The notes beneath the pieces are model-generated. The model saw nothing but the letters and a program-made list of their open reading frames with translations. It made no database searches and was not told the DNA's origin. This document shows positions 1 through 64,000 of a DNA stretch of 64,000 bases, one piece after another (the stretch's first letter is position 1; every line of letters begins with the position of its first letter). The stretch lies in contig JAOZSQ010000002.1 of the NCBI GenBank assembly GCA_029939595.1, positions 2,761 through 66,760 of the forward strand, in the 5' to 3' direction. This DNA comes from Thermoplasmatota archaeon (GTDB lineage: Archaea > Thermoplasmatota > E2 > DHVEG-1). A program made the translations under genes and the position numbers.

Positions 1-565
1 GTAGGAATTCCTGAAAACGCTCAGATGGCGAATACTTCATATTATCTTTGATGGATCGAATGATATCTTTACCAAGAAGTGATACATCTCGATATATCCA
101 TGCTGCCTCTTTTTGGACTGCGCCATATATGTTTTGCTTGGATAGACTTTTAAAGATCTCAGTAGGTGTTACTCCTGCAGAAGACATAGCGGAAACAAAA
201 TTTAGGGCATATGATAGATTAGCATCTATCTTTTTTCCTCGTGATTTTGCAATACTATTAGGGATCTGTAATGAAATAACATAAGTTAACCCTCCAACAA
301 TCAAGGGGAGGGCGATGAATAAACTTGTCATAATTAAACCAAGTTGTATTTGAAGAAGTGGAATGAAGATAAAAAGCAAGATAGTTACAATCAATGCAGT
401 TGAGACAATACTTAATAGCATATACAAAAGTGAAGATGCCATATAAGCCTCTTGTTTGATATGTAAATGAGCTGAGCGAAGACTAAACTCTAATGCCTTA
501 CTTGGATGTTTTCGGGTAAACGATCCAAACAATTGATATGCTTTCTTTTCTAAAGTTTTTAACAT
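1..565 (-). CDS. FlaJ/TadC-like polytopic membrane protein (type II secretion system F-domain), N-terminal part; the gene runs off the window start
   Basis: My manual minus-strand translation from the ATG at 565 has no stop down to position 1 (MLKTLEKKAYQLFGSF...LSYALNFVSAMSSAGVTPTEIFKSL...). It contains a hydrophobic TM block and a T2SS-F-like motif. It lies directly downstream of two secretion ATPases on the same strand. It is absent from the ORF track because it is truncated. Confidence 0.55.
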   Translation of the reverse strand, partial: MLKTLEKKAYQLFGSFTRKHPSKALEFSLRSAHLHIKQEAYMASSLLYMLLSIVSTALIVTILLFIFIPLLQIQLGLIMTSLFIALPLIVGGLTYVISLQIPNSIAKSRGKKIDANLSYALNFVSAMSSAGVTPTEIFKSLSKQNIYGAVQKEAAWIYRDVSLLGKDIIRSIKDNMKYSPSERFQEFL

Positions 566-587
566 ATATGTTACACCATACCATATT

Positions 588-2348
588 TTATTTATTTTTT
601 TTTAATCGGATAAAGAAATTTTTTTTTCTAGCATGAGAAGATTTTTTCAGTTTTTTTTCAGATGTGATAACATCATAAAGCGAAAAACTATTCTCATTGA
701 TATGAAATGAAGATTGTATCTCAGATGCTTTTTTAAGAAGTGACTGTTTCGGAGGGGAAGAAATCTTTGCAAGACTCTCAGATGGATTTTCAGTATATCC
801 ACTAACGATTTCCCCTATTTGTTTGAAATCACGGATCATATGTTTATGCATCCATTCCAAGATCTTCTGGCGTTGCTTTAATTCAGAACGCATTTCATCT
901 GTGGAAAGATCACGTAGCTCACGGATAGTTTCAAGAATAAAGCTTTTACCTGTATATTTAAACTCATCAGTTGATGAATCCCATTTAAAAACATGATTTG
1001 TAAGAAACTCATTGGTTTCTGAATCAACGGTAATTACCTCAATTATATCTTTACATCGCCGAACAGTTTTTCCATTAAGTTTCACCATTGACTGGATCAT
1101 AACAATATCAAGAGACTGTAACATATTACGAGGTACATTGATAGGTTTTCCTTCAAGCCGATGAATCAATGACTTCATAGAATCAGCATGGACCGTTGAA
1201 TAGGTGGTATGGCCAGTAGCCATAGCCTGAAACAATACATATGCCTCTTTTCCTCGTATTTCACCGACAAGAATGTATTCAGGTCGTTGACGAAGCGCTG
1301 CTTTCATCAGATCAAATAAATCAATTTCACCAATAAGCCTATCATTAAGAACCTCACCAAACCCTGAACGTGTGATACCGGGGATCCAGTTTGGATGAGG
1401 TAGATTAATCTCACGGGTCTCTTCAATACTTACAATTTTTGATTCTTTGGGTATAAATAAACACATTGCGTTAAGAACACTTGTTTTTCCACTTGCAGTC
1501 CCACCAGAAACCAATGCATTGGAACCATGTTCAACAGCAAGCCAAAGATATGCAAAGATCTCAGGTGACATTGTATGATACTCAATAAGATCAACAGGGG
1601 TGATTGGATCAGATCGAAACTTTCGAATTGTAAATGTAGAACCTTTCGTGGTCACCTCACCACTCAAAGTCATCTGAATACGGGAGCCATCTGGCATCGT
1701 TGCATCAAGCATAGGATTGGAAACTGAGATATGTTTACCACATTTCTGTGCAAGTTTTGTAACAAACTGGGTTAAACGATCATCAGAATCAAACAGAACG
1801 TCTGTCTCAATAGATCCAAAATCACGATGATTAATAAAAAGAGATGACTTTGCACCATCACAGCTGACATCCTCAATATGAGGATCCTTCATCAAAGGAT
1901 CAATTTTATCATAACCTAAAAAGAACCTGTTTAAATAATACAATAATTTTTTTTCAAGAAAATCATCAATAGCAATACCAAACACTTTTACAATACCATT
2001 ATACTGATCAATAAGAAACGATGTTGGATTTTCATCCAGTTCATCAAGACGTACAGTAAATCTAGATATCAGTTCATTACGAATAAACAAAAAGACATTT
2101 TGTTCATCTTTTGAGAGATATGGTTCCAAAACTCGATATGTTCTCTGTAAGGTGTCAAGATTTTTAACAACAGAAATATATGTATAAGGTGGATCAATTG
2201 GATAACAAATCAACTCCTCAACATTTTTTAAAATGATGTCGATCTGTTGATTTGTATGGCATACATTACACTGCACGGAGGCATCATCTGGATCTTTTAG
2301 ATATATGCGTGCATTACATTTTTTACATAATATAGTGTATTCATTCAT
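588..2348 (-). CDS. FlaI/PilB/GspE-family secretion ATPase (archaeal type IV pilus/archaellum assembly ATPase) with an N-terminal C4 zinc-ribbon
   Basis: Walker A is GGTASGKTS and Walker B/Asp-box is KIVSIEETREI. A His-box (TVHADS) and family-typical LRQRPEYILVGEIRG are present. The N-terminus has CKKC..x..CNVC. The gene overlaps its upstream paralog by 8 nt. Confidence 0.8.
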   Translation of the reverse strand: MNEYTILCKKCNARIYLKDPDDASVQCNVCHTNQQIDIILKNVEELICYPIDPPYTYISVVKNLDTLQRTYRVLEPYLSKDEQNVFLFIRNELISRFTVRLDELDENPTSFLIDQYNGIVKVFGIAIDDFLEKKLLYYLNRFFLGYDKIDPLMKDPHIEDVSCDGAKSSLFINHRDFGSIETDVLFDSDDRLTQFVTKLAQKCGKHISVSNPMLDATMPDGSRIQMTLSGEVTTKGSTFTIRKFRSDPITPVDLIEYHTMSPEIFAYLWLAVEHGSNALVSGGTASGKTSVLNAMCLFIPKESKIVSIEETREINLPHPNWIPGITRSGFGEVLNDRLIGEIDLFDLMKAALRQRPEYILVGEIRGKEAYVLFQAMATGHTTYSTVHADSMKSLIHRLEGKPINVPRNMLQSLDIVMIQSMVKLNGKTVRRCKDIIEVITVDSETNEFLTNHVFKWDSSTDEFKYTGKSFILETIRELRDLSTDEMRSELKQRQKILEWMHKHMIRDFKQIGEIVSGYTENPSESLAKISSPPKQSLLKKASEIQSSFHINENSFSLYDVITSEKKLKKSSHARKKNFFIRLKKNK

Positions 2349-4467
2349 GTTGTTTCACAAGAATTTTTTGAGCAACATCCTCGGGTTTTTCAAGATAATT
2401 AGCAGTTACCGATGCGACATCTTCAAACAAATAAACCTTCTCATCAACCATCCAAGATAAGACATCAGCACGACGTTTAAGCTCATCAGTCATCTCTTCA
2501 TGTTTCATATTTGTCTTAACACGGATACGCTCGAGAACAAAACTTTTTCCAGTATACGAATAAGTATCCTTAATGGGATCCCAACGGAAGACCTCATTAG
2601 TTAAAATCTCTTTTGTAGTAGGATCAATATCGATGATTTCAATTATCTGTTTACAACGACGAACTCTCTTATCTTTAACACGTGCAATAGTTTGAATACA
2701 GACAATATCAAGAGATTGCAACATAATACGAGGAATGTTGATTGGTTCACCCTCTAAACGATGAATCAAGGATTTAGCTGAATCAGCATGCACCGTTGAA
2801 TAGGTGGTATGGCCAGTAGCCATAGCCTGAAACAATACATATGCTTCTCTTCCTCGTATTTCACCGACTAGGATGTATTCAGGTCTTTGACGAAGCGCTG
2901 CTTTCATCAAATCAAATAAATCTATTTCACCTGTAAGCTTTCCACCAACAACATCACCAAAACCAGATCGAGAAACACCGGGAATCCAGTTAGGGTGAGG
3001 TAGATTAATCTCACGGGTCTCTTCAATACTTACAATTTTTGATTCACGAGGGATAAATAAACTAATTGCATTAAGAACACTTGTTTTACCACTTGCTGTA
3101 CCGCCTGATATAAGAGCACTTGAACCATGTTGCACAGCAAGCCACAAATACGCCATCATCTCAGATGACATTGTATTAAATTGAATAAGATCAGCAGGAC
3201 TAAACGGCTGCTCCTTGAACTTTCGAATTGTAAATGTAGAACCCTTCGTACTAACCTCTGTACTTAGAGTCATCTGAATACGAGAGCCATCTGGCATTGT
3301 TGCATCAAGCATAGGAGTTGAAATTGAGATATGTTTACCACATTTCTGTGCAAGTTTCATTACAAAGCTAGTCAAAACCTCTTCATCAGGGATAGCTACA
3401 TTACTTTGAATGGAGCCATGGATCCGATGATACAAAAATATAGGGACTCCTGCACCATCGCAACTAACATCTTCAATGTTAATATCCTTCATTAATGGAT
3501 CAAGAATACCAAGATTGAGACAATCCTTTTTCAGATGATAAAAAATTTTCTCTTTGGAACAATTAGATACCAAAAGCGAATAATCAGATATAATCTCATT
3601 AACTTGACGAAGTAGAATTGGTTCCTCGCCCAATTCATTCAGTTCATTAGTATCAGAAGGCATAACCTCAAAAGCCTCTTTGATAAAGGACATATGCTTC
3701 TTTTCTTCATCTGTTAGTACTATTTCAATCAAAAAATATCGTTTTTCCTTAGTCTCCTTATTTTTAAGAATGGAAGAAAAAGCAAAAGGTTCAAGAAGTG
3801 GATAACTATCAAATTCTTCCCATTCATCTATATTTTTAATACCATCTCTTTTATAAATCAATTGTTTTAAATCTTTTAATTCACTATCTGATAATGTAAA
3901 ATTATCGGTGGAAATAATGGTTTCTAATGGTTGAGACTTAACCTGTTTTTTCTTAGAAGAAGACGATGAAAACAAAGATTTTTTCTTTTTAAGCGATTTC
4001 TTTTTTTCTGTTTTTTGTTGAAGTTTATTCTTTTCTAATGGTTTATTAGATGACATATCAACTGTTTTTTGTTCTTCTGGTTTTTCATTGGATTGTTTCT
4101 GATAATCTAATAAAATTTTTTTATTGGAAATTTTGGGTGATTTTTTTGATTTAGATGAAGATAGGCTGCTAAATAATGGTTTTTTCTTTTTTTCTGTTTT
4201 TTGTTGAAGTTTATTCTTTTCTAATGGTTTATTAGATGACATATCAACTGTTTTTTGTTCTTCTGGTTTTTCATTGGATTGTTTCTGATAATCTAACAAA
4301 GTCTTTTTATTGGAAATTTTGGAAGTTTTTTTTAATAGACCAACAGAGCTAAACAAAGATCTTTTTTTAACTTTCTGTGCCGCCCTTTTTCTATTTACAC
4401 TTCCACTCTTCTTATTTAATCTTAACTTTAACTTTGTTTTCCTTTTTTGTTTCTTTTCATGAGTCAA
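2341..4467 (-). CDS. Second FlaI/PilB-family secretion ATPase paralog carrying a ~190-aa N-terminal K/S/Q-rich low-complexity extension
   Basis: The same Walker A (GGTASGKTS), IVSIEETREINLPHPNWIPG and TVHADS motifs are present as in the adjacent gene. The N-terminal 190 aa is lysine/serine-rich and contains an internal duplication. Confidence 0.8.
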   Translation of the reverse strand: MTHEKKQKRKTKLKLRLNKKSGSVNRKRAAQKVKKRSLFSSVGLLKKTSKISNKKTLLDYQKQSNEKPEEQKTVDMSSNKPLEKNKLQQKTEKKKKPLFSSLSSSKSKKSPKISNKKILLDYQKQSNEKPEEQKTVDMSSNKPLEKNKLQQKTEKKKSLKKKKSLFSSSSSKKKQVKSQPLETIISTDNFTLSDSELKDLKQLIYKRDGIKNIDEWEEFDSYPLLEPFAFSSILKNKETKEKRYFLIEIVLTDEEKKHMSFIKEAFEVMPSDTNELNELGEEPILLRQVNEIISDYSLLVSNCSKEKIFYHLKKDCLNLGILDPLMKDINIEDVSCDGAGVPIFLYHRIHGSIQSNVAIPDEEVLTSFVMKLAQKCGKHISISTPMLDATMPDGSRIQMTLSTEVSTKGSTFTIRKFKEQPFSPADLIQFNTMSSEMMAYLWLAVQHGSSALISGGTASGKTSVLNAISLFIPRESKIVSIEETREINLPHPNWIPGVSRSGFGDVVGGKLTGEIDLFDLMKAALRQRPEYILVGEIRGREAYVLFQAMATGHTTYSTVHADSAKSLIHRLEGEPINIPRIMLQSLDIVCIQTIARVKDKRVRRCKQIIEIIDIDPTTKEILTNEVFRWDPIKDTYSYTGKSFVLERIRVKTNMKHEEMTDELKRRADVLSWMVDEKVYLFEDVASVTANYLEKPEDVAQKILVKQHE
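3998..4296. repeat. Two copies of a ~115-bp near-identical direct repeat (period ~185 bp) inside the 5' coding extension of the 2341..4467 ATPase
   Basis: The sequence aagtttattcttttctaatggtttattagatgacatatcaactgttttttgttcttctggtttttcattggattgtttctgataatctaa occurs at about 4021-4110 and again at about 4206-4295. It encodes the duplicated peptide KKILLDYQKQSNEKPEEQKTVDMSSNKPLEKNKLQQKTEKKK. Confidence 0.8.
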
Positions 4468-4731
4468 ATCGATTCACCATCCACATCTCAAAGACCAAAT
4501 ATTTCATACTACTCATGACATACACATATGACAATAGAGAAATCAGTTACAACAATTATGCATTACAAATATAGAACATAACTTGAATTCCTGTGTGCAT
4601 TCCATCCTTTCCAAAAAAATATATAATATATCAATTTAAATATCTTTCCTATTTAGTTATTTAAAACATAGTCAAAATTCAAGCATAACTTATTTAATTG
4701 TGATTTAGTTGTCAGAAAAAAAACATAATTT

Positions 4732-4805
4732 GGGCCTATGAGGTAGCTTGGATATCCTACTGGCCTTCGGAGCCAGTTACTGGGGTTCGAATCCCCATAG
4801 GTCCG
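4732..4805 (+). tRNA. tRNA-Arg, anticodon TCG
   Basis: A cloverleaf can be drawn by hand. The 7-bp acceptor is GGGCCTA/TAGGTCC with one G-U pair. The anticodon stem is CTGGC/GCCAG with loop CTTCGGA, giving anticodon TCG. The T arm is TGGGG-TTCGAAT-CCCCA and the discriminator is G. CCA is not encoded. Confidence 0.8.
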
Positions 4806-4952
4806 TAACTATTTATTTCCGTTGGCAATCGATTTGAACAAAAAATTTTTCATTTGTAAATCACATTTATAATCTTGAAGCATCTTTTAAGAAATTAATA
4901 CGGGTTAGAAATGGTGACTATTCTTTGTTTATACCTTGTAATTACTGAATAA

Positions 4953-5651
4953 TTATTTTGCAATCATTGCACGTAACCAATCTGTAACATTTTCTGCATG
5001 ATCTGCAATATCATCAACCATTTCAAGGATTTTAAGCAGATGATAAGTATCCATTGGTTCTAATTTACTTTCCATTTTATAAATTGCTTTTGTAACATCA
5101 TATTTTATCTTATCTGTTTCTTGCTCTAATCTTTGTACTTCGTAGATATATTGTTTAGTCTGATCTCTTTCTCTTTTTATAAAACTAGTTTCAATAAGAT
5201 CCATGATATTACCTACTGCTTTCTCCATTGCATCTACTGTTTTTAATGTGCTATTAGCATGATCAATGAAACCTTTTTGAAGTGTTTTTGGAATTTTTGT
5301 ATGTCTCATGTCAAGCATGCGGACAAGACCATCTGCATGGTCTAAAATTGAATCTTGCTCTCGCAAGGTTCGCAAAAATTTTCCTTTGTCAACTGGCATA
5401 AATAAAGAATTTGGTAAATGGTTTCTTAAATTACTTTTAATAATATCTCCTTCATGTTCATATTCTGATATTTTTTTTGATATAGTTGAAAATCCTTTAT
5501 AGTCACCTTGATAATATTTTATCAATCCACTTTCAAGTGCATCAATTCCTTTTTTTACTACTTTCATATGTTCAAATAGCTGGGTAAAAGGAGTTTTTCT
5601 CCTAAATGTATCTGCTAGTGGAACACGAAAATGATCTTGTTCTTTTTCCAT
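4953..5651 (-). CDS. DUF47/PhoU-like phosphate transport regulator-related protein (TIGR00153 family)
   Basis: The 232-aa protein is helical with PhoU-like composition. It sits 16 bp downstream of a PiT permease on the same strand, which is the usual pairing. Confidence 0.65.
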   Translation of the reverse strand: MEKEQDHFRVPLADTFRRKTPFTQLFEHMKVVKKGIDALESGLIKYYQGDYKGFSTISKKISEYEHEGDIIKSNLRNHLPNSLFMPVDKGKFLRTLREQDSILDHADGLVRMLDMRHTKIPKTLQKGFIDHANSTLKTVDAMEKAVGNIMDLIETSFIKRERDQTKQYIYEVQRLEQETDKIKYDVTKAIYKMESKLEPMDTYHLLKILEMVDDIADHAENVTDWLRAMIAK

Positions 5652-5667
5652 TTTTTTCTCTCCATAT

Positions 5668-6909
5668 TTAAAATATCATGTTTAAAGCTAAAAATATTAC
5701 TATTGAGGTTCCAGCAGCAATTGGTAGTGTTAATAACCATGAGGCAACAATTTTTTTGATAATGCCTAGATCTATTGCTTCTAGACCTCTTGCAAGTCCA
5801 ACTCCAATAACTGCTCCTACAACAGTATGTGATGTGGATATTGGTAAACCAAGTTTTGATGCTACAAGAACAGTTGTTGCAGCACCAAAATCAACTGAGA
5901 ATCCACGAGTATTTGTAAGACTTGTTATCCTGCTTCCCACTGTTTTCATCACTCTTTTTCCCCAGGTCATACATCCAATTCCAATTCCAATTCCTCCAAG
6001 GGTTAAAAGCCAGATTGGAACTTCAACTTGAGATCCAATTGAGAGTCCTTGTGCAAGGGGAATGATTGATGCAACAGGTCCAATTGCATTTGCTACATCA
6101 TTAGCACCATGTGCAAATGCTACATAACATGAGGTTCCTACCTGTAATTTTCTAAAGATTTTCTCAACAGTATCGTAATCCTCAGGTCCTCTTTCAGGTA
6201 TTTTTCTTAAAAGAATAATTCCAATGAGTGCAACAATTAGAGCTGCAAGGACTGCATAAAGTAAACCTGCTGATTCTGAAATGCCGTAGTTTTCACCAAA
6301 TGCAGTTTTAACAAATAATGACGATACAATAAGAAGAGCTGTAAAACCAAAAATGATTGGACCTACTATTTTTGCTGCTTTCACAGGGTTATCTTTTGAA
6401 AAAATTGTTATTGTAATGATTTTGAAGACTAAAAAAGCTAGTATGCAACCACTTAAAGGAGAAAGAATCCAACTTGCTACTACAGATCCAACTTTTCCCC
6501 ATATGACTGTTTGAACACCACCGGCGATAAGACCAAATCCAATTAAAGCACCAATTATAGAATGTGTTGTTGAGATGGGCATTTCCTTCCATGTTGACAG
6601 TGTTACCCAAAAAGCAGCAGCCAGAAGACTTGCGATAAATCCAATTAGTAAAATATGATTGCTGATACCTGCGGATTGTACATCTACAATTCCTTTTCTT
6701 ACGGTATCAGTAACATGACCACCGACAAAAACTGCACCCACTAGATTTAATACACCTGCAATTAGAACAGCTTGTTTAAAGGTGATTGCTTTTGCACCAA
6801 CTGCTGTTGCCATGGAGTTAGCTACATCATTAGATCCGATACTCCATGCCATGTAAAAAGCAATCGCAGCTGAACCACCAATGATGAGCATTAACGAATA
6901 ATCTACCAA
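5668..6909 (-). CDS. Inorganic phosphate transporter, PiT (PHO4) family
   Basis: The duplicated signature GSNDVANSMATAVG / GANDVANAIGP is present. The protein is a polytopic membrane protein of 413 aa. Confidence 0.85.
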   Translation of the reverse strand: MVDYSLMLIIGGSAAIAFYMAWSIGSNDVANSMATAVGAKAITFKQAVLIAGVLNLVGAVFVGGHVTDTVRKGIVDVQSAGISNHILLIGFIASLLAAAFWVTLSTWKEMPISTTHSIIGALIGFGLIAGGVQTVIWGKVGSVVASWILSPLSGCILAFLVFKIITITIFSKDNPVKAAKIVGPIIFGFTALLIVSSLFVKTAFGENYGISESAGLLYAVLAALIVALIGIILLRKIPERGPEDYDTVEKIFRKLQVGTSCYVAFAHGANDVANAIGPVASIIPLAQGLSIGSQVEVPIWLLTLGGIGIGIGCMTWGKRVMKTVGSRITSLTNTRGFSVDFGAATTVLVASKLGLPISTSHTVVGAVIGVGLARGLEAIDLGIIKKIVASWLLTLPIAAGTSIVIFLALNMIF

Positions 6910-7214
6910 GGTTTTCCTCCAAAGTCAATCCTTAGCATTGGTAAACAAAGAACAATATTTAAAATTATCACACATATAAACAAAATAATTTTTGTGATTC
7001 ACATGTATAAACGAAGTTGTATTGCATGCTTGAAAAATGACAAAATGACACAAAAGATTTAAATAAGTTAAATGTGAAAGTATAACAGCGAGGATCCTGG
7101 GAAAAAACCTTTTTTCCTTCCATCTTCACTATCCTACCAGGCTCCTCCCATCTCTCTCTAAACTTTTATCATCTAATGAAAATTATTAGTAGAAAAAAGA
7201 ATGGAAAAGAGATA

Positions 7215-7589
7215 TTAAGAATATGTTCCACGTAATTTTCTTCGATCAATCTTAACATCACTAGGTGAAACAATCATTAAATTATTTCCAATACCTGCAA
7301 TATCGCCATTAATTTCCTTAACTATTTCTTTTAAATCATTTGTCACTCTTTTCAATATGACTTCTTCTTCGGCTATTTGTGAAAAATCTAATAGAAGAAC
7401 ATTTCCTCCATAGACATAATCTGTGAAGTTTTTTAGATCCTCATAGCGTTGAATTTCACCGACTCTAACATGCATCTTTGCAGGAACATTTTGACTTGTG
7501 CTTTCCATATATTTTTCCAAATCAATGTAACCACCTACATCGCCAGGACGTTTCTCACCGAAAATTTTGTTAACAAATCCCATATTCAA
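7215..7589 (-). CDS. sepF: SepF-like cell-division protein (DUF552)
   Basis: The protein is 124 aa. The C-terminal core LLLDFSQIAEEE...NGDIAGIGNNLMIVSPSDVKI matches the SepF fold signature. Size is typical of archaeal SepF. Confidence 0.55.
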   Translation of the reverse strand: MNMGFVNKIFGEKRPGDVGGYIDLEKYMESTSQNVPAKMHVRVGEIQRYEDLKNFTDYVYGGNVLLLDFSQIAEEEVILKRVTNDLKEIVKEINGDIAGIGNNLMIVSPSDVKIDRRKLRGTYS

Positions 7590-7691
7590 CTCACACTCCA
7601 GAATAAATCCAGATATATGAATACATGATGTACCTTATAAACGTTTTTCTTAGATATTACTCTGAAAAATAAAAATATAAAAAAAGTATAA

Positions 7692-8045
7692 TTAATCGAC
7701 AATCGTAAAATCCTTTGCAAATCCATAAACATATGATATCATACCAAAAGGACCTGGTGTATAAGTCAAGAAAAATGGTGTTTTTGTTAAAGAAATCTCT
7801 GTAAGACCTCTAACAATCCCTGCTTTTTTAATAAGTAAACCTGATTGAAAATAAAAAAGATAGAGGGCATTTGCTGTGAGAGTATCATTTGTTTCATGAG
7901 GATTTATAATAGTACCAATAATAAGTGTGCTATCAAAAATACCTGACTGTGAAATGGGGGCCTCATCAGTTGATTCTGATTGTACAATAACTGTTGAGAG
8001 AAATACAAGCATACACACTATTCCAAATGAAATTTCTTTTCTCAT
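7692..8045 (-). CDS. Small secreted hypothetical protein
   Basis: N-terminal signal peptide (MRKEISFGIVCMLVFLSTVIV). No recognisable domain. Confidence 0.4.
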   Translation of the reverse strand: MRKEISFGIVCMLVFLSTVIVQSESTDEAPISQSGIFDSTLIIGTIINPHETNDTLTANALYLFYFQSGLLIKKAGIVRGLTEISLTKTPFFLTYTPGPFGMISYVYGFAKDFTIVD

Positions 8046-8123
8046 GAGATATTCCTCAAATATAATATATTAATTATAATATCATAGATTATAAATGTTT
8101 TCATGTGGTTCAATGGATATTGA

Positions 8124-8645
8124 TTAAATTAATGATATCATATTCCAAAGAGGGTCTCCAATATAATGAACCATGAACACTGCTTTCCCCTTAGAACTAG
8201 TTATCATCTCTGACCCCTCCATCACAGCAATCCCAACGGCAAGAGCTTTCTTATGTGTCTCATCACATATCCAAACTACATCATCAACAGAGATATTTTT
8301 ATCTGCATCAACAATGCCTGGAGCCATTACATCAGCACCATTTGTAACAAATTTAACGGCACCCATATCAACAGTTACAAAACGATTAGATGGGTTAAAA
8401 TGCATCAGCCCCTTTATTGTATAAAAAAGTTGATTATCTTTTCTAAAAAAACAAGGAACGCCATCAAGGAAAATAAGCTCAAAATCATCGATTACACCTG
8501 TTTCAGCTGAACTGAAAGATGATTCTATGTTTATATTTAGATTTCTATAAATCTCATTGAAAAGCTTTTGTATATCTTTATTTTTCAAACGATGTTTATT
8601 TTTGATTTTAACCATATTGCTCTTCAAACAAATGTTATAAAACAT
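8124..8645 (-). CDS. PUA-domain RNA-binding protein (Tma20/MCT-1-like archaeal family)
   Basis: The 173-aa protein has C-terminal PUA-like motifs GADVMAPGIV and AVGIAVMEG. Confidence 0.45.
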   Translation of the reverse strand: MFYNICLKSNMVKIKNKHRLKNKDIQKLFNEIYRNLNINIESSFSSAETGVIDDFELIFLDGVPCFFRKDNQLFYTIKGLMHFNPSNRFVTVDMGAVKFVTNGADVMAPGIVDADKNISVDDVVWICDETHKKALAVGIAVMEGSEMITSSKGKAVFMVHYIGDPLWNMISLI

Positions 8646-8730
8646 CAGGTTCTTAATGATTTACAATAAATGATACGTTTCATGATGAATCATCTCATTG
8701 ATTAATTTAAAAAAAAACGAACCCAAAACC

Positions 8731-8738
8731 CTTATAAA
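8731..8738 (+). promoter_or_regulatory. Candidate TATA box (cttataaa) for the Sm-rpl37e operon
   Basis: A TATA-like octamer lies about 38 bp upstream of ATG 8773, consistent with an archaeal promoter and a short leader. This rests on sequence pattern only. Confidence 0.3.
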
Positions 8739-8772
8739 CAAAAGACTTATTCGCACTCAGAAGTGAAGTATC

Positions 8773-8991
8773 ATGGAAAAACCCTTAAAGATTTTACATG
8801 GATCATTAAACAACCGAGTTATTGTTGAACTACGATCTGGACGTTCATACAATGGAACACTTGATGGATATGATGTTCCTCATATGAATCTAGTACTAAA
8901 AAATGCAGAAGAAATACTCAGAGGAGAATCAAAAGGGAAACATAATACCATTATTCTTCGAGGGGACAATATTATATATGTCTCACCTTAA
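8773..8991 (+). CDS. Sm-like archaeal protein (SmAP/LSm)
   Basis: The 72-aa protein has Sm1/Sm2 motifs (VIVELRSGRSYNGTLDGYDVPHMNLVLKNAEE...IILRGDNIIYVSP). Confidence 0.8.
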   Translation: MEKPLKILHGSLNNRVIVELRSGRSYNGTLDGYDVPHMNLVLKNAEEILRGESKGKHNTIILRGDNIIYVSP

Positions 8992-9030
8992 TACGGATAA
9001 AAAATATTACAATTAGGAGTAACGTGATCT

Positions 9031-9192
9031 ATGTCAAAGGGAACCCCATCAAGCTCTGGAAATAAAAAAACACATACTGCCTGCAGACGATGTGGAAAAA
9101 AATCATTTCACATGCAAAAACGCGCCTGTGCATCATGTGGATTTGGAAACACCGCAAAAATTCGAAAATACAACTGGTCAAAACAACATTAG
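9031..9192 (+). CDS. rpl37e: 50S ribosomal protein L37e (53 aa; not in the ORF track because it is under 60 aa)
   Basis: Translation [53 protein letters not shown] is the L37e C4 zinc-ribbon signature (THTxCRRCG...CxxCG...YNWS). It lies 40 bp after the Sm gene. A T-rich tract follows the stop. Confidence 0.8.
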
Positions 9193-9258
9193 TTTTATTT
9201 TCCATTTATTAAATGAACATATTGAATTAATTGGAAACATACTTATTTTTTATACATT

Positions 9259-10617
9259 TTAGGTTAAAAAGACATTGTTATTCATTTTAAACAATGAATT
9301 ATGGTAATTTATAACATTTTGTGAGGAATCCATTGAAACTCCTCCTTCTTTAAATAATGAATATAGTAGAGCTTGTACTGCAATATTTCCAATTGTTGAC
9401 ATTGATGTATAAGCAGGGTTTCCATTTGCAAAATAAATCAAACCAATATCTTCTGATGGCATATAGAGCATCCATGTATCAACACCCATGATATCTCCTC
9501 CATGGCCCATTGCAGTTTGAGTTTTACTAATGGGATACCCCATCCATGCAAGACCATATCTAAGTGCATTATCGTCTTGGAGATCATGCATCAGGTCAAC
9601 TGTCTCTTTTTCTAGGATACGAGTGTTTTGGTAAACACCATCATTCATATGGGCAATTAGAAAATGAGAAAGATCATTAATTGTTGTATACAGACCGCCT
9701 GCGGGGTAACATCGAATTTTCCAGTGTGACTGTGGAGGGAATAAATCTCCATAAAGAAATGAGAGCTCATTAATCTGATAATATTTACCATAAACCGACA
9801 GGTAGGGAATTGCAACGTTTTCAATGTCTAATGTTGAAAGATTAAAGCTAGTGTTATGCATGTTTAATGGATCAAAAATATATTCTTGGCAATATGGCAA
9901 GAATTTTTCTCCCGAAATTATTTCTGTTAGATATGATATCAGATCAAAACCAACATTAGCATACATTGCCTGCTCTCCCGGTTTATAGATATTGCTCCAT
10001 ACATCTTCATGGTAATATTTACCACCAGGAACCAAGAATTCCTCAAGGAATGGTTCAGGGAAATAATCAAAAGGTGGATCCTCTGAATTATTCATCCAAT
10101 AATACACATCTCTTGTATTCATATTAAGACTTGAAGTATGAGATAGAAGCATACGAAATGATATAGGATCATCAGGGAAATGAGGGTTTCGAAGATCAAA
10201 AGGTAAATAATTATTTACATCCTCCCCTAGATCAAATAAACCTTTTTCATATTGTTGCATTAAGGCAGTTCCAACAATTGTTTTTGTAATCGATGCAATT
10301 AGATAAATCGTATCAGGCGTGGGTTCTTTTTTCTCTGAAAGATCATAAAAACCATATCCCTTAGACCAAACAATCTCATTATCATTAATGATACATGCTG
10401 AAATAGATGGAAACCTTGCAAGCTTCATAAAAAAAGAGATTTTTTGATCAAAAAGAGCATTATTTAAGCTTATTTTTAAGTCAGTAGTTTTTGTGTTAAA
10501 AATATCTTTTGTTTCTTCTATATTATCTGCATTTGATAAAGGAGAAAGAATGCTTATGTTACAAAAAATAAAAAGGATGGAAAAAACAAAAATTTTTTTC
10601 ATTAATCTTTTATCCAT
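9259..10617 (-). CDS. Secreted beta-lactamase-fold serine hydrolase (PBP/class C beta-lactamase/D-aminopeptidase-like)
   Basis: Signal peptide present. The SxxK motif (ASITKT) sits at the expected position. Size is 452 aa. Confidence 0.6.
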   Translation of the reverse strand: MDKRLMKKIFVFSILFIFCNISILSPLSNADNIEETKDIFNTKTTDLKISLNNALFDQKISFFMKLARFPSISACIINDNEIVWSKGYGFYDLSEKKEPTPDTIYLIASITKTIVGTALMQQYEKGLFDLGEDVNNYLPFDLRNPHFPDDPISFRMLLSHTSSLNMNTRDVYYWMNNSEDPPFDYFPEPFLEEFLVPGGKYYHEDVWSNIYKPGEQAMYANVGFDLISYLTEIISGEKFLPYCQEYIFDPLNMHNTSFNLSTLDIENVAIPYLSVYGKYYQINELSFLYGDLFPPQSHWKIRCYPAGGLYTTINDLSHFLIAHMNDGVYQNTRILEKETVDLMHDLQDDNALRYGLAWMGYPISKTQTAMGHGGDIMGVDTWMLYMPSEDIGLIYFANGNPAYTSMSTIGNIAVQALLYSLFKEGGVSMDSSQNVINYHNSLFKMNNNVFLT

Positions 10618-10644
10618 AACACATCAACATTCTAAAAAAACTGC

Positions 10645-12075
10645 TTAATATCCTCCAATCATTAAACTAGGATCTCCCATCATAATATATGATTGTAGTA
10701 CCTGTACATCCACCCATGTATCTCTAAGGATCGTATCATCTGTTGCATGCCAATCAACAGGATATGTATCTAAATACCAATTCATCGCTTGTTTTAAGAC
10801 ATCTCCTGCATGATCAGTACCTAGCGTCCCATATTGATGAAACAGTTCCCTTTCAAATTCATTGATACCACCTGCAAAACTTGTTTTATCTTCTTGGGTG
10901 TGACCAAGAGCAGTTGTTCCATAGGTGACAATTGATCCACCTTGCGGGTTTTTTGTCATAAGCCAACCCCAACCATTAGGGATCCATTCATATCGGTAAA
11001 TTAATTTTTCTGTTAAAAAACCTAGGCCATGTTCCATGAAACCTGCTAAAAGTTTATCTAAACCTACATCAAATTGACAGTTATGACATCCACTTACAAT
11101 ACATATTGAATAAAGCTCTGAATTTGAGAGTTTTTTTATGTCTTTTGTGTTCAATCCATCTATAAATTCATGGTCATTGGGTTTATGAGTCCCCCATGAT
11201 TTAGGGCTTCCATGTCCAACGAAATATACAAATCCATAACCTTTGTTGAATTCATTAATGACATCATTAGGCTCTGAAAATCCGTCTTCTGATAAATACA
11301 TCCTGGTAGGGGTAAAACCAGTCATGTTTTCAATAGCATATTCAGCAAATATCTCGCCTTCATATCCTTTCCATAATGGATTTAGGCTTTCAAGATATGT
11401 GTCTCCTGCAATGTTAAGAAAAGTATTAAATCGATCTATATTTTTTGTCTCAGTCTCATAATGTATAATTTTATTAACCATTATTTCGACTTCATTTATG
11501 TTTCGACATGGAATCCTTCCAAGGGAGATATCTGGACATAAGTCAATGTCCTGATCATCTGGAATTTCTCCTTCGATCCATTCACCATATCGTCCATCTC
11601 GGTCTGAATCCCAACTGGAAAACTTACCGCATGAATCATAGATATCTGCAAAATAAAGATCACTGACATAATGTGGTTCCCATCCATTGTTCATGTCTAC
11701 ATAACGAACAGGTAGATGCCAAGATCCTCTTTGTCCTTGTTTACCACCGACTAGTAATACATAAGAAATATCGTTATATTCTATTGCAGATTTGATATAA
11801 TACTTCATTTTTTCAGCATCATCCCTACCCATTGCAGTATCAGGATGAGCAAGAATGGTTTCAAGAGTAACCATCATTGTTTCAATCCCAAATTGTTCTT
11901 TATGTTCTACAAGTGGCTGAAGTGTTTGTTCAAAATCAGCAGGAGTGATGATCAATAAATCTTTCAGTTCAATTGTAGTTGTTTCTGCTTTAAAAACTGA
12001 TCCTGTAAGGCTCCCAGTCATTAATAGGACAATTGTGAAACAGGATGTCAATCCGATGAATGTTCTATTTTTCAT
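10645..12075 (-). CDS. Secreted clan-CD cysteine peptidase, gingipain (C25)-like
   Basis: Signal peptide present. The His block is YFVGHGSPKSWG and the Cys block is ICIVSGCHNCQFD. It is paralogous to the next gene. Confidence 0.55.
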   Translation of the reverse strand: MKNRTFIGLTSCFTIVLLMTGSLTGSVFKAETTTIELKDLLIITPADFEQTLQPLVEHKEQFGIETMMVTLETILAHPDTAMGRDDAEKMKYYIKSAIEYNDISYVLLVGGKQGQRGSWHLPVRYVDMNNGWEPHYVSDLYFADIYDSCGKFSSWDSDRDGRYGEWIEGEIPDDQDIDLCPDISLGRIPCRNINEVEIMVNKIIHYETETKNIDRFNTFLNIAGDTYLESLNPLWKGYEGEIFAEYAIENMTGFTPTRMYLSEDGFSEPNDVINEFNKGYGFVYFVGHGSPKSWGTHKPNDHEFIDGLNTKDIKKLSNSELYSICIVSGCHNCQFDVGLDKLLAGFMEHGLGFLTEKLIYRYEWIPNGWGWLMTKNPQGGSIVTYGTTALGHTQEDKTSFAGGINEFERELFHQYGTLGTDHAGDVLKQAMNWYLDTYPVDWHATDDTILRDTWVDVQVLQSYIMMGDPSLMIGGY

Positions 12076-12180
12076 ATATAATTCCCCTTATATTATTGAA
12101 TGTAATTTAACCTTAATAAAGATTTACAAATAAAAATAGGACGAAACGTAATTAATATCTAAGGGCATTTGAGTTTTGAT

Positions 12181-13614
12181 TTAAGGATATCCACCGATAC
12201 GAAGACTTGGATCACCAAACAAGGTCCATTCAGAAGGAGTTTTTGCATCAATTGATGCATCAGACCCTGCGGGCTGATTCCAATCAATAGGATACTCCTC
12301 AATATAATTAGAAACAGATTGCATCCATACATCACCCAGACATTCATGACGTTCGTTGCCATATTCAACAAAGAACTGAATATCCATAAAATCTCCTGCC
12401 CCATCCATAGAATCCTTGTCTTCCTTGCTCATCCCCAGACCCGTGTTTGATATTGTTGCAATACTGCCTCCAAAAGGATGACTTGTTAACTTCCATGCCC
12501 AACATTCCCTGCCCCATTCACCATAATTCACAGGTTCATCACTTAAATGAAGATCAAAAAGAACTCGATGAAGAAACTTAATTGGTTCAACATCAAATTG
12601 TCCATTATGGCAGGCAGGAGCAACAACTATAGGAAGTTTATATCCATTCATCAAAAAGTTCATATGATAATTTTTCAAGCCCCATATTGTCGGATCATCA
12701 GGACCTGCATTTGGACCATGAGTACCCCAAGCAATAGGTGATGCATGACCATCAAAATGCATAAACCCACAACCTTTATTAATCGTTTTAATAACATCTA
12801 TTGGACCATTAAACTCTCCATTTGACGTCCAAAGTCTAATAGGAGTAAATCCAGTCATGTTTTCAATGGAGCGCTCAGTGTTTTCCTCACCTTCAAATGG
12901 ATCTGTATTAAATTCATACTCACCTGGTGGATAGGTATCTCCTGCAACACAAACAAAACGATTGAACCATTCCTCACCATAAGTATTTGTTTCATAATGA
13001 ATGATTTTATTGACCATAGTTTTTACTTCAAAGCTGTTTCTGCAGGCAAGCCTGCCAAGGGCAACTTCTGGAAAAAGATCAATATCAGTGTCTTGTGCAT
13101 GTGAACCATACCATTCACCAAAAACATTATTGTTATTACTATTCCAATCAGAAAAACCACCTGAATCATCATAAATATCAGCATAATAAAGCTCAGATAT
13201 ATAACGGGGTTCATAATAATCCGAAGGCTCATTACTGTAAATATATCGAATAGGCATTAATCTAAAATCACCTACCAATAATACGAAATGTACATCCCAA
13301 TAATCATAAGCATATTTAATGAAATATTTGATTTTTTCAGGGTTATCACGACCATGCCAAAACATCTCATCATAAACTGTTGAAAGTGAGACTAATTTTG
13401 TATTCAAACCCATCTGCTCTTTATGTTCTACAAGTGGCAATAAAAGATCATGAAAACTGTCGGGGGTGAGGATTAGAAGATCATAGATTGAATCTTGATT
13501 AGTAGAAGGTTTTGATATTGTAGAGGGAAGAGAGGTATACAAAAGTATGAAAATAATTCCCAATATTATGATTTTTTTATTTACTGCTTTTCTTAAAATA
13601 TAGGCCCCATTCAT
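12181..13614 (-). CDS. Secreted clan-CD cysteine peptidase, gingipain (C25)-like (paralog)
   Basis: The His block is MHFDGHASPIAWG and the Cys block is VVAPACHNGQFD. The likely start is the internal Met (MNGAYILRK..., signal peptide) at 13614, not the track start 13701, which overlaps the upstream gene. Confidence 0.55.
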   Translation of the reverse strand: MNGAYILRKAVNKKIIILGIIFILLYTSLPSTISKPSTNQDSIYDLLILTPDSFHDLLLPLVEHKEQMGLNTKLVSLSTVYDEMFWHGRDNPEKIKYFIKYAYDYWDVHFVLLVGDFRLMPIRYIYSNEPSDYYEPRYISELYYADIYDDSGGFSDWNSNNNNVFGEWYGSHAQDTDIDLFPEVALGRLACRNSFEVKTMVNKIIHYETNTYGEEWFNRFVCVAGDTYPPGEYEFNTDPFEGEENTERSIENMTGFTPIRLWTSNGEFNGPIDVIKTINKGCGFMHFDGHASPIAWGTHGPNAGPDDPTIWGLKNYHMNFLMNGYKLPIVVAPACHNGQFDVEPIKFLHRVLFDLHLSDEPVNYGEWGRECWAWKLTSHPFGGSIATISNTGLGMSKEDKDSMDGAGDFMDIQFFVEYGNERHECLGDVWMQSVSNYIEEYPIDWNQPAGSDASIDAKTPSEWTLFGDPSLRIGGYP

Positions 13615-13684
13615 ATAGTACATAATATATTCATTATCCTTAATAAAATATACGGAAATTTTTATATCTGAATATTTGATTTTT

Positions 13685-15952
13685 CTACAAATGAAAAACA
13701 AAGAATTCTAGTGTATCAAACATGACGTTATTGTTTCTATATGCTGCTGCTTTTAATGTAAATGTTCCAAACCCCTTTTCAGAAAATTCCCATTTAAATG
13801 GTGGATTCATAACAGTTTCTCTTAATTCATCATCAAGGCTAAAAACAACATAATCAAACCCTTCATTTTCTGATAATATTGACTCTATTTGAAAAGTAAG
13901 GGACCCAAGAGAAATAATCTTATCTGAATCAAATATCTTATTTCCAAAAAGATAAAACCCTGGCAAAGGTTCTGAAATCTCAATCTGAAAAATATCTTGT
14001 TGTATCGTATCAACCTGATTATCTTTATTGAAAATATTTAGAGTTACAGTATAAGACCTGTTTTTCTTAAAAGAATAGTTGGGGGTTTTTTCACTAGTAG
14101 TATTACCATCTCCAAAATCCCAGATCCGATTAGAAATACATCCTCTGGACATATCAGTAAATTGTATTGTTAGATTAGTTCCATCATCTAATTGATTAAA
14201 GCTAAAATCTGCAAAAAGAGGATTATTTTCCCAAAGATGCAATGAGGGATCTCCAAGTAGATTATAGCATTCCATGTAATATCTGCTATTTCCTGATCCC
14301 CCATGAGTGGTATATAATTTTTGAAGACTTGCAGAAGTCATACCTCCAATAGTTGTTATGTTATCATCCCACCAAGATGAAAAAAGGAATCGTTCTAGGT
14401 CATCATCCTCATCCCACATAGTAAGAGTTGAAGATCCAAAGAAGCCAATTGATCCTTTATTAGATTCCACTAACCATGTTTCACCAAAACATTCATCTAT
14501 TAAAAAATTTCCAGTTAAACATGAAAATGAACAGACAAAGGGAAATAAGTTAGCATCTGAAAGATCACTTAGATCATTTCTATTAAATTTAGGACCATCT
14601 TCCCATCCAGCCATACTACCATGACCTGAATATATAATTAAACCACGACCATCATTAATCGCATCAATAACCTGATTTGTTGTTGCCTTATATGCAGCAG
14701 TATAAAGTTTATCACAACTGTAATTTCTGGGATTTAAATAAGTGTCAATAACATAATTGTGTGTCCCCTCAGAAATTCGATGTTCATCTTGAGATGCTAG
14801 AAAAGATGCATTTTTAACATAATGTTTCTGAAAGTTACCACTTTGATACAAAATAGTTTTATTAACCATGTTTTTAACATGTGTTTCATCTGATGCAGGA
14901 AATCTTCCAGTAATAATGTCTGCAAAAAGATCATTGTCTATTGTGCTATAATAAAGATCTGTGGCAGATTTTGAGTCTTCACCTTTAAATGTTGGAATGT
15001 ATTCAATGTCTCCTACTAAAAGAAGGTAAACAGGAGGTATACTCCAAGAATTATATGCTGATTTAATGAAAGATTGTATAGTTTTTGAAGTGAGATTATC
15101 CCCAATAAAAGAAGTATTTACTATGGTAACAGCATATCCCTCCGTTTCTTTATATTTGGCAAATGGGAGAATTTCTTGATAAAAATCATCATAGGTTAGA
15201 ATAAGATAACCTTCTTTTTCGTTTGGAATTGTTGTTTTAGAATTACTGTTTGAATTCAAAAAAAGAAAGCTGGTTAATTGTTGAAATGTCTCTGATTCAT
15301 ATTTTTTTCCCAACGGTGTATTCTCGGATGAGGATTGAGAATATATGATTTCAATCTCACATGAAGTTAAAACCTGCAGATCACCTGTTGAAGGTTTATA
15401 TCTGACTGGAGAGATCTCAATAAGTGCAAAATGATGATTTCTAATATTTCCTGTCTCCAAGATTATAACGGTTTCATCTGACATATAATACTCATTGGAG
15501 TAATATTCATGATCAATGATTGAGATTTCATTTTTGAAAGAAGATACTTTTTCTTGTGATGGCTGTAAAGGAATTATCATAGAAGGGAAATTTTCATCTA
15601 TTAATGAAATATCATCCCAAGATTGAGAATTGATATTCACTACTGCTTGTACGTTTGGTGGCAATTCAATCATCCTTCTAATTTTTGGAAGTTTAGCAAT
15701 GCCAATCTCTGTTGAAAAACCTTCATTTAAATATGAAATGTGAGAAAATGATCCTTCATCTGTTTCAATTAATGTAATTGTTGGAGAGGGTAGAGAAATA
15801 GAAAGTTTTATGAAATCATTATTTTGGTTTTGATTAATTTCAATATATGAAGATTGTGGGATATATTTTGCATTAAGTGAAATAAACCCTGACCCTAGTA
15901 ATAGAATACCGATAAGAATTACACTTTTTATTCGATGTATTCTTTGTTTCAT
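13685..15952 (-). CDS. Secreted clan-CD (C25-like) cysteine peptidase with a C-terminal PKD domain
   Basis: Signal peptide present. The His block is IIYSGHGSMAGW and the Cys block is FPFVCSFSCLTGNF. The PKD motif is RIWDFGDGNTTSEKTPNYSFKKNRSYTVTLNIFNKDNQ. Confidence 0.6.
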   Translation of the reverse strand: MKQRIHRIKSVILIGILLLGSGFISLNAKYIPQSSYIEINQNQNNDFIKLSISLPSPTITLIETDEGSFSHISYLNEGFSTEIGIAKLPKIRRMIELPPNVQAVVNINSQSWDDISLIDENFPSMIIPLQPSQEKVSSFKNEISIIDHEYYSNEYYMSDETVIILETGNIRNHHFALIEISPVRYKPSTGDLQVLTSCEIEIIYSQSSSENTPLGKKYESETFQQLTSFLFLNSNSNSKTTIPNEKEGYLILTYDDFYQEILPFAKYKETEGYAVTIVNTSFIGDNLTSKTIQSFIKSAYNSWSIPPVYLLLVGDIEYIPTFKGEDSKSATDLYYSTIDNDLFADIITGRFPASDETHVKNMVNKTILYQSGNFQKHYVKNASFLASQDEHRISEGTHNYVIDTYLNPRNYSCDKLYTAAYKATTNQVIDAINDGRGLIIYSGHGSMAGWEDGPKFNRNDLSDLSDANLFPFVCSFSCLTGNFLIDECFGETWLVESNKGSIGFFGSSTLTMWDEDDDLERFLFSSWWDDNITTIGGMTSASLQKLYTTHGGSGNSRYYMECYNLLGDPSLHLWENNPLFADFSFNQLDDGTNLTIQFTDMSRGCISNRIWDFGDGNTTSEKTPNYSFKKNRSYTVTLNIFNKDNQVDTIQQDIFQIEISEPLPGFYLFGNKIFDSDKIISLGSLTFQIESILSENEGFDYVVFSLDDELRETVMNPPFKWEFSEKGFGTFTLKAAAYRNNNVMFDTLEFFVFHL

Positions 15953-16300
15953 GTTTTGCTCCTTTTTCCAATAAAGATCATTATTAATATCGTTAATACC
16001 ATATTAAAAAGTGTGGGTGATATCATTAATTTTTATAATTTAAACATAGCTTTTAGATAACTTTCAATAAGAAAATTGAAATGTAAAAAAATATGATGAT
16101 GAAATAATCATTTAGAAATTAACGAAACAACAAAAGGACATTGTAAAGAAATTAGATGTCATAGTACCTAAAAAACTGGGAGTTTAGGATATTATAAGAA
16201 TATTTATTATATTAAAACATTCAAATACAAATAATTGGTCAAAAAAAAGAAAAAAAGAGAGGAGGGTGGGTTTTATTGTTTAAAACCCATTAGGATTTGT

Positions 16301-19300
16301 TTAGTATCCATATGTTTTGAATGTAAATTCATACATTGTTGGAAGGTCCCGCCAGAGGCCTCCACTGTCACGTGTGAACCAGAAAGATCCATCATTGTAC
16401 TGATTTCCAAATGCATAACCCCATTCATAACCAAAGCTTGTGGTTACACCACTTGGTGCTGGAGGACAGACAATTAAGTAATCTGTTCCGGGTGTTACTG
16501 TGGTGTCTTCGAAATCAATGTTTAACCACGTCCAACCGCTTGGCGCACTCGTATTAGTGATTGTAACCGTGTCTAACAATGTTCCAGTAGGACTATTTTC
16601 CCTTAGTTCAACAATAAGGTCAAATTCTGGATTACCAAACTTTCTTAGGTAAATATCAACACTAGTTATAACTGACTTTGTTGGCAAGTAACTTTGTGCT
16701 CCGGCCCAATCACCATCGATAGCGTGACGAATTGGGAACCCACGATCAAACACGATTTGATTTATGTCTAATTCAATTGTGAGACCGCCAACACAATCTC
16801 CATATGGATACTCATCATCAAGCCATGGTAAAAATGTTACATTGTCACTAACTTGATCTCCAATTCCACTTGGATTACTGACCTGTGTTGGACCAGTTAT
16901 ATCGCCCCACCAGTTGCAGGTAGCATCTACGATTTCTCCGTTATCATTTCGTAAACCATATAATGCATTTCCATAGATGTTGTTGTAGTTAACATTTAAA
17001 ATGGATCCAGTTGGAAGACTTCCATACTGATCATATAACGTATCATAAACGCAAACACCGTTATCAAAACCGGTTATATCATTGCCGATAATGTCCATTT
17101 CTAAAACATCAGATGGCCAAAATAAATCACTTTTATGATTTATTACAATTCCTGATGAAGGCACTTCACCAGCCCCTGTCGTATTACCGCCATTTAAATT
17201 GTTATTTTCAACTATTGTATTTGTAAATGGCCCCTCCCAAGCAGATAATTTAATGCCGTACATGGCATCATCATAAGCACCTCCACTGAATGTTATTTCG
17301 TTATTTGTTACAGCGATTTCACAAGATTCGAGTTTACAATAGGTCCTGAAATCTATCATTGCAACATTTGCTCCAACATCCGAGTTTTGTGTTATGATAT
17401 TATCATCAATTTCTATTGGACCATCAAATGATATGTTCTCATCATGTCCGATACCGCCGATGAATCTAACAGAAGAGCTCCATATGGAATTGGTAAAGAT
17501 GTTTTCATAGATCTCAAAGCTTCCAATTGTTGCATTGCAGCCATAATTCCAGACATAAACACCACGTCCATATTCAGTAAATAAATTATCAGTCACAACA
17601 ACGTTTTCAATATCAAAATTCTCATCATCACCATCTCCAATATAAACACCAGAGACACAGGCAACACAATCACTTAATTGGAATGGTCCGAATGTATTAC
17701 CAATCACATCTAGACCATCAATAGCAGAGCTTAAATAAATTCCAACAAAGAGCCTATCAAAAGTGGAACCTGTTACTTCAAAATCATTAAGATTGAAGCT
17801 ATTTCCAGCAAAAATTCCAATACCTCTAGAAGATGATGTATGAACCATTGCAATAAAGTCAGAATCTATGACTGATAAGCCAGTGAATGAAGTATGGATA
17901 TTGATACCATATGCATTAGTTCCGGAATTGCCCAGGTTATTGAAATCAACGTTTTCAACTGTTAATCCTGAGGATGCACCAGATACAATACTAATACCTT
18001 CTACTAATTGAACATCATCAGTTAATTCAATATCTTGAATAGTAACGTCATTAGCTGATACTGTCATCAATGGTGATGATTTTGCAGTTGATTTAATAAA
18101 GGTTTGATCATCACCTGAACCAATAATTGTAAGGCTTTTATCGATGGAAATAGCTTCATCATATGTTCCCGCTGCAACATAAACAGTTCCACCTTCACAA
18201 ACACGGTCAACAGCTGTTTGAATGGTTAATACATGATCCCAGTCATACCAGCTGCTTGCTGCATCATCATCGACCCATACTGGATCAGCGCATAATCCAC
18301 CAACACAATCACCATCCGGATATGATTTATCAAGCCATGGGATATAATCAATAGAACCGACTACTTCTTGTACTGCATCGCCAGTTCCAGGGCCATCCCC
18401 ACTTGGACCAGAGATATCATTGTACCAGTTACATTCAGCTATAATCTCTGCTTGCATTTGGTTGATAAGTCCACCATATGCACTGCCATCAATTCCAGAA
18501 TAATGTTGCACGTTACCTACGATATTACAGTCTTCAATTGTTACATTAGTTGGTCCAAGATTTTCTTTTCCAGGTTCACCAAATCGCATACCTCGTTCAT
18601 TGTTTGTAAATGTACATTCAGTCACTAAAACTTCATTACAATGTGCTGGATATGTTGTATAACCGCCAGATGGATTATTACCAGTACCACGTTCTTTTAC
18701 TGTAAGACCTACTCCTTCTTTTGATTCATCAATCGCATTATCAGTAAAAACACAAGTATCAAACACAAAGTTTTCATATGTTCCGGATTTCAAATTTATG
18801 TCAATACCTGCGCTCCAAGGAGCAAAATGAGAAGGTAAAACACTAGAATCAAAACCATTTTCTTCAATCGAACAATCAGTAAAAGTTGCGTCTGAAAGTT
18901 TTTCAGCATAGATTCCCTTATGATTATTATGATTAAACGTAGTGTCTGAAACACTCACATACTGAACTGTACTTGTATCGGCACTAACCTGTTTATGTAA
19001 ATACCAACCATATGTAAGGTCATCAAATGATGAATCAACAACGGTTAAATGTGATAATGATGATGTTGTATCAACATAAAGTCCTCTTTCTTGTTCGGTT
19101 GATGGATTTGTATTTGTTCCAATCACCCGTACATTATCTAGTTTGATATATTCCACAATTGTTGCTGTATCTTCACAGAAAAGACCTACCGAGAAACCAG
19201 CAAGACTTATTGGTTCAACTCGAATATCTTTAAACAATATTGGTTGTGTGTCAGAAAGACCAGAAGCAGTTATTTGAACAACACCAACATCTGAATCTCC

Positions 19301-20344
19301 GGCACCAGCAGCATTTTGTGTGATAATTGTTCCGCTTGTGCTACTACCAGTACCAATGAATGAAAGACGTTTATTAACAAGAATATTTTCATTATAAGTC
19401 CCTGTATCTATGTTTATTATATCAGCATTAGATGAAGCATCAATAGCATCTTGAATGAGCATACCAGGGATTACATAATAATTATCCTCAATTGGAACAT
19501 TATAAATTATCATGTTTTCATATGGGAACCCCGAAATCATCATCCCATTAGCAAATGTTTTCGCATCAGTTAATGTTTCCTGATAATACCATTGTTTATA
19601 GTTCCAAATACCTGTTCTTAGACCATATACCACATAATCAAATTCATCCGGAATATCAACATTAATAAAATCACCATATGGAGGATCCTGTTCAAATAAT
19701 AAAGGCGCAGGTTCATCAGCATCAAAAGATCCACTGAAATCAATATTCTCTGCATTTTCATTAACTGCTTGAATACTTACTCCACCCCATGGATTGTTAC
19801 TTGTAGTAATATCTGAGATAGAAATATTATTTGAATCAAGAACCATGATACCAAAACCACCAACAGTATCAACAACCACAATGTTTGATAGAATTGCTGT
19901 ATCAATTGTATGTAAGTCAACACCAGTTTTTCCAGAATCTTCTACACGAATGTTTTCAAGAGTGATATTACTTACATGGGAAACTTTAAAACCATAATTA
20001 CTAGATCCAATAAGAGTAACATCTTTAAATGTTGAATTGTCGCCAAAGTTGCTAATTGCATAAACTGAAAAACCACTTGCATTAATAATGGTACTTCCAA
20101 CTCCTGCCCCATCAATCGTTAATTCTTTTCCATTAAGATTAATAGTTTCAATATAAGTACCAGCTGCGATAATTATTTCATCACCATCGGATGCTGCATT
20201 AATTGCTGCTTGAATGGTTGAATAATCTCCAGGTACATTTATGGTTGCTGCACTTGCTGTTGGTAAAAATGCTAACGCACTTAGACACATTGTCACTACA
20301 ACTGCGAAAATCATCAGCTTCTTTAAATTCTTTTTTTCTTTCAT
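16301..20344 (-). CDS. Giant (1347 aa) secreted parallel beta-helix repeat protein with CNWWG-type inter-module repeats and a C-terminal beta-sandwich domain
   Basis: Signal peptide present. It has many Gly/Asn/Asp/Ser/Thr-rich PbH1-like turns. Repeated linker motifs are CNWYNDISGPSGDG...YPDGDCVGGL and CNWWGDITGPT...YPYGDCVGGL. Confidence 0.7.
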   Translation of the reverse strand: MKEKKNLKKLMIFAVVVTMCLSALAFLPTASAATINVPGDYSTIQAAINAASDGDEIIIAAGTYIETINLNGKELTIDGAGVGSTIINASGFSVYAISNFGDNSTFKDVTLIGSSNYGFKVSHVSNITLENIRVEDSGKTGVDLHTIDTAILSNIVVVDTVGGFGIMVLDSNNISISDITTSNNPWGGVSIQAVNENAENIDFSGSFDADEPAPLLFEQDPPYGDFINVDIPDEFDYVVYGLRTGIWNYKQWYYQETLTDAKTFANGMMISGFPYENMIIYNVPIEDNYYVIPGMLIQDAIDASSNADIINIDTGTYNENILVNKRLSFIGTGSSTSGTIITQNAAGAGDSDVGVVQITASGLSDTQPILFKDIRVEPISLAGFSVGLFCEDTATIVEYIKLDNVRVIGTNTNPSTEQERGLYVDTTSSLSHLTVVDSSFDDLTYGWYLHKQVSADTSTVQYVSVSDTTFNHNNHKGIYAEKLSDATFTDCSIEENGFDSSVLPSHFAPWSAGIDINLKSGTYENFVFDTCVFTDNAIDESKEGVGLTVKERGTGNNPSGGYTTYPAHCNEVLVTECTFTNNERGMRFGEPGKENLGPTNVTIEDCNIVGNVQHYSGIDGSAYGGLINQMQAEIIAECNWYNDISGPSGDGPGTGDAVQEVVGSIDYIPWLDKSYPDGDCVGGLCADPVWVDDDAASSWYDWDHVLTIQTAVDRVCEGGTVYVAAGTYDEAISIDKSLTIIGSGDDQTFIKSTAKSSPLMTVSANDVTIQDIELTDDVQLVEGISIVSGASSGLTVENVDFNNLGNSGTNAYGINIHTSFTGLSVIDSDFIAMVHTSSSRGIGIFAGNSFNLNDFEVTGSTFDRLFVGIYLSSAIDGLDVIGNTFGPFQLSDCVACVSGVYIGDGDDENFDIENVVVTDNLFTEYGRGVYVWNYGCNATIGSFEIYENIFTNSIWSSSVRFIGGIGHDENISFDGPIEIDDNIITQNSDVGANVAMIDFRTYCKLESCEIAVTNNEITFSGGAYDDAMYGIKLSAWEGPFTNTIVENNNLNGGNTTGAGEVPSSGIVINHKSDLFWPSDVLEMDIIGNDITGFDNGVCVYDTLYDQYGSLPTGSILNVNYNNIYGNALYGLRNDNGEIVDATCNWWGDITGPTQVSNPSGIGDQVSDNVTFLPWLDDEYPYGDCVGGLTIELDINQIVFDRGFPIRHAIDGDWAGAQSYLPTKSVITSVDIYLRKFGNPEFDLIVELRENSPTGTLLDTVTITNTSAPSGWTWLNIDFEDTTVTPGTDYLIVCPPAPSGVTTSFGYEWGYAFGNQYNDGSFWFTRDSGGLWRDLPTMYEFTFKTYGY

Positions 20345-20968
20345 TATTAATTTCTCCTCTTTTTGGTTTTTTTTATATTTTTTTGAAGAAAAAAATAGTT
20401 AACCCCCTCGTTTAAGTCATATATATCTACAAAAATCCCCCTCAATTAATTGTACTTTACTAAGATCCAATTAATTCGAATATGAAATGATTTTTCATAA
20501 ATTATATGAAATTAGTTTGGGAACACTTTTCCCTTCTAATATTAATAATATAATTAAAATCACATATATAAAGTAATGGCTAAATCTACTTTACCTAATA
20601 TTAACCAATAATATACCAATACAATAAAAAAGTCCAAATTAAATAATAAATCAAAAAATTTCCATTATTTCAAATGATTTCACGACCCTAACTAATTGAG
20701 ATGTATTTTTTCTTTATCATATCAATACAAAAAAAGAGATTTAAAATAAAAAGAATTGAAAAATATCATACGATTTTAATCTGATTTAAACGTTGTTTTA
20801 CTTTAAATTTTTTCTAACATCAATGATAAAGACTTCATCTATTCATAAACACTCATTGATGGATAAAAGTAAGATTGGTCTAAATTAAGAGTATATAGTC
20901 TCAGAAAATGTTCGGTAAAAACCAAATAAAAAACAGAATCTTATAAATGGTTGATGATAATATAAAGA

Positions 20969-21529
20969 GTGAGGTCTATGGCAAAGGTAACCCTTGATAG
21001 GGATGCATTCAAAGCATTAGCATCAGATACACGCTTGATGATTCTTCGTTCTCTTGATGGAAAAAAGATGACTGTTACAGAGTTAAGTAATGTTACAAAG
21101 ATGAATAAAGCAACTATGCATGAACATCTAAGTAAACTTCATGCAGTAGGATTAATAAAACGCAATGAACGAGAGGGCCATAAATGGGTATATTATAAGC
21201 TTTCTTGGAAAGGGGCTTCTCTTTTACATCCTGAAAATAATCGTATTGTAGTAATGTTTTCAACAACGTTTCTTGTATTAATCGCAGGGATTGGAGGAAT
21301 TATCAACTATGTTTCAAGACTTAAACCTGTTGTTTTTGAGCTTGGATCAATAGAAGAAACAAAAAATTATGATATGAATGATGCAGTAATGTTGGGTGGA
21401 GAACGATCCAGTGAAATCGTAGCAAATCCTTTCTTTCTATATATTGCGTTTGCATGCATCATTTGTTTTTTGGTCTTACTTGTTATTTCATATAAAAGAT
21501 ATAAATTCAATAAAAAACCAAAATTATAG
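20969..21529 (+). CDS. ArsR-family winged-HTH regulator fused to two C-terminal transmembrane helices
   Basis: The ArsR HTH is ASDTRLMILRSL...MTVTELS...ATMHEHLSKLHAVGLI. Hydrophobic segments VVMFSTTFLVLIAGIGGII and FFLYIAFACIICFLVLLVI follow. Confidence 0.6.
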   Translation: MRSMAKVTLDRDAFKALASDTRLMILRSLDGKKMTVTELSNVTKMNKATMHEHLSKLHAVGLIKRNEREGHKWVYYKLSWKGASLLHPENNRIVVMFSTTFLVLIAGIGGIINYVSRLKPVVFELGSIEETKNYDMNDAVMLGGERSSEIVANPFFLYIAFACIICFLVLLVISYKRYKFNKKPKL

Positions 21530-21727
21530 GGTCCTAATGATCTTATTTGTTTTATTGTAAAGTTCCTAAATACAATCATTTATCAATAATTTTCTTTTGT
21601 TGAGCACTCCATTCTTTATTTGGAGTTTTTTTTAACCATTCAACATACATATCAATAAAATGTAACCTTTCAATAAAATTCTGTTTTTTTTGTTTTTCAA
21701 GTTCTTCAAGATCTATATTTGGAGTAC

Positions 21728-22327
21728 TCATTTCAAGTAAGTATTAAACAATTCCTCTGTATTAAGTTTTCTTATAAATTCTTCGAATAAAGAATGATTA
21801 ATATATTTTTGAAATATTTTATATAAATGAAGTGCATCTTCGATATCCTTTTCACTTCCGAGAAACAATTTAAATGGAATTTGTAATTCAAGAGGGGAGT
21901 TATATAAAATATACTGATTTAAAACGATTTTTTTTCTTTTTACCAATGTCCACTCGTCAAGTGATGTTTTTGGATATTTAAATTCAACATTAGGTATAAA
22001 TGAGCTTTTTCTTGCAAATCGTAAAGCACTTTCCTCCATTAAATAATTATGATAAGCTTCATTTGGATCATTTGAATTGATACATTCATAATCTTTTTCA
22101 ATATAGTTCCAGAATGATTTAAAATTTTGAAAACTCTGTTTTTCAACGATTATATCAATGTCTTCTGATGTTCTATTTCTACCAAAAAGAATTGAGATAT
22201 AACCACTAACGATAACATATTTTGAGAATTTTTCCAATTTTTCTGTAAAATCAATTGTAAATTGATCAAGTTTAGATAATACCTTATCTTGAATTGAGAT
22301 ACAATTTTCAGAATAATTAAAATCCAT
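21728..22327 (-). CDS. Hypothetical protein with a possible minimal nucleotidyltransferase motif
   Basis: SGYISILFGRNRTSEDIDIIVE resembles the pol-beta NTase G[SG]...D.D signature. The match is weak. Confidence 0.3.
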   Translation of the reverse strand: MDFNYSENCISIQDKVLSKLDQFTIDFTEKLEKFSKYVIVSGYISILFGRNRTSEDIDIIVEKQSFQNFKSFWNYIEKDYECINSNDPNEAYHNYLMEESALRFARKSSFIPNVEFKYPKTSLDEWTLVKRKKIVLNQYILYNSPLELQIPFKLFLGSEKDIEDALHLYKIFQKYINHSLFEEFIRKLNTEELFNTYLK

Positions 22328-22387
22328 TAATTACCAATGAAACATATATTAAAACGCTTTTAAATATCTTTTGAAGATAATCAAAGA

Positions 22388-25300
22388 TTATTGTTTCTTA
22401 TGATTTGGATCTCCTTTTGAGATGATATATCCTTTATGTTTTTTTCTCCATTTTCCCCAAAATAAAAGGACTGGCGGGAGGATAAAAATTGAGGTGAGAA
22501 ACGCAAATACAATCGTTAATGCGGTAATAATACCAAATTGTTGTTGCACCGGCATTGGTGTAAAGACCAACATTCCAAAACCAAACATTGTCGTTACAGC
22601 AGATATTAGCAATGCTCCACCAGTGTGACCTATGGTTTCTGAGACTGCACCAATAACATCACCCGTATTATTTGCATATAATCTAAATCTTTCCACGGTA
22701 TGGATTGCATATGTGATTCCTAGGCCAATTGTAAGGCTAGTTATCATTATAGTCATCACATTAAGGTTGTATCCAATGAAGTACATTGCTCCAACAATCC
22801 AAAGTGTTGAGATTAACACAGGTATCATTGTGATTAAACCAAGAACGGGGTTTCGATATGCAATTATAAGTACGATTCCTGCAAGTACAAGACATACGAT
22901 TGTAGAGATTAGTTGACTTTCAGTCATTGACTTCATAATTACATGCATCATAGAATTCTCACCGGTAACCGTTACGGTCGACTCATCAAATAGCCCTTCA
23001 ACATCTTCATTGAGTCCATTATAAAGAACCTCCATGGCATTACTAACATCATCCCCATTATCACCATTAATATTAGTATACACATGCACAACCATAGCAT
23101 CATATCTACCTGCATTGGATTGATGTAGATACGATTGCATTTCATAACCATAGTTTTCATGATCATATAGGTAATCAAAGAATTCTTCAACCATGGAATC
23201 TGAGGATGGTACCCCATTATTGTTTAAGGAAAACCTGGAAACAAGAGATGTGTTAGCCTCCATTGCGTTTTGCATTACCGATAGAACGGAACCTGTTTTT
23301 GGAACACCATCACGAGAGAACATGACAAAACCATCATCTTTGCAGTTTTGAATTGCTTTATGGATATCTTCAAGATTTGATACATGAGCAATGTCTTCTT
23401 GTTCAATTAGGATATATTCTTTTTCCTGAGATGCAAAAGGAAATTCATTAAGAATTGTTGTCATCACAGTAACTGATGGGTTTTCTTCAGGTAGGAAATC
23501 CCCCATAGAGAATCCTGTTTCAATCTGCATTGCACCATATCCCATAATTCCAGTTATCAAAATTGTGAGAATAAGAATGTGAACTGGATGATTACAGACA
23601 ACACGTGCAATTTTTCGCATGATCTTACCATGTTCTTGAGTCTTTGGTTTAATTTTTTTTATCTGATTCTTTTTATCTGTTTTTCTATCCAAAATAAATC
23701 GCATTGCTGCCTGGAATGTAAGAGTAATTGCAAATACAAATGCAATTCCAACAGCACACAACACACCAAAATCTCTAAGAGGAATCATTGTTGCAGTAAG
23801 AAACGATAAAAACGCAATAAACGTGGTAATGGTTGCAAGAAGCATAGCAACACCAATATCCTGAATGGACCGCTCCATAGCATGTTTAGAGGTTTTTCCT
23901 TTTCCTTTTTCGACACGGTAATTATGATAAAGATGAACTGAGTAATCTACCCCCAATCCCATTATCATTGGAATAAGGGCAACCTCCATCACCATGAATG
24001 GCATCTGTAAAAGCACCATCGTTCCAAACATCCAGATAATTGCAAAGGTTAAACCTGCAAGAGGTAGGATGACATAAGATATCTTCCGAAAGCTTATCAG
24101 CAAAATAATACTGATCACAACAAAAATCATTGGCATAATTAAACTATTTGCCTCCATTGATGCCTCATTAATCTCAGTTTCAACAATGCTATTTCCTGTT
24201 GCCTGAAAATGAATCAGATCATCTTCTTCATTTTTTTCTTCTAAAACCTCAACAACATCTTTGCTAATCGATTCAATATCCAAAGGATCTGTGGAGCTGT
24301 TTATGTTCACCATTAGAAGAACTGATGATGCGCCAGTTTCAAATTGATAATCGCTAGAAATAAAATTAATAGACGCGTCTTTTAAACCATTAAGAAATGA
24401 GGGTTTCAAAAAAACTGTACCAGTCATAAATCCAGTGTCAGGTGCTCGATCTGTTTCTACATACAGTTGATCCATTTGAGTTAATGATAATACATCCATC
24501 TCACTCATCTGATTATTCATCATCTCAAACATGCCATTGATATCATCCCATCCAATTCCAGCACGTTTTGAAAGAATGTTTTCACCAAGATTCCCTAGTA
24601 TTGGTCTTTTTTGAATGAATTGGATCATATTCTCTGTTGCATTCATACTTATAGTATTTCGTTTCCAAGGCATATTGAAAATTGGAAATTGATAGGTACG
24701 CACACCACAGTATAGGTTTCCCATTCTGGTTGGCATACCAAAACTACTAGTTTCAAAGCCAAAGCCATTTTCACCTAGCTCTTTACGAGAAACACTAATT
24801 GAAATTGCCGTGTTATCTGTGTCCCAGTTTATATTTCCAGATTTCAGAGGAATTGGAAATGCTGTTTCAGTTCCTGGTGGTGTTATCCATAGATATGGTT
24901 TGAACGTGTAACTATTGCGTAGATCTCTGCTTTTAATCAATTGAAAAATATGATTGATATTAGGGAAAAGACCATTTCTGATTTCCCAAAGTTCTTCTTT
25001 TGGTTCAAGCCTTGCGGATAAACGATACTGCATTTCCTGAAGCTTAGGTGGACCAATAATGTTTTGAAAGGATACAAACCATTCAATCACATTTGTTTTT
25101 AGTCCTCTGCTTAAAAGCATTGATTCAATATCTGAAATGTCATACAAAAGAATTGAAAAAGTTATATGGGTTTCATTTTGTTGTACCTCAAGGTTTTTCA
25201 CATCAATTGTATCAATGGATGATTTCTTTGAAAAACGCTGGAACCGTTGAAAGTCAACATCCTCATTAGAATCATCAACATCATTAATATGTATTTTTTC

Positions 25301-25732
25301 ATAAGAGGGATTGGCCATTAGATCGTGATATATGGAAAAAATTTCTTCATCGCTACATTCATTGAGACTTTTATTGTATTCAAGGTCACATACAAGATCA
25401 ACAAATCCTGCAATACTCATTACATCATCTACGCCATCTATGTGGGTAATCTCTTCTGAGACTTGAAATAATGATTTTAATCCATCCAACGAAAGAACTG
25501 AATTTTTCTCTTCACTCTCAGCAAGAACCATAATTACTTCATTGCTTGCACCAAAATAATCTTGAATTCGTTCATCTGCTAATACTACTTCATCATCTGG
25601 TAGAAAGTCATCCATAGATGTGTTCATTTCAAGTGTGGGTAATAAAATAGAAAAACCAGCAGTGATAAGAATTACAATAAGGACCACTATCAATGGTTTT
25701 GATGTAACTATTTTTCCAAGAGAATCTAGCAT
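22388..25732 (-). CDS. MMPL/RND-superfamily exporter (1114 aa, two 6-TM bundles with large extracytoplasmic domains)
   Basis: MMPL signatures are GLGVDYSVHLYHNYRVE and GLGITYAIHTVERFRLY. Architecture is twofold-repeated. Confidence 0.7.
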   Translation of the reverse strand: MLDSLGKIVTSKPLIVVLIVILITAGFSILLPTLEMNTSMDDFLPDDEVVLADERIQDYFGASNEVIMVLAESEEKNSVLSLDGLKSLFQVSEEITHIDGVDDVMSIAGFVDLVCDLEYNKSLNECSDEEIFSIYHDLMANPSYEKIHINDVDDSNEDVDFQRFQRFSKKSSIDTIDVKNLEVQQNETHITFSILLYDISDIESMLLSRGLKTNVIEWFVSFQNIIGPPKLQEMQYRLSARLEPKEELWEIRNGLFPNINHIFQLIKSRDLRNSYTFKPYLWITPPGTETAFPIPLKSGNINWDTDNTAISISVSRKELGENGFGFETSSFGMPTRMGNLYCGVRTYQFPIFNMPWKRNTISMNATENMIQFIQKRPILGNLGENILSKRAGIGWDDINGMFEMMNNQMSEMDVLSLTQMDQLYVETDRAPDTGFMTGTVFLKPSFLNGLKDASINFISSDYQFETGASSVLLMVNINSSTDPLDIESISKDVVEVLEEKNEEDDLIHFQATGNSIVETEINEASMEANSLIMPMIFVVISIILLISFRKISYVILPLAGLTFAIIWMFGTMVLLQMPFMVMEVALIPMIMGLGVDYSVHLYHNYRVEKGKGKTSKHAMERSIQDIGVAMLLATITTFIAFLSFLTATMIPLRDFGVLCAVGIAFVFAITLTFQAAMRFILDRKTDKKNQIKKIKPKTQEHGKIMRKIARVVCNHPVHILILTILITGIMGYGAMQIETGFSMGDFLPEENPSVTVMTTILNEFPFASQEKEYILIEQEDIAHVSNLEDIHKAIQNCKDDGFVMFSRDGVPKTGSVLSVMQNAMEANTSLVSRFSLNNNGVPSSDSMVEEFFDYLYDHENYGYEMQSYLHQSNAGRYDAMVVHVYTNINGDNGDDVSNAMEVLYNGLNEDVEGLFDESTVTVTGENSMMHVIMKSMTESQLISTIVCLVLAGIVLIIAYRNPVLGLITMIPVLISTLWIVGAMYFIGYNLNVMTIMITSLTIGLGITYAIHTVERFRLYANNTGDVIGAVSETIGHTGGALLISAVTTMFGFGMLVFTPMPVQQQFGIITALTIVFAFLTSIFILPPVLLFWGKWRKKHKGYIISKGDPNHKKQ

Positions 25733-26226
25733 TATTAATCACCATAATAAAAAAAAAAATCTTTTTTTCTTCGTTGCCCGTCCTACATATCAATTATTTG
25801 TGAGTATATTTTTATTTTATTGAGATTCTTGATTTTTGAATTGCATTATATTTTTGTAAATGTTGATCGGAAATTTCATTGAAACATCCATTGAATCAAT
25901 ATTTTTTTTAACCCCTATTAATAATATTATATTTAAATTATATATAAAAATTTCTCTTTTATTAATAATTTTTTATTAGTAAAATAAAATATTTTTTTAA
26001 AATATCCAGAAAATGTGGGTTGGATTATAAGTGAATAATGATTCATTGAAATATATTTCATGTATTATGATTGATATTGGTCATTATATAATATGAAAAT
26101 GGCCAGATGTGACCAGTTAAAATAAAAAATGAATGCAAAAAGAAGGATGATGTGAAGAAAAATAGTTGTCAAAAATTGAATAAGTAAAATTTTATATGAT
26201 CCACATCTTAATGTTTGTTATACAAT

Positions 26227-26478
26227 CTAATTTAATGATCCCATGATTTCTTGCTCTATGATTTGTGTAGAAGTACGAATTACTGAGGGGTGACATTGTA
26301 TTTTATTTGTCAAATCATATAATTTGTCAAGTGAAGTTGTATTTACATAAATAATTAGATCATGTTTTCCCGATACGACAGAAATTGATTTTAAATTATC
26401 AATACTTTTGATTTGTTCCATAGTTTCATGAATTTTTCCATTTTGTTTTACAGTTGTCAATACATATGCTGAGATCAT
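26227..26478 (-). CDS. Stand-alone Lrp/AsnC-type RAM (ligand-binding) domain protein
   Basis: Size is 83 aa. A beta-alpha-beta-beta-alpha-beta pattern typical of AsnC_trans_reg is suggested by HDLIIYVNTTSLDKLYDLTNKI. Confidence 0.4.
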   Translation of the reverse strand: MISAYVLTTVKQNGKIHETMEQIKSIDNLKSISVVSGKHDLIIYVNTTSLDKLYDLTNKIQCHPSVIRTSTQIIEQEIMGSLN

Positions 26479-26625
26479 TCAATAAATCCATCCTTTTTTT
26501 CTCCCGTACTAAAAATTAGATATAAAAATCTTTTCTATGTAAAAATTGTATTTGAATAAATTATTAAAAAATAAAGATTTTGAATATAATAAAAAATATA
26601 AACCTTATTGTTATAATATGATATA

Positions 26626-27681
26626 TTGGATGGTATAAAGGAAACAGAGGGTATGTACAAAATTATTAGTTTTATTTTAATTTCTTTTCTAATATTTACA
26701 CAATCTTTTTCAGGATGTATTGATCTGGATGACACATTAAATTTTTTTGATAAAGAATTGAGACGAGCAGAACCCTATTTAAAAGAAATTGTTTTTGATG
26801 ATCCAACACTTCAAACTTATGCACTTTCGGTGTGTAATGATTATGGCAGTTCAGATAAAGAATCTATTATTACTGCTCTGTATCGCCATATTGTAGAAGA
26901 TTTTTCATATATCTCAGATCCTGAAAACGAGGAACTTATCAGATCGCCAAAACAAACCATTCAATTGAAAGGAGGTGACTGTGAAGACTTATCAATTCTA
27001 CTAATGTCCCTTTTGGAAAACATGGGTATTAAAACATATCTTGTTTTAACAGAGGAACATGCTTATGCTCTTGCTTACGATGTCAATATCAGTAATCTTT
27101 GGCAATATGTAGAACAAGAGCTTGTCCAACAAGTTGAACAGGATTCAGGAGAAACAATATGGCAACATTATCATCAAACATTTACTTTACAAAAACATAG
27201 AAATTGGTATTATGGTGGAAATGGAGAGTTATTGGCTGAAAGTGAAAGTTTTGACTATTTAGAAATTATTTATAATGTTTCATCAAAACAACCAATTGAT
27301 ATGTATATTGTTCCAACTAAAGATGATTTTGATGATTTCACAAAGGATAATGATTTCACAAATTTCCCACATCATCAATATATAAAAGAAACACAGATGA
27401 ATGGTAATTGCAGCAATATGAAAAACTATGGGGGAATCATTCTGAGTAATCCACGATGGCTTGACGCACAAGTAACCGTTAATCTTACTTTTTATTCTCA
27501 TCCATCTTTTTATAAACTTTTTGAAAACAAGACAATACGAACCTATTTTGTTAAAGAAAAACACTGTGTGGTTCTTGAACCTACGGCGGGAGAGTATGGA
27601 TACCCAGGATATGATGCAAATGTTACTGGAACAAAAACTGCAATAGATCCTGTTACAAAAGATTACTTCTATTTAGATTAA
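26626..27681 (+). CDS. Secreted/lipoprotein-like transglutaminase-like cysteine peptidase-fold protein
   Basis: The transglutaminase core is LKGGDCEDLSILLMSLLENMGIKTYLV. A hydrophobic N-terminus ends in SGC (lipobox-like). Confidence 0.5.
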   Translation: MDGIKETEGMYKIISFILISFLIFTQSFSGCIDLDDTLNFFDKELRRAEPYLKEIVFDDPTLQTYALSVCNDYGSSDKESIITALYRHIVEDFSYISDPENEELIRSPKQTIQLKGGDCEDLSILLMSLLENMGIKTYLVLTEEHAYALAYDVNISNLWQYVEQELVQQVEQDSGETIWQHYHQTFTLQKHRNWYYGGNGELLAESESFDYLEIIYNVSSKQPIDMYIVPTKDDFDDFTKDNDFTNFPHHQYIKETQMNGNCSNMKNYGGIILSNPRWLDAQVTVNLTFYSHPSFYKLFENKTIRTYFVKEKHCVVLEPTAGEYGYPGYDANVTGTKTAIDPVTKDYFYLD

Positions 27682-27742
27682 TTATAAATTATCGTACTAT
27701 TATAACATTATTGATATAAAAAAATAAGAAGTTGAGATGTAT

Positions 27743-28351
27743 TTACATCTCAACAATTTTCACATGTGCAATAGCCCATCCAGCGTTATGAGGGACCATC
27801 CATTGCATTTTTAATAATTGATTTTCCCTATCAATTTTATAAAGACCTGTTAATTTTGTTTCAGATCCATCTTCTTTTATTATCTTTCCATTAAAATATC
27901 CTTTTTTCATTATACCAACAAGTTGTTGTTTTTCATCATCACCTGTTTTATTGAAGAGTCCTTTGAAAACGCCAACTCGTATACCATTTTGGGTTGTTCT
28001 GAGTGTGATTCTTCCACCCCAATATCCATTAAATTCTCTATCGGTCCCATTACCCCATTTACCTCGGATCCTTAGATATTTTTTCAAACATTTATCCGAA
28101 TCAGTAAACTCTGGAAGATCTGTTGTTTCATCTTCAGATATATATTCTTCATCATCAACAGACGAAATCTCTTCATCATATGCCTCTAAAAGTTCAGCAT
28201 CAATGTCTGCAAAAGGTGAAACATCAACATACTCGAGGTATTCTCCATTTTCCACGGTTTGGTTATTCAATACGTCTTCTGCAAGTACCAGCGTTGGGAT
28301 GAGTGCAGCAATAACTACAACCACCATTCCTATTGTGTAGATTTTTTTCAT
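27743..28351 (-). CDS. Secreted hypothetical protein with an acidic linker
   Basis: Signal peptide present. A D/E-rich region is followed by a Gly/Lys-rich beta-like domain. Confidence 0.4.
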   Translation of the reverse strand: MKKIYTIGMVVVVIAALIPTLVLAEDVLNNQTVENGEYLEYVDVSPFADIDAELLEAYDEEISSVDDEEYISEDETTDLPEFTDSDKCLKKYLRIRGKWGNGTDREFNGYWGGRITLRTTQNGIRVGVFKGLFNKTGDDEKQQLVGIMKKGYFNGKIIKEDGSETKLTGLYKIDRENQLLKMQWMVPHNAGWAIAHVKIVEM

Positions 28352-28458
28352 GTTCTATCACTTCATCCCTCCTTTTTGTCATTTTTTTTATATATGCATT
28401 TACCAAAATTTATACCAAAAGAGGCCAAAATGATACCCAAATTCAACCTAAATCATGC

Positions 28459-28950
28459 TTATTCGTTACTTAGATGAAAGAGGATAACAAGGGCAATGGT
28501 TTCAAAAAAATTAGCAATGATGGAAAATATTGCTGATTGATATGTTAATAAAATATTATATATTCCTAGCCTGGGCCCAATGGACATAATTGAGATTAAT
28601 ATATTAAGAATTGGAAGACTTAAAAGTGATTGAATAAAAAGGACAAGGAGAAACACGATTAAACCCAGAAGAAATGGGGACTGTGTGTTTTTGAAATCCT
28701 TTTTATAACTCCATAGCAATCCAGCAATAAGACTTAGATTAATACTAATAAAAATTGTTTCAAAAATAAAATTTGTTGAAAAACCATGCCAAATGTCCTG
28801 ATACTGATCAATACCTCCAATGCGCCTATGGAGGATACTCAGGCTACCAAATGAGAGGATGAGGCCAACAATAACTCCAATGACAAGAAAAACAAAGAGC
28901 ATCATGATTGTTTTTGTTTTAGGATCATATTTTTCCATTATTTTACCCAT
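28459..28950 (-). CDS. Small 4-TM membrane protein, hypothetical
   Basis: Four hydrophobic helices. It lies 23 bp downstream of a wHTH gene on the same strand. Confidence 0.4.
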   Translation of the reverse strand: MGKIMEKYDPKTKTIMMLFVFLVIGVIVGLILSFGSLSILHRRIGGIDQYQDIWHGFSTNFIFETIFISINLSLIAGLLWSYKKDFKNTQSPFLLGLIVFLLVLFIQSLLSLPILNILISIMSIGPRLGIYNILLTYQSAIFSIIANFFETIALVILFHLSNE

Positions 28951-28973
28951 TGTATATTACTCTCCTATTTCTA

Positions 28974-29279
28974 CTACTTCTTTTTTTTCCCAATTTTTCC
29001 CCAAATCTCATGAAAAAATTCCTCATTTTTTTCTAATAAATCAGATGGAAAATACATTATGCCATACCCTGAACCAGTGTGGGTGATAAGATTATTTTTT
29101 TCCAGAACTTGAATATGATGTCGAACTGTTTTATAATCAAGATTAACTTTTTTTGAAAGTTCATTGGCATTATATGGCTGTGCCCATAGGACTTCAAGAA
29201 TTCTCCCACGGTTAAACCCACCAGAAGAACCACTGAGTAACCACCAGAGAAGTCGTTTTACACCGTGCATGCCATACAA
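28974..29279 (-). CDS. Small winged-HTH transcriptional regulator (ArsR/PadR-like)
   Basis: RILEVLWAQPYNANELSKKVNLDYKTVRHHIQVLEKNNLI is a canonical wHTH recognition region. Confidence 0.5.
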   Translation of the reverse strand: MYGMHGVKRLLWWLLSGSSGGFNRGRILEVLWAQPYNANELSKKVNLDYKTVRHHIQVLEKNNLITHTGSGYGIMYFPSDLLEKNEEFFHEIWGKIGKKKK

Positions 29280-29407
29280 CCTTTAAATATAGAAAATAGC
29301 AATATGTTATAAATCATTTGTTTTTTTAAAATAACAAGTTCGGCATAAGTCGTAAAATACCATCTAAAATAATATAAATACCTTCATTTCTTAAAAAATA
29401 AGGTGAT

Positions 29408-31015
29408 TTGGAAGAAATGAAAAAAATGATATTTGTCAATTTAGTATCTCTAATTATTATCACTTTAATATTAATACAACCTGTATCCTCAAACATATCT
29501 TGTTCACAGAACGAAATAATCATTGTGGATAATGAAGGAGATGGTGATTATCAAACCATACAACAAGCAATAGATAATGCAAATTCGGGCGATATAATCC
29601 AAATATATAGTGGAATTTACAATGAGAAACTAATCATTCAAAAAGAAAGAATCACACTTAAAGGAATTGATCATGAATTGGGAGCTGGAACTGATACTGA
29701 ATATCCAATCATCAATGGAGATCAGATTGGAAATGTTATCGAAATATATGGAAAACATTGTCAAATAACATCATGTATCATCCAAAATAGTGGACATGGT
29801 ATTTTTGATGCAGGAATTTTCATTCTTTCAAATGAAGTAATAATATCTGCAAATGGAATTGTTAGTAATCAGTATGGTATTCTTGTAAATAATTGTACTG
29901 AAAACATTATAGAAAATAATTACATTCTTTCAAACACTATGGATGGGATATACCTTCTTTTCACAGAAGAAAACATCATTTCAAATAATATCATTAGGGA
30001 AAATGGTTTCCAAGGAATGTTTATGTATGAGGCAAATAAAAATACCATAACTGAAAACACTTTTTCACTGAATGGTAAAGATGGTATTCATCTAAGGAAT
30101 ACCTGTATGAACAATGAAATAACAAAAAACATAATTCATTCAAATAGTATCGATGGAATAAAAATAATGGATTCAAATGTTTATTATAATAATTTAAACA
30201 ATAATGAAATTTATTCAAATGGCTGGAATGGGGTTCATATTGTCAATGGACAATCAAATATCATATCCGATAATATGATTTATTTAAACTTATTAAATGG
30301 AATTCAAATTGGAAACGCAGATAACAATAGAATCATACGAAATACCATCCAAGACAATAAAGAAGAAGGCATTGTCTTTTTGTTCTCAGGATCTCAAAAT
30401 AATCAAATATACTATAATAATATAATTAATGATAATGCATTTGATGGTGGAAAAAACATATGGGATGATGGAAGAGATGCCGGGGGAAACTACTGGTCAT
30501 ATTACAAGGGGTTAGATGTGGATGGAGATGGCATTGGCGATACACCTTATATTATTGAGGGAATGGGAAATATGGATAATACACCATTCATTGACCCTTT
30601 ATATCCGCCTCAAACTCCAAGTCAACCAAGAGGGCCTACAATTGGAGTACCCGGAACAAGTTACACATATAGAACAACTTCATCAGATAATCTGCACAAT
30701 AAGATACAATATGGGTGGGATTGGAATGGAGATGATGTTGTGGATGAATGGACTTTTTTTTATTCACCTGAAGAACCATGTGAAACATCTTATATTTGGA
30801 ATCAAAATGGAACATATCAAATAAAAGTGAAAGCAATGGATGATCAGGGTTTTCAAAGTGATTGGTCACAACCATTATCAATTACGATGCCAAAAGATCC
30901 AAAAAACAAAATAGACATTATAGGAAATTTCATATTCAACTTTTGTCAACAGATTCTATATCGTATTTATGCTATAATTGTGGCTGACCAACAACCAAAT
31001 ATTGCAAAATACTAG
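29408..31015 (+). CDS. Secreted parallel beta-helix (NosD/CASH-like) protein ending in a PKD-like domain and an aromatic amphipathic C-terminal tail
   Basis: Signal peptide present. PbH1 repeats are present. The CASH C-terminal motif is DVDGDGIGDTPY. The PKD-like block is WDWNGDDVVDEW...NGTYQIKVKAMDDQGFQSDWS. The tail is PKDPKNKIDIIGNFIFNFCQQILYRIYAIIV. Confidence 0.65.
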   Translation: MEEMKKMIFVNLVSLIIITLILIQPVSSNISCSQNEIIIVDNEGDGDYQTIQQAIDNANSGDIIQIYSGIYNEKLIIQKERITLKGIDHELGAGTDTEYPIINGDQIGNVIEIYGKHCQITSCIIQNSGHGIFDAGIFILSNEVIISANGIVSNQYGILVNNCTENIIENNYILSNTMDGIYLLFTEENIISNNIIRENGFQGMFMYEANKNTITENTFSLNGKDGIHLRNTCMNNEITKNIIHSNSIDGIKIMDSNVYYNNLNNNEIYSNGWNGVHIVNGQSNIISDNMIYLNLLNGIQIGNADNNRIIRNTIQDNKEEGIVFLFSGSQNNQIYYNNIINDNAFDGGKNIWDDGRDAGGNYWSYYKGLDVDGDGIGDTPYIIEGMGNMDNTPFIDPLYPPQTPSQPRGPTIGVPGTSYTYRTTSSDNLHNKIQYGWDWNGDDVVDEWTFFYSPEEPCETSYIWNQNGTYQIKVKAMDDQGFQSDWSQPLSITMPKDPKNKIDIIGNFIFNFCQQILYRIYAIIVADQQPNIAKY

Positions 31016-31151
31016 TAATCAAAAAGACATTTGTTCAATGAAAATCCCGGATTTCTATGCAAGGAATACTGTTTTAAGCACTCTGCGATCTAGAATTGGA
31101 ATTATTAGTCAGCCTCAATTTTATATGCATTATAATAGAATATGTCTGAAT

Positions 31152-32189
31152 TCAATTTCTAAATGAAAAGATATTTCCAAAGATATTACTTATGGACCTT
31201 TCTATGATTAATTTAACAATATTGTTAAAAAACCGATTTAAAGCATACTTAGTAACATTTGACATAAAATCTGAGAATTTGCTTTCATGTATATGAATTG
31301 TAATTGTTTCAATATCCGAATTTCCATCTTCATCAGTTACGTTAAGTGATACTTGATAGATTCCAGGAATCCAGAATATGTGGGAGGGATTCTGTTCAGT
31401 ACTTTCCTTGTTTTTTGGAAGAAATCCATCATCAAAAAACCAATGATATGAATGATTACCATTATCGCTATCTAAACAATCACCATAGAAGTTTATTTTC
31501 TTTGGTGCTTTTCCGCTGATACTACTAGATGTTAGAATGGCATGAGGAATGTATTTTTCAATAACATTGATCTCAATGGATGTTGTTACTTCAATTCTAT
31601 TATCAAATGAAACAGTTAGCCAAACATAATATGATCCTGTTTCATTAAACCAGTGTATTGGATTTTGGATGTCTGATGTTGAACCATCTCCAAAATCCCA
31701 GTGGTATGAAGAGATCTTACGTTCAAGATCATATGCATTTCCTGAAAAATTAATCAATAATGGAGATTTTCCAACGGTTTTATTAGTAGTTATTGATGCA
31801 ATAGGTTTCTGATAATTTACAACATCGATTTCAATAGTATCGCTTGATTTTGCTCCTGCATTGTCCCATACCGTAATTGTTGCAAAAAAGGTTCCTTGTT
31901 TAGAATATGTATGTCTAATCATTTCTTTATCTGATTCCGAACCATCTCCAAAATCCCATAGAACTTTTTTTATATCTCCATCTTGATCATTATGAAAGCA
32001 AGAAAATGAAATAATTAATGGTGCAGTTCCATATGAAACATCTGCTTGTGCTTCTACAACAGGAATAATATTTTCTTTGAATGATTGACCAATAGTAATG
32101 CTTAGTGCGGATGTTATAATAATGATGCAAACAAATAATGCTAATGTTTTATTTTCCATATGCCCTCGCCATTGAATCTTGATAATCAA
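31152..32189 (-). CDS. Secreted protein with three PKD domains and a C-terminal amphipathic tail
   Basis: Three WDFGDGS/WHWDFGDGSTS PKD cores are present. The tail is KFSDFMSNVTKYALNRFFNNIVKLIIERSISNIFGNIFSF. Confidence 0.65.
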   Translation of the reverse strand: MIIKIQWRGHMENKTLALFVCIIIITSALSITIGQSFKENIIPVVEAQADVSYGTAPLIISFSCFHNDQDGDIKKVLWDFGDGSESDKEMIRHTYSKQGTFFATITVWDNAGAKSSDTIEIDVVNYQKPIASITTNKTVGKSPLLINFSGNAYDLERKISSYHWDFGDGSTSDIQNPIHWFNETGSYYVWLTVSFDNRIEVTTSIEINVIEKYIPHAILTSSSISGKAPKKINFYGDCLDSDNGNHSYHWFFDDGFLPKNKESTEQNPSHIFWIPGIYQVSLNVTDEDGNSDIETITIHIHESKFSDFMSNVTKYALNRFFNNIVKLIIERSISNIFGNIFSFRN

Positions 32190-32386
32190 AATATAATAAT
32201 ATCATATAAATATTTTGAATATATTAAAAACAAATTAAAAATAATAAAATCTTTTGGAGGTTAAAATTTTATTCAAAATTAACTTATAATACAATTGATT
32301 TCTTCAAGATTATTTACATTATTAACAAATAAATATGGAAAAGTTTATATTGATAATCTCATAATAACTAATATTGTTGTGAAAAA

Positions 32387-33088
32387 ATGAAAAAAACAAT
32401 ACTAATTGGTCTAAGTTTATCTTTATTTGCAATTCTTCTAATACCATCTGTTCCTGCAGTAGAATTATCCTTGGTTAAAGATGAACAAATAAAGACAATT
32501 ACTGAACAATTTTCAATAATTAGTCAAATCAGTGATTTTCATGAAAACGATCTTTTAGATAAACAAACAACAGATACTTTCAATTTATATTTTGAAGAAA
32601 TAATCAATAATTTTGAAAAAAAAATATTTGAATCTGATGCTGACGTTGGAAATGATGAGGGCGGTGAACCACGATTTTTCCCGTTTCTAGGGATTTTTAT
32701 TTATCTAGCGATTGCTTATGTTCTTCTTGCCATTAGTGTAATTGTCCTAAGGTTCATTGGAGGCGGAATTAGAGGCATCTTTCAAGGGATTAAATTAAAA
32801 ATTCTACAGTTCATAGGTTCTATTATTTCTATTGTAAGTTTTATTATAACTCTTGCTTTAAATATTGTAAAAGGTGCATTATCAACAGGCCTTAAAGTTG
32901 GAACATTTATTCTTGATGTTATTCTACTTATCTTTACTGGTATTTTTACAGTATTACTAATATTAATTCAAGGTATTGGAAATATTATTGCAGATATATG
33001 GAATGGAATTGGAACAATACTACAATTTATTTTGGAGATTATTAGTGTAATCATTGAGACAATATTTCCCAACATAGGTGTTAATTAA
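32387..33088 (+). CDS. Hypothetical membrane protein: signal peptide, soluble acidic domain and Gly/Ile-rich TM helices
   Basis: Hydropathy pattern only. Repeated I..GIG.I motifs occur in the C-terminal half. Confidence 0.35.
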   Translation: MKKTILIGLSLSLFAILLIPSVPAVELSLVKDEQIKTITEQFSIISQISDFHENDLLDKQTTDTFNLYFEEIINNFEKKIFESDADVGNDEGGEPRFFPFLGIFIYLAIAYVLLAISVIVLRFIGGGIRGIFQGIKLKILQFIGSIISIVSFIITLALNIVKGALSTGLKVGTFILDVILLIFTGIFTVLLILIQGIGNIIADIWNGIGTILQFILEIISVIIETIFPNIGVN

Positions 33089-33128
33089 CAATAAGAAATA
33101 TTAAATGGCTTTCATTGAAATAAAATAT

Positions 33129-33809
33129 TTATTTTTTCTCAGTTGATTTCTTCTTTTTTAGATATGGGACATTTGTTCTCTTATTATAACTGATTTCATA
33201 CTGTTTAGGCTTAGTACAAGGAGTTCCTTTTTCCGAAGATCCCTTACTAAAATAATATAATGTTTGCATTGTATCATTGCGCATCTTTATCTGTTGTTTA
33301 TTAAGAATATAGTCACCAATCTGTAAGAACTCAGGTTCTAAATCTTCTATTTCATCCTTTGATGTTTCTAATGGTATAAAAATAGATATGACATGTGACA
33401 TTAATAGATACATAAGTGCGACTAATGATGCAGTAAATAAGAGATAATAAATTAAAATATTTTCTTGATAATATAAAACCGAGGAAAGATTATAAATTAA
33501 TGAAAATGTGAAGAATCCAACTATAGTATAGTATGAACCGCGCTTTTGATTCAAGAACCCATATGGAATAATTCCTAGAATAATAAAATTTAAGATAAGT
33601 TCAAGACTAAATAGAATCGAAAAAAATGATATTGAAGTTAATTCTTCAATTTGTCCATTGACAAAACCAAAGAAGAAAACATGGAATAATAGGTTTATAA
33701 AACTCAACAATAATAATAGAATCATTGGTCCTAAGATACTTTTTGAACTTGATGATAATGTTTCTTTTACCATAAAACCACCCATATAATGGTAAATAGA
33801 TTTAACCAT
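33129..33809 (-). CDS. Hypothetical polytopic membrane protein with a basic C-terminal tail
   Basis: Five or six hydrophobic helices. No catalytic signature recognised. Confidence 0.35.
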   Translation of the reverse strand: MVKSIYHYMGGFMVKETLSSSSKSILGPMILLLLLSFINLLFHVFFFGFVNGQIEELTSISFFSILFSLELILNFIILGIIPYGFLNQKRGSYYTIVGFFTFSLIYNLSSVLYYQENILIYYLLFTASLVALMYLLMSHVISIFIPLETSKDEIEDLEPEFLQIGDYILNKQQIKMRNDTMQTLYYFSKGSSEKGTPCTKPKQYEISYNKRTNVPYLKKKKSTEKK

Positions 33810-33877
33810 AAAAACCTTCCTTTCAATAACATAAAAATTAATGAATTTAAAACCAGAGATAAAAAATGAAAGTACGA

Positions 33878-34600
33878 TTAGAGTTTCTTTGCAGGAATCC
33901 CTACATACATATTTCCTGAGATTAATCGTTGTTTTTTGGTTACAAGGGCACCGGCAGCAACTGTTACATTATCTTCAATGATTGCACCAGGCATGATAAT
34001 TGCTCCTGCACCAATCACACAATTATTTCCAATTGATACTGGATCTATAAGTATAGTTCCTTTTTCAAAATTATGTATATGGCCATAAATGATTGCATAT
34101 TCGCCCATTGTTGAATTCTTTCCAAACGATGTAACACAAGGATCTTTAATTACTCCACCAACTAGTGTATTTTTTCCAATTTTCATCCCCAATAATCGAA
34201 AATATGTATTTTTTAATCGACCAATTGGAATAATTTCTAGAATTTTTCGAATTGGTGTATATATTGATACTATAATCATCCATTTTAAAACATTTTTTTC
34301 ATGAGTTGAATATGGATAAGAACCAGGCATGTAATAAATATTAAATATTTTGATTATTAAACCTGAGAGGAATATTTGAGATAGCAGTAAAATAGATATT
34401 CCAAAATAAACAATAAATGGGAGAAGTAAAAGGGTCCAGTTAATGAAAGTAAAAGGAATAAAAATTTTTATGAATAAACAATAAAATATTATGGGAATAA
34501 ATCCAATTGAAAATATTATTATGCTTGAAAGTGGTATTATAAGGTAGGATAACAGGAATTTTTCTTCATTGTTGTGATCCTTTTTTTGTGTTGTCATCAA
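33878..34600 (-). CDS. Membrane-anchored hexapeptide-repeat (left-handed beta-helix) acyl/acetyltransferase
   Basis: Hydrophobic helices occupy the N-terminus. The C-terminal hexapeptide repeats are GNNCVIGAGAIIMPGAIIEDNVTVAAGALV. Confidence 0.6.
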   Translation of the reverse strand: MMTTQKKDHNNEEKFLLSYLIIPLSSIIIFSIGFIPIIFYCLFIKIFIPFTFINWTLLLLPFIVYFGISILLLSQIFLSGLIIKIFNIYYMPGSYPYSTHEKNVLKWMIIVSIYTPIRKILEIIPIGRLKNTYFRLLGMKIGKNTLVGGVIKDPCVTSFGKNSTMGEYAIIYGHIHNFEKGTILIDPVSIGNNCVIGAGAIIMPGAIIEDNVTVAAGALVTKKQRLISGNMYVGIPAKKL

Positions 34601-34759
34601 AAAAATAACATCTAAAAGGAAGTAATAAAATTAATGATTTAATTAGAATTATTGAAGAGAATAAATGTGTTAGAATGTTATAATTTTAATTTTTTGTAGA
34701 ATAACAACATTTATAATTCATAATGACCATAATTTATTTGGACAAATGAGTAATGCACA

Positions 34760-36355
34760 ATGGGGACAAAAAAATTAATTTCAATAATGCTTGTATTATT
34801 AATGTTTTCATCAATTTCTCAAATTGGAATTGCAACTCAGAAAACAAATCCACAATTAAAAGATTCAATTAAAGAAAAACTTGATCTTATACAAGATGCA
34901 ATTAACGATAAAAAAGCAGATTGGGTTGCTGGTCATAATAATATTTTTACAGATAAAATAGATTTTATTGAAGAGTTTCTTGGATGCAATCTCAATGAAA
35001 GTGAGATTATTAATCAAGATGAACCAATTTCAACTTCTGATCTTCCAGCATCTTATGATTGGAGGAATGTTGATGGATTGAACTATGTAACTTCAATAAA
35101 AAATCAAGCAAGTTGTGGAAGTTGTGTGGGATTTGCAACTATTGGTGCATTAGAGGCTGTTGTTCAAATTGAGGCAGGAGAAATTTTTGATTGTGATTTA
35201 TCAGAATCACATTTATTTTTTTGTGGTGGAGGTTCTTGTGGTGGAGGATGGTTTCCAGAAGAAGCTACTGATTTTGTGGAAAATGTAGGAGTAGTTGATG
35301 AACTCTGTTTTCCATATAGTTCTTATGATTTAAACTGTGATCAAAAACAATCAAATTGGAAATCGCGAGTAATTAAAGCAAAAAATACTGGATCTACCTC
35401 AGAAAATCAAAATATAAAAGATGCATTAATTACATATGGACCTCTTTTAACAACATTTAAAGTTTATGATGATTTCAGTAGTTATAATGGGGGCATCTAT
35501 GAGCACGTATGGGGAAATCAAGTTGGAGGCCATGCAGTAGTAATCATTGGTTATAATGATGATCCGGGATATTGGATATGTAAAAATAGTTGGGGTGAAG
35601 GTTGGGGTGAAGACGGATTCTTCAATATTAAATATAGAGAATGTAAAATAGATAAAAAGGTATATTTCTTTGATCAAATAATTGGAAATATTCAACCCTC
35701 AAAACCTAAAATCATTCAACCAATAAATGGGGAAAATTCTCTTGATACAGATATTACTCTTCAATGGGATCAAAGTTATGATATTGATGGAGATTTTATT
35801 TCATACGCTGTTTATTTAAATGAAGGTCATAAAATTGATTTAGATTCAGAACCAATTGTATCAGGACTAGCAACAAATTCATATGAAATCAATAAATTAA
35901 AAAAAGACACAATTTATTCATGGCAAGTTGTTTCAGAAGATGCACAAGGATCTCAACATAGCGTTGGAAAAAATTTATTTTTCACTCGATCGCCATTTGC
36001 GCCAATAATATCAGGCCCTAAACAAATTAAAAATGATAAATCCTATACATATATTGCCTCAACTGAGGATACTGATGGATCAGAATACTATTGGTTTTTT
36101 CAATGGGGTGATGATGAAAATTCAGGTTGGCTAGGCCCATATAATTCAGGTGAAAAAGTAAGTGCGAGCCATACTTGGAGCGATGATGGAGATTATACTA
36201 TTAAAGTTAGATATAAAGAAGATGGTATTGAAAGTGATGTGGGTTCGATAGAGATAAGCAACACAAAAACTAGAACGGGTTTTTTTAATTTCATTTGTGA
36301 GTTTTTAAATCACAATTTACTAAAATATTTTTTTCCACAACAATTATTTTTATAA
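34760..36355 (+). CDS. Secreted papain-family (C1A) cysteine peptidase followed by an FN3/PKD-like region and the shared PKD-like C-terminal module with tail
   Basis: Signal peptide present. The active-site Cys is QASCGSCVGFA, the His is GGHAVVIIGY and the Asn/Trp is KNSWGEGWG. The C-terminal block is FQWGDDENSGWLGPYNSGE...DYTIKVRYKEDGIESDVGS. The tail is KTRTGFFNFICEFLNHNLLKYFF. Confidence 0.75.
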   Translation: MGTKKLISIMLVLLMFSSISQIGIATQKTNPQLKDSIKEKLDLIQDAINDKKADWVAGHNNIFTDKIDFIEEFLGCNLNESEIINQDEPISTSDLPASYDWRNVDGLNYVTSIKNQASCGSCVGFATIGALEAVVQIEAGEIFDCDLSESHLFFCGGGSCGGGWFPEEATDFVENVGVVDELCFPYSSYDLNCDQKQSNWKSRVIKAKNTGSTSENQNIKDALITYGPLLTTFKVYDDFSSYNGGIYEHVWGNQVGGHAVVIIGYNDDPGYWICKNSWGEGWGEDGFFNIKYRECKIDKKVYFFDQIIGNIQPSKPKIIQPINGENSLDTDITLQWDQSYDIDGDFISYAVYLNEGHKIDLDSEPIVSGLATNSYEINKLKKDTIYSWQVVSEDAQGSQHSVGKNLFFTRSPFAPIISGPKQIKNDKSYTYIASTEDTDGSEYYWFFQWGDDENSGWLGPYNSGEKVSASHTWSDDGDYTIKVRYKEDGIESDVGSIEISNTKTRTGFFNFICEFLNHNLLKYFFPQQLFL

Positions 36356-36467
36356 TTTGGCAGATTTCCATAAAATAGAACAATTCAATATAATAAATAA
36401 CATAATTAAAAATTTAAAAAGTATATGCATTATTTTTTATAATAATGATAATTTAAAAACTATTGAA

Positions 36468-36720
36468 CTTTTTGGATGTAATCACAAATACGATAATTTT
36501 TTTTTACGATTCGTTTAAATTTTTAATAAAAGCCTTCATATAATATGTATCATAATTATAGCTGTGGTAATAATTAGTAGTGGAATCATATGTAATGTCA
36601 AGAAAAATATTAATTGTTTATTATTACATTTATATATTTCCCTTCTTGTTTTCATATACGCCCCTCCACTCTAATTATATTACCAATATAATCAAAATTA
36701 TAAATATCATTATCTATAAT
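36468..36720 (+). repeat. Copy A (orphan) of a ~230-bp repeated upstream/leader element
   Basis: It shares the blocks ttacgattcgttt(t)aaatttttaat.aaagccttcatata, ggtaataat...gtagtgga.t.atatgt, and ttcc.ttcttgttttcat.t...cccc.ccact..aa...atattacca with copies B and C. No ORF follows it. Confidence 0.7.
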
Positions 36721-36777
36721 AAAATTATGATTTTAAAAAACAATAAAATTTAAAGATAAAAATGATTGAATAAGCTT

Positions 36778-37018
36778 ACTTTTTGGATGTAATTACAAAA
36801 AGATTATATTTTTTTACGATTCGTTTTAATTTTTAATGAAAGCCTTCATATATTTCTTAATATCATTGTGTGTTAATACTAACGGTAATAATGATGTAGT
36901 GGATTAATATGTTTACAAATATTAAGGCTAATATTCCTAACATTGTAATATTTCCTTTCTTGTTTTCATGTTTACCCCGCCACTACAACAATATTACCAA
37001 AAAAATAGGGGGTCATAA
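36778..37018 (+). repeat. Copy B of the ~230-bp repeated element, immediately upstream of the 37019 BNR-protein gene (includes the GGGGG Shine-Dalgarno-like site)
   Basis: Same conserved blocks as copy A. It ends in aaaaatagggggtcataaATG. Confidence 0.7.
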
Positions 37019-38641
37019 ATGACAAAAAAAAGAAATTTTAATATGAAAAAAGTTATAATGTTAGGCGTAGTAATGATGCTTTGTTTAACGGCAATTCAAT
37101 TTGGAACAGCATCAGAAGAAATAAATGAAAATGATTTAACGATAAAAAAGTTAAATTCAGTTAGGCAACATAGAGAAGTATCATTAAAATCTGAAAAATT
37201 AACAAAAGAAAAACATATTCAAAATGATTACAACTCAATTGCAATTAATGGTAACATGCCAATTATGATCACAGAATCTGATTGTCAAAACCCTGTTATT
37301 GCAACAGATGGAAATAATATTCTTGTAATGGCCGAGGAATATCAAGGCTCAATGTCATCTGATTTAATAATGACTTATTCATCAGATGCTGGAAATACCT
37401 GGTCAGATTTATCTGGTTTTATAACAGAAGATATATTTGAGGAAAAAGCATCAATTGATTATTGTCACAATGGTGAATTTCAGGCATATGGTACATATTT
37501 ACCAGATCCAATGGTTGGAACATTATCTTTAATTCATTTTCCAAGTATGATTGATCCAGAAATGGCCTATAAAGATTCAGAAGGTTGGACAATGTGGTCT
37601 CTTGATCTTTCAACGTTTAATGATTTTTATAGTATAGATGTTGCAGGATATCCTCATGGATCAATTGCACCGGCACCAGATTTCCATGGTGTCGTAACAG
37701 TGATTGGCAATAATGAAGATGGTGAAACAATAGAAAATTTTTATGAGACTGAAGGTAATGGGATAGGTGCATGTTTTTTATCATTTGTAGGGGATTTAGG
37801 AGATAAAATATCTATAGATATTGACATTTCAACAGCAACATATTATGAGGCAATGGAGCTGAGTAATGAACCAGACATGATTGAAGATGGAGTATTTTTA
37901 GAATCATGTTGGGTTGAGCCTGGAAATGAAAACTGGTGGGAAAATGATTGGCCAGTATTTATTTTTGAAGGAGCACATAATCCTGATATCGTTGCAGGTG
38001 GTGGTAGTTGTTATTGTGTCTGTGAAGTTGGAAATGACATCGTATGTTATTATTCAAATGATAATGGTGCAAATTTCCAATCAAAAACTATAGCAAGTAA
38101 TGGAAAATATCCTGCTGTTTCAATAATAGATAACACTGTAATTTGTTCATTTACTCGAGATAATAACATTTTTACAGTTGTTTCAAAAGATAATGGAAAT
38201 ACGTGGGAAGAAACAAAGATAAATGATGTAAGTGGAAGTGCAATTGAGCAGATGCAATGTACTGATGTTTCAGGTTCAAATGTGGTCTGGACCGATGATA
38301 GAAATGGTAACTATGGAGTATACATTAGTAGTGCAGCAGAAGTAGAATTCCCAATAGTAGAAATTCAAAGTATTTCTGGAGGTTTTGGTCTTTCTGCAAA
38401 CATTATAAACTCTGGTACCGCTGATGCAAATGACATTGATTGGAGTATAGCTTTTGATGGTGGCGTTTTTATTGGCGGTGAAACATCTGGAACAATTCAA
38501 ACTCTTGCAGCAGGAGAAAGCACAACTGTTAAAACTGGATTAGTTTTTGGAGTTGGAAAGACTGATATAACAATATCTGTTGGTTCTGCATCTGAACAAA
38601 GATCTGGAAATGTTTTTCTATTTTTTGTACTAGGGATATAA
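37019..38641 (+). CDS. Secreted BNR/Asp-box repeat protein (sialidase-like beta-propeller) with a C-terminal CARDB-like region
   Basis: Signal peptide present. Asp-boxes are YSSDAGNTWSD, SNDNGANFQS and SKDNGNTWEE. The C-terminal block is VEIQSISGGFGLSANIINSGTADANDIDWSIAFDGG. Confidence 0.55.
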   Translation: MTKKRNFNMKKVIMLGVVMMLCLTAIQFGTASEEINENDLTIKKLNSVRQHREVSLKSEKLTKEKHIQNDYNSIAINGNMPIMITESDCQNPVIATDGNNILVMAEEYQGSMSSDLIMTYSSDAGNTWSDLSGFITEDIFEEKASIDYCHNGEFQAYGTYLPDPMVGTLSLIHFPSMIDPEMAYKDSEGWTMWSLDLSTFNDFYSIDVAGYPHGSIAPAPDFHGVVTVIGNNEDGETIENFYETEGNGIGACFLSFVGDLGDKISIDIDISTATYYEAMELSNEPDMIEDGVFLESCWVEPGNENWWENDWPVFIFEGAHNPDIVAGGGSCYCVCEVGNDIVCYYSNDNGANFQSKTIASNGKYPAVSIIDNTVICSFTRDNNIFTVVSKDNGNTWEETKINDVSGSAIEQMQCTDVSGSNVVWTDDRNGNYGVYISSAAEVEFPIVEIQSISGGFGLSANIINSGTADANDIDWSIAFDGGVFIGGETSGTIQTLAAGESTTVKTGLVFGVGKTDITISVGSASEQRSGNVFLFFVLGI

Positions 38642-38740
38642 TAATTATCCCACATCTTCTTTTTTTTATTTTCAACATAATAATGAACCATATTGGGAAA
38701 ATAATTAATATAATTTGAATGAAACAACAAAAAAATAAAA

Positions 38741-38955
38741 AATTTTTACTGTTTGTTTAAAGATTCAATAAAAGCGTTCATATATTTGTTATTATGATTA
38801 TAATATAATAATATTGGTAATAATCATGTAGTGGATTATATGTATATGCAAGATGTCAGACATAGTATCAAGTCATAGAAATTTCGCTTTCTTGTTTTTA
38901 TATTTACCCGGCCACTACAAAAATATTACCAGAAAAATTAGGGGGTAAAAAATAA
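38741..38955 (+). repeat. Copy C of the ~230-bp repeated element, immediately upstream of the 38956 BNR-protein gene
   Basis: The conserved blocks are aaagcgttcatata, ggtaataatcatgtagtggattatatgt, and ttcgctttcttgtttttatatttacccggccactacaaaaatattaccagaaaaattagggggtaaaaaataaATG. Confidence 0.7.
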
Positions 38956-40587
38956 ATGAAAAGAAAACAAATTGGAAAATGGGCTATATCATTATTAATC
39001 ATTGGATTAATGATAACAAGTACTCTTGTAATGCCCGCAGAAGAGGCAGAAAATAACGAATTTGCAAAAACATATGAAAAACTTGAAGTAAAAAAGGTTA
39101 CCAATAAGTTTTCATTTGTATCAGATTCATTGGAACTAAATAAAATAACAAAAGCATCATATTTACCAAGAGAAATAAAAAATCAAATTGGTATTGATCT
39201 TCCTATACTGGGTCTTGAAGGAATGGATGTATTAAATCCACATTTAGCAACAGACGGTGGAGGAAATATTTTGTTAGCTGGTGAAGGTTATGAAAGTTCA
39301 TTTAATTCTGATATTTATTTTAGATCATCAATAGATGGTGGACAATCTTGGTTACCCGAAGATGGTACAATCTGGTTTGATCTTGCTAGTGGAGGCATAA
39401 TTCCTGAAAAACCGGTTGTAGATTATTCAGGTGATTTAGGGGCTATTGGATCATTTTTACGATTAAATCCTGAGGGAATTCCCCAGTTTGACTTCGATAG
39501 CATTACTGACCCTGAAGCAGGCGATGGATGGCAACTATTAACATGGAATGATAATGATGAAGTTGATAGCATTGATGTTTGTGGTTGGAATAGTCAGTTT
39601 TCACCTGCTCCAGATTTTTCAAAAGGAATGATAGTATACACAGCAGATGATGATACTACAACCAACGTGATGCATCTTTTATGGTCAGACAGTGAAACAG
39701 GTGGTCAAAGTCTTTGGACTGGAAGTGGAGATGCAGACTATGAATGGGAAAATGTTAAGACTGATAACGATCTAGTAACGGGAATGCATTGGGAAGTATA
39801 TGAAATTTCATCAAATCAAGGAGAATTTGAACCAGGTATTGAGATTGAATGGTGTAGACTTGATGGAACAAATGATTGGTGGCAAAATAATGATTGGTAT
39901 GCAACAGATGTAATTGAAGGGGCAAGTAGTCCAGATATTGATTCAGCAAATGGAAAAATGTATTGTGTCTTTGAGTTAGATGGTGGTATTTACTGTGCAT
40001 ATTCAAATAATGATGGTGGAAATATTGACGTAATGGAGTTATCATCAACTGGAACAAACCCACATGTATCAATAGCAGGAGATAGTGTAATTATTACTTA
40101 TATCGATAATGGCAATCTTATCTCAGCTATCTCTGAAAATTCAGGGTCAAGTTGGGAAGAGAGCACTGTTAATGATGAAAGTGGAACCGTGATGGATGAT
40201 ACTCATAGTTCTCATATTGCAGGAGGTTATATGGCATGGACCTATGAAGGGTCAGAGTATACCTCACTTCTTTTTGATGTGGCGGGTGTTGATGTACCAA
40301 TCATAGAGATTGAAAGTGTATCTGGAGGTTTTGGGGTAAACGCAGTTATTGCAAACACTGGAACAGCAGACGCAACTGATGTTGATTATTCAATAACGGC
40401 AACCGGGGGAATTTTAGGAATGATCAATAAAGAATCTAGTGGAACAATATCGGTTAATGCAGGAGGGTCACAAACAATTTCGTTACCAATGATCATTGGA
40501 GTTGGTGCAGTTACCATTGAACTTATTGTTGGATCTGCTAGTGAAACTATCTCGGGAACACAACTATTTGTCTATACAAATATATAG
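38956..40587 (+). CDS. Secreted BNR/Asp-box repeat protein, paralog of 37019..38641
   Basis: Asp-boxes are RSSIDGGQSWLP and SENSGSSWEE. The C-terminal block is IEIESVSGGFGVNAVIANTGTADATDVDYSITATGG. It is collinear with the preceding paralog. Confidence 0.55.
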   Translation: MKRKQIGKWAISLLIIGLMITSTLVMPAEEAENNEFAKTYEKLEVKKVTNKFSFVSDSLELNKITKASYLPREIKNQIGIDLPILGLEGMDVLNPHLATDGGGNILLAGEGYESSFNSDIYFRSSIDGGQSWLPEDGTIWFDLASGGIIPEKPVVDYSGDLGAIGSFLRLNPEGIPQFDFDSITDPEAGDGWQLLTWNDNDEVDSIDVCGWNSQFSPAPDFSKGMIVYTADDDTTTNVMHLLWSDSETGGQSLWTGSGDADYEWENVKTDNDLVTGMHWEVYEISSNQGEFEPGIEIEWCRLDGTNDWWQNNDWYATDVIEGASSPDIDSANGKMYCVFELDGGIYCAYSNNDGGNIDVMELSSTGTNPHVSIAGDSVIITYIDNGNLISAISENSGSSWEESTVNDESGTVMDDTHSSHIAGGYMAWTYEGSEYTSLLFDVAGVDVPIIEIESVSGGFGVNAVIANTGTADATDVDYSITATGGILGMINKESSGTISVNAGGSQTISLPMIIGVGAVTIELIVGSASETISGTQLFVYTNI

Positions 40588-40783
40588 ACAACCTCTCTTT
40601 TTTCTTTTTTTTATTAATGATTGAAAAAATATTTGTAAATATTTATATATGTTGAAAAAAAATAATATATATTAACATTATTTGTAATAAATTACAAAAT
40701 TTAATAACTAATTTAACATTTGTTCAAAAATATAATCAAAAAATATTTATTGTAGTTCTTATCATAATATATATGGAGATATT

Positions 40784-42202
40784 ATGAAAAAAAAATTGGT
40801 TGTTTGTATAATAATAAGTCTATTTTTAATTAGCTATATTCCTTCGGGTTATGCGTTAATAAATAATCAGAGTATTGATCAGATGGAAAGAGGTCAATAC
40901 AAGTTGGTTGATAAGAACACTTTTTCAAAACAAAATTTAGAACATGGATTAATGAGGCCTGATGGTAACACGTTAAAAGAATGGAAAGAAGATTATTTTA
41001 AGGCAGAAAAAGCATATATTAATCCAAAATTAGCAAATAATATCATTGCAACTTCAAGTTATAGTATTTTAGATCTGTTGAATTATGTACCATCTGAAAG
41101 AAATCAGGGTTGGTGTGGAAATTGTTGGGCGTGGCCTGCTACAAGTGTTGTTGAAATCGCCCTCAATGTTCAAGAAGGGATTTATGAACGTTTATCTGTA
41201 CAATATATAAATTCTTGTGGATCTCAGGTGGGCGTAGGTTGTTGTGATGGAGGAAACCTAGATATTTTCTGCAGGTTTTATCGAAAAACAGATATAACGA
41301 TTCCATGGTCAAATACAAATGCGGATTGGCAAGATAATAGGGCTCAATGTGATACTTCATGCGATAGCATCTCAACAACACCATATTATCCAATATCTTC
41401 AATTTATGCAAGAACAATTGAAACACATGAAATTTCAGAAGAACAAGCAATTTCAAATATAAAAAATATACTTCATCAGCAGAAAGGCGTCTATTTTAGT
41501 TTTATATTGCCCGATGATGAATATCTAACTCATTTCAATGATTTTTGGAGTGATCAAAAAGAGGAAGATGTGTATAATATTGACTGGGCATGTGGTAAAG
41601 AATATATTGAAGATGAAGGTGCAGGTCATGCTGTTTTATGTGTAGGATACAACGATGAAGAGGGTATAGAAAATGATTATTGGATTATGCTGAACAGTTG
41701 GGGTATCACATCTGATAGATCCACAGGATTATTTCGTATGAATATGCATATGGATTATGATTGCACAATTGTTTATCAGAATCATGATTACTATTCATTT
41801 GATTTTGAAACATTAAATGTAACATTTACATCAGATGATGGAGCACCAAACCCTCCTGAAATACAAGGACCTAGCTCAGTTAAAAAAGATGAATCGAATA
41901 CATATCAAATAACAACAATAGATGTTCAAAACGATGAAGTATTTTATAAAATTGATTGGGATGATGGAACGGTAGATGGTTGGATTGGTCCATATTTGTC
42001 AGGTGAAACCATTGAAGTAAATCATTCTTGGGCAAAAAAAGATACTTATGTTATACATGTAAAAGCAAAGGATATCAATGAAGATGAAAGTCTTTGGTCT
42101 ACATTTGAAGTTAGTTTGTCAAAGAGAAAAGACATGGATTTTACATGGATACAATGGTTGTTTCAAAGAATCAATATTCTTTTTCCTTTTATTGTAAAAT
42201 AA
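40784..42202 (+). CDS. Secreted papain-family (C1) cysteine peptidase with the shared PKD-like C-terminal module and tail
   Basis: The active-site Cys is NQGWCGNCWAWPA, the His is AGHAVLCVGY and the Asn/Trp is LNSWG. The C-terminal block is KIDWDDGTVDGWIGPYLSGETIEVNHSWAKKDTYVIHVKAKDINEDESLWS. The tail is KRKDMDFTWIQWLFQRINILFPFIVK. Confidence 0.7.
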   Translation: MKKKLVVCIIISLFLISYIPSGYALINNQSIDQMERGQYKLVDKNTFSKQNLEHGLMRPDGNTLKEWKEDYFKAEKAYINPKLANNIIATSSYSILDLLNYVPSERNQGWCGNCWAWPATSVVEIALNVQEGIYERLSVQYINSCGSQVGVGCCDGGNLDIFCRFYRKTDITIPWSNTNADWQDNRAQCDTSCDSISTTPYYPISSIYARTIETHEISEEQAISNIKNILHQQKGVYFSFILPDDEYLTHFNDFWSDQKEEDVYNIDWACGKEYIEDEGAGHAVLCVGYNDEEGIENDYWIMLNSWGITSDRSTGLFRMNMHMDYDCTIVYQNHDYYSFDFETLNVTFTSDDGAPNPPEIQGPSSVKKDESNTYQITTIDVQNDEVFYKIDWDDGTVDGWIGPYLSGETIEVNHSWAKKDTYVIHVKAKDINEDESLWSTFEVSLSKRKDMDFTWIQWLFQRINILFPFIVK

Positions 42203-42341
42203 AGGGAAATTCTTCCCTTCTTTTTTTTAAATTCTTATCATTACTATAATAATTTATAATATTAAAGTTTTCTAATTAAATTTATTTTTTAGGGAAATAA
42301 TAAATAATTAAAAATATATTCACATTATAAGTGAAAATGCG

Positions 42342-43232
42342 ATGAACAAAACAAACATATCAATAATTATTCTAATTTTGATTTTACTAGTAACACAATT
42401 TCAAGGTTGTATTACTAATGAACCCACTGATAATATATTTTATGAGAAGAATACATTTTATGTAGATATCGATGGTTCAACAAACTTTAGTTCAATTCAG
42501 AATGCAATTAATGCAGCACCGGCTAATTATACAATCTCTATCTTAAATGGGCATTATAAAGAGAACTTGATAATAAACAAACCATTAACGATAGTGGGTG
42601 AAAACCCTTTAACAACGTTTATTGATGGAAATGACACAGAAGATGTAATAGTTATTAATAATGATAGTGTAACGATCTCAAATTGTAGCATTTTTGGAAG
42701 TGGAAGAACTCAAAATGATGCAGGCATCCATATTAATTCTAAATATGTAATTATTAAAAATAATATAATATATGATAACAAATGTGGAATTTATGCAAGA
42801 ACTGCATCTTATGCTGATATTAATAATAATACTTTCAAATTAAACAATGAATATGGGGTTTATGTATATTCTTCATCAAATACAAAGCTTATTGACAATG
42901 AATTTTATTCAAATGATTGTAGTTTAAGAATCAAAGGATCTCAACATTGTGAAGTAATCCGAAATCGATTTAATGATAGTATGCAGGGGATGTACTTTTG
43001 TTGTGGAGCAAAACAAAATACAGTTTATCACAATACATTTCTAAATCATACTAAATGGAATGCAGATGATCAAGTTGGATCAAATAGTTGGAATAGTATA
43101 AATCTTTCAGAAGGTAATTATTGGGATGATTACTTTGGGGTGGATGAAAATGATGATGGTATTGGTGATAGTGCATACAATGTTACAAATACTGGCAGAA
43201 AAGATTTTTTCCCTTTAATGAATCCAATATAA
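42342..43232 (+). CDS. Secreted/lipoprotein-like parallel beta-helix (NosD/CASH-like) protein, short form lacking the PKD+tail module
   Basis: Signal peptide with FQGC (lipobox-like). PbH1 repeats present. The C-terminal motif DENDDGIGDSAY is homologous to the 29408 protein. The protein stops right after the CASH motif. Confidence 0.6.
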   Translation: MNKTNISIIILILILLVTQFQGCITNEPTDNIFYEKNTFYVDIDGSTNFSSIQNAINAAPANYTISILNGHYKENLIINKPLTIVGENPLTTFIDGNDTEDVIVINNDSVTISNCSIFGSGRTQNDAGIHINSKYVIIKNNIIYDNKCGIYARTASYADINNNTFKLNNEYGVYVYSSSNTKLIDNEFYSNDCSLRIKGSQHCEVIRNRFNDSMQGMYFCCGAKQNTVYHNTFLNHTKWNADDQVGSNSWNSINLSEGNYWDDYFGVDENDDGIGDSAYNVTNTGRKDFFPLMNPI

Positions 43233-43354
43233 AAATTATTATTTTCATTTATTCTTTTTAAAATATGAATGATGCAATAATATTAATCAACAATTTGTTA
43301 TTGTGAATTGTAAAAATGAAAAAAAGAAGAGAATTAAAATTCCAAATTATCTAT

Positions 43355-43945
43355 TTATAAAAATGTTTGAAATAGATTAAACAGAATTGGAAAACGTTCA
43401 AAAAATATTGTACTTAACTTGTTCTTTGGTACAATTGCAGCACCCAATGCGCTTGTTTCATTATGATATAATGGAACAATATTCCCATAGGCGACATTTA
43501 TTGAAAGAATTAATGATTCACCTCGATTAACTTCTACATCATTCAAATAAAGTGATCCTGATTTTTGTGTAGGAGTCTGTGTAATATTTAAAGATATATT
43601 TTCATTATCAAGAGATAATGCCAAAGTAATTATTCCTTCATCAGTTAAACTTTCACAATTCATGTCATAATCAATATAAAAATCAACAATTTCACTTTTG
43701 GAGCTAATTTTTATAAGAAGATTAGATTCAACAGAAGCATCTAAAACACTTGAGGTTCCATTTCCCCAAATCGAGGCATATCCAAGATATATCTCTTCAT
43801 TATTTGTTTTGTATGTTGTAATAGCGCTGTTTGCATTAATTCCACTGCAAAATATTGAAATCATTAAAAATGCTACAAAACCCGAATATAAATATCGACT
43901 ACTTTTTTTCATATCAATTAACCTAATGATATTAATATTATACAT
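43355..43945 (-). CDS. Secreted hypothetical protein
   Basis: Signal peptide/N-terminal anchor present. No recognisable domain. Confidence 0.35.
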   Translation of the reverse strand: MYNINIIRLIDMKKSSRYLYSGFVAFLMISIFCSGINANSAITTYKTNNEEIYLGYASIWGNGTSSVLDASVESNLLIKISSKSEIVDFYIDYDMNCESLTDEGIITLALSLDNENISLNITQTPTQKSGSLYLNDVEVNRGESLILSINVAYGNIVPLYHNETSALGAAIVPKNKLSTIFFERFPILFNLFQTFL

Positions 43946-44083
43946 CTATTTAAATGTATTTAGATTGTTTAAATAAAGCAAAATTCTTTCTATAATATAA
44001 TTAATCAGATTTTTATGATAAACAATCAAATTAGTAAAATTATATATATTAACAAAATATATTAATTATTAGGTATCTGACAC

Positions 44084-46270
44084 ATGAATAAAATTTATTA
44101 TTTATTTATAATTATAAGTTTATTAATTAATTCATCCATTGCCATTAGCCTTAATCAAGATGAAGATTTAAAAATAATATATAACTTTGATTCTCCTTCA
44201 TTTCAAAAGATACAGATAAATGGAACAATTTATGATGAGATCACAATTCCAAATCTTTCAACGATGGCAGACCCTGGATTACCAAGTTTGCCTATAAAGG
44301 GTGGTTATATTAGTATACCATATAATTCAAATGTTAAAAGTATATCTGCAACATATTCTAACCAGATAAACTTAGGGAAAGGATTTATTATAAAACCAGG
44401 GTCAACACCCGTTCCAATGTCACATCAAGAACAAGCCCAAGCACCAATTGCAAATACTCAAATTTATACATCTGATACTATGTATCCAGGGACATTATAT
44501 TCTGAGATTGGAACTTATAAATGTAAAGGATTTGAAATTCTTGTTCTTACGTTACATCCTATTCAATACATACCTAAAACTGGAGAAATAATTTTTTATT
44601 CCTCTATCGAAATTACTATTGAAGTTTCAGAAAAACAGAATAATTATTTAGAATCACGAGGCTTAGAAGAAGATATAATTCAAATTAATAATATGGTTGA
44701 TAATCCCCAAATATTGAATTCATATCCTCTAAAAACAAAAACAACATCAATGGAATCTTATGATTATCTTATTATTACTACTCAGGAATTAAAAGAAGGA
44801 TTTATCCCATTACAACAGACACAAGAAAAAAGAGGGATTAAAACACAAATAAAAACACTTCGTGATATTACTTTAACTCCGAATTATATAACACCAGAAG
44901 ATATCAGAGAATATATAAAACAGCAATATCAACATAATGGAATTGAGTATGTATTAATTGGTGGTGATGCAGATATTGTACCTGCAAAAATGCTTTATGT
45001 CTATGGACTTGATGAGGAGAAATGGCCATATGAAACATTTTTACCTTCGGACTTGTATTATTCTTGTTTAGATGGAACCTATAATAATGATGGGGATGAT
45101 CGTTGGGGTGAACCAACAGATGGAGAAAATGGAAATGATGTTGATCTTTTCGCTGAGGTATATGTAGGTAGAGCAAGTGTTGGGGATTTAATTGAAGTAG
45201 GATATTTTGTAAATAAAACTATCTCTTATTTATCCACCTCTAATTCTAATGAGTATATCAATACATTTCTTATGGCAGGGGAATATCTTGGTAGCCATGG
45301 TGTTGCTAGTTGGGGTGGAAATTATCTAGATCTTCTTATTGATGAGGCATCTGAAGATGGTTATATAACATCCGGCATTCCTTCTGAAAAATTTCAAATT
45401 AATAAATTATACGATCGTGAAAATGAATGGACTGCAAATGATATGATCAATGCAATAAACGATGGTGTTCATGTAATAAATCATGATGGACATTCTAATT
45501 ATGGGTATAATATGAAGATGGTAAATGGTCATGTTTATTCATTAACAAATGATGAGTATTGTTTTGCTTATTCAGTTGGATGTATGGCAGGTGGCTTTGA
45601 TGATCCTCAAGGGTCTGACTGTTTTGCTGAATATCTTACTGTAAAAACTGATCATGGAGCATTTGCAGCTATCATGAATGCAAGGTATGGTTGGTTTTGG
45701 TCTCATAGTACTGATGGTGATGGAACAAGATTTGCACGTGAATTTTGGGATAGTGTTTTTGGTGAAAAAACACCTGTGATAAGTAAAGCAAATCAAGATT
45801 CAAAAGAAGATAACCTGTATCTCATAGGTCGTTCTTGTATGAGGTGGACATATTATGAATTAAATCTCTTTGGAGATCCAACTATTTCACTTCGTGTAAG
45901 TGAACCCCCAAATACACCAGATATGCCAAATGGACCTCAAACTGGAAAAATAAAAATAAATTACGAATATGCAACAACTTCAATTGATTCTGAAGGGGAT
46001 GATATATATTATCTCTTTAATTGGGGAGATGGAACGTATTCTGAATGGCTTGGCCCTTATTCTTCAGGGGAAGAAATCAAAGAAGAACATCAATGGCTTG
46101 AACATGGCGATTATCAAATACAAGTGAAAGCAAAGGATGAACATGGTGCAGAAAGTGAATGGTCAGATTATCTTATACTAAACATTCCAAAAAATAAAAA
46201 CATTCAATTTCCGTTTCTTGAATGGATTATAGAACAAATTTATTTTCTTAAAATGTTTTTTCTTAATTAG
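44084..46270 (+). CDS. Secreted clan-CD (C25 gingipain-like) cysteine peptidase with an N-terminal propeptide-like region and the shared PKD-like C-terminal module with tail
   Basis: The His block is VINHDGHSNYGY and the Cys block is FAYSVGCMAGGFDD. The C-terminal block is FNWGDGTYSEWLGPYSSGEEIKEEHQWLEHGDYQIQVKAKDEHGAESEWS. The tail is PKNKNIQFPFLEWIIEQIYFLKMFFLN. Confidence 0.65.
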   Translation: MNKIYYLFIIISLLINSSIAISLNQDEDLKIIYNFDSPSFQKIQINGTIYDEITIPNLSTMADPGLPSLPIKGGYISIPYNSNVKSISATYSNQINLGKGFIIKPGSTPVPMSHQEQAQAPIANTQIYTSDTMYPGTLYSEIGTYKCKGFEILVLTLHPIQYIPKTGEIIFYSSIEITIEVSEKQNNYLESRGLEEDIIQINNMVDNPQILNSYPLKTKTTSMESYDYLIITTQELKEGFIPLQQTQEKRGIKTQIKTLRDITLTPNYITPEDIREYIKQQYQHNGIEYVLIGGDADIVPAKMLYVYGLDEEKWPYETFLPSDLYYSCLDGTYNNDGDDRWGEPTDGENGNDVDLFAEVYVGRASVGDLIEVGYFVNKTISYLSTSNSNEYINTFLMAGEYLGSHGVASWGGNYLDLLIDEASEDGYITSGIPSEKFQINKLYDRENEWTANDMINAINDGVHVINHDGHSNYGYNMKMVNGHVYSLTNDEYCFAYSVGCMAGGFDDPQGSDCFAEYLTVKTDHGAFAAIMNARYGWFWSHSTDGDGTRFAREFWDSVFGEKTPVISKANQDSKEDNLYLIGRSCMRWTYYELNLFGDPTISLRVSEPPNTPDMPNGPQTGKIKINYEYATTSIDSEGDDIYYLFNWGDGTYSEWLGPYSSGEEIKEEHQWLEHGDYQIQVKAKDEHGAESEWSDYLILNIPKNKNIQFPFLEWIIEQIYFLKMFFLN

Positions 46271-46427
46271 CGACAGTGGATTTTGATTGATCTTATAAGA
46301 TTAATGAAATTGAAATTATATTATAGATGAGAAAATTTTCTATTTCTACTTATTTCAAAAGATATTGAATGGCGATTTCTTAAAAGTATTAATGAAAATT
46401 AAAAAAGAAAAAAAAGGAGGGGATGGT

Positions 46428-49400
46428 TTAGGATAATATTGGTACCGGTTCAACCCATGTTGGATTATAGACTTGAAGTGTTGGATCACCAAAAATTACA
46501 TTGTTGCTACTGATTCCATCGGCAAAAAATGATGCACTACCATATACTGATGATGGATCACCAGTTGTAAAATCTCTATTGACAATCCAGTGGGATTGTG
46601 AGAAAGCTTCACCAAGTGTGTATCCTTTGATTAATACATCTCGAAGAATCCATGTTTTATATAAATCATCAACAAGTGTATATCCAGAGCCTAAACATCC
46701 TGCATAAAGAGCAGTTCCATGAGATAGATATACAATTGGGCCAAAATGAGATGTAGTTGTACAGGAGCTCCAAATATCTATTTCACTATGTAGATTTTCA
46801 AATAATTGATCAACCCATTTAAAATGAATCAGATCATAAAGGCTTGGTTCTTCTGCATTATAAATTGACATTGATTGATCTCGGATTGTTTTTGTCTGAC
46901 GTTCATCATAACCTGAATAACCTGCCCATGAATCCCACCATTCAAAGTCATATAATGACTCATGGTATGGTTCTGCAAGCGGAAATTGTTCTTTCATATT
47001 TTTGTATTGTGAAGATATTCCTGATCCACCTGTGCCATGACCTGAATAAATTGAGATTAATGCACCCTTGTTATATCGTTCTAAAAAGTTTTCCCACATA
47101 CAATGACCTTCATAAAACCGGTTAAATGATGAAAATGAATTTTTATTGTCTCGTGGTGCATAAGTTGTATATCTTACACCATCATTGCCAGTATGGTCAT
47201 ATTGCCCTGTAAAATAGTTCATATGTTGCGATGTTGTAACATCTTTTCCAGGGTTGGCATAAATAAGTGCTGGATAGAGGATATTACGAACAATTATTGC
47301 AGATGAAAAAGCAGTTGTTTCGACAGGAATTAAACCAGCATATGAGTTATTTCCAGTCATCGCTCTTCCAATTGAATCGCGGATGTCAGTGTCCCTTGGT
47401 GAAACAAAAATGTAGATCTCCTGTCCTTCATTATCAAGACCATACTCGTCAATAAGAGAATGTAAATCATCATATACTGTTGTTAACCATTGCATTTTTA
47501 GATCAAGTCCAAATGGTGGAAGTGTTTGATCATTTGTAAAAAAGTATATGATTAAATCCAACAATGAAGGAGGATTTGTCATTCCTATTGGTTCATCCAT
47601 CATTGGAAGATGACCTAGTGATCGAGTTCCATGGTAGTAATCTCCAGTGAATTCTCGATAGGTTTGATACATATCAATTGTATTGTAGGCATCTTTTGCC
47701 TCTGCAATATTAATAACTGGACTTCCATGGAATGCAGCAATCATGCCAGATGGGCCAAAATATCCATCTCCAGTTGCAAAAGATGTAACCGTAATGACGT
47801 TTTCGGAATTTGAATCTGTTTTTATCGCCGTTATTACATCCTGTAATGTTGAATATTTTGTTACTGTTCCACTAGGGGATGCTGCGCTAACGTCATCAAT
47901 ATTTACAAAGATTATATTTGATATTCCTAATTCAGTTAAAGTATTTGATGTTTCAGATGGAACCTCATTTTCATTTACATAAAGGAGTGGTACATGTTTT
48001 TGAGAGGCAAGTACTGCTGCATTTGCTGCTGACAAGCCTGCTGCAACACGATTTGGATTATGTTCTCTTATTGTAGCTTGAATGTGATATGATCCATCAA
48101 ATGATGCATCCCATGTATCAAGATTTAAATAAGGTACCACTAGTGCAGTCCATGTTCCCTGCATTGGATTATGGATTTCAACTGAGAATTCAGTGTGAGG
48201 GTCAATTATCATATGTCGATATTCGTCTTCATCATGTTCCCAATGTCCACCGTTCCATTGATGTATTGGTTTAATTTCTCCCCCATTCCAATGAGGATAT
48301 TGTGGTCGTCTAACATTTCCTTCTGGATCAATAAGATATGCAATTAAATCTGATTCAGACTGGGTTGAAAGCGTTACCTTTAAACTGCTATCAGATGGTC
48401 CAACATCAATTGTATGGCGATTTCCTGAATATTTCATTACCGTTAGTGCTTCTAACCCCTCTATATCTGTAACATGTGGAACCCAGATACCAGGTTTTGT
48501 TATTGGGAAAAACGTGTCTTTATCTGCACCATTTGAACCACTATCATGAGGCCACCAATCTGCCATAAATGCTTCATATCTTGGTGTTAATACCATTGTG
48601 TCTCCTGCGAATTCATCTCCTTCTGCTTGGAGATATATTGCAGCCCATTTTGATCCAATATACATTGTTTTTGAGTAAAAATCAGAAGAAAACTCTGTTA
48701 AATCACCAGGTAGAAATCTATCGGTTTCCTTTTCACATGATAAAGATACATCTTGATCGATTACAATATTGATTATGTCCTCAAAGTTACTACCATCAAT
48801 TGCAAGTACTGCTGTATCGACTGTCTCCCAATGTTGGGTTGCAATATCTGCGGCTGCTTGAATTGGATCTAATGGAATTAGATATTCTTGTGGTGTCAAA
48901 TCATGACGGTCAAGATAAGTATTCCAGTCATCAAGTAAATATTGGGTGGTATCATCAATGGATGTGAACCAATTTGGAATTATATCGTTACCTTGATAGA
49001 CAATTGGAGAAACATATCGTTTTCCATTTTCAATATAATTGGCAGCTGGAATTGCTGCTAAATACCCATATTCATCTTTTGTACTTTCTTGATCATCATT
49101 AATTATGAATGTTTGTGCTATTGGAATGATTTCATTTTGTAAGGGTTTCAACGATGGCGGCGCTTCTGCTTCACCTCCAAGAGATAATTCAAGTTCATAT
49201 ACCCCGGAACCATACAAGTAATAATTATCAGGCCACTTACTTTCATCCCAACCTGGGAAGATATCAATTTGAATTTTCCATGTTCCCGTGATGTCTGCAG
49301 GATATTCTAATATATCTTCACCATAGAATTGTGCTGAATGTACATGTTCTCCATTTGGATTATATAGATGAATATCAAAATCCGATTCTTCTTCGGGTTT

Positions 49401-50132
49401 AACTTCAACAAATATTCCGCTGCCTGAGGAAACATCAAAACTATACCAATCCTCCCAGTCATTATAATCTAAATATCCAACATGTGATCCGGTGGTAATT
49501 TTGATTGCAGACCCAATTGAATTACCCGCATCAGATCCTGAATCTGCATCGTTTTGACCCTGCAATATGACATTAAATGTATATTCGCCTGCTTGATCAT
49601 TTATTGAATAAATATTTATGAAAAACCATCCTGTTTCTCCTGCCACATTCCCACTTGGGATGATTTCTTCATTTCCGTTATATATCTCAATAACAAATTG
49701 AGAGGGGGAAACTGATGAAATAATTGTTTGACCTTCACATGCAGTGAATCGATAACAATCCGCATCATCACCCTCATCAGGATCTAATGTTCCAGTTCTG
49801 CCTCTACCTGGAATTTTTTCATTTACGGGTTCACCAATATAAACTTCATAAGATCTACGAAGTGTATCACCAGCATCGATATTATATCCAATATCGTTCT
49901 GCTCATCAGCCAATGATACGCTTTCAGAGGGTAAATATCTCATCATATCAGTTGTTTTTGTGATATCGATGGAATTTATTGATTCAGTGTTTTCAGTATA
50001 TATTTCAATTGGGTTGTATTTGTTTTCTGTATTCCTTTGAAATGATAGTGCTGTAAGTGTTGGAGTTACAAGCATGATACTGATCATTATGATGAAAAAA
50101 CCTGCCTTACCTAATCCTTTTCTATTTTTCAT
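46428..50132 (-). CDS. Large (1234 aa) secreted multidomain protein with PPC-like (pre-peptidase C-terminal) beta-sandwich domains and a C-terminal clan-CD-like peptidase region
   Basis: Signal peptide present. PPC-like blocks are DADCYRFTACEGQTI and EDWYSFDVSSGSGIFVEVKPEEESDFDIHLYNPNGE. The C-terminal His block is LISIYSGHGTGGSG and the Cys block is EIDIWSSCTTTSHFGP. The protein ends with FGDPTLQVY as in the tandem C25 genes. Confidence 0.5.
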   Translation of the reverse strand: MKNRKGLGKAGFFIIMISIMLVTPTLTALSFQRNTENKYNPIEIYTENTESINSIDITKTTDMMRYLPSESVSLADEQNDIGYNIDAGDTLRRSYEVYIGEPVNEKIPGRGRTGTLDPDEGDDADCYRFTACEGQTIISSVSPSQFVIEIYNGNEEIIPSGNVAGETGWFFINIYSINDQAGEYTFNVILQGQNDADSGSDAGNSIGSAIKITTGSHVGYLDYNDWEDWYSFDVSSGSGIFVEVKPEEESDFDIHLYNPNGEHVHSAQFYGEDILEYPADITGTWKIQIDIFPGWDESKWPDNYYLYGSGVYELELSLGGEAEAPPSLKPLQNEIIPIAQTFIINDDQESTKDEYGYLAAIPAANYIENGKRYVSPIVYQGNDIIPNWFTSIDDTTQYLLDDWNTYLDRHDLTPQEYLIPLDPIQAAADIATQHWETVDTAVLAIDGSNFEDIINIVIDQDVSLSCEKETDRFLPGDLTEFSSDFYSKTMYIGSKWAAIYLQAEGDEFAGDTMVLTPRYEAFMADWWPHDSGSNGADKDTFFPITKPGIWVPHVTDIEGLEALTVMKYSGNRHTIDVGPSDSSLKVTLSTQSESDLIAYLIDPEGNVRRPQYPHWNGGEIKPIHQWNGGHWEHDEDEYRHMIIDPHTEFSVEIHNPMQGTWTALVVPYLNLDTWDASFDGSYHIQATIREHNPNRVAAGLSAANAAVLASQKHVPLLYVNENEVPSETSNTLTELGISNIIFVNIDDVSAASPSGTVTKYSTLQDVITAIKTDSNSENVITVTSFATGDGYFGPSGMIAAFHGSPVINIAEAKDAYNTIDMYQTYREFTGDYYHGTRSLGHLPMMDEPIGMTNPPSLLDLIIYFFTNDQTLPPFGLDLKMQWLTTVYDDLHSLIDEYGLDNEGQEIYIFVSPRDTDIRDSIGRAMTGNNSYAGLIPVETTAFSSAIIVRNILYPALIYANPGKDVTTSQHMNYFTGQYDHTGNDGVRYTTYAPRDNKNSFSSFNRFYEGHCMWENFLERYNKGALISIYSGHGTGGSGISSQYKNMKEQFPLAEPYHESLYDFEWWDSWAGYSGYDERQTKTIRDQSMSIYNAEEPSLYDLIHFKWVDQLFENLHSEIDIWSSCTTTSHFGPIVYLSHGTALYAGCLGSGYTLVDDLYKTWILRDVLIKGYTLGEAFSQSHWIVNRDFTTGDPSSVYGSASFFADGISSNNVIFGDPTLQVYNPTWVEPVPILS

Positions 50133-50325
50133 TATTTTCCCCTTTTATAAATTTTTTTTGGTATTATATAGGAAATATTGCCCTATAAATATTTTAATTA
50201 ATATTTTATGCCCATTAACAAATGTATATATTAGTATTAAATATTTTTCACACAATTTTGATACATTATTACAAAAATTAATGTTTAAAGGTTCATTACT
50301 ATGTTTAAAAGTAATTACTTCAATT

Positions 50326-51204
50326 TCATGGATATATTTTAACGACATTTTTATGAATATCAACGCCCATCGAATATGAAATTGGTTGGCATTTACTTCT
50401 TAAAAAATATGCAATAGGGTGGTATGATTGTTCTGAAAAAACCTCATAATTTGCCATTCCTTTACAAATAATAAAGTCACAAGTTTTTAATTTTTCATCT
50501 AGTTTCTTAGGCATATCTTTAAAATCAATTCCCACTGCAAAGCATCCAGTATCGATTATTTCATCAACTACCTCTGAAAAATTGAGTTTTTCAGCATCTT
50601 TCCTAGTTGCATCACTTAAAATTGGGGTACCTTTCACAACTAATGTTATTGTAATATTGGGATATTGTTTTTTTATTTGTTCACAGACTAATTTATCAAA
50701 AACGATTTCACCACAGTTATCTGTGAAATATAATATATGATTACTGTTTTTAAGATATTGTTTTACAAGAGATACATCATCATATCCAAATCCTTCTGAA
50801 ACATAGTCTTGAAATTGATTTATAAACATTTCAGGATGAGAACTACCTCCATCAATACCAAAATCTAATGAATTTCCAACAATGGAGCATAAAATACTCA
50901 TTTTTAATGGGTCCTCAGAAGAAGCGATTGCCTTTTTTACTTCTGGAATTAATGAAATTGCGATTTCATTGCTTGATTCCTTTAATTTTTTATATGGATC
51001 AAAATCTTCTAATGCTGTATAGGCAGCTTCATGGACTTTTGTTGCAATATCTGCACTACAAGTATTATGTGAATATATTTCTACAAATGCTTTTGCAGCA
51101 GCTTTCAACGCTTCATCTATTTTATTGTTGTCAGATGTACTTTCATTTGCTTCAAATAAAATTCTTTTGAATAGACAAGGGACACATTCGTTTTGAATTT
51201 TCAT
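50326..51204 (-). CDS. DUF89/ARMT1-like metal-dependent phosphatase (damage-control phosphatase family)
   Basis: The N-terminal CVPCLFKRILFEA motif is characteristic of archaeal DUF89 proteins. Size is 292 aa. Confidence 0.55.
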   Translation of the reverse strand: MKIQNECVPCLFKRILFEANESTSDNNKIDEALKAAAKAFVEIYSHNTCSADIATKVHEAAYTALEDFDPYKKLKESSNEIAISLIPEVKKAIASSEDPLKMSILCSIVGNSLDFGIDGGSSHPEMFINQFQDYVSEGFGYDDVSLVKQYLKNSNHILYFTDNCGEIVFDKLVCEQIKKQYPNITITLVVKGTPILSDATRKDAEKLNFSEVVDEIIDTGCFAVGIDFKDMPKKLDEKLKTCDFIICKGMANYEVFSEQSYHPIAYFLRSKCQPISYSMGVDIHKNVVKIYP

Positions 51205-51531
51205 GGTATGATATTAGCGAAACAACATTTGCTATTAGAGCCTTCCGACAGATACTGTAGATCTGAAAGTACATATATTTAGTTATAATTATGATAAATA
51301 TTACGTTTATAAACGAATTTTGAAAATGAGAAAAATTGTTTTGCTTAGTTGTTAAGGCCAAAAATTTGGTATGTTTTTTTAAAATAGAAAATCTTGAAAA
51401 AAAGATATATATTAAAAAATCCCGATATTTACAAATGAATAGAACACATTTAAGAAAAAATTTTTAAAGGTGCATATTTACTAACAATGTAGAAGTACAA
51501 AAAAAGATATTTTTGTATTGGAGAAATATAA

Positions 51532-52785
51532 ATGAATATCAAAAGTTTAACATTCGGTATTTTAAGTATGTTGGTAATAACTTGTTTTATCGGTTGCGTT
51601 ACTAATAATGAAACAGAAACTGATGAGATTTTGAAAACATTTGTTGTTACTGAGAGTGAGAGCAAATGGATTATTGATGATGGAGCATTGCAGATGGATT
51701 TTCCAGATGACGCAATTGAAGACGAATTAACTATCGTTATAAAAACTGTTCAAGGAGGAGATGAATCGGATGCTTATATCCCAAACACATTATATTCTTT
51801 TGAACCTGATGGTACGAAATTCAAAAGACTAGTAAAACTCTCAATTCAATATAATCAAGACGATTTACCTCCAGGTATTAACGAGTCAGATCTTAAAATT
51901 GGAAAACTTATAGAAGGTAGTTGGCATCCCATCAATGGAACTGTTGATACGGATAATAATATTGTTTCTACGTTTATATGGTCTTTTACGCGATTTGGAA
52001 TGATTTGTGCAAATTCCAATGATCATGATTGGTGGGGGTCTTTTTTAGAAGTACCATCTGATATTTCACCTTTTGATATGGATGAAGTTATTGACCCTGA
52101 GGATAAAATAAAAGATTCTGAAGATGAAGGATCTTGGGATTTTGGTGATGATGAAATTATTCATTTAGATAGCCCATTTTTTTGTCATGATTCAGGAGAT
52201 AAATTTTCAGGATGGACAAAGATATCTGGTGATTGGTATGGAGTTAAGCTTGATGGACATGGAAAAATGACTAATTATTTTACTTGTAATGGTACGAAAT
52301 TTCAATATGATTCACTTGCATATAATGGAGTGTATTCTGATGTAGATTTCCTTGTTTCAACAGATCTTGACTCAGGTTCATCAATAAGTATAATTGTTCG
52401 TGGACAAATATATCCTTTAAATAGCATCGGAAATTGGAACTCATACTATAAATTAACTTTTGAATATTCATATGGACAATATTCTCTGCACTTTAATAAA
52501 AAAATTGACAAGAATACCACGACTCTCTGGGAAGATCAAGGATTTGTCCCCAACAAACAACCAACTAGTACTGAACATGAACAGGCATTTAGAGTGGTTA
52601 TGATAGATGAACATATCTATATCTATTATTCATATTTTGATCCATATAATCCCAACAGAGATTATGAGGAACTTCTTTGGTCTGGAACTGATTCAGATAT
52701 AAAAAGTGGAAGTATTGGTATCATGGGGTTTTGCTCCAGAAGTGATGTGCGATACAAGCTTTTCTGGACAGAACTTTGGTTATGA
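51532..52785 (+). CDS. Secreted/lipoprotein-like hypothetical protein
   Basis: Signal peptide ends in CFIGC (lipobox-like). The protein is acidic, W/D-rich and has no recognised catalytic motif. Confidence 0.4.
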   Translation: MNIKSLTFGILSMLVITCFIGCVTNNETETDEILKTFVVTESESKWIIDDGALQMDFPDDAIEDELTIVIKTVQGGDESDAYIPNTLYSFEPDGTKFKRLVKLSIQYNQDDLPPGINESDLKIGKLIEGSWHPINGTVDTDNNIVSTFIWSFTRFGMICANSNDHDWWGSFLEVPSDISPFDMDEVIDPEDKIKDSEDEGSWDFGDDEIIHLDSPFFCHDSGDKFSGWTKISGDWYGVKLDGHGKMTNYFTCNGTKFQYDSLAYNGVYSDVDFLVSTDLDSGSSISIIVRGQIYPLNSIGNWNSYYKLTFEYSYGQYSLHFNKKIDKNTTTLWEDQGFVPNKQPTSTEHEQAFRVVMIDEHIYIYYSYFDPYNPNRDYEELLWSGTDSDIKSGSIGIMGFCSRSDVRYKLFWTELWL

Positions 52786-52965
52786 AGATGAAATCTTTTC
52801 TTATTTTCCTTTCTTTTATAACTGTTCTATTTATTTTTTTTATTTGGGTGTAATGAGAGTATTAAAATATTAAAAAAGATCATATGATATATCATTTAAT
52901 AAATATATTAAATCTTTATTTGTAAAAAATGATAGGATTTTTAAAGTACTAGTTTATAGATATAT

Positions 52966-53400
52966 TTGGTTAGAGAGAGAAAGATGGGCCGATATCAGAA
53001 GAAACCCTATAAAAAACAATCTGTTGATCCTTTAAATGCAATTGATATTGAAAAGGAATATATTGATGCAATGAAGGAAAATGACAATAATGATATTTTT
53101 GACCAATTATTCACAGAAGAATATGAAGAGACGCCTTTTTTTGATGAACCTGAGATTGTAACACAGTTACGTCGTGAGGAATTTGAAGGAAAATTACCAA
53201 TCTTACCTGTTTCATATTTTCTTGAAAATGATAACAATGCAGAAGATTCCCCTTTGATAACGAAAATGAATACTTTACCAAAAATTAATACCAAACCTTG
53301 TTTATCATATGAAGAAACATTAGAGATTGCAAGAAAATCCTTTAAGAATATTAGCACTGAAAAAAGCCATTCAATTTCATTTATTGAAGATACAACATAA
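52966..53400 (+). CDS. Hypothetical acidic protein
   Basis: ORF only. The true start is possibly the Met at 52984. Confidence 0.3.
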   Translation: MVRERKMGRYQKKPYKKQSVDPLNAIDIEKEYIDAMKENDNNDIFDQLFTEEYEETPFFDEPEIVTQLRREEFEGKLPILPVSYFLENDNNAEDSPLITKMNTLPKINTKPCLSYEETLEIARKSFKNISTEKSHSISFIEDTT

Positions 53401-53429
53401 GACATTTCAATTTTTTTTTCAAATATATC

Positions 53430-55121
53430 TCACAATTTTTTAGATAAGTAAATACCGTGATCTTTAAAATCATGATATTTTCTATAATATTCTTTCACTC
53501 CAACGCCGCTTAATACATATAGATCCTTGCAATCAAATTCATCTTTACTTATTCGAACTGCTTCATGTAATAATCGTGAGCCAAATCCCTTATGTTGAAT
53601 GCCTTTTTCACTCTTATTTCCAATTTCAATTTCTTTTCCTACAACTTTTAATTCACGTATCATCATCACTCTTTTGTTATATAATTCAGGGCGATGGGAT
53701 GAATGGATTTCACGTAACCGTAAATATGCAATCACAGCATCATATTTTTTTATAACCATGGAAAGGAATATTTCTGTACCATCATTGGCTTGATATATTG
53801 TTTTTTTAAAATCTGGATTTTTAGTATCTATCTGTGTTTGATGTTTTAATGATAAATGCCCGATTTCTCTACCTCGTAACTCCTTAGATCCAATACCTTT
53901 TTCATCTAATATATCATCGACTAATTGTCTTAAGTTGCTCTTTTTAACACCTGACTCTATGAATTGAGCAGGAACATCACGTTGAATACGTTGAATACGT
54001 ATCCATTCAGGGATAAGTGGAATAATATCGGCGATAAGTTTTGTTGCATTAGATGAGTTCAATGGAGAAAATTGTTTTTTCTTCCAAATATCATATAATG
54101 GTGTCCCTTTGATTACTAAACATGGATAAATTTTTATCATATCTGGTTTAAAATCAGGATGAGAAAATATGGTTTCAAAAAGTTTTTTATCTCTTTTTTC
54201 ATCTGAGCCAGGTAGCCCTGGCATTAGATGGTAACAAACTTTAAACCCTGCATTTTTTGCAATACGGGTTGCGTCAATTGAATCATTAACTGTGTGACCT
54301 CGTTTGATGATATGTAATACATCATCATAGATTGTTTGAACTCCAAGCTCCACGCGTGTTGCACCAAAATCTAGGGTTTGATCAACTTGTTGCAGACGGA
54401 ACCAATCTGGACGTGTTTCAATTGTTAATCCAATACAACGATGTTTAGCAGTTTCATTTTTTTTCATTGCATTAAACAATGAATCTGAATTGGAATCATT
54501 CATTGCATCATAACATCGCTTCATATACCATTCTTGATACCAAGGATTTCTTGCAGTAAATGTACCACCCATGACAATAAGATCAACCTTATCTGTTGGA
54601 TGCCCAATACATTTTAGTTGATATAATCTAGCTTTAACTTGGTCAAATGGATTAAAATCATGCATTTTACCTCGCATAGCTGCTGGTTCAAAACCTGTGT
54701 AACTCTGTGGTGAATCATACAATGGCCCCCCGGGACAAGGAATACATTTTCCATGTGGGCAAGATTCAGGAGAGGTCATCACAGCAACAATTGCAACACC
54801 TGAAATCGTTCGCATTGGTTTCCGTTGCAACGCTTGAATTAACTGGACCTTTTTATTTTCTGAATAGGATGAGGAGATATTTGCAATAATGTCGCTGTTT
54901 GATGGAATGTCTTTAAAATGATATTTTTTACATAATTTCATTTTCCAACGATGAATATCGTTTTTATTTACCGATTCTTCTGAAAGAATTTTTAAGCAGA
55001 TTTCTTCATAAAATGTCATATCAACTGAGGAATCATCAAAACGATTACATAAAAAACTTTGCAATAAATTATTCTGATGTTTTTTGGATAAATTAATAAG
55101 GGATAGTGCATTCAGAATCAA
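53430..55121 (-). CDS. elp3: Elongator protein 3 homolog (radical-SAM + GNAT; tRNA uridine-34 carboxymethyl modification)
   Basis: The radical-SAM cluster is CPHGKCIPCPGG. The C-terminal GNAT block is QHKGFGSRLLHEAVRIS. The start is ambiguous: the track start abuts the divergent ABC gene, and the Met at about 55019 is an alternative. Confidence 0.85.
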   Translation of the reverse strand: MILNALSLINLSKKHQNNLLQSFLCNRFDDSSVDMTFYEEICLKILSEESVNKNDIHRWKMKLCKKYHFKDIPSNSDIIANISSSYSENKKVQLIQALQRKPMRTISGVAIVAVMTSPESCPHGKCIPCPGGPLYDSPQSYTGFEPAAMRGKMHDFNPFDQVKARLYQLKCIGHPTDKVDLIVMGGTFTARNPWYQEWYMKRCYDAMNDSNSDSLFNAMKKNETAKHRCIGLTIETRPDWFRLQQVDQTLDFGATRVELGVQTIYDDVLHIIKRGHTVNDSIDATRIAKNAGFKVCYHLMPGLPGSDEKRDKKLFETIFSHPDFKPDMIKIYPCLVIKGTPLYDIWKKKQFSPLNSSNATKLIADIIPLIPEWIRIQRIQRDVPAQFIESGVKKSNLRQLVDDILDEKGIGSKELRGREIGHLSLKHQTQIDTKNPDFKKTIYQANDGTEIFLSMVIKKYDAVIAYLRLREIHSSHRPELYNKRVMMIRELKVVGKEIEIGNKSEKGIQHKGFGSRLLHEAVRISKDEFDCKDLYVLSGVGVKEYYRKYHDFKDHGIYLSKKL

Positions 55122-55124
55122 CTG

Positions 55125-56120
55125 TTGAGGATCATTATGACATCAAATATTATTGAAACAACTAATCTTACAAAAACATATGGTGATTTTACAGCTGTTG
55201 ACTCTATCTCATTTTCAGTTAAAAAAGGAGAAATATTTGGTTTTCTTGGACCAAATGGTGCTGGAAAAACAACTACAATTAAAATTCTTACTACTTTATT
55301 GATGCCAACTAAGGGATCTGCCCATATTAACAATCATGATATCAAGAAAAAAAGAGATTCTGTACGACAATCAATTGGTGTGGTGTTTCAAGAACCAGCA
55401 TTAGATATTGAACTTACTGGAAGGGAGAATCTTGATTACCATGCCCGTATGTATGGAATTGAACGATCTATAAGAAAAGAACGGATTGATGAAGTTTTAG
55501 CACTTGTTGATCTCACTGATAAAAAAGATGTGTTTGTAAAAAAGTATTCAGGCGGAATGAAAAGAAGATTAGAGATTGCCCGAGGGCTAATGCATAGTCC
55601 AAAGGTCTTATTTCTAGATGAACCAACGCTTGGACTTGATGCACAGACCCGAAGAGCAATTTGGGAATATGTTAAAAAAATGAATAAAGATAAGCATACA
55701 ACTATTTTTCTTACAACACATTACATGGATGAAGCTGATTTTCTTTGTGATCGAATTGCAATTATAGATCATGGAAAAATATTAGTTACAGATACAACAA
55801 GTAATCTTAAAACAACTGTTGGAAATGATATTATTACTGTATCAACTTCTGAGGATATTAAATTTAAATCATATTTAAATGATGTCGCTTGGATTAAACA
55901 AATTGACAGTCATGAAAATCATCTTACTCTGGGTGTTGAAAAGGGAGATGAAAAAATACCTGCACTTATTGAATTAGCACAGCAAAAAAGCATTCAGGTT
56001 AAATCAATTAGTGTTCATAAGCCAAATCTTGATGATGCATTTCTTCACTATACGGGGCGCAGTATGAGAGATGAAATATCAAATAATAATACACAGCAGA
56101 ATTTTCATCATGGGAGATAA
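55125..56120 (+). CDS. ABC transporter ATP-binding protein (ABC-2/DrrA-like)
   Basis: Walker A is GPNGAGKTTT, the signature is SGGMKRRLEIA, Walker B is LFLDEPTLGLD and the H-loop is TTHYMDEA. Confidence 0.85.
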   Translation: MRIIMTSNIIETTNLTKTYGDFTAVDSISFSVKKGEIFGFLGPNGAGKTTTIKILTTLLMPTKGSAHINNHDIKKKRDSVRQSIGVVFQEPALDIELTGRENLDYHARMYGIERSIRKERIDEVLALVDLTDKKDVFVKKYSGGMKRRLEIARGLMHSPKVLFLDEPTLGLDAQTRRAIWEYVKKMNKDKHTTIFLTTHYMDEADFLCDRIAIIDHGKILVTDTTSNLKTTVGNDIITVSTSEDIKFKSYLNDVAWIKQIDSHENHLTLGVEKGDEKIPALIELAQQKSIQVKSISVHKPNLDDAFLHYTGRSMRDEISNNNTQQNFHHGR

Positions 56121-56126
56121 CAAAAC

Positions 56127-56891
56127 ATGATTCAAAATGAGATGCAGGCAATTTATGTGATGTGGCTTCGTCAGATGAAACGATTCATCCGTTTTAAAAG
56201 TAGATTGATTGCAATGCTGGTTCAACCTCTCTTATTTTTGTTCATATTTGGTTCTGGTTTTGGTGGTGTACGATTTCCAGGGTTGGAAGATATTTCATTT
56301 ATCCATTTTTTTGCACCTGGAATAATTACCATGGCAATTCTTTTTTCATCAATGTTTACTGGAATCTCGGTTTTATGGGATAAACAATTTGGTTTTCTTC
56401 AAGAGGTTCTTGTTGCACCAATCAGTCGCTTTTCAATTGTTATTGGAAGGACACTAGGAGGGGCAACTATTGCGTTGATTCAAGGTTTCATTATATTAAT
56501 AATATCGGTATTACTTGGAACCCCAATTTCAAGTGTTTCTGGATTGATCCTTGCTATAATTTTTATGATTTTAATCGCGATTTCAGCAGTTGGTTTTGGC
56601 CTAATTCTTGCATCTAAAATGAATGATTTTCAATCGTTTCCACTCATCATGAATCTTGTTATTATGCCATTGCTTTTTCTTTCATCAGCATTTTTTCCAG
56701 TTGTTGAAAACCCAACACTAAAAACAATAGCATTTTTGGATCCTTTATTCTATATGGTTGATGGGTTGAGAGGTAGTTTAGTTGGTGCAGCAAACATTAA
56801 CCCTCCTTTATACAATCTTGTAATTGTATTTTGTATATGTATTGTAATGATTGCTCTTGGTAGTTATTCATTTAATCGAAGTGAAATCTAA
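56127..56891 (+). CDS. ABC-2 type transporter permease
   Basis: Six-TM pattern. It lies 7 bp after the ATPase gene. Confidence 0.7.
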   Translation: MIQNEMQAIYVMWLRQMKRFIRFKSRLIAMLVQPLLFLFIFGSGFGGVRFPGLEDISFIHFFAPGIITMAILFSSMFTGISVLWDKQFGFLQEVLVAPISRFSIVIGRTLGGATIALIQGFIILIISVLLGTPISSVSGLILAIIFMILIAISAVGFGLILASKMNDFQSFPLIMNLVIMPLLFLSSAFFPVVENPTLKTIAFLDPLFYMVDGLRGSLVGAANINPPLYNLVIVFCICIVMIALGSYSFNRSEI

Positions 56892-56932
56892 GAATAAAGA
56901 TTTCTGAATCTAAGGATATTTAAATTATTTTT

Positions 56933-58492
56933 TTAGATCCAGGGCCAGAGATGATACCAGATTCCTTCAAGAAATAGATCAATGCTCATAGAATGAAAAT
57001 CAATAGTGCCTGATTTATCAATGTTCCAATCAATTGGTGGCCAAATCGTCCATTCTAACATGAAATCTTCTGCTTTTACAAATTCACCTTGGGTTCTTAT
57101 TCCAAGATCTGAGCCTTTAATCAACATATCGATTGTATTAAGTGGAACAGAATCTGTATCAAAGGAGAAATATCCTGAAACATCAGTATGCCAGGTTATC
57201 TTAATGTTTTCTGCAGTTGGTTCTGCATCAATTCGTGCTTCCCATTCATCAATGATGAAATCAAGGTCAATATGAAATGAGGTATCTTTTATTATGGTGA
57301 AATCCCCTGGATCAGTTAAATTCCAAAATGCTGAAAATTCAATAACCTCAATGTCTTGTATACTAAGATTAATCGTTGGATTGTCTAATGAATCAAGCAG
57401 AAACACATTAGTATCTGTTGCATCAATGTTCAGATGATAGTAACCATTTTCTTTTGATGGATCCCATTCAGCATAGAAATATTTTGGAGTATTTTTTACA
57501 ACTGCATATTTAACTGAACCCATATTATTTGATTCAATAAGTATTGATGTATCATAGTATGAGTTACTTTGGTATTCAATGACTCCACCACCTTTGGAAA
57601 ATGGCGTTATCCCTAGTGAAAAGGATACATCAGAAGGTAAAGGATCAATTATTAGATTTGTTTCAATTGGGGTATCATCGGTTGTTTTCATAATCTTAAT
57701 AGATGCCGTGGTGGGTATAGTATTTCCTTTTGTGATACTATATTGGAAAACACCTTGGGATTTGGTGGATTCAATAGTGATTTGTTTGTTGTTAACTGGT
57801 TCAAACATAAATTCATATGATTGAGTACTAGCACCATTTTTATATCTTGTAAAAAATGTTAGTTTATGATCTTGGTTACTTGAATCATATTGGGGATTCA
57901 TTTCAAATGAGATCCCTGATGTTCCAGTTTCTGGTTTGTAGAATATGAATGATGATAATTGTAGAAAACTAGGTATTTCATTTTGATTTGTTTGAGGGGA
58001 TTGGTAGCCAAGATGCATCATTCCACCAAACATATTAGATGAGAGTGTAAAAGATTGAGATTTAATCTCGTCTCCAATTCGTTCTATTGTAAGTAAAAAA
58101 CGTAATCCAATTTGAATTGAGGTTTGTGTTTCTAGCCAAGGAAGAATCAGATATTGTATTCGAATATCTTTTCCATTTATGCCAGTATTTTCATTATTAT
58201 CCACATCGAGTTCATTGAATTGACCAAACGTGATTTGAAATGATTTATCAATAGCTCCACAGCTTGTTGTAATTGTACTTTCAAGAAAAGGAATTTGACC
58301 TGGAGTTGTATTTATTCTTCTTTTTGGTAATATTATGTCTATGAATGATTTTTTTCTTTCGTGTTTTTGAGTATTGATATCATCGTTCTGAATTGTTGAG
58401 ATTGCAACAGAAGAAAACATTGTTGCAATTAATAAAACTATAATGATAAAACTGCCCAATTTTATGGTATTGTGTTTCTTCATTTTTTTCAC
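56933..58492 (-). CDS. Secreted hypothetical protein (519 aa)
   Basis: Signal peptide present. Composition is beta-rich and T/S/N-rich. Confidence 0.4.
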   Translation of the reverse strand: MKKMKKHNTIKLGSFIIIVLLIATMFSSVAISTIQNDDINTQKHERKKSFIDIILPKRRINTTPGQIPFLESTITTSCGAIDKSFQITFGQFNELDVDNNENTGINGKDIRIQYLILPWLETQTSIQIGLRFLLTIERIGDEIKSQSFTLSSNMFGGMMHLGYQSPQTNQNEIPSFLQLSSFIFYKPETGTSGISFEMNPQYDSSNQDHKLTFFTRYKNGASTQSYEFMFEPVNNKQITIESTKSQGVFQYSITKGNTIPTTASIKIMKTTDDTPIETNLIIDPLPSDVSFSLGITPFSKGGGVIEYQSNSYYDTSILIESNNMGSVKYAVVKNTPKYFYAEWDPSKENGYYHLNIDATDTNVFLLDSLDNPTINLSIQDIEVIEFSAFWNLTDPGDFTIIKDTSFHIDLDFIIDEWEARIDAEPTAENIKITWHTDVSGYFSFDTDSVPLNTIDMLIKGSDLGIRTQGEFVKAEDFMLEWTIWPPIDWNIDKSGTIDFHSMSIDLFLEGIWYHLWPWI

Positions 58493-58638
58493 CTCTTTAT
58501 CAATTATTATATCTGTTTGTCATTATCTAAAACATTTTCGATATTAACATCGACGATAAGCGTTATTTATTAAGAATTTAGAAATATTTTCTCTTGTTGA
58601 ATGCAGATCAAAAAAATAGTAAGAGATACTAATAATGT

Positions 58639-59490
58639 TTACTTAGATGAAATATTCATGGTTTTTACCATGTTTTCAAGTGCACATGCAATAGTTACAG
58701 GTCCTACCCCACCTGGAACCGGAGTAATATATGAACATATTTCTTTAACCTTTTCAAGATCAACGTCTCCGGTTATTCCAGTATCTGTTTTAACAATAGA
58801 AACGTCAATTACTATTGCACCTTTTTTTACATGTTGATCTGTAATCAGACCGGGTATCCCTGCAGCAGTTACTATAATATCTGCTTGTTTTGTAAAAGAA
58901 ACAATATCTTTTGTAAAAACATGGCAAATTGAAACGGTGGCATTGCGCTGTAAAAATAATGCAGTTAATGGTTTCCCAACAATTGTGCTATGATTGATTA
59001 TTACTACATGTTTTCCCTTGACATTATAATGAATATCTTCAAGGATTTTAATAACTGCAAGAGGTGTACAGGGAACAAGATATTCATCACCCATCAATGT
59101 TTTTCCCATATTATATGGAGTTAACCCTTCTACATCTTTACATGGATTTAATGTTTCAAAGACCTTAGTTTTTGAAATATGATCTGGCAAGGGTAGTTGA
59201 ATTAGAATGCCTTGGATGGTCTTTTTTTGATTTTTTTCTTTTATAATATCAAGAAATTCTTTTTCTGTAATTTTAGAAGATATGTTGATTTGTTCTGTAT
59301 CAATGCCAACAAGATCACATGCTTTCTTCCTTAGATTCATATACATTTTAGATGGTTTATCGTCACCTACCATAATAGTACAGATTTTTGGTGAAATACC
59401 TGTTGTATCTGAAAATATCTTGACATCTTCAACAACTGATTTTTTAATCCTTCCCGCGATTTCTTTTCCATATATAATTTCAGCAGTCAT
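58639..59490 (-). CDS. folD: Bifunctional 5,10-methylene-tetrahydrofolate (or H4MPT-analog) dehydrogenase/cyclohydrolase FolD
   Basis: Motifs are ILIQLPLP, TPLAVIKILE and PVPGGVGPVT. The likely start is the Met of MTAEIIYGKE at 59490, because the track start at 59550 overlaps the upstream gene. Confidence 0.85.
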   Translation of the reverse strand: MTAEIIYGKEIAGRIKKSVVEDVKIFSDTTGISPKICTIMVGDDKPSKMYMNLRKKACDLVGIDTEQINISSKITEKEFLDIIKEKNQKKTIQGILIQLPLPDHISKTKVFETLNPCKDVEGLTPYNMGKTLMGDEYLVPCTPLAVIKILEDIHYNVKGKHVVIINHSTIVGKPLTALFLQRNATVSICHVFTKDIVSFTKQADIIVTAAGIPGLITDQHVKKGAIVIDVSIVKTDTGITGDVDLEKVKEICSYITPVPGGVGPVTIACALENMVKTMNISSK

Positions 59491-59524
59491 CTTACTTTCA
59501 CACCATTTATTTTTTTTGTAAGAA

Positions 59525-60331
59525 TTATCTAATTTTTTTTCCAATTGCATAAAATTGAGGGAAAAAATTTAGCTGTATTCCCATATCAAGAGATTTTAAA
59601 TAATGATATTCCCAATCGTCAATGTCTTTTTGGTTTAAACCAGCATTTTGCAATGCCCTAATATAAAAATCACGTGCATGTTGATAATATGCTTTATCTT
59701 CTTCACAGCTCCAAATACGATTATTTCCAATGCCTATCTCAGTTTTTAATCCAGCTTTTACAAAAAGAAAACGAAGTTTTCTACCAATATGTGGGTCTCC
59801 CCCTTTATCGATGATTGCTTGTCCTGCAAAAATTGGATCTACCTTTTGATTTTCTGGATAATGAAGTTTTCCACCATAATCTGGTTCGAGACTAGCAAGG
59901 ACCATTCCATTTTTTTTTGTGACTCTTGCCATTTCATTAACGACTTTTTGAGGTTGTTGTGCCCACATAAGTAGAAGATTACAGATTGTAATGTCAAAAC
60001 AGTTATCTTTGAATGGAAGTTTATCTGCAGATCCTACTTTAAGATTAACATTTTTATAATCGATTAAAACATGTTTTGCAACATCAATCATGTCTTTTGA
60101 TGCATCAATACCAGTTACGGTTCCTGGAGTTAAATTTGCGATATCTCGAGTGACAATACCAGATCCGCAACCTGCATCAAGAATCATGTTTGCATCTTTT
60201 ACACCAACTTTAAGATATAATGGAATACGCTCTTCTGCAGTTTCAATGGCTTGTAAATGAAGTTTTTGAACAAACTCTTGAAATTCATTATTTGAATCTT
60301 TCTTAAATCTTGATGGTTTTGATTGATTCAT
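59525..60331 (-). CDS. Class I SAM-dependent methyltransferase
   Basis: Motif I is ILDAGCGSGIVTRD. The acidic motif II is VTGIDAS. Confidence 0.7.
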   Translation of the reverse strand: MNQSKPSRFKKDSNNEFQEFVQKLHLQAIETAEERIPLYLKVGVKDANMILDAGCGSGIVTRDIANLTPGTVTGIDASKDMIDVAKHVLIDYKNVNLKVGSADKLPFKDNCFDITICNLLLMWAQQPQKVVNEMARVTKKNGMVLASLEPDYGGKLHYPENQKVDPIFAGQAIIDKGGDPHIGRKLRFLFVKAGLKTEIGIGNNRIWSCEEDKAYYQHARDFYIRALQNAGLNQKDIDDWEYHYLKSLDMGIQLNFFPQFYAIGKKIR

Positions 60332-60403
60332 AGTGGCACAAATGAACAGATGAAAAGATTCTTGTTCACATAAAGGTTTGTATCATCCTTACTGTTTAAA
60401 TAT

Positions 60404-61720
60404 TTGAATATAGATGCAATAGTTCATATGGAAATTATATTGCAAATAGCACTTGATCTTCTAAATGGTAATCGTGCGATTCGAATAGCTAAGGATGCAT
60501 TATCAGGGGGACCTGTATGGATTGAAGCAGGTACTCCATTGATTAAAAGTGAGGGAATGGAGATCATTCGTAAACTCCGGGAAGAATTTTCGGATACAGA
60601 GATCATTGCAGATTTAAAGACTATGGATACTGGATCTATTGAAACGGAGATGGCAGCAAAGGCCGGAGCATCAGTTGTCTGTATACTTGGTGTTTCTCAT
60701 GATGAAACTATCAAAGAAGCCGTGGAATCTGCAAAGAAATATGGAACAAAGATAATGGTTGATCTAATAGGAGTAAAAAATCCAATAGATCGAGCAAAAG
60801 AAATTGAATCATTTGGTGTTGATTTTATTTGTGTTCATATAGGAATAGACGAACAAATGAAGGGCATTACTCCATTACAGATAGTTAGAAATCTAGCAAA
60901 AGAAACATCTATTCCTGTTGCGGTTGCAGGCGGGATTAACTCTGAAAATGCTGCTGATATGATCAAGGCAGGAGCACATATCATTATTGTTGGTGGAGCA
61001 TTAACAAAAGCAAAGGATATCAAAAAAGCCACACAAGAAATGTTTCAAGCAATTCAAGAAAAAAAGAATATTCCAACTAGGTTGTTTAAAAAATATGATA
61101 ATTCATCATTGATACAAGCGTTTTCAATGGTGTCAACATCAAATATCTCAGATGCGATGCATAAAAAGGGTGCTATGAAAGATATTCATCCTGTAAAACG
61201 CGGATATCATATGGTAGGACAGGCATTAACTGTACTAACATTAGATGGGGATTGGGCAAAACCTGTTGAAGCAATTGATAAAGCAAAAAAAGGAAACATT
61301 CTAGTGATTGATGCATCCAGTGGACATACTGCTGTATGGGGTGAGCTTGCAACAAGGAGTGCAAAACAGAAGGGTTTATCGGGGGTTGTTATTGATGGAT
61401 CCGTTAGAGATATTGATGACTTATTAAAATTGGATTTACCTATTTATTCAAGATATCAAGTTCCAAATGCAGGAGAACCAAAAGGATTTGGTGAGATTGG
61501 TGCGGAAATCAAATGTGGAAATCAAGTAGTACAAACAGGAGATTGGATTGTAGGAGATGATTCAGGTGTTGTTGTAATTCCAAAAAATCAAGCTCAGGAA
61601 ATTGCAAACCGATCTCTTGATGTAAAAGAACATGAGAATCGTATTAGAGAAGAAATTAAGCAAGGTATGTCTCTAGGTTCTGTAATAAATCTAAAAAAAT
61701 GGGAGAAAAAAATTGGATGA
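60404..61720 (+). CDS. Fusion protein: 3-hexulose-6-phosphate synthase (OMPDC-fold HPS) N-terminal domain plus RraA/MenG-like C-terminal domain
   Basis: The N-terminal half is HPS-like: LQIALDLL...IEAGTPLIKSEG...DLKTMDTG...VHIGIDEQ...VAVAGGIN. The C-terminal half is RraA-like: DAMHKKGAM...GELATRSAKQKGLSGVVIDGSVRDIDD. Confidence 0.7.
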   Translation: MNIDAIVHMEIILQIALDLLNGNRAIRIAKDALSGGPVWIEAGTPLIKSEGMEIIRKLREEFSDTEIIADLKTMDTGSIETEMAAKAGASVVCILGVSHDETIKEAVESAKKYGTKIMVDLIGVKNPIDRAKEIESFGVDFICVHIGIDEQMKGITPLQIVRNLAKETSIPVAVAGGINSENAADMIKAGAHIIIVGGALTKAKDIKKATQEMFQAIQEKKNIPTRLFKKYDNSSLIQAFSMVSTSNISDAMHKKGAMKDIHPVKRGYHMVGQALTVLTLDGDWAKPVEAIDKAKKGNILVIDASSGHTAVWGELATRSAKQKGLSGVVIDGSVRDIDDLLKLDLPIYSRYQVPNAGEPKGFGEIGAEIKCGNQVVQTGDWIVGDDSGVVVIPKNQAQEIANRSLDVKEHENRIREEIKQGMSLGSVINLKKWEKKIG

Positions 61721-62703
61721 ACAAAGTAGTTTTTTTCAAAGATATAGAAAAACTTTCAGAGGCATTAAGTACTTTTGATATATCTAGGTTTAAGGATGAG
61801 TCTGTTCTTGTGAAACTTCATATGGGCGAGGTAAAAAACAAGTTTTTTATTCGGCCCAGTTTTGTAAGAGAAGTAGTTCAAGAATTATTACATGTTGGTG
61901 CTTCACCATTTTTGTATGATACCACGGTTCTATATAATAGCCCTAGGAAATTAGTTTCTGGATACAAAAAGGTTGCATCTTTACATGGTTTCAATAAAAG
62001 AAAGATTGGTTGCCCTGTTGAAATTGATGATGAAGGAATAGATGTTGAAATTGAGGGTAATAATTTTGAGGTAGGGAAAACCTTGCATTATCAATCTCAT
62101 ATTATCTGTCTTTCTCATGTGAAAGGTCATATTGCAACAGGCATGGGTGGAGCGATAAAAAATTTTGGAATGGGTGGAGTAACACGTAACACAAAAAAAA
62201 TGATACATGATGGATCAAAACCAGTATTTAAAAAAGAAGCTTGTAAATATTGTGGGGTTTGTGCTGAGGTTTGTCCGTTTAATGCCATAAAGGTTGAAAA
62301 TGATTCCTGGAAGGTAATTCCACGTTCTTGCTTTGGATGTGGTGTCTGTGTTGAAAACTGTCCACATGATGCTCTTTCATTTGTAAAGGATAATCTCCAA
62401 TATCTTCTTGCATGTTCTACCAAAGCATGTGTGGAAAAGAAACATGTTCTCTATATCAATGATATCAATCGTATTGCAGATAGCTGTGATTGTGATTCAT
62501 TTGCAAAAAACACTCTTTGTGAAGATATTGGGTACTGTGTTTCATTGGATCCTGTTGCGGTGGATCATGCATCATTAAAATTAATTGATGAAGTAAAAAA
62601 AGATGTGTTTCAGAAAACGCATCATGTAGATCCATATAAGCAAATACGATTTGGTGAACAGATTGGGCTTGGTTCAACGGAATACGAGCTCATAAAGCTT
62701 TAA
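61717..62703 (+). CDS. DUF362 domain protein with a 2x[4Fe-4S] ferredoxin insert
   Basis: Cys clusters are CKYCGVCAEVCP and CFGCGVCVENCP. The likely start is MNKVVFF, a 4-bp overlap with the upstream gene. Confidence 0.6.
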   Translation: MNKVVFFKDIEKLSEALSTFDISRFKDESVLVKLHMGEVKNKFFIRPSFVREVVQELLHVGASPFLYDTTVLYNSPRKLVSGYKKVASLHGFNKRKIGCPVEIDDEGIDVEIEGNNFEVGKTLHYQSHIICLSHVKGHIATGMGGAIKNFGMGGVTRNTKKMIHDGSKPVFKKEACKYCGVCAEVCPFNAIKVENDSWKVIPRSCFGCGVCVENCPHDALSFVKDNLQYLLACSTKACVEKKHVLYINDINRIADSCDCDSFAKNTLCEDIGYCVSLDPVAVDHASLKLIDEVKKDVFQKTHHVDPYKQIRFGEQIGLGSTEYELIKL

Positions 62704-62714
62704 TAACACTGTTT

Positions 62715-63245
62715 TTAAAGGAATTCAACATGGCCATCGTCAAGATGATACATGGCAGAGATGAGCTTTAAAGATCCATTTGCTATTGCATCTTGAATTG
62801 ATTTACTTCTTTTTGGAAGTAAAGTATGCTGACGAGTTAGATTTGCATTAACATGATTGCTTTCATCAAGGCAAAAACTATCCTGTATTTCTTTTAATAA
62901 TAAGCTTTCTGAACCCTGTGTTTCTTCTGCTGCTTTCACTGCTCCACAATGTGTATGACCTAGGATTATTAGATGAGAGATATTGAGATGATTTACTGCA
63001 TATTCAAGACTAGCAATTACTGTTTCATCAATTGAAATGTTTCCTGCGATTCTAACAACAAAAAGATCTCCAACAGATGAATTAAAAATAAGCTCGGGTA
63101 TGACCCGAGAATCCGCACAAGTAAGAACGGCAATCTTAGGTGATTGCCCTTCTACATGTTGTGCAAAGATATCTTTGTATTCTTGTTGATATTGTTTGTT
63201 TTTCTCTTGCAACTGTTCAATGAGTTCATCGGTTTGAGTTTGCAT
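62715..63245 (-). CDS. Beta-class carbonic anhydrase
   Basis: Zinc ligand motifs are CADSRV and GHTHCGAV. Size is 176 aa. Confidence 0.75.
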   Translation of the reverse strand: MQTQTDELIEQLQEKNKQYQQEYKDIFAQHVEGQSPKIAVLTCADSRVIPELIFNSSVGDLFVVRIAGNISIDETVIASLEYAVNHLNISHLIILGHTHCGAVKAAEETQGSESLLLKEIQDSFCLDESNHVNANLTRQHTLLPKRSKSIQDAIANGSLKLISAMYHLDDGHVEFL

Positions 63246-63268
63246 ATTTATTTGCCTTTCATTTTTGT

Positions 63269-64000
63269 TTAGTTGTTGATTTTTGGTTTATATATAAAAC
63301 CAATAAATGCTGCGATGAAACACATTAATGCTGCAGGAATAAATGCATAAGAGAAACTTAATCCCGCATCTTGAATGATTCCTGCTAGAAGTGTGGGTCC
63401 AACAATTCCACCAATGGCATATGATGTGAAAACAAAACCATAATTCAAACCAACATTCTCTGCACCAAATGAATCCGCAGTTGCTGCTGGAAATAATGCA
63501 AAGTTTCCACCAAAGTTAAACCCAATTAATGCTGCTGCAATATAGAAAAATATTGGATTTCCAGTTGTAAAAAAGAAAACTGCCATCATGATACCTTGGA
63601 AGATAAACATGGCTATCAATGCATTTTTCCTTCCGATATTATCTGAAATCTTACCCCATACAATTCTTCCAAGTCCATTGAAAATTGGAAGGCATACTGC
63701 TGCACCAATAACTGCAAAATCTAATGCTTCTTGTGCTGTAAAGCCATATCTTTGAAATCCTTCTGTTGCATTATTGGCAAAGTTTGCAATGTTTCCAATA
63801 ACCATTAATCCAGCAAGAGCACCTATTAGAAACATGCCCCAAAGCATATAGAATTGCTTTGTTCTTAGCATTTCTTTTGGTAGGAGAGCTATTTCTTTTT
63901 TTGTTTTCCCAGATTTATCTTTTTTTTCAACAGGGTTCCATCCTTTAGGTTTCCATCCTTGAGGTGGATTTCTCATAACAAGAGATCCAATTACTACAAG
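63269..64000 (-). CDS. MFS transporter (oxalate/formate antiporter-like), C-terminal half; the gene continues past the window end
   Basis: Six TM helices follow a hydrophilic central-loop-like segment. The minus-strand reading frame is open to position 64000. Confidence 0.5.
   Translation of the reverse strand, partial: LVVIGSLVMRNPPQGWKPKGWNPVEKKDKSGKTKKEIALLPKEMLRTKQFYMLWGMFLIGALAGLMVIGNIANFANNATEGFQRYGFTAQEALDFAVIGAAVCLPIFNGLGRIVWGKISDNIGRKNALIAMFIFQGIMMAVFFFTTGNPIFFYIAAALIGFNFGGNFALFPAATADSFGAENVGLNYGFVFTSYAIGGIVGPTLLAGIIQDAGLSFSYAFIPAALMCFIAAFIGFIYKPKINN

Follow-up and report, generated by a model that had tools for sequence, protein, structure and literature searches.

The closest described system is CdiP of Cuniculiplasma divulgatum (Thermoplasmatales), which has two ATPases, CdiPE1 and CdiPE2, and a platform split into CdiPFa and CdiPFb (ISME J 2025, PMC12448462). 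In its passages on the ATPases and the operon, that paper calls the two-ATPase operon unique among archaea, describes the second ATPase as unique and enigmatic and leaves open why it is needed; these same passages contain no analysis of sequence exchange between CdiPE1 and CdiPE2. Another locus with two distinct ATPases, that of Aciduliprofundum boonei, is mentioned in passing by Makarova, Koonin and Albers (2016; PMC4858521). As to the evolution of paralogues, Wang and Chen (2018; PMC6053082) described long-lasting, recurrent concerted evolution of prokaryotic genes such as tuf, mtrA, mtmB/C and others; the archaeal genes among them are seven, all from methanogens, and none encodes a pilus ATPase.

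The locus reported here lies at the edge of a 64,000-nt window, by which we mean the whole stretch of DNA that was analysed. By gene arrangement it resembles CdiP: it stems from an uncultured archaeon of the same phylum, Thermoplasmatota, has two ATPases in one operon and has a platform split in two, here into proteins of 291 and 295 aa. It differs in that pilin-like genes follow directly downstream, whereas the pilins of C. divulgatum lie about 500 kb away. With the euryarchaeal "clade 2" type IV pilus loci (PilB3/PilB4-type, PMC4858521) it shares a VirB11/T2SSE-family ATPase adjoining TadC-like genes, often two, pilins with class III signal peptides, and the Archaeoglobus GspE-type ATPase 2OAP as the closest solved structure; unlike the present work, that census reports neither a conserved Thermoplasmatota-wide tandem pair nor concerted evolution. 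The cases of Wang and Chen are similar in that homogenisation by gene conversion is repeated and long-term and mostly affects genes for subunits of complexes, but there whole genes are involved, whereas here only two gene segments are homogenised and the remainder evolves as ordinary orthologues.

Two further comparisons concern ring-forming ATPases. Bacterial pili also have two paralogous hexameric secretion-type ATPases each, PilB and PilT, which diverged anciently and have distinct architectures. We know of no exchange between them, and there is no sign of a retraction role for either of the two ATPases described below. Archibald and Roger are said to have described, in 2002, gene conversion between paralogous subunits of the archaeal chaperonin (thermosome). 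These are likewise archaeal ring-forming ATPase subunits, in which partial conversion reportedly recurs with a bias to conserved regions, but they belong to another protein family and their genes are usually not adjacent; a hetero-oligomeric ring, reportedly established for the thermosome, is hypothetical for the present pair.

Gene content and operon layout

The tandem pair, delimited by ORF calls on the minus strand, consists of an upstream gene for ATPase B (2341..4467; 708 aa counted from a TTG start) and a downstream gene for ATPase A (588..2348; 586 aa). Both proteins match Pfam T2SSE, A with E = 1.8e-37 and 129 bits and B with E = 1.8e-35 and 123 bits, against a Pfam cut-off of 24.9 bits. 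ATPase A has an N-terminal CxxC...CxxC stretch (residues 8-30), after which come Walker A (282-290), Asp box (302-314), Walker B (356-366) and His box (377-389). In ATPase B, residues 1-209 form an N-terminal extension rich in Lys and Ser, and these four catalytic motifs are found again, from Walker A (455-463) to the His box (550-562). All four motifs are intact in A and B, both in the window and across the 13 loci considered below, and the ATPase A protein is 100% identical in two other assemblies. A GGTGA lies 6 nt (ATCGAT) 5' of the TTG start of B, and the B orthologues also begin with a Lys-rich N-terminal extension. Within that of the window lies a tandem repeat of 186 nt (3997..4333, minus strand; 1.8 copies, 96% identical), which has one unit fewer in assemblies L061 and L067 and is replaced by a scaffold gap of 100 N in L066. 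The stop of B and the start of A overlap by 8 nt (2341..2348, minus strand, ATGAATGA); the overlap is also 8 nt in L062 and is 1 nt in L063. Such an arrangement is usually tied to translational coupling.

Downstream of ATPase A, the window holds only the 5' part of a T2SSF gene (TadC/PilC-like, split platform; 1..565, minus strand), the first of two, the remaining operon lying past the window edge. In L066 and L067, two independent assemblies with 99.9% identity to the window, the ATPase genes are followed by two genes with one T2SSF domain each (291 and 295 aa), by one for a 143-aa Pilin_N protein that begins MKRRKFHGSQGVSEIVGTMLLLGISISLF, and then by more genes of pilin-like, PKD and NosD type. 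The Pfam matches downstream comprise two T2SSF, Pilin_N, CLIPPER and PKD/NosD, next to one protein of 290 aa that has no Pfam match. The single FlaJ/TadC-like gene described in the earlier note is therefore an effect of the window edge, and the pilin genes that it proposed to look for past this edge are present, in L066 and L067, after the two T2SSF genes.

The earlier note had called the ATPases FlaI/PilB-type. An assignment to FlaI/ArlI was rejected, since the scores of 426 and 420 bits are both below the NCBIfam equivalog cut-off of 550 bits used for FlaI. Among solved structures, ATPase A is closest to afGspE (2OAP, E = 4e-131), a far better match than FlaI (4II7, 5e-80), and among the genes called downstream in L066 and L067, Pfam annotation detected no archaellum-family domain. 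Intact T2SSE motifs, together with the adjoining T2SSF platform and Pilin_N genes in L066 and L067, are what is expected of an archaeal type IV pilus ATPase, and the locus is one for the machinery of a type IV pilus and not for an archaellum.

Near-identical tracts and diverged islands

Between A residues 110 and 529, the two ATPase genes align free of indels at a constant offset of 1600 nt. Three near-identical tracts were identified, all at this offset and on the minus strand. Tract 1 (1180..1333 in A, 2780..2933 in B) extends from Walker B to the His box, A residues ~339-390, and is identical at 144/154 nucleotides (93.5%), with the same codon at 40/48 positions of identical amino acid. Tract 2 (1381..1496 in A, 2981..3096 in B) covers Walker A to the Asp box, A residues ~285-323, at 104/116 identity (89.7%), and contains a block that is identical at 50/50 nt (1396-1445 = 2996-3045). 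Tract 3 (1618..1757 in A, 3218..3357 in B) covers A residues 198-244 (KLAQKCGKHIS...TFTIRKF), the conserved stretch that closes the N domain, with 126/140 identical nucleotides (90%) and the same codon at 33/40 positions of identical amino acid. The earlier note had matched 1182-1330 to 2783-2930 at about 95%, which agrees with the 140/148 (94.6%) found for 1182-1329 against 2782-2929, the true register being +1600 and its second interval 1 nt off; it had also seen the identical block, but at 47 bp instead of 50 nt. Tract 3 (1618-1757 = 3218-3357) is missing from it.

The tracts are separated by two unconverted islands on the minus strand. The one between tract 3 and Walker A (1497..1617, A residues 245-284; B partner 3097-3217) is identical at only 82/121 nucleotides (68%) and carries paralogue-specific residues that are conserved among orthologues, SDPITPVDLIEY in the A-type and EQPFSPADLIQF in the B-type. 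The short island between tracts 1 and 2 (1334..1380, A residues 324-339; B partner 2934-2980) is identical at 33/47 (70%) and reads ITRSGFGEVLNDRLIG in A and VSRSGFGDVVGGKLTG in B, a difference that is paralogue-specific in the window, in L062 and in sp2, a relative with 89% identity. Identity along the gene pair, which the earlier note had proposed to plot, is non-uniform: 89.7-93.5% in the tracts, 68-70% in the islands and 56-57% in the flanks. Outside the exact 50-nt block, the tracts have diverged by 6-10%. The N-terminal domains had been described as unrelated, which holds for the extreme N-termini only (A 1-39, with CxxC...CxxC; B 1-209, Lys/Ser-rich and with the repeat); from A40/B210 on, the N domains can be aligned at ~35% amino-acid identity.

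Synonymous sites and clustering

At the synonymous sites that were to be checked, identity was found to be raised in the core and at expectation in the flanks. In the core, A and B use the same codon at 119/159 positions with the same amino acid, against 73.8 expected from the codon usage of the window (binomial p = 3e-13), whereas in the flanks identical codons number 27/51 (expected, 26.8) and 28/64 (expected, 31.5). Core codon identity is 0.75 between A and B of the window; across genomes, at the same positions and with the same GC3 (0.25-0.27), it is 0.51 between A of the window and A of L062, 0.43 between A of the window and B of L062, and 0.45 between the two B genes, which is the saturated baseline (McNemar p from 1.6e-5 to 7e-11 for the window pair against these controls). 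A scan of all intervals gave a codon identity of 0.77 in A residues 198-389 of the window pair against 0.47 outside (permutation p <= 0.001), and of 0.90 over 300-389 of the L063 pair against 0.44 outside (p <= 0.001), and it found no significant excess in the orthologue and cross-genome control pairs. The synonymous excess between A and B in the core is thus beyond chance or protein constraint, and it is spatially clustered, forming a mosaic of discrete tracts.

The decisive tests are the comparison with codon-usage expectation, the cross-genome controls and the all-interval scan. Simpler tests for clustering, applied to the window pair by itself, gave weak results (p = 0.054 for the longest identical-codon run; p = 0.17 for a 30-codon scan). 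The GENECONV-type test that had been suggested, restricted in the window pair to columns invariant in six sequences, was marginal there (p = 0.056) and clear in the L063 pair (p = 0.0002). The two T2SSF paralogues, which are 22-25% identical, gave no conversion signal, as their codon identity of 20/44 and 18/46 is that of the baseline. An Rfam search of the window detected one tRNA only, so that the conserved DNA is not explained by an RNA element. GC-biased gene conversion was considered and rejected, as the converted zones exceed the rest in GC3 by just 0.023 and single-copy outgroups differ similarly.

Recurrence across loci and age of the duplication

The B-then-A tandem was found in 13 Thermoplasmatota loci, among which orthologues are only ~55-80% identical, and the homogenised core recurs in at least 12 genomes related to that of the window. 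In 12 of these loci, the nearest DNA neighbour of a gene over A residues 285-392 was its own tandem partner for 22/24 genes, and over residues 198-244 for 14/24, compared with 0/24 over residues 40-190, 245-284 and 393-530. The thirteenth pair, from a closed genome of 1.82 Mb (L068; CP070712.1), has the same pattern as the twelve. The amino-acid sequence GGTAAGKT is exclusive to L001_1 and L001_2, the two paralogues of one genome, which thus have a lineage-specific state in common. In the group II loci, within-pair codon identity is also somewhat raised in the flanks (0.55-0.74), for which their very low GC3 may be partly responsible.

The protein tree and diagnostic residues place A-type and B-type ATPases in separate orthologue groups across Thermoplasmatota. 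As they separate by type across genomes, the duplication is older than these lineages; it is ancient, not recent. Outside the tracts, A and B evolve as old paralogues that follow orthology. When contigs from genomes and metagenomes were scanned with protein A, close relatives were scarce, and the best match among named genomes had 59% identity; the close relatives came from exact-protein look-ups. Over tract 1, the window pair is 94.1% identical, against 88.9% between A of the window and A of sp2, whose A and B genes lie on separate contigs from separate samples. A four-taxon site count in the core with this relative gave 12 sites grouping by genome and 5 across, which is not significant and too few to date events. 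The arrangement with two ATPases had been called unusual, but it occurs in the 13 loci and has been recorded in C. divulgatum (PMC12448462) and in A. boonei (PMC4858521).

Explanations of the mosaic

The tracts very probably result from recurrent, segment-limited gene conversion between ancient tandem paralogues of type IV pilus ATPases. That nothing was exchanged, and that the tracts are just the most constrained codons, those of the Walker, Asp and His boxes, under the strong codon preference of an AT-rich genome, is highly improbable. The tracts do coincide with catalytic motifs, baseline codon identity is already ~0.45-0.5, and the p values of the simple run tests are marginal; however, orthologues and cross-genome paralogues with the same amino acids and GC3 reach only 0.43-0.51 against 0.75 within the genome, identical codons number 119 instead of 73.8, and the partner is nearest in 22/24 genes in this segment only. 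High tract identity and the constant, indel-free offset between A residues 110 and 529 would also fit a very recent partial duplication, which the earlier note had proposed, or a single core replacement in this lineage. We consider this very unlikely, since synonymous sites in the flanks are saturated, the tandem and the A/B orthology are kept in 13 loci with much diverged orthologues, islands with paralogue-specific residues break up the tracts, and the same segment was homogenised independently in each lineage. The other proposal of that note, ongoing conversion, stands as to conversion, and on stronger support than it had offered, given the same segmental pattern in 13 independent loci, but not as to "ongoing", given the divergence of the tracts outside the 50-nt block.

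A blend of reads from both paralogues during metagenome assembly is improbable in the extreme. The window is probably metagenome-assembled, and the repeats of the locus trouble assemblers, as seen in the N gap of L066 and the differing repeat copies. In L061, a near-identical contig from another sample, there is a single B/A hybrid gene that switches from B to A inside the 50-nt block, and this is either a real deletion by unequal crossover or itself an assembly collapse. However, both genes recur base for base in three further assemblies, each of another sample (L066 and L067 at 99.9% identity, L026 at 98%), the closed genome CP070712.1 and twelve other loci from different projects have the same pattern, and blending would not give clean paralogue-specific islands.

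On the favoured explanation, the two genes are an ancient tandem pair of T2SSE (archaeal PilB-GspE type) ATPases and stand at the head of B, A, two split platform genes and pilins, in this order, in a pilus operon of Thermoplasmatota. Repeated non-reciprocal homologous recombination between the direct repeats 1600 nt apart would generate the near-identical tracts, and we infer that its success is confined to regions in which the copies stay pairable through purifying selection on the catalytic core, namely, where the N domain ends and from Walker A through the His box. Where paralogue-specific residues matter, as in the N domain, residues 245-284, the island at 324-339 and the C-terminal part, conversion would be lost or selected against, and the outcome would be a stable mosaic, with catalytic segments homogenised within otherwise diverged genes. 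If the 50-nt block underwent a crossover instead of a conversion, 1600 nt would be lost and B and A fused, in the shape seen in L061. As a functional reason, the homogenisation might be kept because both ATPases form one mixed (hetero-hexameric) motor, or interchangeable motors, that need matched cores, with the N-terminal domain, residues 245-284 and the C-terminal region specialising for different partners, e.g., the halves of the split platform; this suggestion is tentative and, in our estimate, rather unlikely to be correct.

Implications

The arrangement with two ATPases and a split platform is common in uncultured Thermoplasmatota. Both ATPases have every catalytic motif, and their cores have repeatedly been copied onto each other while the other domains stayed distinct, which narrows the hypotheses: neither copy is a decaying duplicate, and specialisation would reside outside the ATP-binding core. 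Long-lasting concerted evolution is documented for few prokaryotic genes, and the pair adds to these an archaeal example that is limited to segments and does not come from a methanogen. It is also a warning for the phylogenetics of type IV pilus ATPases, because trees built from the conserved core will cluster these paralogues by genome. If the idea of a mixed or interchangeable motor is true, it would provide the first functional clue to the second pilus ATPase of Thermoplasmatota and a rare example of domain-resolved concerted evolution through a phylum-level radiation.

A Two-ATPase Operon for Type IV Pilus Machinery

The ATPase pair is encoded on the minus strand, with ATPase B (2341-4467; 708 aa, counting from the TTG start that follows a GGTGA) upstream of ATPase A (588-2348; 586 aa) and the stop of B overlapping the start of A by 8 nt (ATGAATGA), followed by the 5' part of a T2SSF (TadC/PilC-like) gene (1-565, minus strand). 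Both ATPases contain a T2SSE domain with intact Walker A, Asp box, Walker B, and His box motifs, and their closest solved structure is the Archaeoglobus GspE-type ATPase 2OAP (E = 4e-131), with FlaI far behind (5e-80). They score 426 and 420 bits against the NCBIfam FlaI equivalog, which is under the cutoff of 550. The remainder of the operon was read from two independent assemblies (L066 and L067) that match the window at 99.9% identity and run past its edge. These carry two T2SSF genes (291 and 295 aa), a pilin with a class III signal peptide (143 aa), and additional pilin-like, CLIPPER, PKD, and NosD proteins; among the genes annotated downstream, no archaellum-family Pfam domain was found, and one 290-aa protein is without a Pfam hit. 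The ATPase scores, the structural match, and this operon content thus identify the locus as that of a two-ATPase type IV pilus machinery whose platform is split. The earlier note had described a single platform gene and left room for an archaellum; neither view stands, and the pilin genes that it proposed to look for do lie beyond the window edge.

This gene arrangement is already known, since two distinct ATPases were described in one locus of Aciduliprofundum boonei, with two tadC genes present in many euryarchaeal clade 2 loci (Makarova et al. 2016, PMC4858521), and the CdiP machinery of Cuniculiplasma divulgatum combines two ATPases with a split platform. In the CdiP paper, the arrangement is termed unique among archaea and the second ATPase enigmatic (ISME J 2025, PMC12448462).

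The N terminus of ATPase A (2259-2327; residues 8-30) contains a zinc-ribbon-like CxxC pair (CKKC...CNVC), which two related contigs (L062 and L063) keep in their A-type orthologues and which B-type proteins lack. The ATPase relatives P0016/P0133, P0036, P0049, and P0059 range from 570 to 1100 aa, and their N-terminal extensions are highly variable, some being Lys-rich and some containing a helix-hairpin-helix; on certain contigs it is the A-like gene, not the B-like one, that has the long form. The sole Rfam match in the 64 kb is a tRNA-Arg(TCG) gene on the other strand (4731-4806, plus), in the gap that separates the PhoU-like gene from the beginning of the ATPase operon. Elsewhere in the window, the cumulative GC skew (approximately 28000-34000) declines steadily up to about 30 kb and rises thereafter, and the GC content drops to 0.27-0.29 near 32-38 kb; this turn and dip could represent a gene-orientation switch or a replication landmark.

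Near-Identical Tracts and Synonymous Sites

The two genes align at a constant offset of +1600 nt, and the near-identical tracts reported previously were confirmed (1182-1329 matches 2782-2929 at 140/148 positions). Tract 1 (A 1180-1333, B 2780-2933; 93.5% identity) is separated by a diverged island (A 1334-1380, B 2934-2980; 70%) from tract 2 (A 1381-1496, B 2981-3096; 89.7%), and a second island (A 1497-1617, B 3097-3217; 68%) precedes tract 3 (A 1618-1757, B 3218-3357; 90%), which the earlier note had missed. The flanks of A and B are 56-57% identical. The exact identical block described before is present, but its length is 50 nt (1396-1445 and 2996-3045), and only the extreme N termini are unrelated, whereas the N domains can be aligned from A40/B210 on, with approximately 35% identity.

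Across the core (A residues 191-392), A and B use the same codon at 119 of 159 same-amino-acid positions, compared to 73.8 expected from the window's own codon usage (p = 3e-13). The corresponding values for the flanks, 27/51 (26.8 expected) and 28/64 (31.5 expected), are close to expectation, so that the flanks are saturated. As a cross-genome control, the same positions were compared in orthologous pairs of L062 and L063, whose GC3 is the same (0.21-0.27). The core codon identity of the controls was at baseline (0.51 for A of the window and A of L062, 0.45 for B and B, and 0.43 for A of the window and B of L062), and the window pair differed from the controls in McNemar tests with p values from 1.6e-5 to 7e-11. 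An all-interval scan placed the excess at A residues 198-389 (0.77 within versus 0.47 outside; permutation p <= 0.001), and the same scan on the orthologue and cross-genome controls detected no significant excess. Uniform divergence and unremarkable synonymous sites, the two findings set beforehand as speaking against the earlier reading, therefore do not hold. Weaker tests on the window pair by itself were marginal, which was counted against conversion.

Probable Recurrent Conversion in an Old Gene Pair

The earlier note had offered gene conversion or a very recent partial duplication as explanations. Homologue searches with A and B returned many contigs with one protein of each type, and tblastn on fetched loci revealed the two genes in the order B-type, A-type at 15 Thermoplasmatota loci and one ATPase gene only in relatives from Methanosarcinales, Methanomicrobia, and Haloferax. 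Across genomes, the B-type genes (upstream) are set apart from the A-type genes (downstream) both by diagnostic residues and in a distance tree. The duplication is therefore old; of the two explanations, the recent partial duplication was rejected and gene conversion between the paralogues was supported.

A codon alignment of 12 complete tandem pairs (24 genes) links the pattern to individual segments. Core codon identity within pairs is 0.61-0.81 at all 12 loci, compared to 0.39-0.52 for cross-genome paralogues and 0.41-0.53 for orthologues. The nearest nucleotide neighbor of a gene is its own tandem partner for 14/24 genes at A residues 198-244 and for 22/24 at residues 285-392, whereas this is the case for 0/24 at residues 40-190, 245-284, and 393-530. 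A 13th pair (L068), found in a Thermoplasmatales genome that is closed at 1.82 Mb (CP070712.1), behaves alike, with a codon identity of 0.79 in 285-392 versus 0.42-0.53 upstream. In that genome, no T2SSF or pilin genes follow the ATPase pair (L068 5890-9722); platform and pilins must therefore have their genes at another site. Within the alignment set, the Walker A sequence GGTAAGKT in place of GGTASGKT occurs only in the two paralogues of one contig (L001) and is thus a lineage-specific amino acid change common to both copies. In tract 1, the window paralogues are 94.1% identical, exceeding the 88.9% of the A orthologues of the window and its 89%-identical relative (L064 and L065); this suggests that part of the conversion is later than the split from that relative.

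One contig, L061 (sample ERZ27227317), matches the window upstream at 99.5% identity with the same gene order (LSM, PUA, SepF, PHO4, PhoU-like) and has a single 701-aa hybrid ATPase (5257-7362) in place of the pair. The hybrid is B-like before the 50-nt exact block and A-like beyond, with a single clean switch at approximately 6505-6554 (window 1396-1445/2996-3045); its B half contains a few sites that resemble A. It is either a natural unequal-crossover allele with a 1600-nt deletion, of which this structure is the expected product, or it could be an assembly collapse. Relevant to the latter is a 186-nt tandem repeat (3997-4333; 1.8 copies, 96% identical) in the Lys/Ser-rich N-terminal extension of B: L061 and L067 are one unit short, and in L066 a gap of 100 N falls at this place, indicating that assemblers do struggle with repeats at this locus; the number of copies either varies or reflects mis-assembly. 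Around the SepF 5' end, about 200 nt of the window (7052-7250) are missing from L067, which is otherwise 99.9% identical, and the SepF ORF has a length of 124 aa (window), 152 aa (L067), or 122 aa (L061).

Possible Mechanism

Recurrent segmental gene conversion between ATPases A and B is very likely: homogenization is confined to segments, affects synonymous and nonsynonymous sites, and is repeated in independent lineages, with flanks that remain orthologous. GC-biased conversion was ruled out because its signature is absent, and no exchange was found between the T2SSF paralogues (22-25% identical). Gene conversion between tandem paralogues is a phenomenon of a known kind. Recurrent concerted evolution was reported for only seven archaeal genes, all from methanogens and none a pilus ATPase (Wang and Chen 2018, PMC6053082), and a full-text literature search for gene conversion along with archaeal paralogues of type IV pilus ATPases returned nothing relevant; conversion of the ATPases of the window and its conserved domain-resolved pattern thus appear to be unreported so far.

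Exchange would proceed by nonreciprocal homologous recombination between two direct repeats 1600 nt apart, either intrachromosomally or between chromosome copies. It may begin where purifying selection holds the copies alike and would be purged where paralogue-specific residues are needed, namely, in the N domain, at residues 245-284 (SDPITPVDLIEY versus EQPFSPADLIQF, kept in orthologues), at residues 324-339 in the window lineage, and in the C-terminal part.

Follow-up and report, generated by a model that had tools for sequence, protein, structure and literature searches.

Does this stretch of DNA encode genuine gingipain-type (family C25) peptidases, what would such enzymes do outside the cell, and is their number exceptional for an archaeon? 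The window (the whole stretch analysed, 64,000 nt) derives from a sediment archaeon, an uncultured member of the Thermoplasmatota, and encodes five predicted secreted proteins of this type. A sequence-only reading had described them as a tandem triplet plus two further copies, accompanied by C1 peptidases and a beta-lactamase-fold hydrolase, and all five open reading frames, designated A to E, are present where it had placed them. The strand of E, which it had left unstated, is minus. The two C1 peptidases and the hydrolase are likewise borne out by Pfam:

9259..10617, minus strand: predicted secreted beta-lactamase-fold (serine hydrolase) protein with an N-terminal hydrophobic segment (Pfam PF00144, E 1.8e-52)
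10645..12075, minus strand: A, short-form C25 peptidase, 476 aa (Pfam PF01364, E 2.5e-53, 182 bits, model positions 2-373 of 374)
12181..13623, minus strand: B, short-form C25 peptidase and paralogue of A, 477-480 aa (Pfam PF01364, E 2.3e-57, 195 bits)
13685..15952, minus strand: C, canonical long-form C25 peptidase, 755 aa (Pfam Peptidase_C25 E 1.2e-66, 226 bits; Propeptide_C25 E 1.2e-11; PKD E 8e-10)
34760..36355, plus strand: predicted secreted papain-family (C1) peptidase with fn3 and PKD-like domains and a shared C-terminal tail (Pfam PF00112, E 9e-48)
40784..42202, plus strand: second predicted secreted C1 peptidase, with the same PKD-like domain and tail as 34760..36355 (Pfam PF00112, E 2e-16)
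44084..46270, plus strand: D, long-form C25 peptidase, 728 aa (Pfam Peptidase_C25 E 7.3e-53, 181 bits; Propeptide_C25 E 6e-15; PKD E 5e-6)
46428..50132, minus strand: E, predicted secreted multidomain protein, 1,234 aa (Pfam on the whole protein: PPC only)

Each of A to E begins with one signal-like segment, basic and then hydrophobic, and simple hydropathy, by which we judged signal peptides in place of a trained predictor, showed no further segment resembling a transmembrane helix; secretion of all five is therefore plausible. The start of B is most likely Met 13623 or 13614 (480 or 477 aa) as opposed to the TTG at 13701, and public gene calls for this protein give 477, 480 and 506 aa.

We determined family membership by HMMER searches against Pfam, as the sequence-only reading had proposed. 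Peptidase_C25 (PF01364; cutoff 23 bits, model length 374) matched A to D at 181-226 bits over ∼373 of its 374 positions, scores that chance could by no means produce. Peptidase_C11 matched none of A to E. On the strength of these matches, of alignment to the Kgp and RgpB sequences in the PDB and, for A, of a structural model, A, B, C and D belong to family C25 of clan CD. The clostripain family (C11) is the other clan CD peptidase reported from archaea of the MBG-D/Thermoprofundales type; its members share with the window proteins the clan, a His/Cys dyad and secretion, and have Arg-P1 specificity, but differ in the Pfam result just given. All motifs quoted in the sequence-only reading were recovered in A to E, and two of the proteins do end as it described, A in GDPSLMIGGY and B in GDPSLRIGGY(P). 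Its His-Gly block is found in A, C and E only: the residue after the catalytic His is Ala in B and Ser in D, which lack the usual Gly.

The two short forms have the simplest architecture. In A an N-terminal signal or anchor segment is followed by the catalytic domain alone, without propeptide and without Ig or PKD domains. The His motif of A is YFVGHGSPKSW (aa 284-294, window 11194-11226; catalytic His288) and its Cys motif is IVSGCHNCQFD (aa 326-336, window 11068-11100; catalytic Cys330). Both residues are invariant across 57 homologues, and the A-family profile aligns them to His211 and Cys244 of RgpB (E 4e-20). An invariant Glu241 of the short form aligns with the S1 residue Asp163 of RgpB, with modest posterior probability. 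When the AF2 model of A (pLDDT 91.9) was searched with Foldseek, the best matches were RgpB structures (1cvr/4ief, E∼2e-19, TM 0.59-0.64), followed by Kgp (E 6e-16) and then by separase, the Craspase CHAT protease and caspase-8. By this model A, the one protein for which the fold is shown, has a gingipain/caspase-like alpha/beta fold; the model also indicates that the N-terminal helix may be a membrane anchor. In B, which is 42% identical to A across 471 aa, the corresponding motifs are MHFDGHASPIAW (aa 288-299, window 12727-12762), with His292 in a G-H-A context, and VVAPACHNGQFD (aa 333-344, window 12592-12627), with catalytic Cys338.

C and D have the Propeptide_C25 prodomain, which Pfam did not find in A, B or E. 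In C the order is signal, Propeptide_C25, catalytic domain, PKD and a beta-rich C-terminal region, with the His motif IIYSGHGSMAGW (aa 439-450, window 14603-14638; catalytic His444) and the Cys motif FVCSFSCLTGNF (aa 472-483, window 14504-14539; catalytic Cys478). By phmmer C matched Kgp (4rbm, E 3e-27) and RgpB (1cvr, E 2e-24), and its H444, C478, D389 and D516 align with His444, Cys477, Asp388 and Asp516 of Kgp. Across 46 homologues all four are either invariant or conserved in no fewer than 90%; D516, equivalent to the S1 Asp516 of Kgp, is invariant and D389, equivalent to the triad Asp388, is conserved in at least 90%. D consists of a signal, Propeptide_C25, the catalytic domain, a PKD-like domain (matching PDB 4xed, E 1.5e-20) and an aromatic C-terminal tail. 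Its alignment to RgpB runs through His211 and Cys244, placing H470 and C500 on the catalytic positions; H470 lies in the motif VINHDGHSNYGY (window 45473-45508) in a G-H-S context, and C500 is the catalytic residue of FAYSVGCMAGGF (window 45563-45598).

The tandem triplet exists as three adjacent minus-strand C25 genes but is heterogeneous and old. Identity is 42% between A and B and ∼24% between either of these and C, and the architectures differ, which rules out a recent triplication. From these comparisons the triplet is best described as an old pair of short prodomain-less paralogues beside a canonical propeptide-C25-PKD enzyme.

E required a different approach. BLASTP of E against A to D gave no significant match; full-length E aligned to the short form in hhalign with no more than 20% probability; and the E C-terminus, searched as a profile against PDB sequences, matched nothing but Cwp6, weakly and in a CWB2-like region (E 0.012). 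The Pfam C25 model scored 15.1 bits (E 0.014), below its cutoff, on the C-terminal 438 aa of E, and it matched 3 of 15 relatives of E, all below threshold (best E 6e-4). The C-terminal part did align to the short-form C25 profile in hhalign (53% probability, E 1.3e-4). Since direct comparisons with C25 gave nothing significant, we used a transitive search through intermediate sequences. The profile of the E C-terminus finds the proteins P0282 (E 6e-43) and P0283 (E 9e-43), which pass the Pfam C25 threshold in the same region with 43 and 48 bits, respectively, and BLASTP of E against P0283 (E 8e-21) aligns the His, the Cys and the GDP(S/T)L motif. Because its profile finds proteins that themselves pass this threshold, we count E as a C25; by this sequence-based route it is a divergent member of the family, and the count of five gingipain-like peptidases stands, A to D by Pfam and by alignment to Kgp and RgpB and E by transitive profile searches. 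The E profile also has P0409, a C11 protein, as a distant match, but the E-profile match and the C11 match occupy separate regions of it.

E begins with the signal, followed by two PPC/collagen-binding-like beta-sandwiches and then by alpha/beta and beta-sandwich modules; its C-terminus is formed by a divergent C25-like catalytic domain. Near this end lie the His motif ISIYSGHGTGGSG (window 47019-47057; His1032), the Cys motif IDIWSSCTTTSHFG (window 46740-46781; Cys1124) and a GDPTLQVY motif (window 46467-46490). Within the E family H-G-T-G-G and S-C-T are invariant (66 homologues), and in the AF2 model (pLDDT 89.6) a beta-strand precedes both the His and the Cys motif. An insertion of ∼90 residues separates the two and is strongly conserved.

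Compared with the gingipains RgpB and Kgp of Porphyromonas gingivalis (1CVR, 4IEF, 4RBM), the window proteins share the Pfam family, the aligned His and Cys and predicted secretion; C and D share the prodomain, C the equivalents of Kgp Asp388 and Asp516, and A the predicted fold (TM∼0.6). They differ in being archaeal, in their presumed Sec export, in an identity of only 16-25% and in their activity, which is predicted. PKD or PKD-like domains are found here in place of the IgSF and haemagglutinin-adhesin domains of gingipains; neither the prodomain nor an Ig-like domain is present in A and B, which also contain insertions, and E has another architecture altogether, including the insertion between His and Cys. 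Pfam and NCBIfam detected no Por_Secre_tail or other type IX C-terminal sorting domain in A to E. This domain marks the secretion route of Bacteroidota and not family C25 as such.

We consider it probable that A to E are Sec-exported C25 cysteine endopeptidases that break down extracellular protein for peptide scavenging. They belong to the family, their catalytic residues are conserved, A has the expected fold, all five have export-type N-terminal segments, and such proteins are widely conserved in the lineage. The N-terminal signal or anchor would direct the export of each. The long forms, C and D, are presumably zymogens whose active site is blocked by Propeptide_C25 for as long as this domain is attached. 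The catalytic dyad of His and Cys would then cut proteins outside the cell, probably after basic residues, since in C and, with modest posterior probability, in the short form an acidic residue aligns with the S1 Asp of gingipains. PKD, PPC and other beta-sandwich modules may keep the enzymes on their substrate or at the cell surface. In concert with the C1 peptidases encoded nearby and with other secreted hydrolases, A to E could convert detrital protein to peptides for uptake and fermentation. Our literature search found no biochemically characterised archaeal C25, and for this reason we infer the activity and P1 specificity of A to E; zymogen control and a nutritional role are deduced from sequence in the same way. 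Some points weigh against this picture: the position of the short forms beside LSM and L37e in many genomes would also fit cell maintenance, the short forms have neither the inhibitory prodomain nor the Ig-like domain of gingipains, so that any latency would need another basis, and the catalytic His of B and D is not followed by the usual Gly.

The beta-lactamase-fold gene follows A on the minus strand at a distance of 27 bp and in some related loci sits between A and L37e/LSM. Further putative secreted proteins encoded nearby are NosD-like, PKD and BNR-like, and alignment of the tails shows that a C-terminal module and tail are common to four window proteins of differing catalytic type.

Some of these features allow a different role for the short forms. 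PorU, a member of C25, acts as the sortase of type IX secretion in bacteria and works at the cell surface, and A and B might similarly be maturation enzymes that trim or attach secreted proteins, not feeding enzymes; the neighbouring secreted proteins with the C-terminal PKD-like domain and aromatic tail would be candidate substrates. Such a role would suit genes that are conserved as two orthologous groups, occur in the tandem order B then A in 17 of 24 testable related loci and often adjoin LSM, L37e and PUA housekeeping genes in related genomes; a complete 2.3-Mb chromosome keeps one A-type and one B-type gene at separate sites. The missing propeptide, the possible anchor helix and the module shared by the four proteins are also consistent with it. 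The short-form profile does match PorU (6za2, E 2e-8), with which it has the C25 catalytic domain in common, but it is far closer to RgpB, and NCBIfam PorU (NF033707; cutoff 420) gives only 59, 64 and 83 bits for A, B and C and no match for D and E, so that we rejected PorU membership for all five. Moreover, we know of no type IX secretion system in Archaea, the link between the tail and A/B and its cleavage site are putative, and gene order by itself is no guide to function. We think it unlikely that A and B are maturation enzymes of this kind. A broader proposal strikes us as possible, if doubtful: that the E type, with its unique multi-module architecture, is a deep unrecognised branch of C25, and/or that the A/B pair works together on the cell's own surface proteins. 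If so, the tandem, kept across the order beside housekeeping genes, could for example form a heteromer that matures or turns over those proteins instead of feeding the cell, with substrates that could include the carriers of the shared PKD-like-plus-aromatic-tail module.

A further reading, which we consider quite improbable, makes pseudo-peptidases of some of the five: E in the first place, and perhaps B and D, would have lost catalysis and serve at the surface in binding or as structural proteins. The sub-threshold Pfam score of E, its many binding-type beta-sandwich modules and its long insertion, as well as the His-Ala of B and His-Ser of D, could be read in this way. However, dead homologues usually lose the nucleophile, and His and Cys are invariant in the 66 E-family members and in the short-form family; the insertion of E is itself strongly conserved, and in E a beta-strand precedes each of the two catalytic positions, which is the arrangement of clan CD enzymes. 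We give hardly any credence to the view that the peptidases are weapons against other cells or hosts, or that the cluster was acquired recently from Bacteroidota or is a bacterial contaminant. Gingipains are Porphyromonas virulence factors, and in 27 Thermoprofundales genomes one study located C25 genes on predicted plasmids (PMC9585477). Yet the C25 genes of the window have archaeal housekeeping genes as neighbours (L37e, LSM, FolD, FlaI-type ATPases and an Elp3-like gene) and lie in DNA of even G+C content, for which reason we reject contamination or recent transfer; nearly all homologues with a named source (among >1,200 found for A and >1,500 for C) are from Thermoplasmatota; and Pfam and NCBIfam revealed no toxin gene, immunity gene or type IX C-terminal domain near A to E. 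Nothing in our analysis favours the attack on other cells that the sequence-only reading had offered as one possible function, while its other suggestion, peptide scavenging, is the reading already published for the lineage.

Extracellular proteolysis, our preferred reading, also agrees with what has been reported for related archaea. Identical proteins are public as hypothetical proteins in Guaymas Basin Thermoplasmatales/Thermoplasmata MAGs. Orthologues of window proteins carry the name "C25 family cysteine peptidase"; the Thermoprofundales MAGs M11B2D, M9B1D and 3300003432D contain those of A and B, and SG8-52-3 contains one of C. The source organism is related to MBG-D/Thermoprofundales, and from this sharing of orthologues it is likely a member of that group. 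"Gingipain-like" extracellular C25 peptidases were described there earlier (Lloyd 2013, as cited in PMC6461988, PMC9585477 and PMC6752024; Zhou 2018). Eight Thermoprofundales MAGs have 6-15 extracellular C25 genes each, which are among their most transcribed peptidase genes (PMC6461988). In metagenomes of White Oak River sediments C25 accounts for 41-45% of signal-peptide-bearing peptidase genes, and these sediments rapidly hydrolyse endopeptidase substrates with Arg at P1 (PMC6752024). Five copies are thus not unusual for this lineage: the "striking expansion for an archaeon" is real but is a typical trait that had been described before, with 6-15 genes in each of the published MAGs. The gene families, the multi-copy pattern and the co-occurring C1A peptidases are the same as in the window. 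The available text of these reports counts C25 by MEROPS/Pfam and makes no mention of short prodomain-less forms, the B-then-A tandem or the E type.

Among the exported peptidases predicted for anoxic marine and estuarine sediments, C25 enzymes of the gingipain-like type are the most abundant, and they hold a central place in the view that buried protein is remineralised by uncultured archaea, which is one step of the global carbon cycle. The window leaves the current picture of sediment-archaeal C25 unchanged and provides a clean contiguous example of the gene repertoire of the lineage, with three architectural classes: the canonical propeptide form, the short prodomain-less pair and the very large divergent form. 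A to E supply candidates, with their catalytic residues, for what by our literature search could be the first biochemistry of an archaeal C25. The new points are modest and consist of the conserved short-form pair and an unannotated divergent C25 family. Proteins of this E type (∼1,230 aa, >250 homologues) are all labelled hypothetical or PPC-domain and are missed by Pfam, so that profile-based censuses of C25 may undercount. The members that bridge the E type and C25 come from MAGs labelled Odinarchaeota.

The sequence-only reading had proposed five secreted gingipain-like cysteine peptidases in the window (G+C ∼32%), and we assigned them to the following open reading frames (ORFs):

10645-12075, minus strand: A, 476 aa
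12181-13623, minus strand: B, 477-480 aa; a TTG-extended version reaches 13701
13685-15952, minus strand: C, 755 aa
44084-46270, plus strand: D, 728 aa
46428-50132, minus strand: E, 1,234 aa

A, B and C are co-directional within 10645-15952. All of the motifs originally quoted were found at the expected positions in A-E, but the term His-Gly block is appropriate only for A, C and E, since the catalytic His is followed by Ala in B and by Ser in D.

For A-D, profile searches placed the proteins in family C25 directly. Pfam Peptidase_C25 (cutoff 23 bits) matched each of them at 181-226 bits over essentially the whole 374-position model, and C and D (the long form) also contain a Propeptide_C25 and a PKD domain. 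When C was compared with PDB sequences by phmmer, the Porphyromonas gingivalis gingipains Kgp (4rbm, 3e-27) and RgpB (1cvr, 2e-24) were returned, and His444, Cys478, Asp389 and Asp516 of C aligned with positions 216, 249, 160 and 288 of the 4rbm chain. With this chain numbered from residue 229, these are His444, Cys477, Asp388 and Asp516 of Kgp, Asp388 being the third catalytic residue and Asp516 the Lys-pocket residue of S1. All 46 aligned homologues of C keep G443-H444-G445, C478 and E515-D516-D517, and at least 90% of them keep D389. The RgpB alignment of D likewise spans both catalytic residues. In a profile of 57 sequences of the short form (A/B-type, lacking a prodomain), the invariant residues His288 and Cys330 align with His211 and Cys244 of RgpB; Glu241, also invariant, aligns with Asp163 of S1 at only moderate posterior probability. 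An AlphaFold2 model of A (pLDDT 91.9, pTM 0.88) had as its top PDB matches RgpB (E-value ∼2e-19, TM 0.59-0.64) and Kgp, followed by separase, the Craspase CHAT protease and caspase-8, all clan CD enzymes. A review of clan CD (PMC4357240) describes the RgpB architecture, in which the dyad sits where two strands end, Asp163 forms part of S1 and the prodomain is inhibitory; it also lists C25 as occurring in archaea.

Identification of E was less direct. Pfam recognized only a PPC domain in the whole protein, with no above-threshold C25; its C-terminal part gave a sub-threshold C25 match of 15 bits near the His motif, and BLASTP found no similarity between E and A-D. In a profile-profile comparison with short-form C25 the whole of E reached 20% probability and the catalytic part 53% (E-value 1.3e-4), with the His motif and the terminal GDP(S/T)L motif aligned. 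We searched 1.84 billion representative proteins with a 546-residue profile of the E C-terminus, which matched the proteins P0282 and P0283 at E-values of ∼1e-43 over profile positions 191-542. Both pass the Pfam C25 threshold in exactly the matched region (43 and 48 bits), as does P0354 (27 bits), while a further E-type match, P0351, lies just under it at 19 bits. P0283 and P0351 both come from MAGs that bear the label Odinarchaeota and are annotated as hypothetical. BLASTP of E against P0283 (28% identity, E-value 8e-21) aligned the His, the Cys and the GDP(S/T)L motif. Because these intermediates are recognized as C25 in the shared region and the P0283 alignment pairs the motifs, E is a divergent C25 homologue, which upholds the original count of five.

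More than 250 proteins of ∼1,230 aa make up the well-conserved family of E, and every one of them carries the label hypothetical or PPC-domain protein. Across 66 members H-G-T-G-G (His1032) and S-C-T (Cys1124) are invariant; the two catalytic residues are ∼92 residues apart in E versus 30-42 in A-D, and the intervening insertion is itself highly conserved. In a confident AlphaFold2 model of residues 35-1234 (pLDDT 89.6, pTM 0.90) each motif directly follows a β-strand within a C-terminal α/β domain, preceded by two PPC-type β-sandwiches and further modules. An E homologue adjoins a long-form C25 gene in another genome. Just upstream of the catalytic domain, an α/β module at residues ∼690-830 (window ∼47640-48060) shows weak likeness to the CWB2 cell-wall-binding domain (Cwp6 5j72, E-value 0.012). 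This module is repeated 2-5 times in many large proteins of 900-2,000 aa, four of which (P0295, P0302, P0307, P0312) had no Pfam match at all when scanned.

The exact D and E sequences are public as hypothetical proteins OYT29886 and OYT29885 of ‘Thermoplasmatales archaeon ex4572_165’, and A, B and C are near-identical to RLF58187, RLF58186 and RLF58185 of a ‘Thermoplasmata archaeon’ MAG, falling in the same 90%-identity clusters; these MAGs are Guaymas Basin assemblies. Homologues number more than 1,200 for A and more than 1,500 for C; of those with a source name, nearly all are from Thermoplasmatota, and many are annotated ‘C25 family cysteine peptidase’. Orthologues occur in several species-representative genomes, among them JdFR-43 and the Thermoprofundales MAGs M11B2D, M9B1D and 3300003432D. 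Reports of gingipain-like C25 peptidases from MBG-D/Thermoprofundales go back to Lloyd et al. 2013 (cited in PMC6461988, PMC9585477 and PMC6752024). According to Zhou et al. 2018 (PMC6461988), eight MAGs carry 6-15 extracellular C25 and 3-7 C01A genes each, and C25 transcripts are among the most abundant peptidase transcripts. In Steen et al. 2019 (PMC6752024), C25 makes up 41-45% of the peptidase genes with a signal peptide in metagenomes from estuarine sediments, and fast hydrolysis of Arg-P1 substrates is reported for those sediments. Given these reports and gene numbers, five C25 genes, although present as claimed, are typical of the lineage rather than a striking expansion, and the multi-C25 phenomenon has already been described for this archaeal group. 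New here are the large ‘hypothetical’ E-type family as a divergent C25 group that Pfam overlooks, the division into three architectural classes, and a conserved tandem of B followed by A.

A and B are 42% identical, the identity of either to C and D is ∼24-28%, and C shares 24% with D. Across 80 related loci we distinguished two orthologous groups, A-type and B-type. A B-type gene lies directly upstream of the A-type gene on the same strand in 17 of the 24 A-type loci with enough upstream sequence. Downstream, LSM occurs no more than 3.5 kb away in 10 of the 17 loci where this could be checked, frequently accompanied by L37e and a gene with a PUA domain; the window shows the same arrangement. 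One complete 2.3-Mb chromosome has one gene of each type at separate sites. The A/B pair is thus an old duplication that has been retained. The supposed tandem triplet is real as three adjacent minus-strand C25 genes, but C is a neighbour belonging to another architectural class. Since C, B, A and the β-lactamase-fold gene lie on one strand, their co-transcription is possible; they are separated by ∼61-70 bp between C and B, 105 bp between B and A and 27 bp between A and the β-lactamase-fold gene. In more distant relatives (loci L004, L005 and L006) LSM comes after the A-type gene, and hutU and hutH, for histidine catabolism, come next. The window and its nearer relatives have LSM and L37e in inverted orientation with respect to A, with a β-lactamase-fold gene inserted, so that two synteny types surround a conserved C25-LSM junction. 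On L001 (JGI 3300005264 contig, 4218-7793) the counterparts of C and B are both broken into two ORFs (398+309 and 230+258 aa, respectively), although the protein sequence is 100% identical to the window; the breaks are frameshifts, from either sequencing errors or a population variant.

Judged by a simple Kyte-Doolittle hydropathy scan, each of A-E begins with a basic stretch and then a single hydrophobic segment; the scan found no further TM-like segments in them. The AlphaFold2 model of A shows this segment as a helix covering residues 2-20, with a linker of low confidence after it. Some twenty ORFs in the region from 9.2 to 58.5 kb (window 9200-58500) start similarly and make it a dense cluster of predicted-secreted proteins. 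Among them are two C1 peptidases and a β-lactamase-fold hydrolase, in line with the original description, as well as NosD-like β-helix proteins, a PKD protein and BNR-like proteins. Four predicted-secreted proteins with different catalytic domains (a NosD-like β-helix protein, both C1 peptidases and D) share a C-terminal module consisting of a PKD-like domain (PDB 4xed, E-value 1.5e-20), a Lys-rich spacer and an aromatic/hydrophobic tail of ∼20 residues. The features concerned are:

16301-20344: β-helix protein
26626-27681: lipobox-like Cys motif (FSGC)
29408-31015, plus strand: NosD-like β-helix protein; shared module
31152-32189, minus strand: similar tail at ORF end
34760-36355, plus strand: C1 peptidase; shared module
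37019-38641: BNR-like paralogue, ∼540 aa, in tandem with the next
38956-40587: ∼540-aa paralogue without Pfam matches
40784-42202, plus strand: C1 peptidase; shared module
42342-43232: β-helix protein; lipobox-like Cys motif (FQGC)
43355-43945, minus strand: similar tail at ORF end
44084-46270, plus strand: shared module (D)
51532-52785: lipobox-like Cys motif (FIGC)

None of the NCBIfam C-terminal sorting models recognizes the shared tail; the module could be an unrecognized archaeal sorting or anchoring signal.

The best-supported reading, which we consider quite probable and which agrees with the extracellular protein degradation and peptide scavenging first suggested, is that these are Cys/His-dependent endopeptidases. 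A-E would be exported via Sec, C and D being held in check by their prodomains, and would cleave extracellular protein jointly with the C1 peptidases, with basic residues as the likely P1 preference, to yield peptides for uptake. The main rival is that the prodomain-less, synteny-conserved A/B pair acts on the cell's own surface proteins, and the common PKD-like domain, Lys-rich spacer and aromatic tail on four neighbouring predicted-secreted proteins of unrelated catalytic types would provide candidate substrates. However, no sorting model recognizes that tail, NCBIfam scores for the family of PorU, a C25 sortase, are far under cutoff, and profile searches place the short forms nearer to RgpB than to PorU; we regard this role as rather improbable. 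There is little support for some of the peptidases being pseudo-enzymes, for a function in antagonism, or for the C25 genes being contamination.

Elsewhere in the window, GC skew changes sign at ∼26000-34000 (cumulative minimum near 29-30 kb), alongside a switch from mostly minus-strand to mostly plus-strand genes; no origin-associated gene was seen. Two tandem FlaI/T2SSE-type secretion ATPases occupy 588-4467 on the minus strand; the N-terminus of the upstream ATPase (2341-4467) is extended by a long Lys/Ser-rich stretch in which ∼60 residues are duplicated in tandem almost exactly.

Follow-up and report, generated by a model that had tools for sequence, protein, structure and literature searches.

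A C-terminal tail of exported Thermoplasmatota proteins as a candidate surface-retention tag

Several secreted proteins encoded in a 64,000-nucleotide stretch of Thermoplasmatota DNA (the window) end in the same short tail. These 25-35 or so residues past the last folded domain have, in our judgement, about an even chance of being an autonomous C-terminal tag by which Thermoplasmatota retain proteins at the surface (through docking or sorting). If true, this would be a new tag, holding exported proteins of these sediment archaea on the cell surface. The preliminary description of the window had taken the shared C-terminus for a single module, a candidate uncharacterised sorting or anchoring signal. 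The shared C-terminus is real, but it is made of two separable units: a PKD-like domain, known and already solved structurally (PDB 4XED), and the tail, which is autonomous and undescribed. The tails have no match in Pfam at E-values up to 10, nor to any NCBIfam model, and no searchable paper in the literature describes them.

Window genes and their C-terminal parts

Translation recovered the four open reading frames described earlier, along with every string quoted from them. They encode a NosD-like beta-helix protein, two C1 papains and one C25 gingipain-like peptidase, with catalytic domains borne out by Pfam; the C-terminal element is indeed common to unrelated secreted enzymes. All four lie on the plus strand. 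The beta-helix protein (29408-31015, 535 aa) starts with a signal-peptide-like segment and matches Pfam NosD (E 1e-29) and Beta_helix (5e-25). Its divergent PKD-like domain (30632-30892, aa 409-495), weakly matched by Pfam PKD (3.6e-3) and placed in the family alignment A1, is followed by the tail KDPKNKIDIIGNFIFNFCQQILYRIYAIIVADQQPNIAKY (30893-31012, aa 496-535). The first papain-like C1 peptidase (34760-36355, 531 aa; Peptidase_C1 9e-48) also has an fn3 domain (3e-7); its PKD-like domain (36014-36262, aa 419-501; PKD_4 9e-4, alignment A1) precedes the tail TKTRTGFFNFICEFLNHNLLKYFFPQQLFL (36263-36352, aa 502-531). In the second C1 peptidase (40784-42202, 472 aa; Peptidase_C1 2e-16), the PKD-like domain (41867-42121, aa 362-446) has no Pfam PKD match and was placed by alignment A1; the tail KRKDMDFTWIQWLFQRINILFPFIVK covers 42122-42199 (aa 447-472). 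The C25 peptidase of clan CD (44084-46270, 728 aa; Peptidase_C25 7e-53) carries a propeptide (Propeptide_C25 6e-15), a PKD-like domain (45932-46189, aa 617-702; Pfam PKD 5e-6) and the tail KNKNIQFPFLEWIIEQIYFLKMFFLN (46190-46267, aa 703-728). It is identical to OYT29886.1 of Thermoplasmatales archaeon ex4572_165. A homologue 88% identical to it, P0001, keeps the tail; three C25 paralogues in the same window are without one.

The same span holds two more genes to consider, both on the minus strand. One, at 43355-43945, codes for a secreted protein of 196 aa that lacks Pfam domains and ends ...VPKNKLSTIFFERFPILFNLFQTFL; its tail KNKLSTIFFERFPILFNLFQTFL (43358-43426, aa 174-196) still has ERFP, the core of the canonical motif, with no PKD domain ahead of it. 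The tail might have been absent from orthologues; those of this protein, down to 40% identity, all have it (alignment A9). The other, at 31152-32189, codes for a secreted product in which three canonical PKD domains (PKD_4 1e-47) precede a possible divergent tail, SKFSDFMSNVTKYALNRFFNNIVKLIIERSISNIFGNIFSFRN (31155-31283), which is longer and amphipathic (hydrophobic moment 0.53). Membership of this protein in the tail family is possible and uncertain, because the tail HMM does not match it. The window contains five to six tail copies within 17 kb.

The block that the four proteins share is truly homologous and of PKD type. Pfam PKD matches to the four noted modules are weak (5e-6 to 6e-3) and cover three of them. 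The AlphaFold2 (AF2) model of the C25 copy is a beta-sandwich with a pLDDT of 92 to >95. Both this fold and the WxxGDG...H.Y...G.Y.V.L.V.D pattern of PKD domains (PF00801/PF18911) are found in the pre-tail domain and not in the tail. The closest known structure, 4XED, is the PKD domain of an M14-like peptidase from Thermoplasmatales archaeon SCGC AB-540-F20 (MBG-D): it shares 44% identity with the C25 copy (phmmer E 1e-18) and superposes at an rmsd of 1.1 Å (Foldseek E 1e-8). The two domains are of one PKD subfamily, and their source proteins are secreted peptidases of one kind, from one archaeal group. The 99-aa construct crystallized in 4XED stops about six residues past the last strand, and the tail was neither visualised nor discussed; since the structure was solved without it, the domain folds on its own.

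One PKD subtype, as judged by eye, stands ahead of about 80% of tails, and the tails of the window are poorly conserved in sequence. The tail could then have no dedicated function, as an appendix inherited with one PKD subfamily and spread by domain shuffling, or as a folding or stability aid to the preceding domain. This is already disfavoured and, we think, very improbable. Besides PKD-like domains, tails follow Ig-like, BNR-like and propeller domains, and one ends the PKD-less 196-aa protein. Three loci (L012, L057 and L059) have internal tandem copies of the PKD-like domain with no tail attached, 4XED needed no tail, orthologues keep theirs, and the motif is strongly conserved, in a fixed C-terminal register, across the 1,191 proteins described below. 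An intramolecular role with the PKD domain could still apply, given the subtype shared by that 80%.

A widespread tail motif

Compared with the much sharper family motif, ERFPNAFPILRxLLGY, the tails of the window are degenerate. In full, the canonical tail reads ...MP(K/x)N(K/x)-linker-FLxxLxERFP(N/H)AFP(I/L)LRxLLG(Y/L)-COOH. Its start, P-(K/R/V)-(N/S)-(K/R/Q), is variable, and the invariant residues (E, P, F-P and L-R) sit mid-tail and towards the end. Structure prediction, proposed earlier as a check, gives with AF2 a helix-turn-helix for the canonical tail, its helices of nine and seven residues joined by a P-x-x-F-P turn; window tails are predicted to be helical, that of the C25 peptidase over model residues 94-111.

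A profile HMM search had likewise been suggested, and it found the tail to be widespread. Among 1.84 billion proteins, a tail-only profile of 32 positions matched 1,191 representatives at E<=1e-3 (best E 1e-16), which, judged from sequence, is far beyond chance. The four PKD-like copies of the window are only 34-36% identical in pairs, so recent shuffling, one of the refuting possibilities raised earlier, does not account for them. Named sources of the matches are almost all Thermoplasmatota, as are nearly all of the MAGs that provide 383 confirmed tail loci. Genomes carry many copies: at least nine in MAG JAUWWG, five in CP070836 and four in MUGC.

The position of the tail is remarkably constant. 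Of the 150 top-scoring profile matches, about 145 end within five residues of the C-terminus. In-frame matches to ERFP[NH]AFPxLR are at the protein end in 121 cases out of 122, with exactly five residues past the R in 85; exceptions to the C-terminal position are read-through fusions of adjacent genes. In turn, the proteins that carry it are diverse: two censuses counted 27 and 48 Pfam families, the latter among 88 carriers; PKD matches occur in 36-41 proteins of each census. The cargo includes C25, C1, C10, S8, M14, M28 and PAD enzymes, beta-helix proteins, propellers and FG-GAP proteins. A simple heuristic detects a hydrophobic N-terminal segment in 90.5% of 74 complete tail proteins. The sole C25-like ORF of M9B1D_scaffold_577 carries the tail; the C25 gene of that contig ranks with the most highly transcribed peptidases of MBG-D (PMC6461988).

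In a small local database, the family tail HMM matches the tails of the window weakly (E 0.008 for the C25 peptidase, 0.4 for the 196-aa protein and 1.7 for the second C1 peptidase) and leaves those of the beta-helix protein and the first C1 peptidase undetected. Their homology to the family is therefore mainly a matter of position and context.

As had been remarked, the tails are too polar to span a membrane as a helix. The best 19-residue Kyte-Doolittle means lie between 0.65 and 1.44 in the window (1.44 for the beta-helix protein), under the cut-off of 1.6 applied here; 74 related tails have a median of 0.87 and reach the cut-off in only 2.7% of cases. The last 25 positions of related tails contain a median of four charged residues. 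The hydrophobic moment is 0.44, versus 0.32 in shuffled sequences. A basic patch does not define the family, contrary to the first proposal: two or more K/R come after MP in just 17% of canonical tails, against 55% of close relatives. In the window tails, basic residues come ahead of the hydrophobic segment; canonical tails end in ...LLG(Y/L).

Proposed function and its alternatives

We propose that the carriers would be exported through Sec by means of their N-terminal signal peptides, the PKD-like domain possibly serving as a stalk or spacer, as 4XED and the internal tandem copies suggest. The tail, predicted to fold into two short amphipathic helices around the P-x-x-F-P turn, would dock to a common genome-encoded envelope component on the outer face of the membrane and so keep the protein at the cell surface. 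In the lineage of the window, the motif appears to have decayed to an F/I/L-rich amphipathic helix that follows PKNK-like basic residues.

Tails of one genome are more alike than tails of different genomes (0.359 versus 0.194; permutation p<=0.0005). The effect survives removal of the largest genome and is not due to composition (the difference after shuffling is 0.003+/-0.003). The adjacent PKD domains have no such effect (0.537 within versus 0.555 between genomes), which suggests that the tails of one genome share a recognition partner. Gene conversion restricted to the 3' ends could also produce this pattern.

Homogenisation across unrelated cargo would also fit if the tails bound each other, hairpins of different proteins bundling into multi-enzyme, protein-degrading complexes, cellulosome-like but with no separate scaffold. 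Many degradative enzymes per genome are tailed, and the amphipathic helices are too small for stability alone. Propellers and FG-GAP proteins are, on the other hand, common non-enzymatic cargo, and we give this reading very little chance.

Docking to an envelope component calls for a partner, and none emerged as a conserved neighbour of tail genes in 201 loci or in the longer contexts examined. An in-plane anchor would do without one: an amphipathic hairpin lying in the outer-leaflet interface of a possibly wall-less membrane, its basic residues on the lipid head groups, akin to the C-terminal helix of E. coli PBP5/6 or to a fusion-peptide-like hairpin. Amphipathic and rich in Leu and aromatic residues, the tail has neither the length nor the hydrophobicity to cross a membrane; the basic patch is frequent in the clade of the window, whose lineage tolerates a degenerate sequence while keeping the physicochemical pattern. 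The conserved E and R, ten residues apart, could form a salt bridge within the hairpin. We nevertheless find this anchor unlikely, as the strict P-x-x-F-P, E, R and C-terminal register of canonical tails exceed what lipid binding needs, and a helix that only binds lipid would not be expected to be homogenised within genomes in an order-specific way.

The tail may also be a cleaved sorting signal, which a dedicated peptidase or transpeptidase would remove while attaching the protein covalently to a lipid or an envelope polymer; the recognition site could lie, for instance, around P-(K/V)-N-(K/Q) at the start or at the free LLG(Y/L) C-terminus. Sortases, exosortases and archaeosortases remove a C-terminal signal and attach the protein covalently in this way. 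The preliminary description had likened the enzymes of the window to cargo of a sorting machinery, and on the cargo side this is borne out: as for established sorting signals (Haft, bioRxiv 10.1101/2023.06.07.544157), the tail is C-terminal, occurs in many copies per genome, sits on carriers most of which have a signal peptide (by the heuristic above), and is borne by unrelated proteins with tail-less homologues. The constant distance of the motif from the C-terminus, the co-variation of tails by genome and the cargo classes C25, PAD_porph and M14, which match T9SS CTD carriers in Porphyromonas, point the same way. The tripartite architecture itself is absent, however: the start of the tail is variable and the most invariant residues lie mid-tail, no stretch has transmembrane length, and no Arg/Lys cluster closes the sequence. 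No window ORF of at least 150 aa has an archaeosortase or rhomboid match in Pfam, in line with the earlier remark that no processing enzyme is recognisable there; the window also lacks a CPBP match, and no conserved enzyme neighbours the tail genes. Related contigs have PGF-CTERM proteins alongside tails, which means that a classical system already exists there. A cleaved signal thus seems improbable to us.

Comparison with known systems

Like the LPXTG/sortase, PEP-CTERM/exosortase, PGF-CTERM/archaeosortase A, GlyGly-CTERM and MYXO-/CGP-CTERM signals, the tail is short and sits at the very C-terminus of proteins with signal peptides; it is multi-copy per genome, lineage-restricted and found on unrelated cargo with untagged homologues. 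Unlike them, it is predicted to form two short amphipathic helices, and no cognate enzyme is known. A GPI-attachment-type signal, with its small omega-site residues, polar spacer and uncharged hydrophobic end, was rejected: E, R and H/Q are conserved within the hydrophobic part, and there is no conserved small-residue site.

The T9SS CTD of Bacteroidota is a beta-sandwich of about 80 aa, recognised by PorU/PorV of the outer membrane. In Porphyromonas its cargo comprises C25, PAD_porph and M14 proteins (gingipains, PPAD and CPG70); here too, C25 peptidases, a Porphyromonas-type peptidylarginine deiminase and M14 carboxypeptidases are tagged at the C-terminus, and an Ig-like beta-sandwich adjoins the tail. 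The tail differs in being helical, of about 30 aa, and in belonging to an archaeon without an outer membrane; no window protein matches the T9SS CTD models of Pfam and NCBIfam.

As with dockerin-cohesin pairs of the cellulosome or SLH-type modules, a C-terminal element is placed on many secreted enzymes of one organism, and its lineage-specific sequence is consistent with co-evolution with a partner, as in dockerin-type docking. Dockerins are Ca-binding duplicated modules of about 70 aa, whereas the tail has 25-35 aa, no similarity to them in sequence or predicted structure, and no cohesin-like partner identified. A dockerin (PF00404, duplicated F-hand) was rejected: neither the tails (E up to 10) nor the whole proteins have such a Pfam match.

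Finally, the PBP5 and PBP6 DD-carboxypeptidases of E. coli are exported enzymes that an amphipathic terminal helix, too polar to span the bilayer, anchors to the outside of the cytoplasmic membrane. The tail is predicted to provide its exported carriers with the same kind of terminal, non-transmembrane amphipathic helix. The PBP anchor consists of one helix, lacks a conserved sequence motif and is restricted to a single enzyme family; the tail, unlike it, has a conserved helix-turn-helix motif across dozens of unrelated families.

Tail-bearing genes of the window

Four secreted enzymes of the window share the same C-terminal arrangement: a NosD-like β-helix protein (29408-31015), two Peptidase_C1 proteins, C1a (34760-36355) and C1b (40784-42202), and a Propeptide_C25 plus Peptidase_C25 protein of the gingipain family (44084-46270). 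Each has a signal-peptide-like segment at its N-terminus; at the other end a divergent PKD domain is followed by a short run of basic residues and a tail rich in F, I, L and W. Sequence and Pfam thus bear out the preliminary description, both in the four reading frames with their quoted strings and in the order of PKD domain, basic stretch and aromatic amphipathic tail. It had allowed that the resemblance might come from recent domain shuffling among the four gene ends; this is excluded, because their modules are only 34-36% identical to one another.

A fifth tail, VPKNKLSTIFFERFPILFNLFQTFL, closes a 196-aa protein (43355-43945, minus strand) that has no Pfam domain and no PKD domain before the tail. 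A minus-strand protein at 31152-32189, in which a longer amphipathic tail comes after three canonical PKD domains, is only a possible member. Against a family tail HMM, in a small local database, the C25 tail scores E 0.008, that of the 196-aa protein 0.4 and that of C1b 1.7, with no match for the β-helix protein and C1a. Judged by position and context, the window tails are best taken as degenerate members of the family; for the 196-aa protein, the ERFP core that it keeps is a further basis for homology.

The C25 protein is identical to OYT29886.1 of Thermoplasmatales archaeon ex4572_165, annotated as 'hypothetical protein'. The tail is kept in an 88%-identical fragment of it, and in orthologues of the 196-aa protein down to 40% identity, so the concern that orthologues might lack the tail does not hold for these two proteins. 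That the tail has no dedicated function seems highly improbable.

Other secreted proteins lie among these genes. Two paralogues of about 540 aa (37019-38641 and 38956-40587, both plus strand), with faint BNR/sortilin-like matches, stand between tail-bearing genes and share an Ig-like C-terminal domain (...ADANDIDWSI...) without a tail. An unusual 233-aa protein with no Pfam match (32387-33088, plus strand) combines a signal peptide and an acidic region with a C-terminal half that is rich in glycine, very hydrophobic and made up of several helices. Gene orientation is mostly minus over 588-25732 and then mostly plus over 29408-46270, and the cumulative GC skew has its minimum near 28-30 kb (window ~26000-34000); together these may mark a replication landmark or amount to no more than strand-bias bookkeeping.

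The tail motif and its proposed PKD-like stalk

We derived the tail pattern from proteins homologous to the C25 module, together with 383 confirmed loci in genomes. In these relatives, DPLxVxMP(K/R)N(K/R) is followed by a linker of 3-8 residues and an amphipathic helix; then comes (E)(R/H)(F)P..F(P)(I/L)L(R)..LL.., with the stop codon next. The canonical form is ...LxERFP(N/H)AFP(I/L)LRxLLG(Y/L)-COOH; an example of a tail peptide is NFPLLNWLFERFPNAFPILRHLLGY. Nearly all of the 80 loci kept come from Thermoplasmatota or Thermoplasmatales MAGs, the MBG-D genomes SG8-52, SM1-50, M9B1D, M11B2D and JdFR-43 among them.

A degenerate DNA pattern for ERFP[NH]AFPxLR matched at least 120 metagenome stretches. 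All but one of 122 in-frame matches (121) are located at a protein end, which falls exactly five residues past the Arg in 85. A tail-only profile of 32 positions, run against 1.84 billion representative proteins, gave 1,191 matches at E≤1e-3, 34 of them at E≤1e-10, and in about 145 of the best 150 of the 1,191 the C-terminus lies at most five residues past the match. A separate tail-only protein search bore out significance and taxonomy but returned only proteins of at most 83 aa, and for this reason cargo was taken from the loci and the representative search. In two homologous proteins (P0179, 693 aa; P0289, 152 aa) and one related locus (L200:527-2527) a canonical tail runs directly into another signal peptide or protein, and two of the three also have a second tail. 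These few cases account for the tails that seemed to be internal; in each, neighbouring tail-bearing genes look to have been joined by a lost or misread stop codon or by an assembly error. On this sequence evidence, the tail is an autonomous and widespread motif, far sharper than the window copies suggest.

The best 19-residue hydropathy of the tails has a median of 0.87, with 2.7% reaching 1.6, the transmembrane cut-off chosen in this analysis, and their last 25 residues hold about four charges. Hydropathy and charge together reject a transmembrane anchor and a GPI-like signal, and agree with the earlier view that the tail is too polar for a standard transmembrane helix. Its hydrophobic moment (0.44 vs 0.32 in shuffles) marks it as amphipathic. 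AlphaFold2 predicts a single 18-residue helix for the tail of the window C25 protein; for a canonical tail (pLDDT ~70) it predicts helices of 9 and 7 residues, interrupted at HPHMF. The basic patch, stressed in the preliminary description, proves incidental: MP is followed by two or more K/R in 55% of the relatives closer to the window, against 17% of canonical tails, among which MP(F/C/Y)SY(N/E)(I/P)P linkers are common.

The AlphaFold2 model of the window C25 module (pLDDT 92) is a β-sandwich, then a linker, then a helix. Among known structures it is matched best by PDB 4XED (44% identity and rmsd 1.1 Å at Foldseek E 1e-8; phmmer E 1e-18), entitled 'PKD domain of M14-like peptidase from Thermoplasmatales archaeon SCGC AB-540-F20'; the crystallised chain ends about six residues past the last strand and is therefore without the tail. 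In relatives, the tail-associated PKD subtype also occurs in internal tandem copies, with the tail after the last copy only (loci L012, L057 and L059), and from its arrangement it appears to behave as a stalk or spacer domain. What had been described as a single module is indeed a shared C-terminus, but it splits into a PKD part that is already known and a tail that is new.

Cargo, within-genome similarity and the search for a partner

A Pfam census seeded with the PKD module (71 proteins) gave C25 (25), PAD_porph (4), M14 (2) and M28 (2), with C1, PepX_C, transglutaminase-like, DUF4185, DUF7901 and PQQ propellers as singletons. Seeded with the tail, it gave 48 families in 88 proteins: PQQ-type propellers (15), C25, NosD/β-helix and fn3 (6 each), FG-GAP (5) and, more rarely, C1 and arylsulfotransferase (3 each), C10 (2), S8 (1) and others. 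Of the complete tail proteins, about 90% have a hydrophobic N-terminus. Judged by eye, the PKD subtype precedes roughly 80% of tails; other last domains are Ig-like (ending ...D.C.IDVSLxTP), BNR-like (ending ...FCFKTYFRKP) or β-propeller repeats. The sole C25-like ORF of M9B1D_scaffold_577, a scaffold whose C25 gene is listed among the top-transcribed MBG-D peptidases (PMC6461988), carries the tail.

Three other C25 genes of the window, in tandem within 10645-15952 on the minus strand (10645-12075, 12181-13701 and 13685-15952), have no tail: in two, the protein stops where the catalytic domain does (...GDPSL.IGGY), while a PKD domain and one further domain close the third. The window therefore has C25 paralogues with and without the tail, which may be anchored and released forms. 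Within 46428-50132 (minus strand), a secreted protein of 1,234 aa, with a weak PPC domain as its sole Pfam match and relatives in three loci, has a C-terminus (...VIFGDPTLQVYNPTW...) similar to the ends of C25 catalytic domains; on that likeness, it could be a highly divergent C25-like enzyme of giant size.

For MAGs that carry more than one tail-bearing gene, we compared tails by a normalised score. Tails of one genome resemble each other more than they resemble those of other genomes (0.359 vs 0.194, permutation p≤0.0005), also without the largest MAG (0.244 vs 0.174), and leave-out tests reject the dominance of one MAG. The adjoining PKD domains show no such effect (0.537 vs 0.555, p=0.85). 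Shuffling residues inside each tail removes it (difference 0.003±0.003 vs 0.153); the similarity is therefore motif-level, not compositional, and low-GC bias is rejected as its source. This pattern is more readily explained by selection through a shared partner encoded in the genome than by gene conversion confined to 3' ends. An amphipathic tail acting as an in-plane membrane anchor would be independent of any partner, and we consider this rather unlikely.

Clustering 1,137 ORFs from 201 loci revealed no conserved non-cargo neighbour; only tail-less secreted paralogues and HTH regulators recur. Two longer contexts contained no convincing partner, with one M50 peptidase 7 kb off on a fragmented contig, and among window ORFs of at least 150 aa there is, as originally noted, no match to an archaeosortase or rhomboid. 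Assembly of tails with one another has very little probability in our view. Beside tail-bearing genes in five loci stands a secreted family with no Pfam match (56933-58492, minus strand, in the window; L022:4002-5555, minus strand, in a related locus), whose conserved C-terminus, ...W(Y)xLWPW(I/G), is distinct from the tail. Two adjoining T2SSE/FlaI-type secretion ATPases (588-4467, minus strand) would fit a type IV pilus or an archaellum-like system and have no evident link to the tail.

The tag-like nature of the tail, put forward in the preliminary description for a module with a basic patch, is thus well supported for the tail itself; its function we infer. The most likely reading, for which confidence and doubt are about equal, is a C-terminal tag for surface retention or docking that a shared component of the envelope would read. 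More tentatively, the tail could be the signal of an unrecognised, Thermoplasmatota-specific sorting or display system, in which a dedicated receptor or processing enzyme reads the helix-turn-helix tag ERFPNAFPILRxLLGY-COOH. Such a system would be architecturally unlike all sortase, exosortase, archaeosortase, rhombosortase and myxosortase signals, and would display dozens of exoenzymes per cell, highly expressed gingipain-like peptidases included.

Gingipain-like peptidases are regarded as drivers of protein breakdown in marine sediments. In sediments generally, MBG-D/Thermoprofundales and their relatives in the Thermoplasmatota rank with the most abundant archaea, and they are believed to live off protein that they degrade outside the cell. 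To our knowledge none is cultured, and we know of no account of how they hold exoenzymes and products near the cell. Present on C25, C1, C10, M14, M28 and other secreted proteins, the tag would offer a sequence handle for metagenomic surface proteomes, a concrete target for phylogenetic profiling in search of a sorting enzyme or partner, a peptide open to biochemical tests, and a new domain model for more than 1,000 protein clusters labelled 'hypothetical' or 'PKD domain-containing'. It would also widen the catalogue of prokaryotic C-terminal sorting and anchoring signals past motif, transmembrane helix and basic tail.

Comparison with known sorting signals

NCBIfam has no match for whole proteins, window tails or canonical tails (E up to 10), and Pfam none for the tails. 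The NCBI 'Loki-CTERM/Heimdall-CTERM'-type models are thereby rejected as an identity for the tail; 'Loki-CTERM' appears in no paper of the searchable literature. Searches of that literature for tail strings, 4XED, the MBG-D single-cell genomes, archaeosortase with Thermoplasmat* and archaeal C-terminal sorting returned no description of the tail. The reservation that the family might be already characterised applies, then, to the PKD part.

Measured by published criteria for C-terminal sorting signals (bioRxiv 10.1101/2023.06.07.544157), the tail resembles the tripartite signals: it lies at the C-terminus, occurs several times per genome, goes with signal peptides and sits on unrelated cargo, and there are homologues that lack it. 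Its architecture differs, having no signature motif at the start, no hydrophobic segment of transmembrane length and no terminal basic cluster, and the tail is therefore not a member of this class. By analogy, it may work like these signals all the same. A cleaved, covalently processed sorting signal is a rather unlikely reading compared with the retention or docking tag that we favour. From a GPI-type signal the tail differs by its charged hydrophobic stretch. In related Thermoplasmatota contigs, two neighbours of tail-bearing genes have classical PGF-CTERM endings (L032:838-2700, minus strand, PGFELMLLILAILLLLRKRN; L148:1559-4222, plus strand, PGFELIFVLSAIIVAIFLWRKRRIV), so archaeosortase-type sorting coexists with the tail. 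Models of the T9SS CTD and of dockerins have no match. The substrates of the Porphyromonas T9SS include C25, PAD and M14 proteins, a striking overlap with the cargo of the tail.

Follow-up and report, generated by a model that had tools for sequence, protein, structure and literature searches.

Leaders that lie at the very 5' end of an mRNA and stabilise it are known from bacteria, where the E. coli ompA 5' UTR and the B. subtilis aprE leader belong to mRNAs of abundant secreted or envelope proteins, and where the cry3A mRNA of Bacillus thuringiensis carries the STAB-SD element. Archaeal mRNAs typically have short leaders or none, and descriptions of conserved cis-regulatory RNA structures from archaea are, to our knowledge, few. 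The locus considered here lies in a 64-kb window (the whole stretch of DNA that was analysed) and holds three related elements, copies A, B and C. Each probably combines a promoter module with a structured 5' leader RNA that is transcribed on the gene strand and acts in cis within a propeller-gene family of uncultured Thermoplasmata.

Like the ompA and aprE leaders, the element provides 100–150 nt of leader before an exported-protein gene, with a helix that promoter geometry would place at or near the 5' end, and with the SD single-stranded downstream of the structure. Unlike them, it is archaeal, shares no sequence similarity with either, has a long-range helix that closes a domain of 60–95 nt rather than a small terminal hairpin, and keeps both helix sequence and inner loops; a stabilising role would be assigned to it by analogy. 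Riboswitches and other P1-closed leaders, of which Rfam holds archaeal examples (TPP, fluoride), resemble it in having a multi-helix domain closed by a helix P1 just 5' of the ribosome-binding site, and in being conserved across distant genomes with a covarying P1, but the present element differs from them in being tied to one gene family and in further respects weighed below. The comparison with STAB-SD concerns mainly a second, sister type of leader found before homologous genes, where a purine run that resembles an SD (GGAGG, GGAAAG) lies close to the 5' end and a long way from the start codon. In contrast to STAB-SD, however, this run is paired in P1 to an anti-SD-like strand, and hence would not be free for 16S rRNA, while the corresponding strand of the window variant (GGUAAUAAU...GUAGUGG) is not SD-like.

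Three copies and the genes behind them

Three copies of about 230 bp, upstream of paralogous genes, had been proposed in the initial annotation, and all are present at the positions proposed, except that copy C does not begin at 38741, since its similarity to the others starts about 27 nt upstream, at 38714 (repeat family D6). Leader identity is 71% between A and B, 76% between B and C and 57% between A and C (overall span about 60–76%), and reaches 89% in the 3' half of the B and C leaders, as against 40% ± 8%, with a maximum of 55%, among unrelated AT-rich intergenic 120-mers of the same window. A covariance model of the window type (R1) scored copy A at 109 bits and copy C at 138 bits, and detected no fourth copy in the 64-kb window. 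Copies B and C do stand directly before two BNR-type paralogs, whose proteins are 33% identical by BLASTP (33–35% overall), with 45% identity at third codon positions. The leaders are thus much better conserved than the genes behind them, and neutral duplication, with identity decaying as in flanking DNA, does not account for the copies. Copy B is a chimera of an A-like upstream part and a C-like leader, and the leaders of distant paralogs within one genome are evidently homogenised by recombination.

Gene B encodes the same amino-acid sequence (100% identity) as a gene for a hypothetical protein in Thermoplasmatales archaeon ex4572_165. Its Pfam matches, among them weak ones to BNR/Asp-box repeats, are all below the curated cut-offs, while its AlphaFold model (pLDDT 80.6) retrieved only generic propeller matches in Foldseek, namely sialidase and GH43 propellers at low TM. 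The secreted propeller is encoded among extracellular peptidase genes, and neither this context nor the generic propeller fold suggests a ligand.

Table 1. Positions of the elements, their parts and the adjoining genes in the window.
Feature	Positions	Strand	Details
Copy A	36467-36711	+	without SD and without ORF
Copy A far-upstream box	36467-36488	+	ACTTTTTGGATGTAATCACAAA, with T5 run; 90% identical to copy B box 36778-36799
Copy A promoter	36510-36542	+	TTCGTTTAAA box 36510-36519, 15 nt, TATA-like TTCATATA 36535-36542
Copy A structured domain	36566-36684	+	MFE -29.2 kcal/mol, z -4.8
Copy A P1 strands	36566-36583 (5'); 36666-36684 (3')	+	
Copy A P2 / P2'	36588-36592 / 36653-36657	+	ATATG / CATAT
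Copy A P3 / P3'	36599-36603 / 36643-36648	+	CAAGA / TTCTTG
Copy A C-rich stretch	36661-36667	+	CCCCTCC
Copy B	36778-37018	+	ends at ATG of gene 37019-38641
Copy B promoter region	36778-36852	+	upstream box with T5 run 36778-36799, T7 run 36809-36815
Copy B box and TATA	36820-36829; 36845-36852	+	TTCGTTTTAA box; TATA-like TTCATATA
Copy B structured domain	36884-36998	+	including inner helices; MFE -31.5 kcal/mol, z -5.7, P1 pair probability 1.00
Copy B P1 strands	36884-36902 (5'); 36980-36998 (3')	+	GGTAATAATGATGTAGTGG; CCACTACAACAATATTACC
Copy B heptamers	36896-36902 / 36980-36986	+	GTAGTGG / CCACTAC
Copy B pyrimidine block		+	TTTCCTTTCTTGTTTTCAT
Copy B C-rich stretch	36975-36981	+	CCCCGCC
Copy B linker to start codon	36999-37021	+	A-rich; SD AGGGGGT 37007-37013, start codon 37019-37021
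Gene B	37019-38641	+	540 aa, secreted beta-propeller, C-terminal CARDB-like domain
Copy C	38714-38955	+	ends at ATG of gene 38956-40587
Copy C promoter region	38714-38784	+	upstream box 38714-38731
Copy C box and TATA	38752-38761; 38777-38784	+	TTTGTTTAAA box; TATA-like TTCATATA
Copy C structured domain	38816-38930	+	MFE -27.6 kcal/mol, z -3.0
Copy C P1 strands	38816-38834 (5'); 38912-38930 (3')	+	
Copy C heptamers	38828-38834 / 38912-38918	+	GTAGTGG / CCACTAC
Copy C C-rich stretch	38907-38913	+	CCCGGCC
Copy C linker to start codon	38931-38958	+	A-rich; SD AGGGGGT 38940-38946, start codon 38956-38958
Gene C	38956-40587	+	543 aa, paralog of gene B

The layout of box, spacer and TATA is common to A, B, C and nearly all related leaders, and the TTYGTWYAAA box itself is not enriched across the window (6 matches against 4.9 expected). 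The far-upstream box of copy A is probably the terminator of the upstream gene and/or an upstream promoter element, and related boxes (TTTTTAGATGAAACAACAA) are found in the leaders L018, L024, L036 and L009; the T runs between copies A and B may likewise be archaeal terminators. P1 follows the TATA-like sequence by 23 nt in copy A and by 30–31 nt in B and C, and begins 18–24 nt past the TATA in the six leaders with a perfect TTTATATA. On this geometry, P1 is predicted to start at about -5 to +2 relative to the transcription start site where the TATA is perfect, and at about +8 in B and C. Start site, leader length and the expression of copy A are all predicted from promoter geometry.

Folding and covariation of the leader

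The closing helix P1 comprises about 19 bp (GGUAAUAAU.AUGUAGUGG / CCACUACAA.AAUAUUACC) and encloses about 77 nt. Its inner part is formed by the heptamer pair GTAGTGG/CCACTAC, which had been noted as exact reverse complements in B and C and is so in both, at a measured spacing of 77 nt in place of the approximate 80 nt; the longer helix is interrupted, with 17 of 19 positions paired in copy B. The mismatch reported for the heptamers of copy A exists but is not the only deviation there, as the 3' heptamer CCACTCT adds one G.U wobble. The element windows are the extremes in folding energy among intergenic windows (z -3 to -6.6), copy B being the best-folding intergenic window of the 64 kb, and the 242 other intergenic windows have a mean z of 0.05 (sd 1.05). 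One further candidate, 161-285 on the - strand, reached z -4.4 in a coarse scan but fell to z -1.4 on refolding and was discarded. Across 16 leaders, MFE z-scores range from -1.7 to -6.6, and in three of four cases the reverse strand gives the weaker score. P1 is part of the MFE structure, or lies no more than 0.9 kcal/mol from it, in 22 of 23 full leaders. Several sister-type leaders have folds that compete with P1, and its probability is 0–0.5 in L004, L013c, L014, L027, L036 and L037b.

Downstream of the structure, the ribosome-binding site is left accessible in the window copies and in most window-type relatives (unpaired probability 0.65–0.86). In the full leader, the probability of being unpaired is 0.79 for the SD core of copy B and 0.98 for the SD of copy C, and among window-type leaders with a gene it is 0.65–0.98 in six of seven, L036 being the exception at 0.09. 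When P1 is imposed on the fold, 14 of 23 leaders have an unpaired SD. No U-run follows P1. Since the structured domain of the window copies includes neither SD nor AUG, an RNA thermometer of the ROSE or fourU type was rejected. A leader peptide or uORF was also dismissed, given in-frame stops in L009 and L018 and no third-position bias visible by eye; the same-frame ORFs in A, B, C and L024 are open because the sequence is pyrimidine-rich, and that of copy B terminates at an ATGA which it shares with the main start.

The suggestion that relatives be searched for further copies proved productive, as promoter and leader occur upstream of homologs in many metagenomic contigs, and about 25 distinct leaders of homologous genes from metagenomes and MAGs have the same layout as in the window; a protein-anchored scan of reference genomes returned four loci, the source MAG not being among them. 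In L039 and L041 the locus adjoins AsnC-type double-HTH genes. Compensatory changes, which had been named as the sign to look for, are strong in the sister variant and sparse in the window's own. In the 12-bp P1 of the sister type, 9 of 12 pairs show them (RNAalifold on a MAFFT-only alignment of 14 sister-type leaders, picked after a helix had already been seen in them). This helix is 91% paired in register, compared with 45–58% in slid controls, and contains 30 double-change cells against 10 ± 2.6 in shuffles, none of 500 shuffles reaching 30. G.U pairs outnumber A.C oppositions in register by 8 to 1, which points to an RNA on the gene strand, and a series of P1 pairs runs across leaders from GUAG/CUAC through GUAG/CUGC to GCAG/CUGC. 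The window variant has just 2 covarying pairs out of 25 and does not rise above the shuffle controls for most covariation measures; its own covariation evidence is thin because the helix arms are nearly invariant. Junction nucleotides of the window type are conserved around a variable distal hairpin, in a shallow sample of seven sequences.

The two types may be regarded as homologous from their shared position, promoter layout and short motifs. This common origin is argued from context because neither covariance model detects the other type: R1 misses the sister type, except for L013c at E 0.03–0.08, and R2 misses the window type. Applied to the window and to 337 kb of related loci, the models find the element only before this gene family, apart from one marginal orphan-like match. 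In Rfam 15, a search of the whole window at gathering thresholds returned only the tRNA at 4732-4805, and a permissive search of 36300-39100 gave five unrelated matches of 15–20 bits (E 0.76–6.8), far under threshold. Neither a K-turn (tandem G.A) nor a bulge-helix-bulge motif was seen by eye.

A probable cis-acting leader and competing readings

The proposal of a duplicated promoter plus long structured leader is supported by conservation above that of the genes, recurrence before homologs, folding energy and sister-variant covariation. The promoter module would consist, in order, of the upstream box, the TTYGTWYAAA box and the TATA, and would be followed by the structured leader, in which P1 would join a stretch no more than about 8 nt from the predicted transcript start to one 60–95 nt downstream, enclosing variable hairpins as well as a pyrimidine- and C-rich stretch. 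An A-rich, presumably unstructured linker with the SD would then lead to the start codon. Acting in cis and post-transcriptionally, such a leader would lock the mRNA 5' end in a duplex while the SD stays exposed, a design that would suit an mRNA stabilised, and kept translatable, for an abundantly made secreted protein. The conserved sequence of P1 and its conserved internal loops may also form a docking site for a trans-acting factor. Against a simple stabiliser it can be said that it does not need a conserved helix sequence, conserved internal loops or homogenisation within genomes, features that hint at a specific partner. On the preferred reading, copy A, a promoter and leader with neither SD nor ORF, would be either transcribed by itself as a non-coding RNA of about 230 nt or a very recent relic, the two options offered for it in the initial annotation.

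A switch that responds to a factor in the manner of a riboswitch is unlikely, yet has several features on its side. A ligand, a protein or temperature would shift the RNA from the P1 state, with the SD free, to one with the SD paired either to the C-rich tract or to the P1 3' strand. The P1-closed multi-helix domain immediately 5' of the SD, the window-type junction nucleotides and the homogenisation of leaders within genomes would all fit, as would the CCUCC-like 3' and GGAGG-like 5' strands of P1 in L013c, L012a and L016 and the ensembles of L013c, L004 and L014, which favour non-P1 folds. Moreover, the C-rich tract (UACCCC / GCCCCUCC) adjoins the P1 3' strand and complements the SD AGGGGGU, the predicted duplexes having energies of -9.6 to -12.3 kcal/mol. 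Specific anti-SD pairing is nevertheless not supported, as these candidate sites are no better than composition-matched shuffled leaders (mean z -0.55, p<0.05 in only 2 of 23), and the window copies have a mostly unpaired SD. Conservation is highest in P1, and there is no unpaired core conserved across variants: the interior of the 14 sister-type leaders (A5) has a mean column identity of 44% with 5 invariant columns. With no Rfam match and no ligand clue from the gene family either, no evidence of SD sequestration or of a riboswitch was found in these leaders.

A primary role as a small non-coding RNA gene that works in trans, for instance as a decoy for a leader-binding factor, is quite improbable for the element as a whole or at least for copy A; the gene-fused copies would then be derived. 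Copy A is indeed without a gene, as had been reported: neither an SD nor a start codon follows the element, and the sole ORF touching it, a 57-codon GTG ORF at 36580-36753, begins inside the element and is not conserved. It has its own box and TATA, and T5–T7 runs lie between it and copy B. Its core, variable middle included, resembles L024 (74%) and L018 (69%) more than B (65%) or C (60%), which speaks against long decay, and copy A looks maintained rather than decayed. Comparable arrangements occur in L039, where a unit of promoter, helix and T-run precedes a second promoter, and in L001, L003 and L007, where a distal promoter leads into about 190 nt of non-coding DNA and a T-run. Against this, the window has only one such copy, no orphan was found in the closest relatives (L018, L024, L036, L009), P1b of copy A carries a mismatch, and the L039 match is marginal (E 1.9). 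The upstream boxes of A and B, 90% identical, point to a recent rearrangement, after which copy A may simply have lacked the time to decay. Least probable of all, and largely refuted, is plain segmental duplication or a DNA-level element, such as a MITE-like inverted repeat or paired operator sites, with no function as RNA structure. The copies do stand in a tandem paralog array with clear recombination among them, the arms do form an inverted repeat of about 19 bp, and the conserved upstream boxes are DNA-level promoter elements that are also there. However, the elements are far better conserved than the coding DNA next to them, and their position relative to TATA and ATG is fixed. The two models, run over about 340 kb, found no dispersed copies, and arm sequences change wholly between genomes with complementarity kept via G.U and not A.C. 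A MITE or mobile inverted repeat was rejected in particular because the copies occur only between TATA and ATG of one gene family, plus the orphan A, and the arms covary.

Possible implications for exoproteome regulation

The leader, which we prefer to read as a cis-acting structure behind a promoter, is long, has a long-range helix with covarying pairs in the sister variant, and is conserved in many uncultured Thermoplasmata, whose sources include sediments, wetlands and hypersaline lakes. Extracellular peptidases are thought to let Thermoprofundales, which are related archaea, degrade detrital protein (PMC6461988). If the leader controls mRNA stability or translation, it would offer a handle on the regulation of the exoproteome in uncultured archaea and a new entry for RNA family databases, and the orphan copy A, if active in trans, would be a rare archaeal case of a regulatory RNA derived from a leader. 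A more far-reaching scheme, which we hold to be rather unlikely, would make the leader the cis component of a post-transcriptional circuit not yet described in archaea. Here, a genome-specific trans factor (protein, small RNA or metabolite) would read the conserved P1 and loop sequences that all paralog leaders within one genome have in common, decoys or competitors in trans would be supplied by free-standing copies (copy A and the L039 unit, for example), and the secreted beta-propellers of sediment Thermoplasmata would be co-regulated.

Anatomy of the repeated element and its relatives

The element, real and uncatalogued, is probably a structured 5' leader RNA together with its promoter, and it occurs three times in the window; no family in Rfam 15 matches it, and a literature search found no description of the motif. 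The three copies claimed in the initial annotation are present, and a search with R1, a covariance model of the window-type leader, returned no fourth copy in the window. As had been proposed, copies B and C run right up to the two paralogous genes, ending at their start codons, and copy A is followed by no credible ORF; copy A also has no Shine-Dalgarno sequence (SD) and no ATG after it. Leader identity is 71% (A-B), 76% (B-C) and 57% (A-C), against 40% ± 8% for unrelated intergenic 120-mers of the window. From 5' to 3', each copy comprises a far-upstream box with a T5 run (ACTTTTTGGATGTAAT.ACAAA), a TTYGTTTWAA box and a 15-nt spacer, a TATA-like TTCATATA, a gap of 23 nt (A) or 31 nt (B, C), the 5' strand of the long closing helix P1, short inner helices (AUAUG/CAUAU and CAAGA/UCUUG) flanking a variable hairpin, a conserved pyrimidine block UUCUUGUUUUCAU, a C-rich tract and the 3' strand of P1; copies B and C, unlike A, continue with an A-rich linker of ~8 nt, the SD AGGGGGU and the ATG. 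The minimum-energy fold has this P1 architecture in all three copies. The 7-nt complementary pair noted earlier exists as the inner part of a longer, interrupted helix of ~19 bp (17 of 19 positions paired in copy B), and the single mismatch ascribed to copy A is there, accompanied by one G.U. The leader of copy B also carries a 37-codon ATG ORF whose end overlaps the main start codon as ATGA, and ORFs in the same frame occur in A, C and the related locus L024, with in-frame stops in L009 and L018; the ORF of copy B probably arises incidentally from the pyrimidine-rich sequence.

Positions of the features discussed, on the window or on related metagenomic loci (L handles)
Feature	Location	Remarks
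Far-upstream box, TTTTT(A/G)GATG(A/T)AA..ACAA	36467-36488, 36778-36799, 38714-38731	also upstream in L018, L024, L036, L009
TTYGTWYAAA-like box	36510-36519, 36820-36829, 38752-38761, 40719-40728	
P1 of copy B	36884-36902 with 36980-36998	GGTAATAATGATGTAGTGG with CCACTACAACAATATTACC
Leader ORF of copy B	36909-37022	
Gene B	37019-38641	
Papain-family C1 peptidases	34760-36355, 40784-42202	
NosD / beta-helix proteins	29408-31015, 42342-43232	
C25 peptidase	44084-46270	
Adjacent large ORFs	588-2348, 2341-4467	- strand (588-4467)
154-nt repeated unit	3997-4336	in the second large ORF
Free-standing helix	L039:13188-13273	between two C25 peptidase genes
Paired promoter-like modules	L001:200-560, L003:1850-2200, L007:1100-1470	three close homologs
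Two-AsnC-HTH protein	L041:3512-4492, L039:242-1222	unrelated contigs
Gene call beginning within leader	L028:8001-8051	likewise in L029

Among 45 loci with gene B homologs, about 25 distinct leaders have the same layout (box, TATA, closing helix, A-rich linker, SD, ATG), with a closing helix that spans 57-96 nt. The window type has arms (G/A)UAGUGG / CCACUA(C/U), usually with outer GGUAAUAA / UUAUUACC arms, and is found in L009, L018, L024, L036 and L028. At least 16 leaders are of the sister type, built around a conserved GUA...UAC with purines dominating the 5' strand and pyrimidines the 3' strand, as in GGAAAGUAG/CUACUUUCC, AAGGAGGUAG/CUACCUCCUU and CUCGGAAAAGUA/UACUUUUCCGAG. The two types are linked by an identical position before homologous genes and by a common promoter layout, GUA/UAC core and UUCAUAU-plus-C-rich motif. 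L013c (letters denote leaders within a locus) is intermediate, matching R1 at E 0.03-0.08; this leader aside, R1 and R2, the covariance model of the sister type, each miss the other type. The leader is absent from homologs at L030, L033, L038, L039 and L043 and from the second gene of L008, all of them preceded by a short intergenic region or a short leader. At L028 and L029 the public gene call begins within the leader; the homology-supported start of L028 is the ATG at ~8049, downstream of the element.

Evidence for RNA structure

Sixteen leaders gave z-scores of -1.7 to -6.6 against dinucleotide shuffles (median near -4.2); their boundaries were set after the helix had been seen, and a whole-window scan served as the unbiased control. 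That scan covered both strands of every intergenic region of the window with 125-nt windows; the 242 that lay outside the element had a mean z of 0.05 (sd 1.05), and those of the element were the extremes, at z -5.2. In a MAFFT alignment of the sister type built without structural information, both arms stay ungapped, and RNAalifold independently gives a 12-bp P1. The compensatory changes that the initial annotation proposed to look for are found there in 9 of the 12 pairs, but in the window type only 2 of 25 pairs covary. Sister-type P1 cells are 91% paired, and sliding the partner by 1-3 columns lowers this to 45-58%; double-change cells number 30 versus 10 ± 2.6 after shuffling (0/500 shuffles as high), and the covariation score is 0.548 versus 0.275. 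With the arms anchored on GUA...UAC, the in-register cells comprise 98 Watson-Crick pairs, 8 G.U and 1 A.C, and the series GUAG/CUAC, GUAG/CUGC (L037a), GCAG/CUGC (L006) passes through a U.G intermediate. Such an asymmetry of G.U over A.C is expected of RNA from the gene strand, not of DNA or the opposite strand; the z-score of the reverse complement was weaker in three of four cases. In the window type, seven sequences aligned to R1 are 89% paired (31-59% when slid); the arms are nearly invariant and most shuffle controls were unbeaten, one clean covarying case being the outer pair of GUAGUGG/CCACUAC (G-C three times, A-U three times, G.U once). Since few pairs covary, the argument that the window variant is structured rests on conserved complementarity, energy and analogy with the sister type.

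Promoter, relatedness of the copies and putative free-standing units

Archaeal TATA boxes lie at about -26/-27. Where the TATA box is a perfect TTTATATA, as in six leaders, P1 pairing begins 18-24 nt past the box, at the predicted 5' end; copy A has a TATA-to-P1 distance of 23 nt, and B and C, at 30-31 nt, have P1 at about +8. Judging from this promoter geometry, the very 5' end of the mRNA probably takes part in P1. Almost all leaders have a TTYGTWYAAA / TTTGTACAA-like box ~15 nt upstream of TATA, and one also stands before the gene at 40784 for a papain-like peptidase, whose leader is merely short; this box may bind a shared transcription regulator. The motif, being too short, shows no enrichment in the window overall (6 matches versus 4.9 expected). 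The far-upstream box stands ~45 nt upstream of TATA in all window-type loci, and its opening T5 run could also serve as terminator of the upstream gene. A 326-aa protein with two AsnC-type HTH domains, encoded near a propeller gene in L041 and L039, is a candidate regulator for the conserved boxes.

BLASTP puts the identity of proteins B and C at 33% (35% over aligned codons), and at third codon positions their genes are 45% identical in nucleotides, as against 76% for the leaders and 89% for the leaders' 3' halves. The leaders are thus far more alike than the coding sequences, and their identity does not decay like that of neutral DNA, the outcome by which simple segmental duplication was to have been recognized; the copies have been kept alike by selection or by leader-restricted recombination, probably by both. 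The far-upstream boxes of A and B are 90% identical, whereas the structured core of A is closer to leaders of other organisms (L024 74%, L018 69%) than to B (65%) or C (60%), and its variable middle follows suit (A-L018 72%, A-B 51%, A-C 29%). Copy B is, on these sequence comparisons, a chimera, A-like upstream and C-like in its leader. The protein of gene C falls in a different clade, with 45% identity to the protein of L027; unlike the sister-type leader of that relative, its own is of the window type. All three paralog leaders of the L012/L013 genome have GGAGG-type P1 helices. Both cases argue that leaders are homogenised within genomes; gene conversion alone could account for this, and so could selection for a fit to a common trans-acting partner.

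Copy A retains P1, the inner helices P2 and P3 and the C-rich tract; its SD has been replaced (AGGGGGT to ATCAAAAT), and the T5 and T7 runs between it and the TATA of copy B are candidate archaeal terminators. A separate RNA of ~230 nt would come from copy A if its promoter fires; alternatively, it is the leader of a recently deleted paralog. That copies such as A act primarily in trans seems to us very improbable. Comparable free-standing units may exist elsewhere. The L039 helix is a marginal match to R2 (E 1.9), yet a strong 11-bp G+C-rich one (z -3.85); it has a TATA-like box and strands GGGGTCTAGAC / GTCTAGATCCCC around TTTTCATTTCTTTTCTTCCTCCCTC, followed on the 3' side by a T-run and a second promoter with a short leader. 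The homologs L001, L003 and L007 each have two promoter-like modules, the distal one followed by ~190 nt of non-coding sequence with a long T-run at its end and the proximal one by a short leader before the gene; this layout may be another orphan-type arrangement.

Regulatory readings and gene context

In folds that included the first 25 coding nucleotides, P1 has a probability of 1.00 in B and C, and the SD core is unpaired at 0.79 (B) and 0.98 (C); in 22 of 23 leaders the P1 state has the lowest energy or lies <=0.9 kcal/mol above the lowest. C-rich or CCUCC-like segments able to pair with the SD are present; complementarity to the SD beyond composition-matched shuffles was not found (mean z -0.55; 2 of 23 leaders at p<0.05). 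As complementarity is not above shuffles and the SD is mostly open in B and C, a designed SD-sequestering OFF state is unsupported. That the element is a cis-acting structured RNA is likely, and the best available reading, put forward tentatively, is that of a 5'-end clamp or stabiliser, perhaps with a bound factor. Leaders of the ompA and aprE type, on mRNAs of abundant exported proteins, are long and structured, with a 5'-terminal helix and an open SD; these leaders, defined by helix-dependent half-life, seem to us the closest functional match. A switch driven by a ligand or factor is unlikely: the form is that of a riboswitch aptamer closed by P1, and competing folds in some sister-type leaders (L004, L013c, L014, L027, L036, L037b) make switching conceivable in part of the family, but no core is conserved across variants and no expression platform is detectable above chance. 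An RNA thermometer is ruled out by the position of the SD outside the structured domain, a MITE by the fixed position and covarying arms, and a leader-peptide system by the in-frame stops in L009 and L018.

The element is located within a run of secreted-protein genes in a window of 32% G+C; peptidases of such kinds are typical of protein-degrading sediment Thermoplasmata (PMC6461988). The gene B protein matches, at 100% identity, a hypothetical protein encoded on a 119.5-kb contig of Thermoplasmatales archaeon ex4572_165. In the AlphaFold model of the gene product (pLDDT 80.6), a beta-propeller lies between an N-terminal hydrophobic helix and a C-terminal beta-sandwich; Foldseek matches to sialidases, GH43 enzymes and other propellers have low TM-scores, and Pfam matches to BNR_2, BNR and CARDB all fall under curated thresholds. 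The product thus gives no clue to the regulatory signal. Tandem arrays of two to three distant propeller paralogs (26-38% identity) are frequent (L012/L013/L041, L032, L037, L038); in several, each gene has a structured leader of its own, and leaders of the same genome are more alike than its proteins. Elsewhere in the window, two adjacent large ORFs share stretches of 300 nt and 168 nt at 85% identity, offset by exactly 1600 nt, and the second contains a 154-nt unit repeated at 95% identity with 186-nt spacing.
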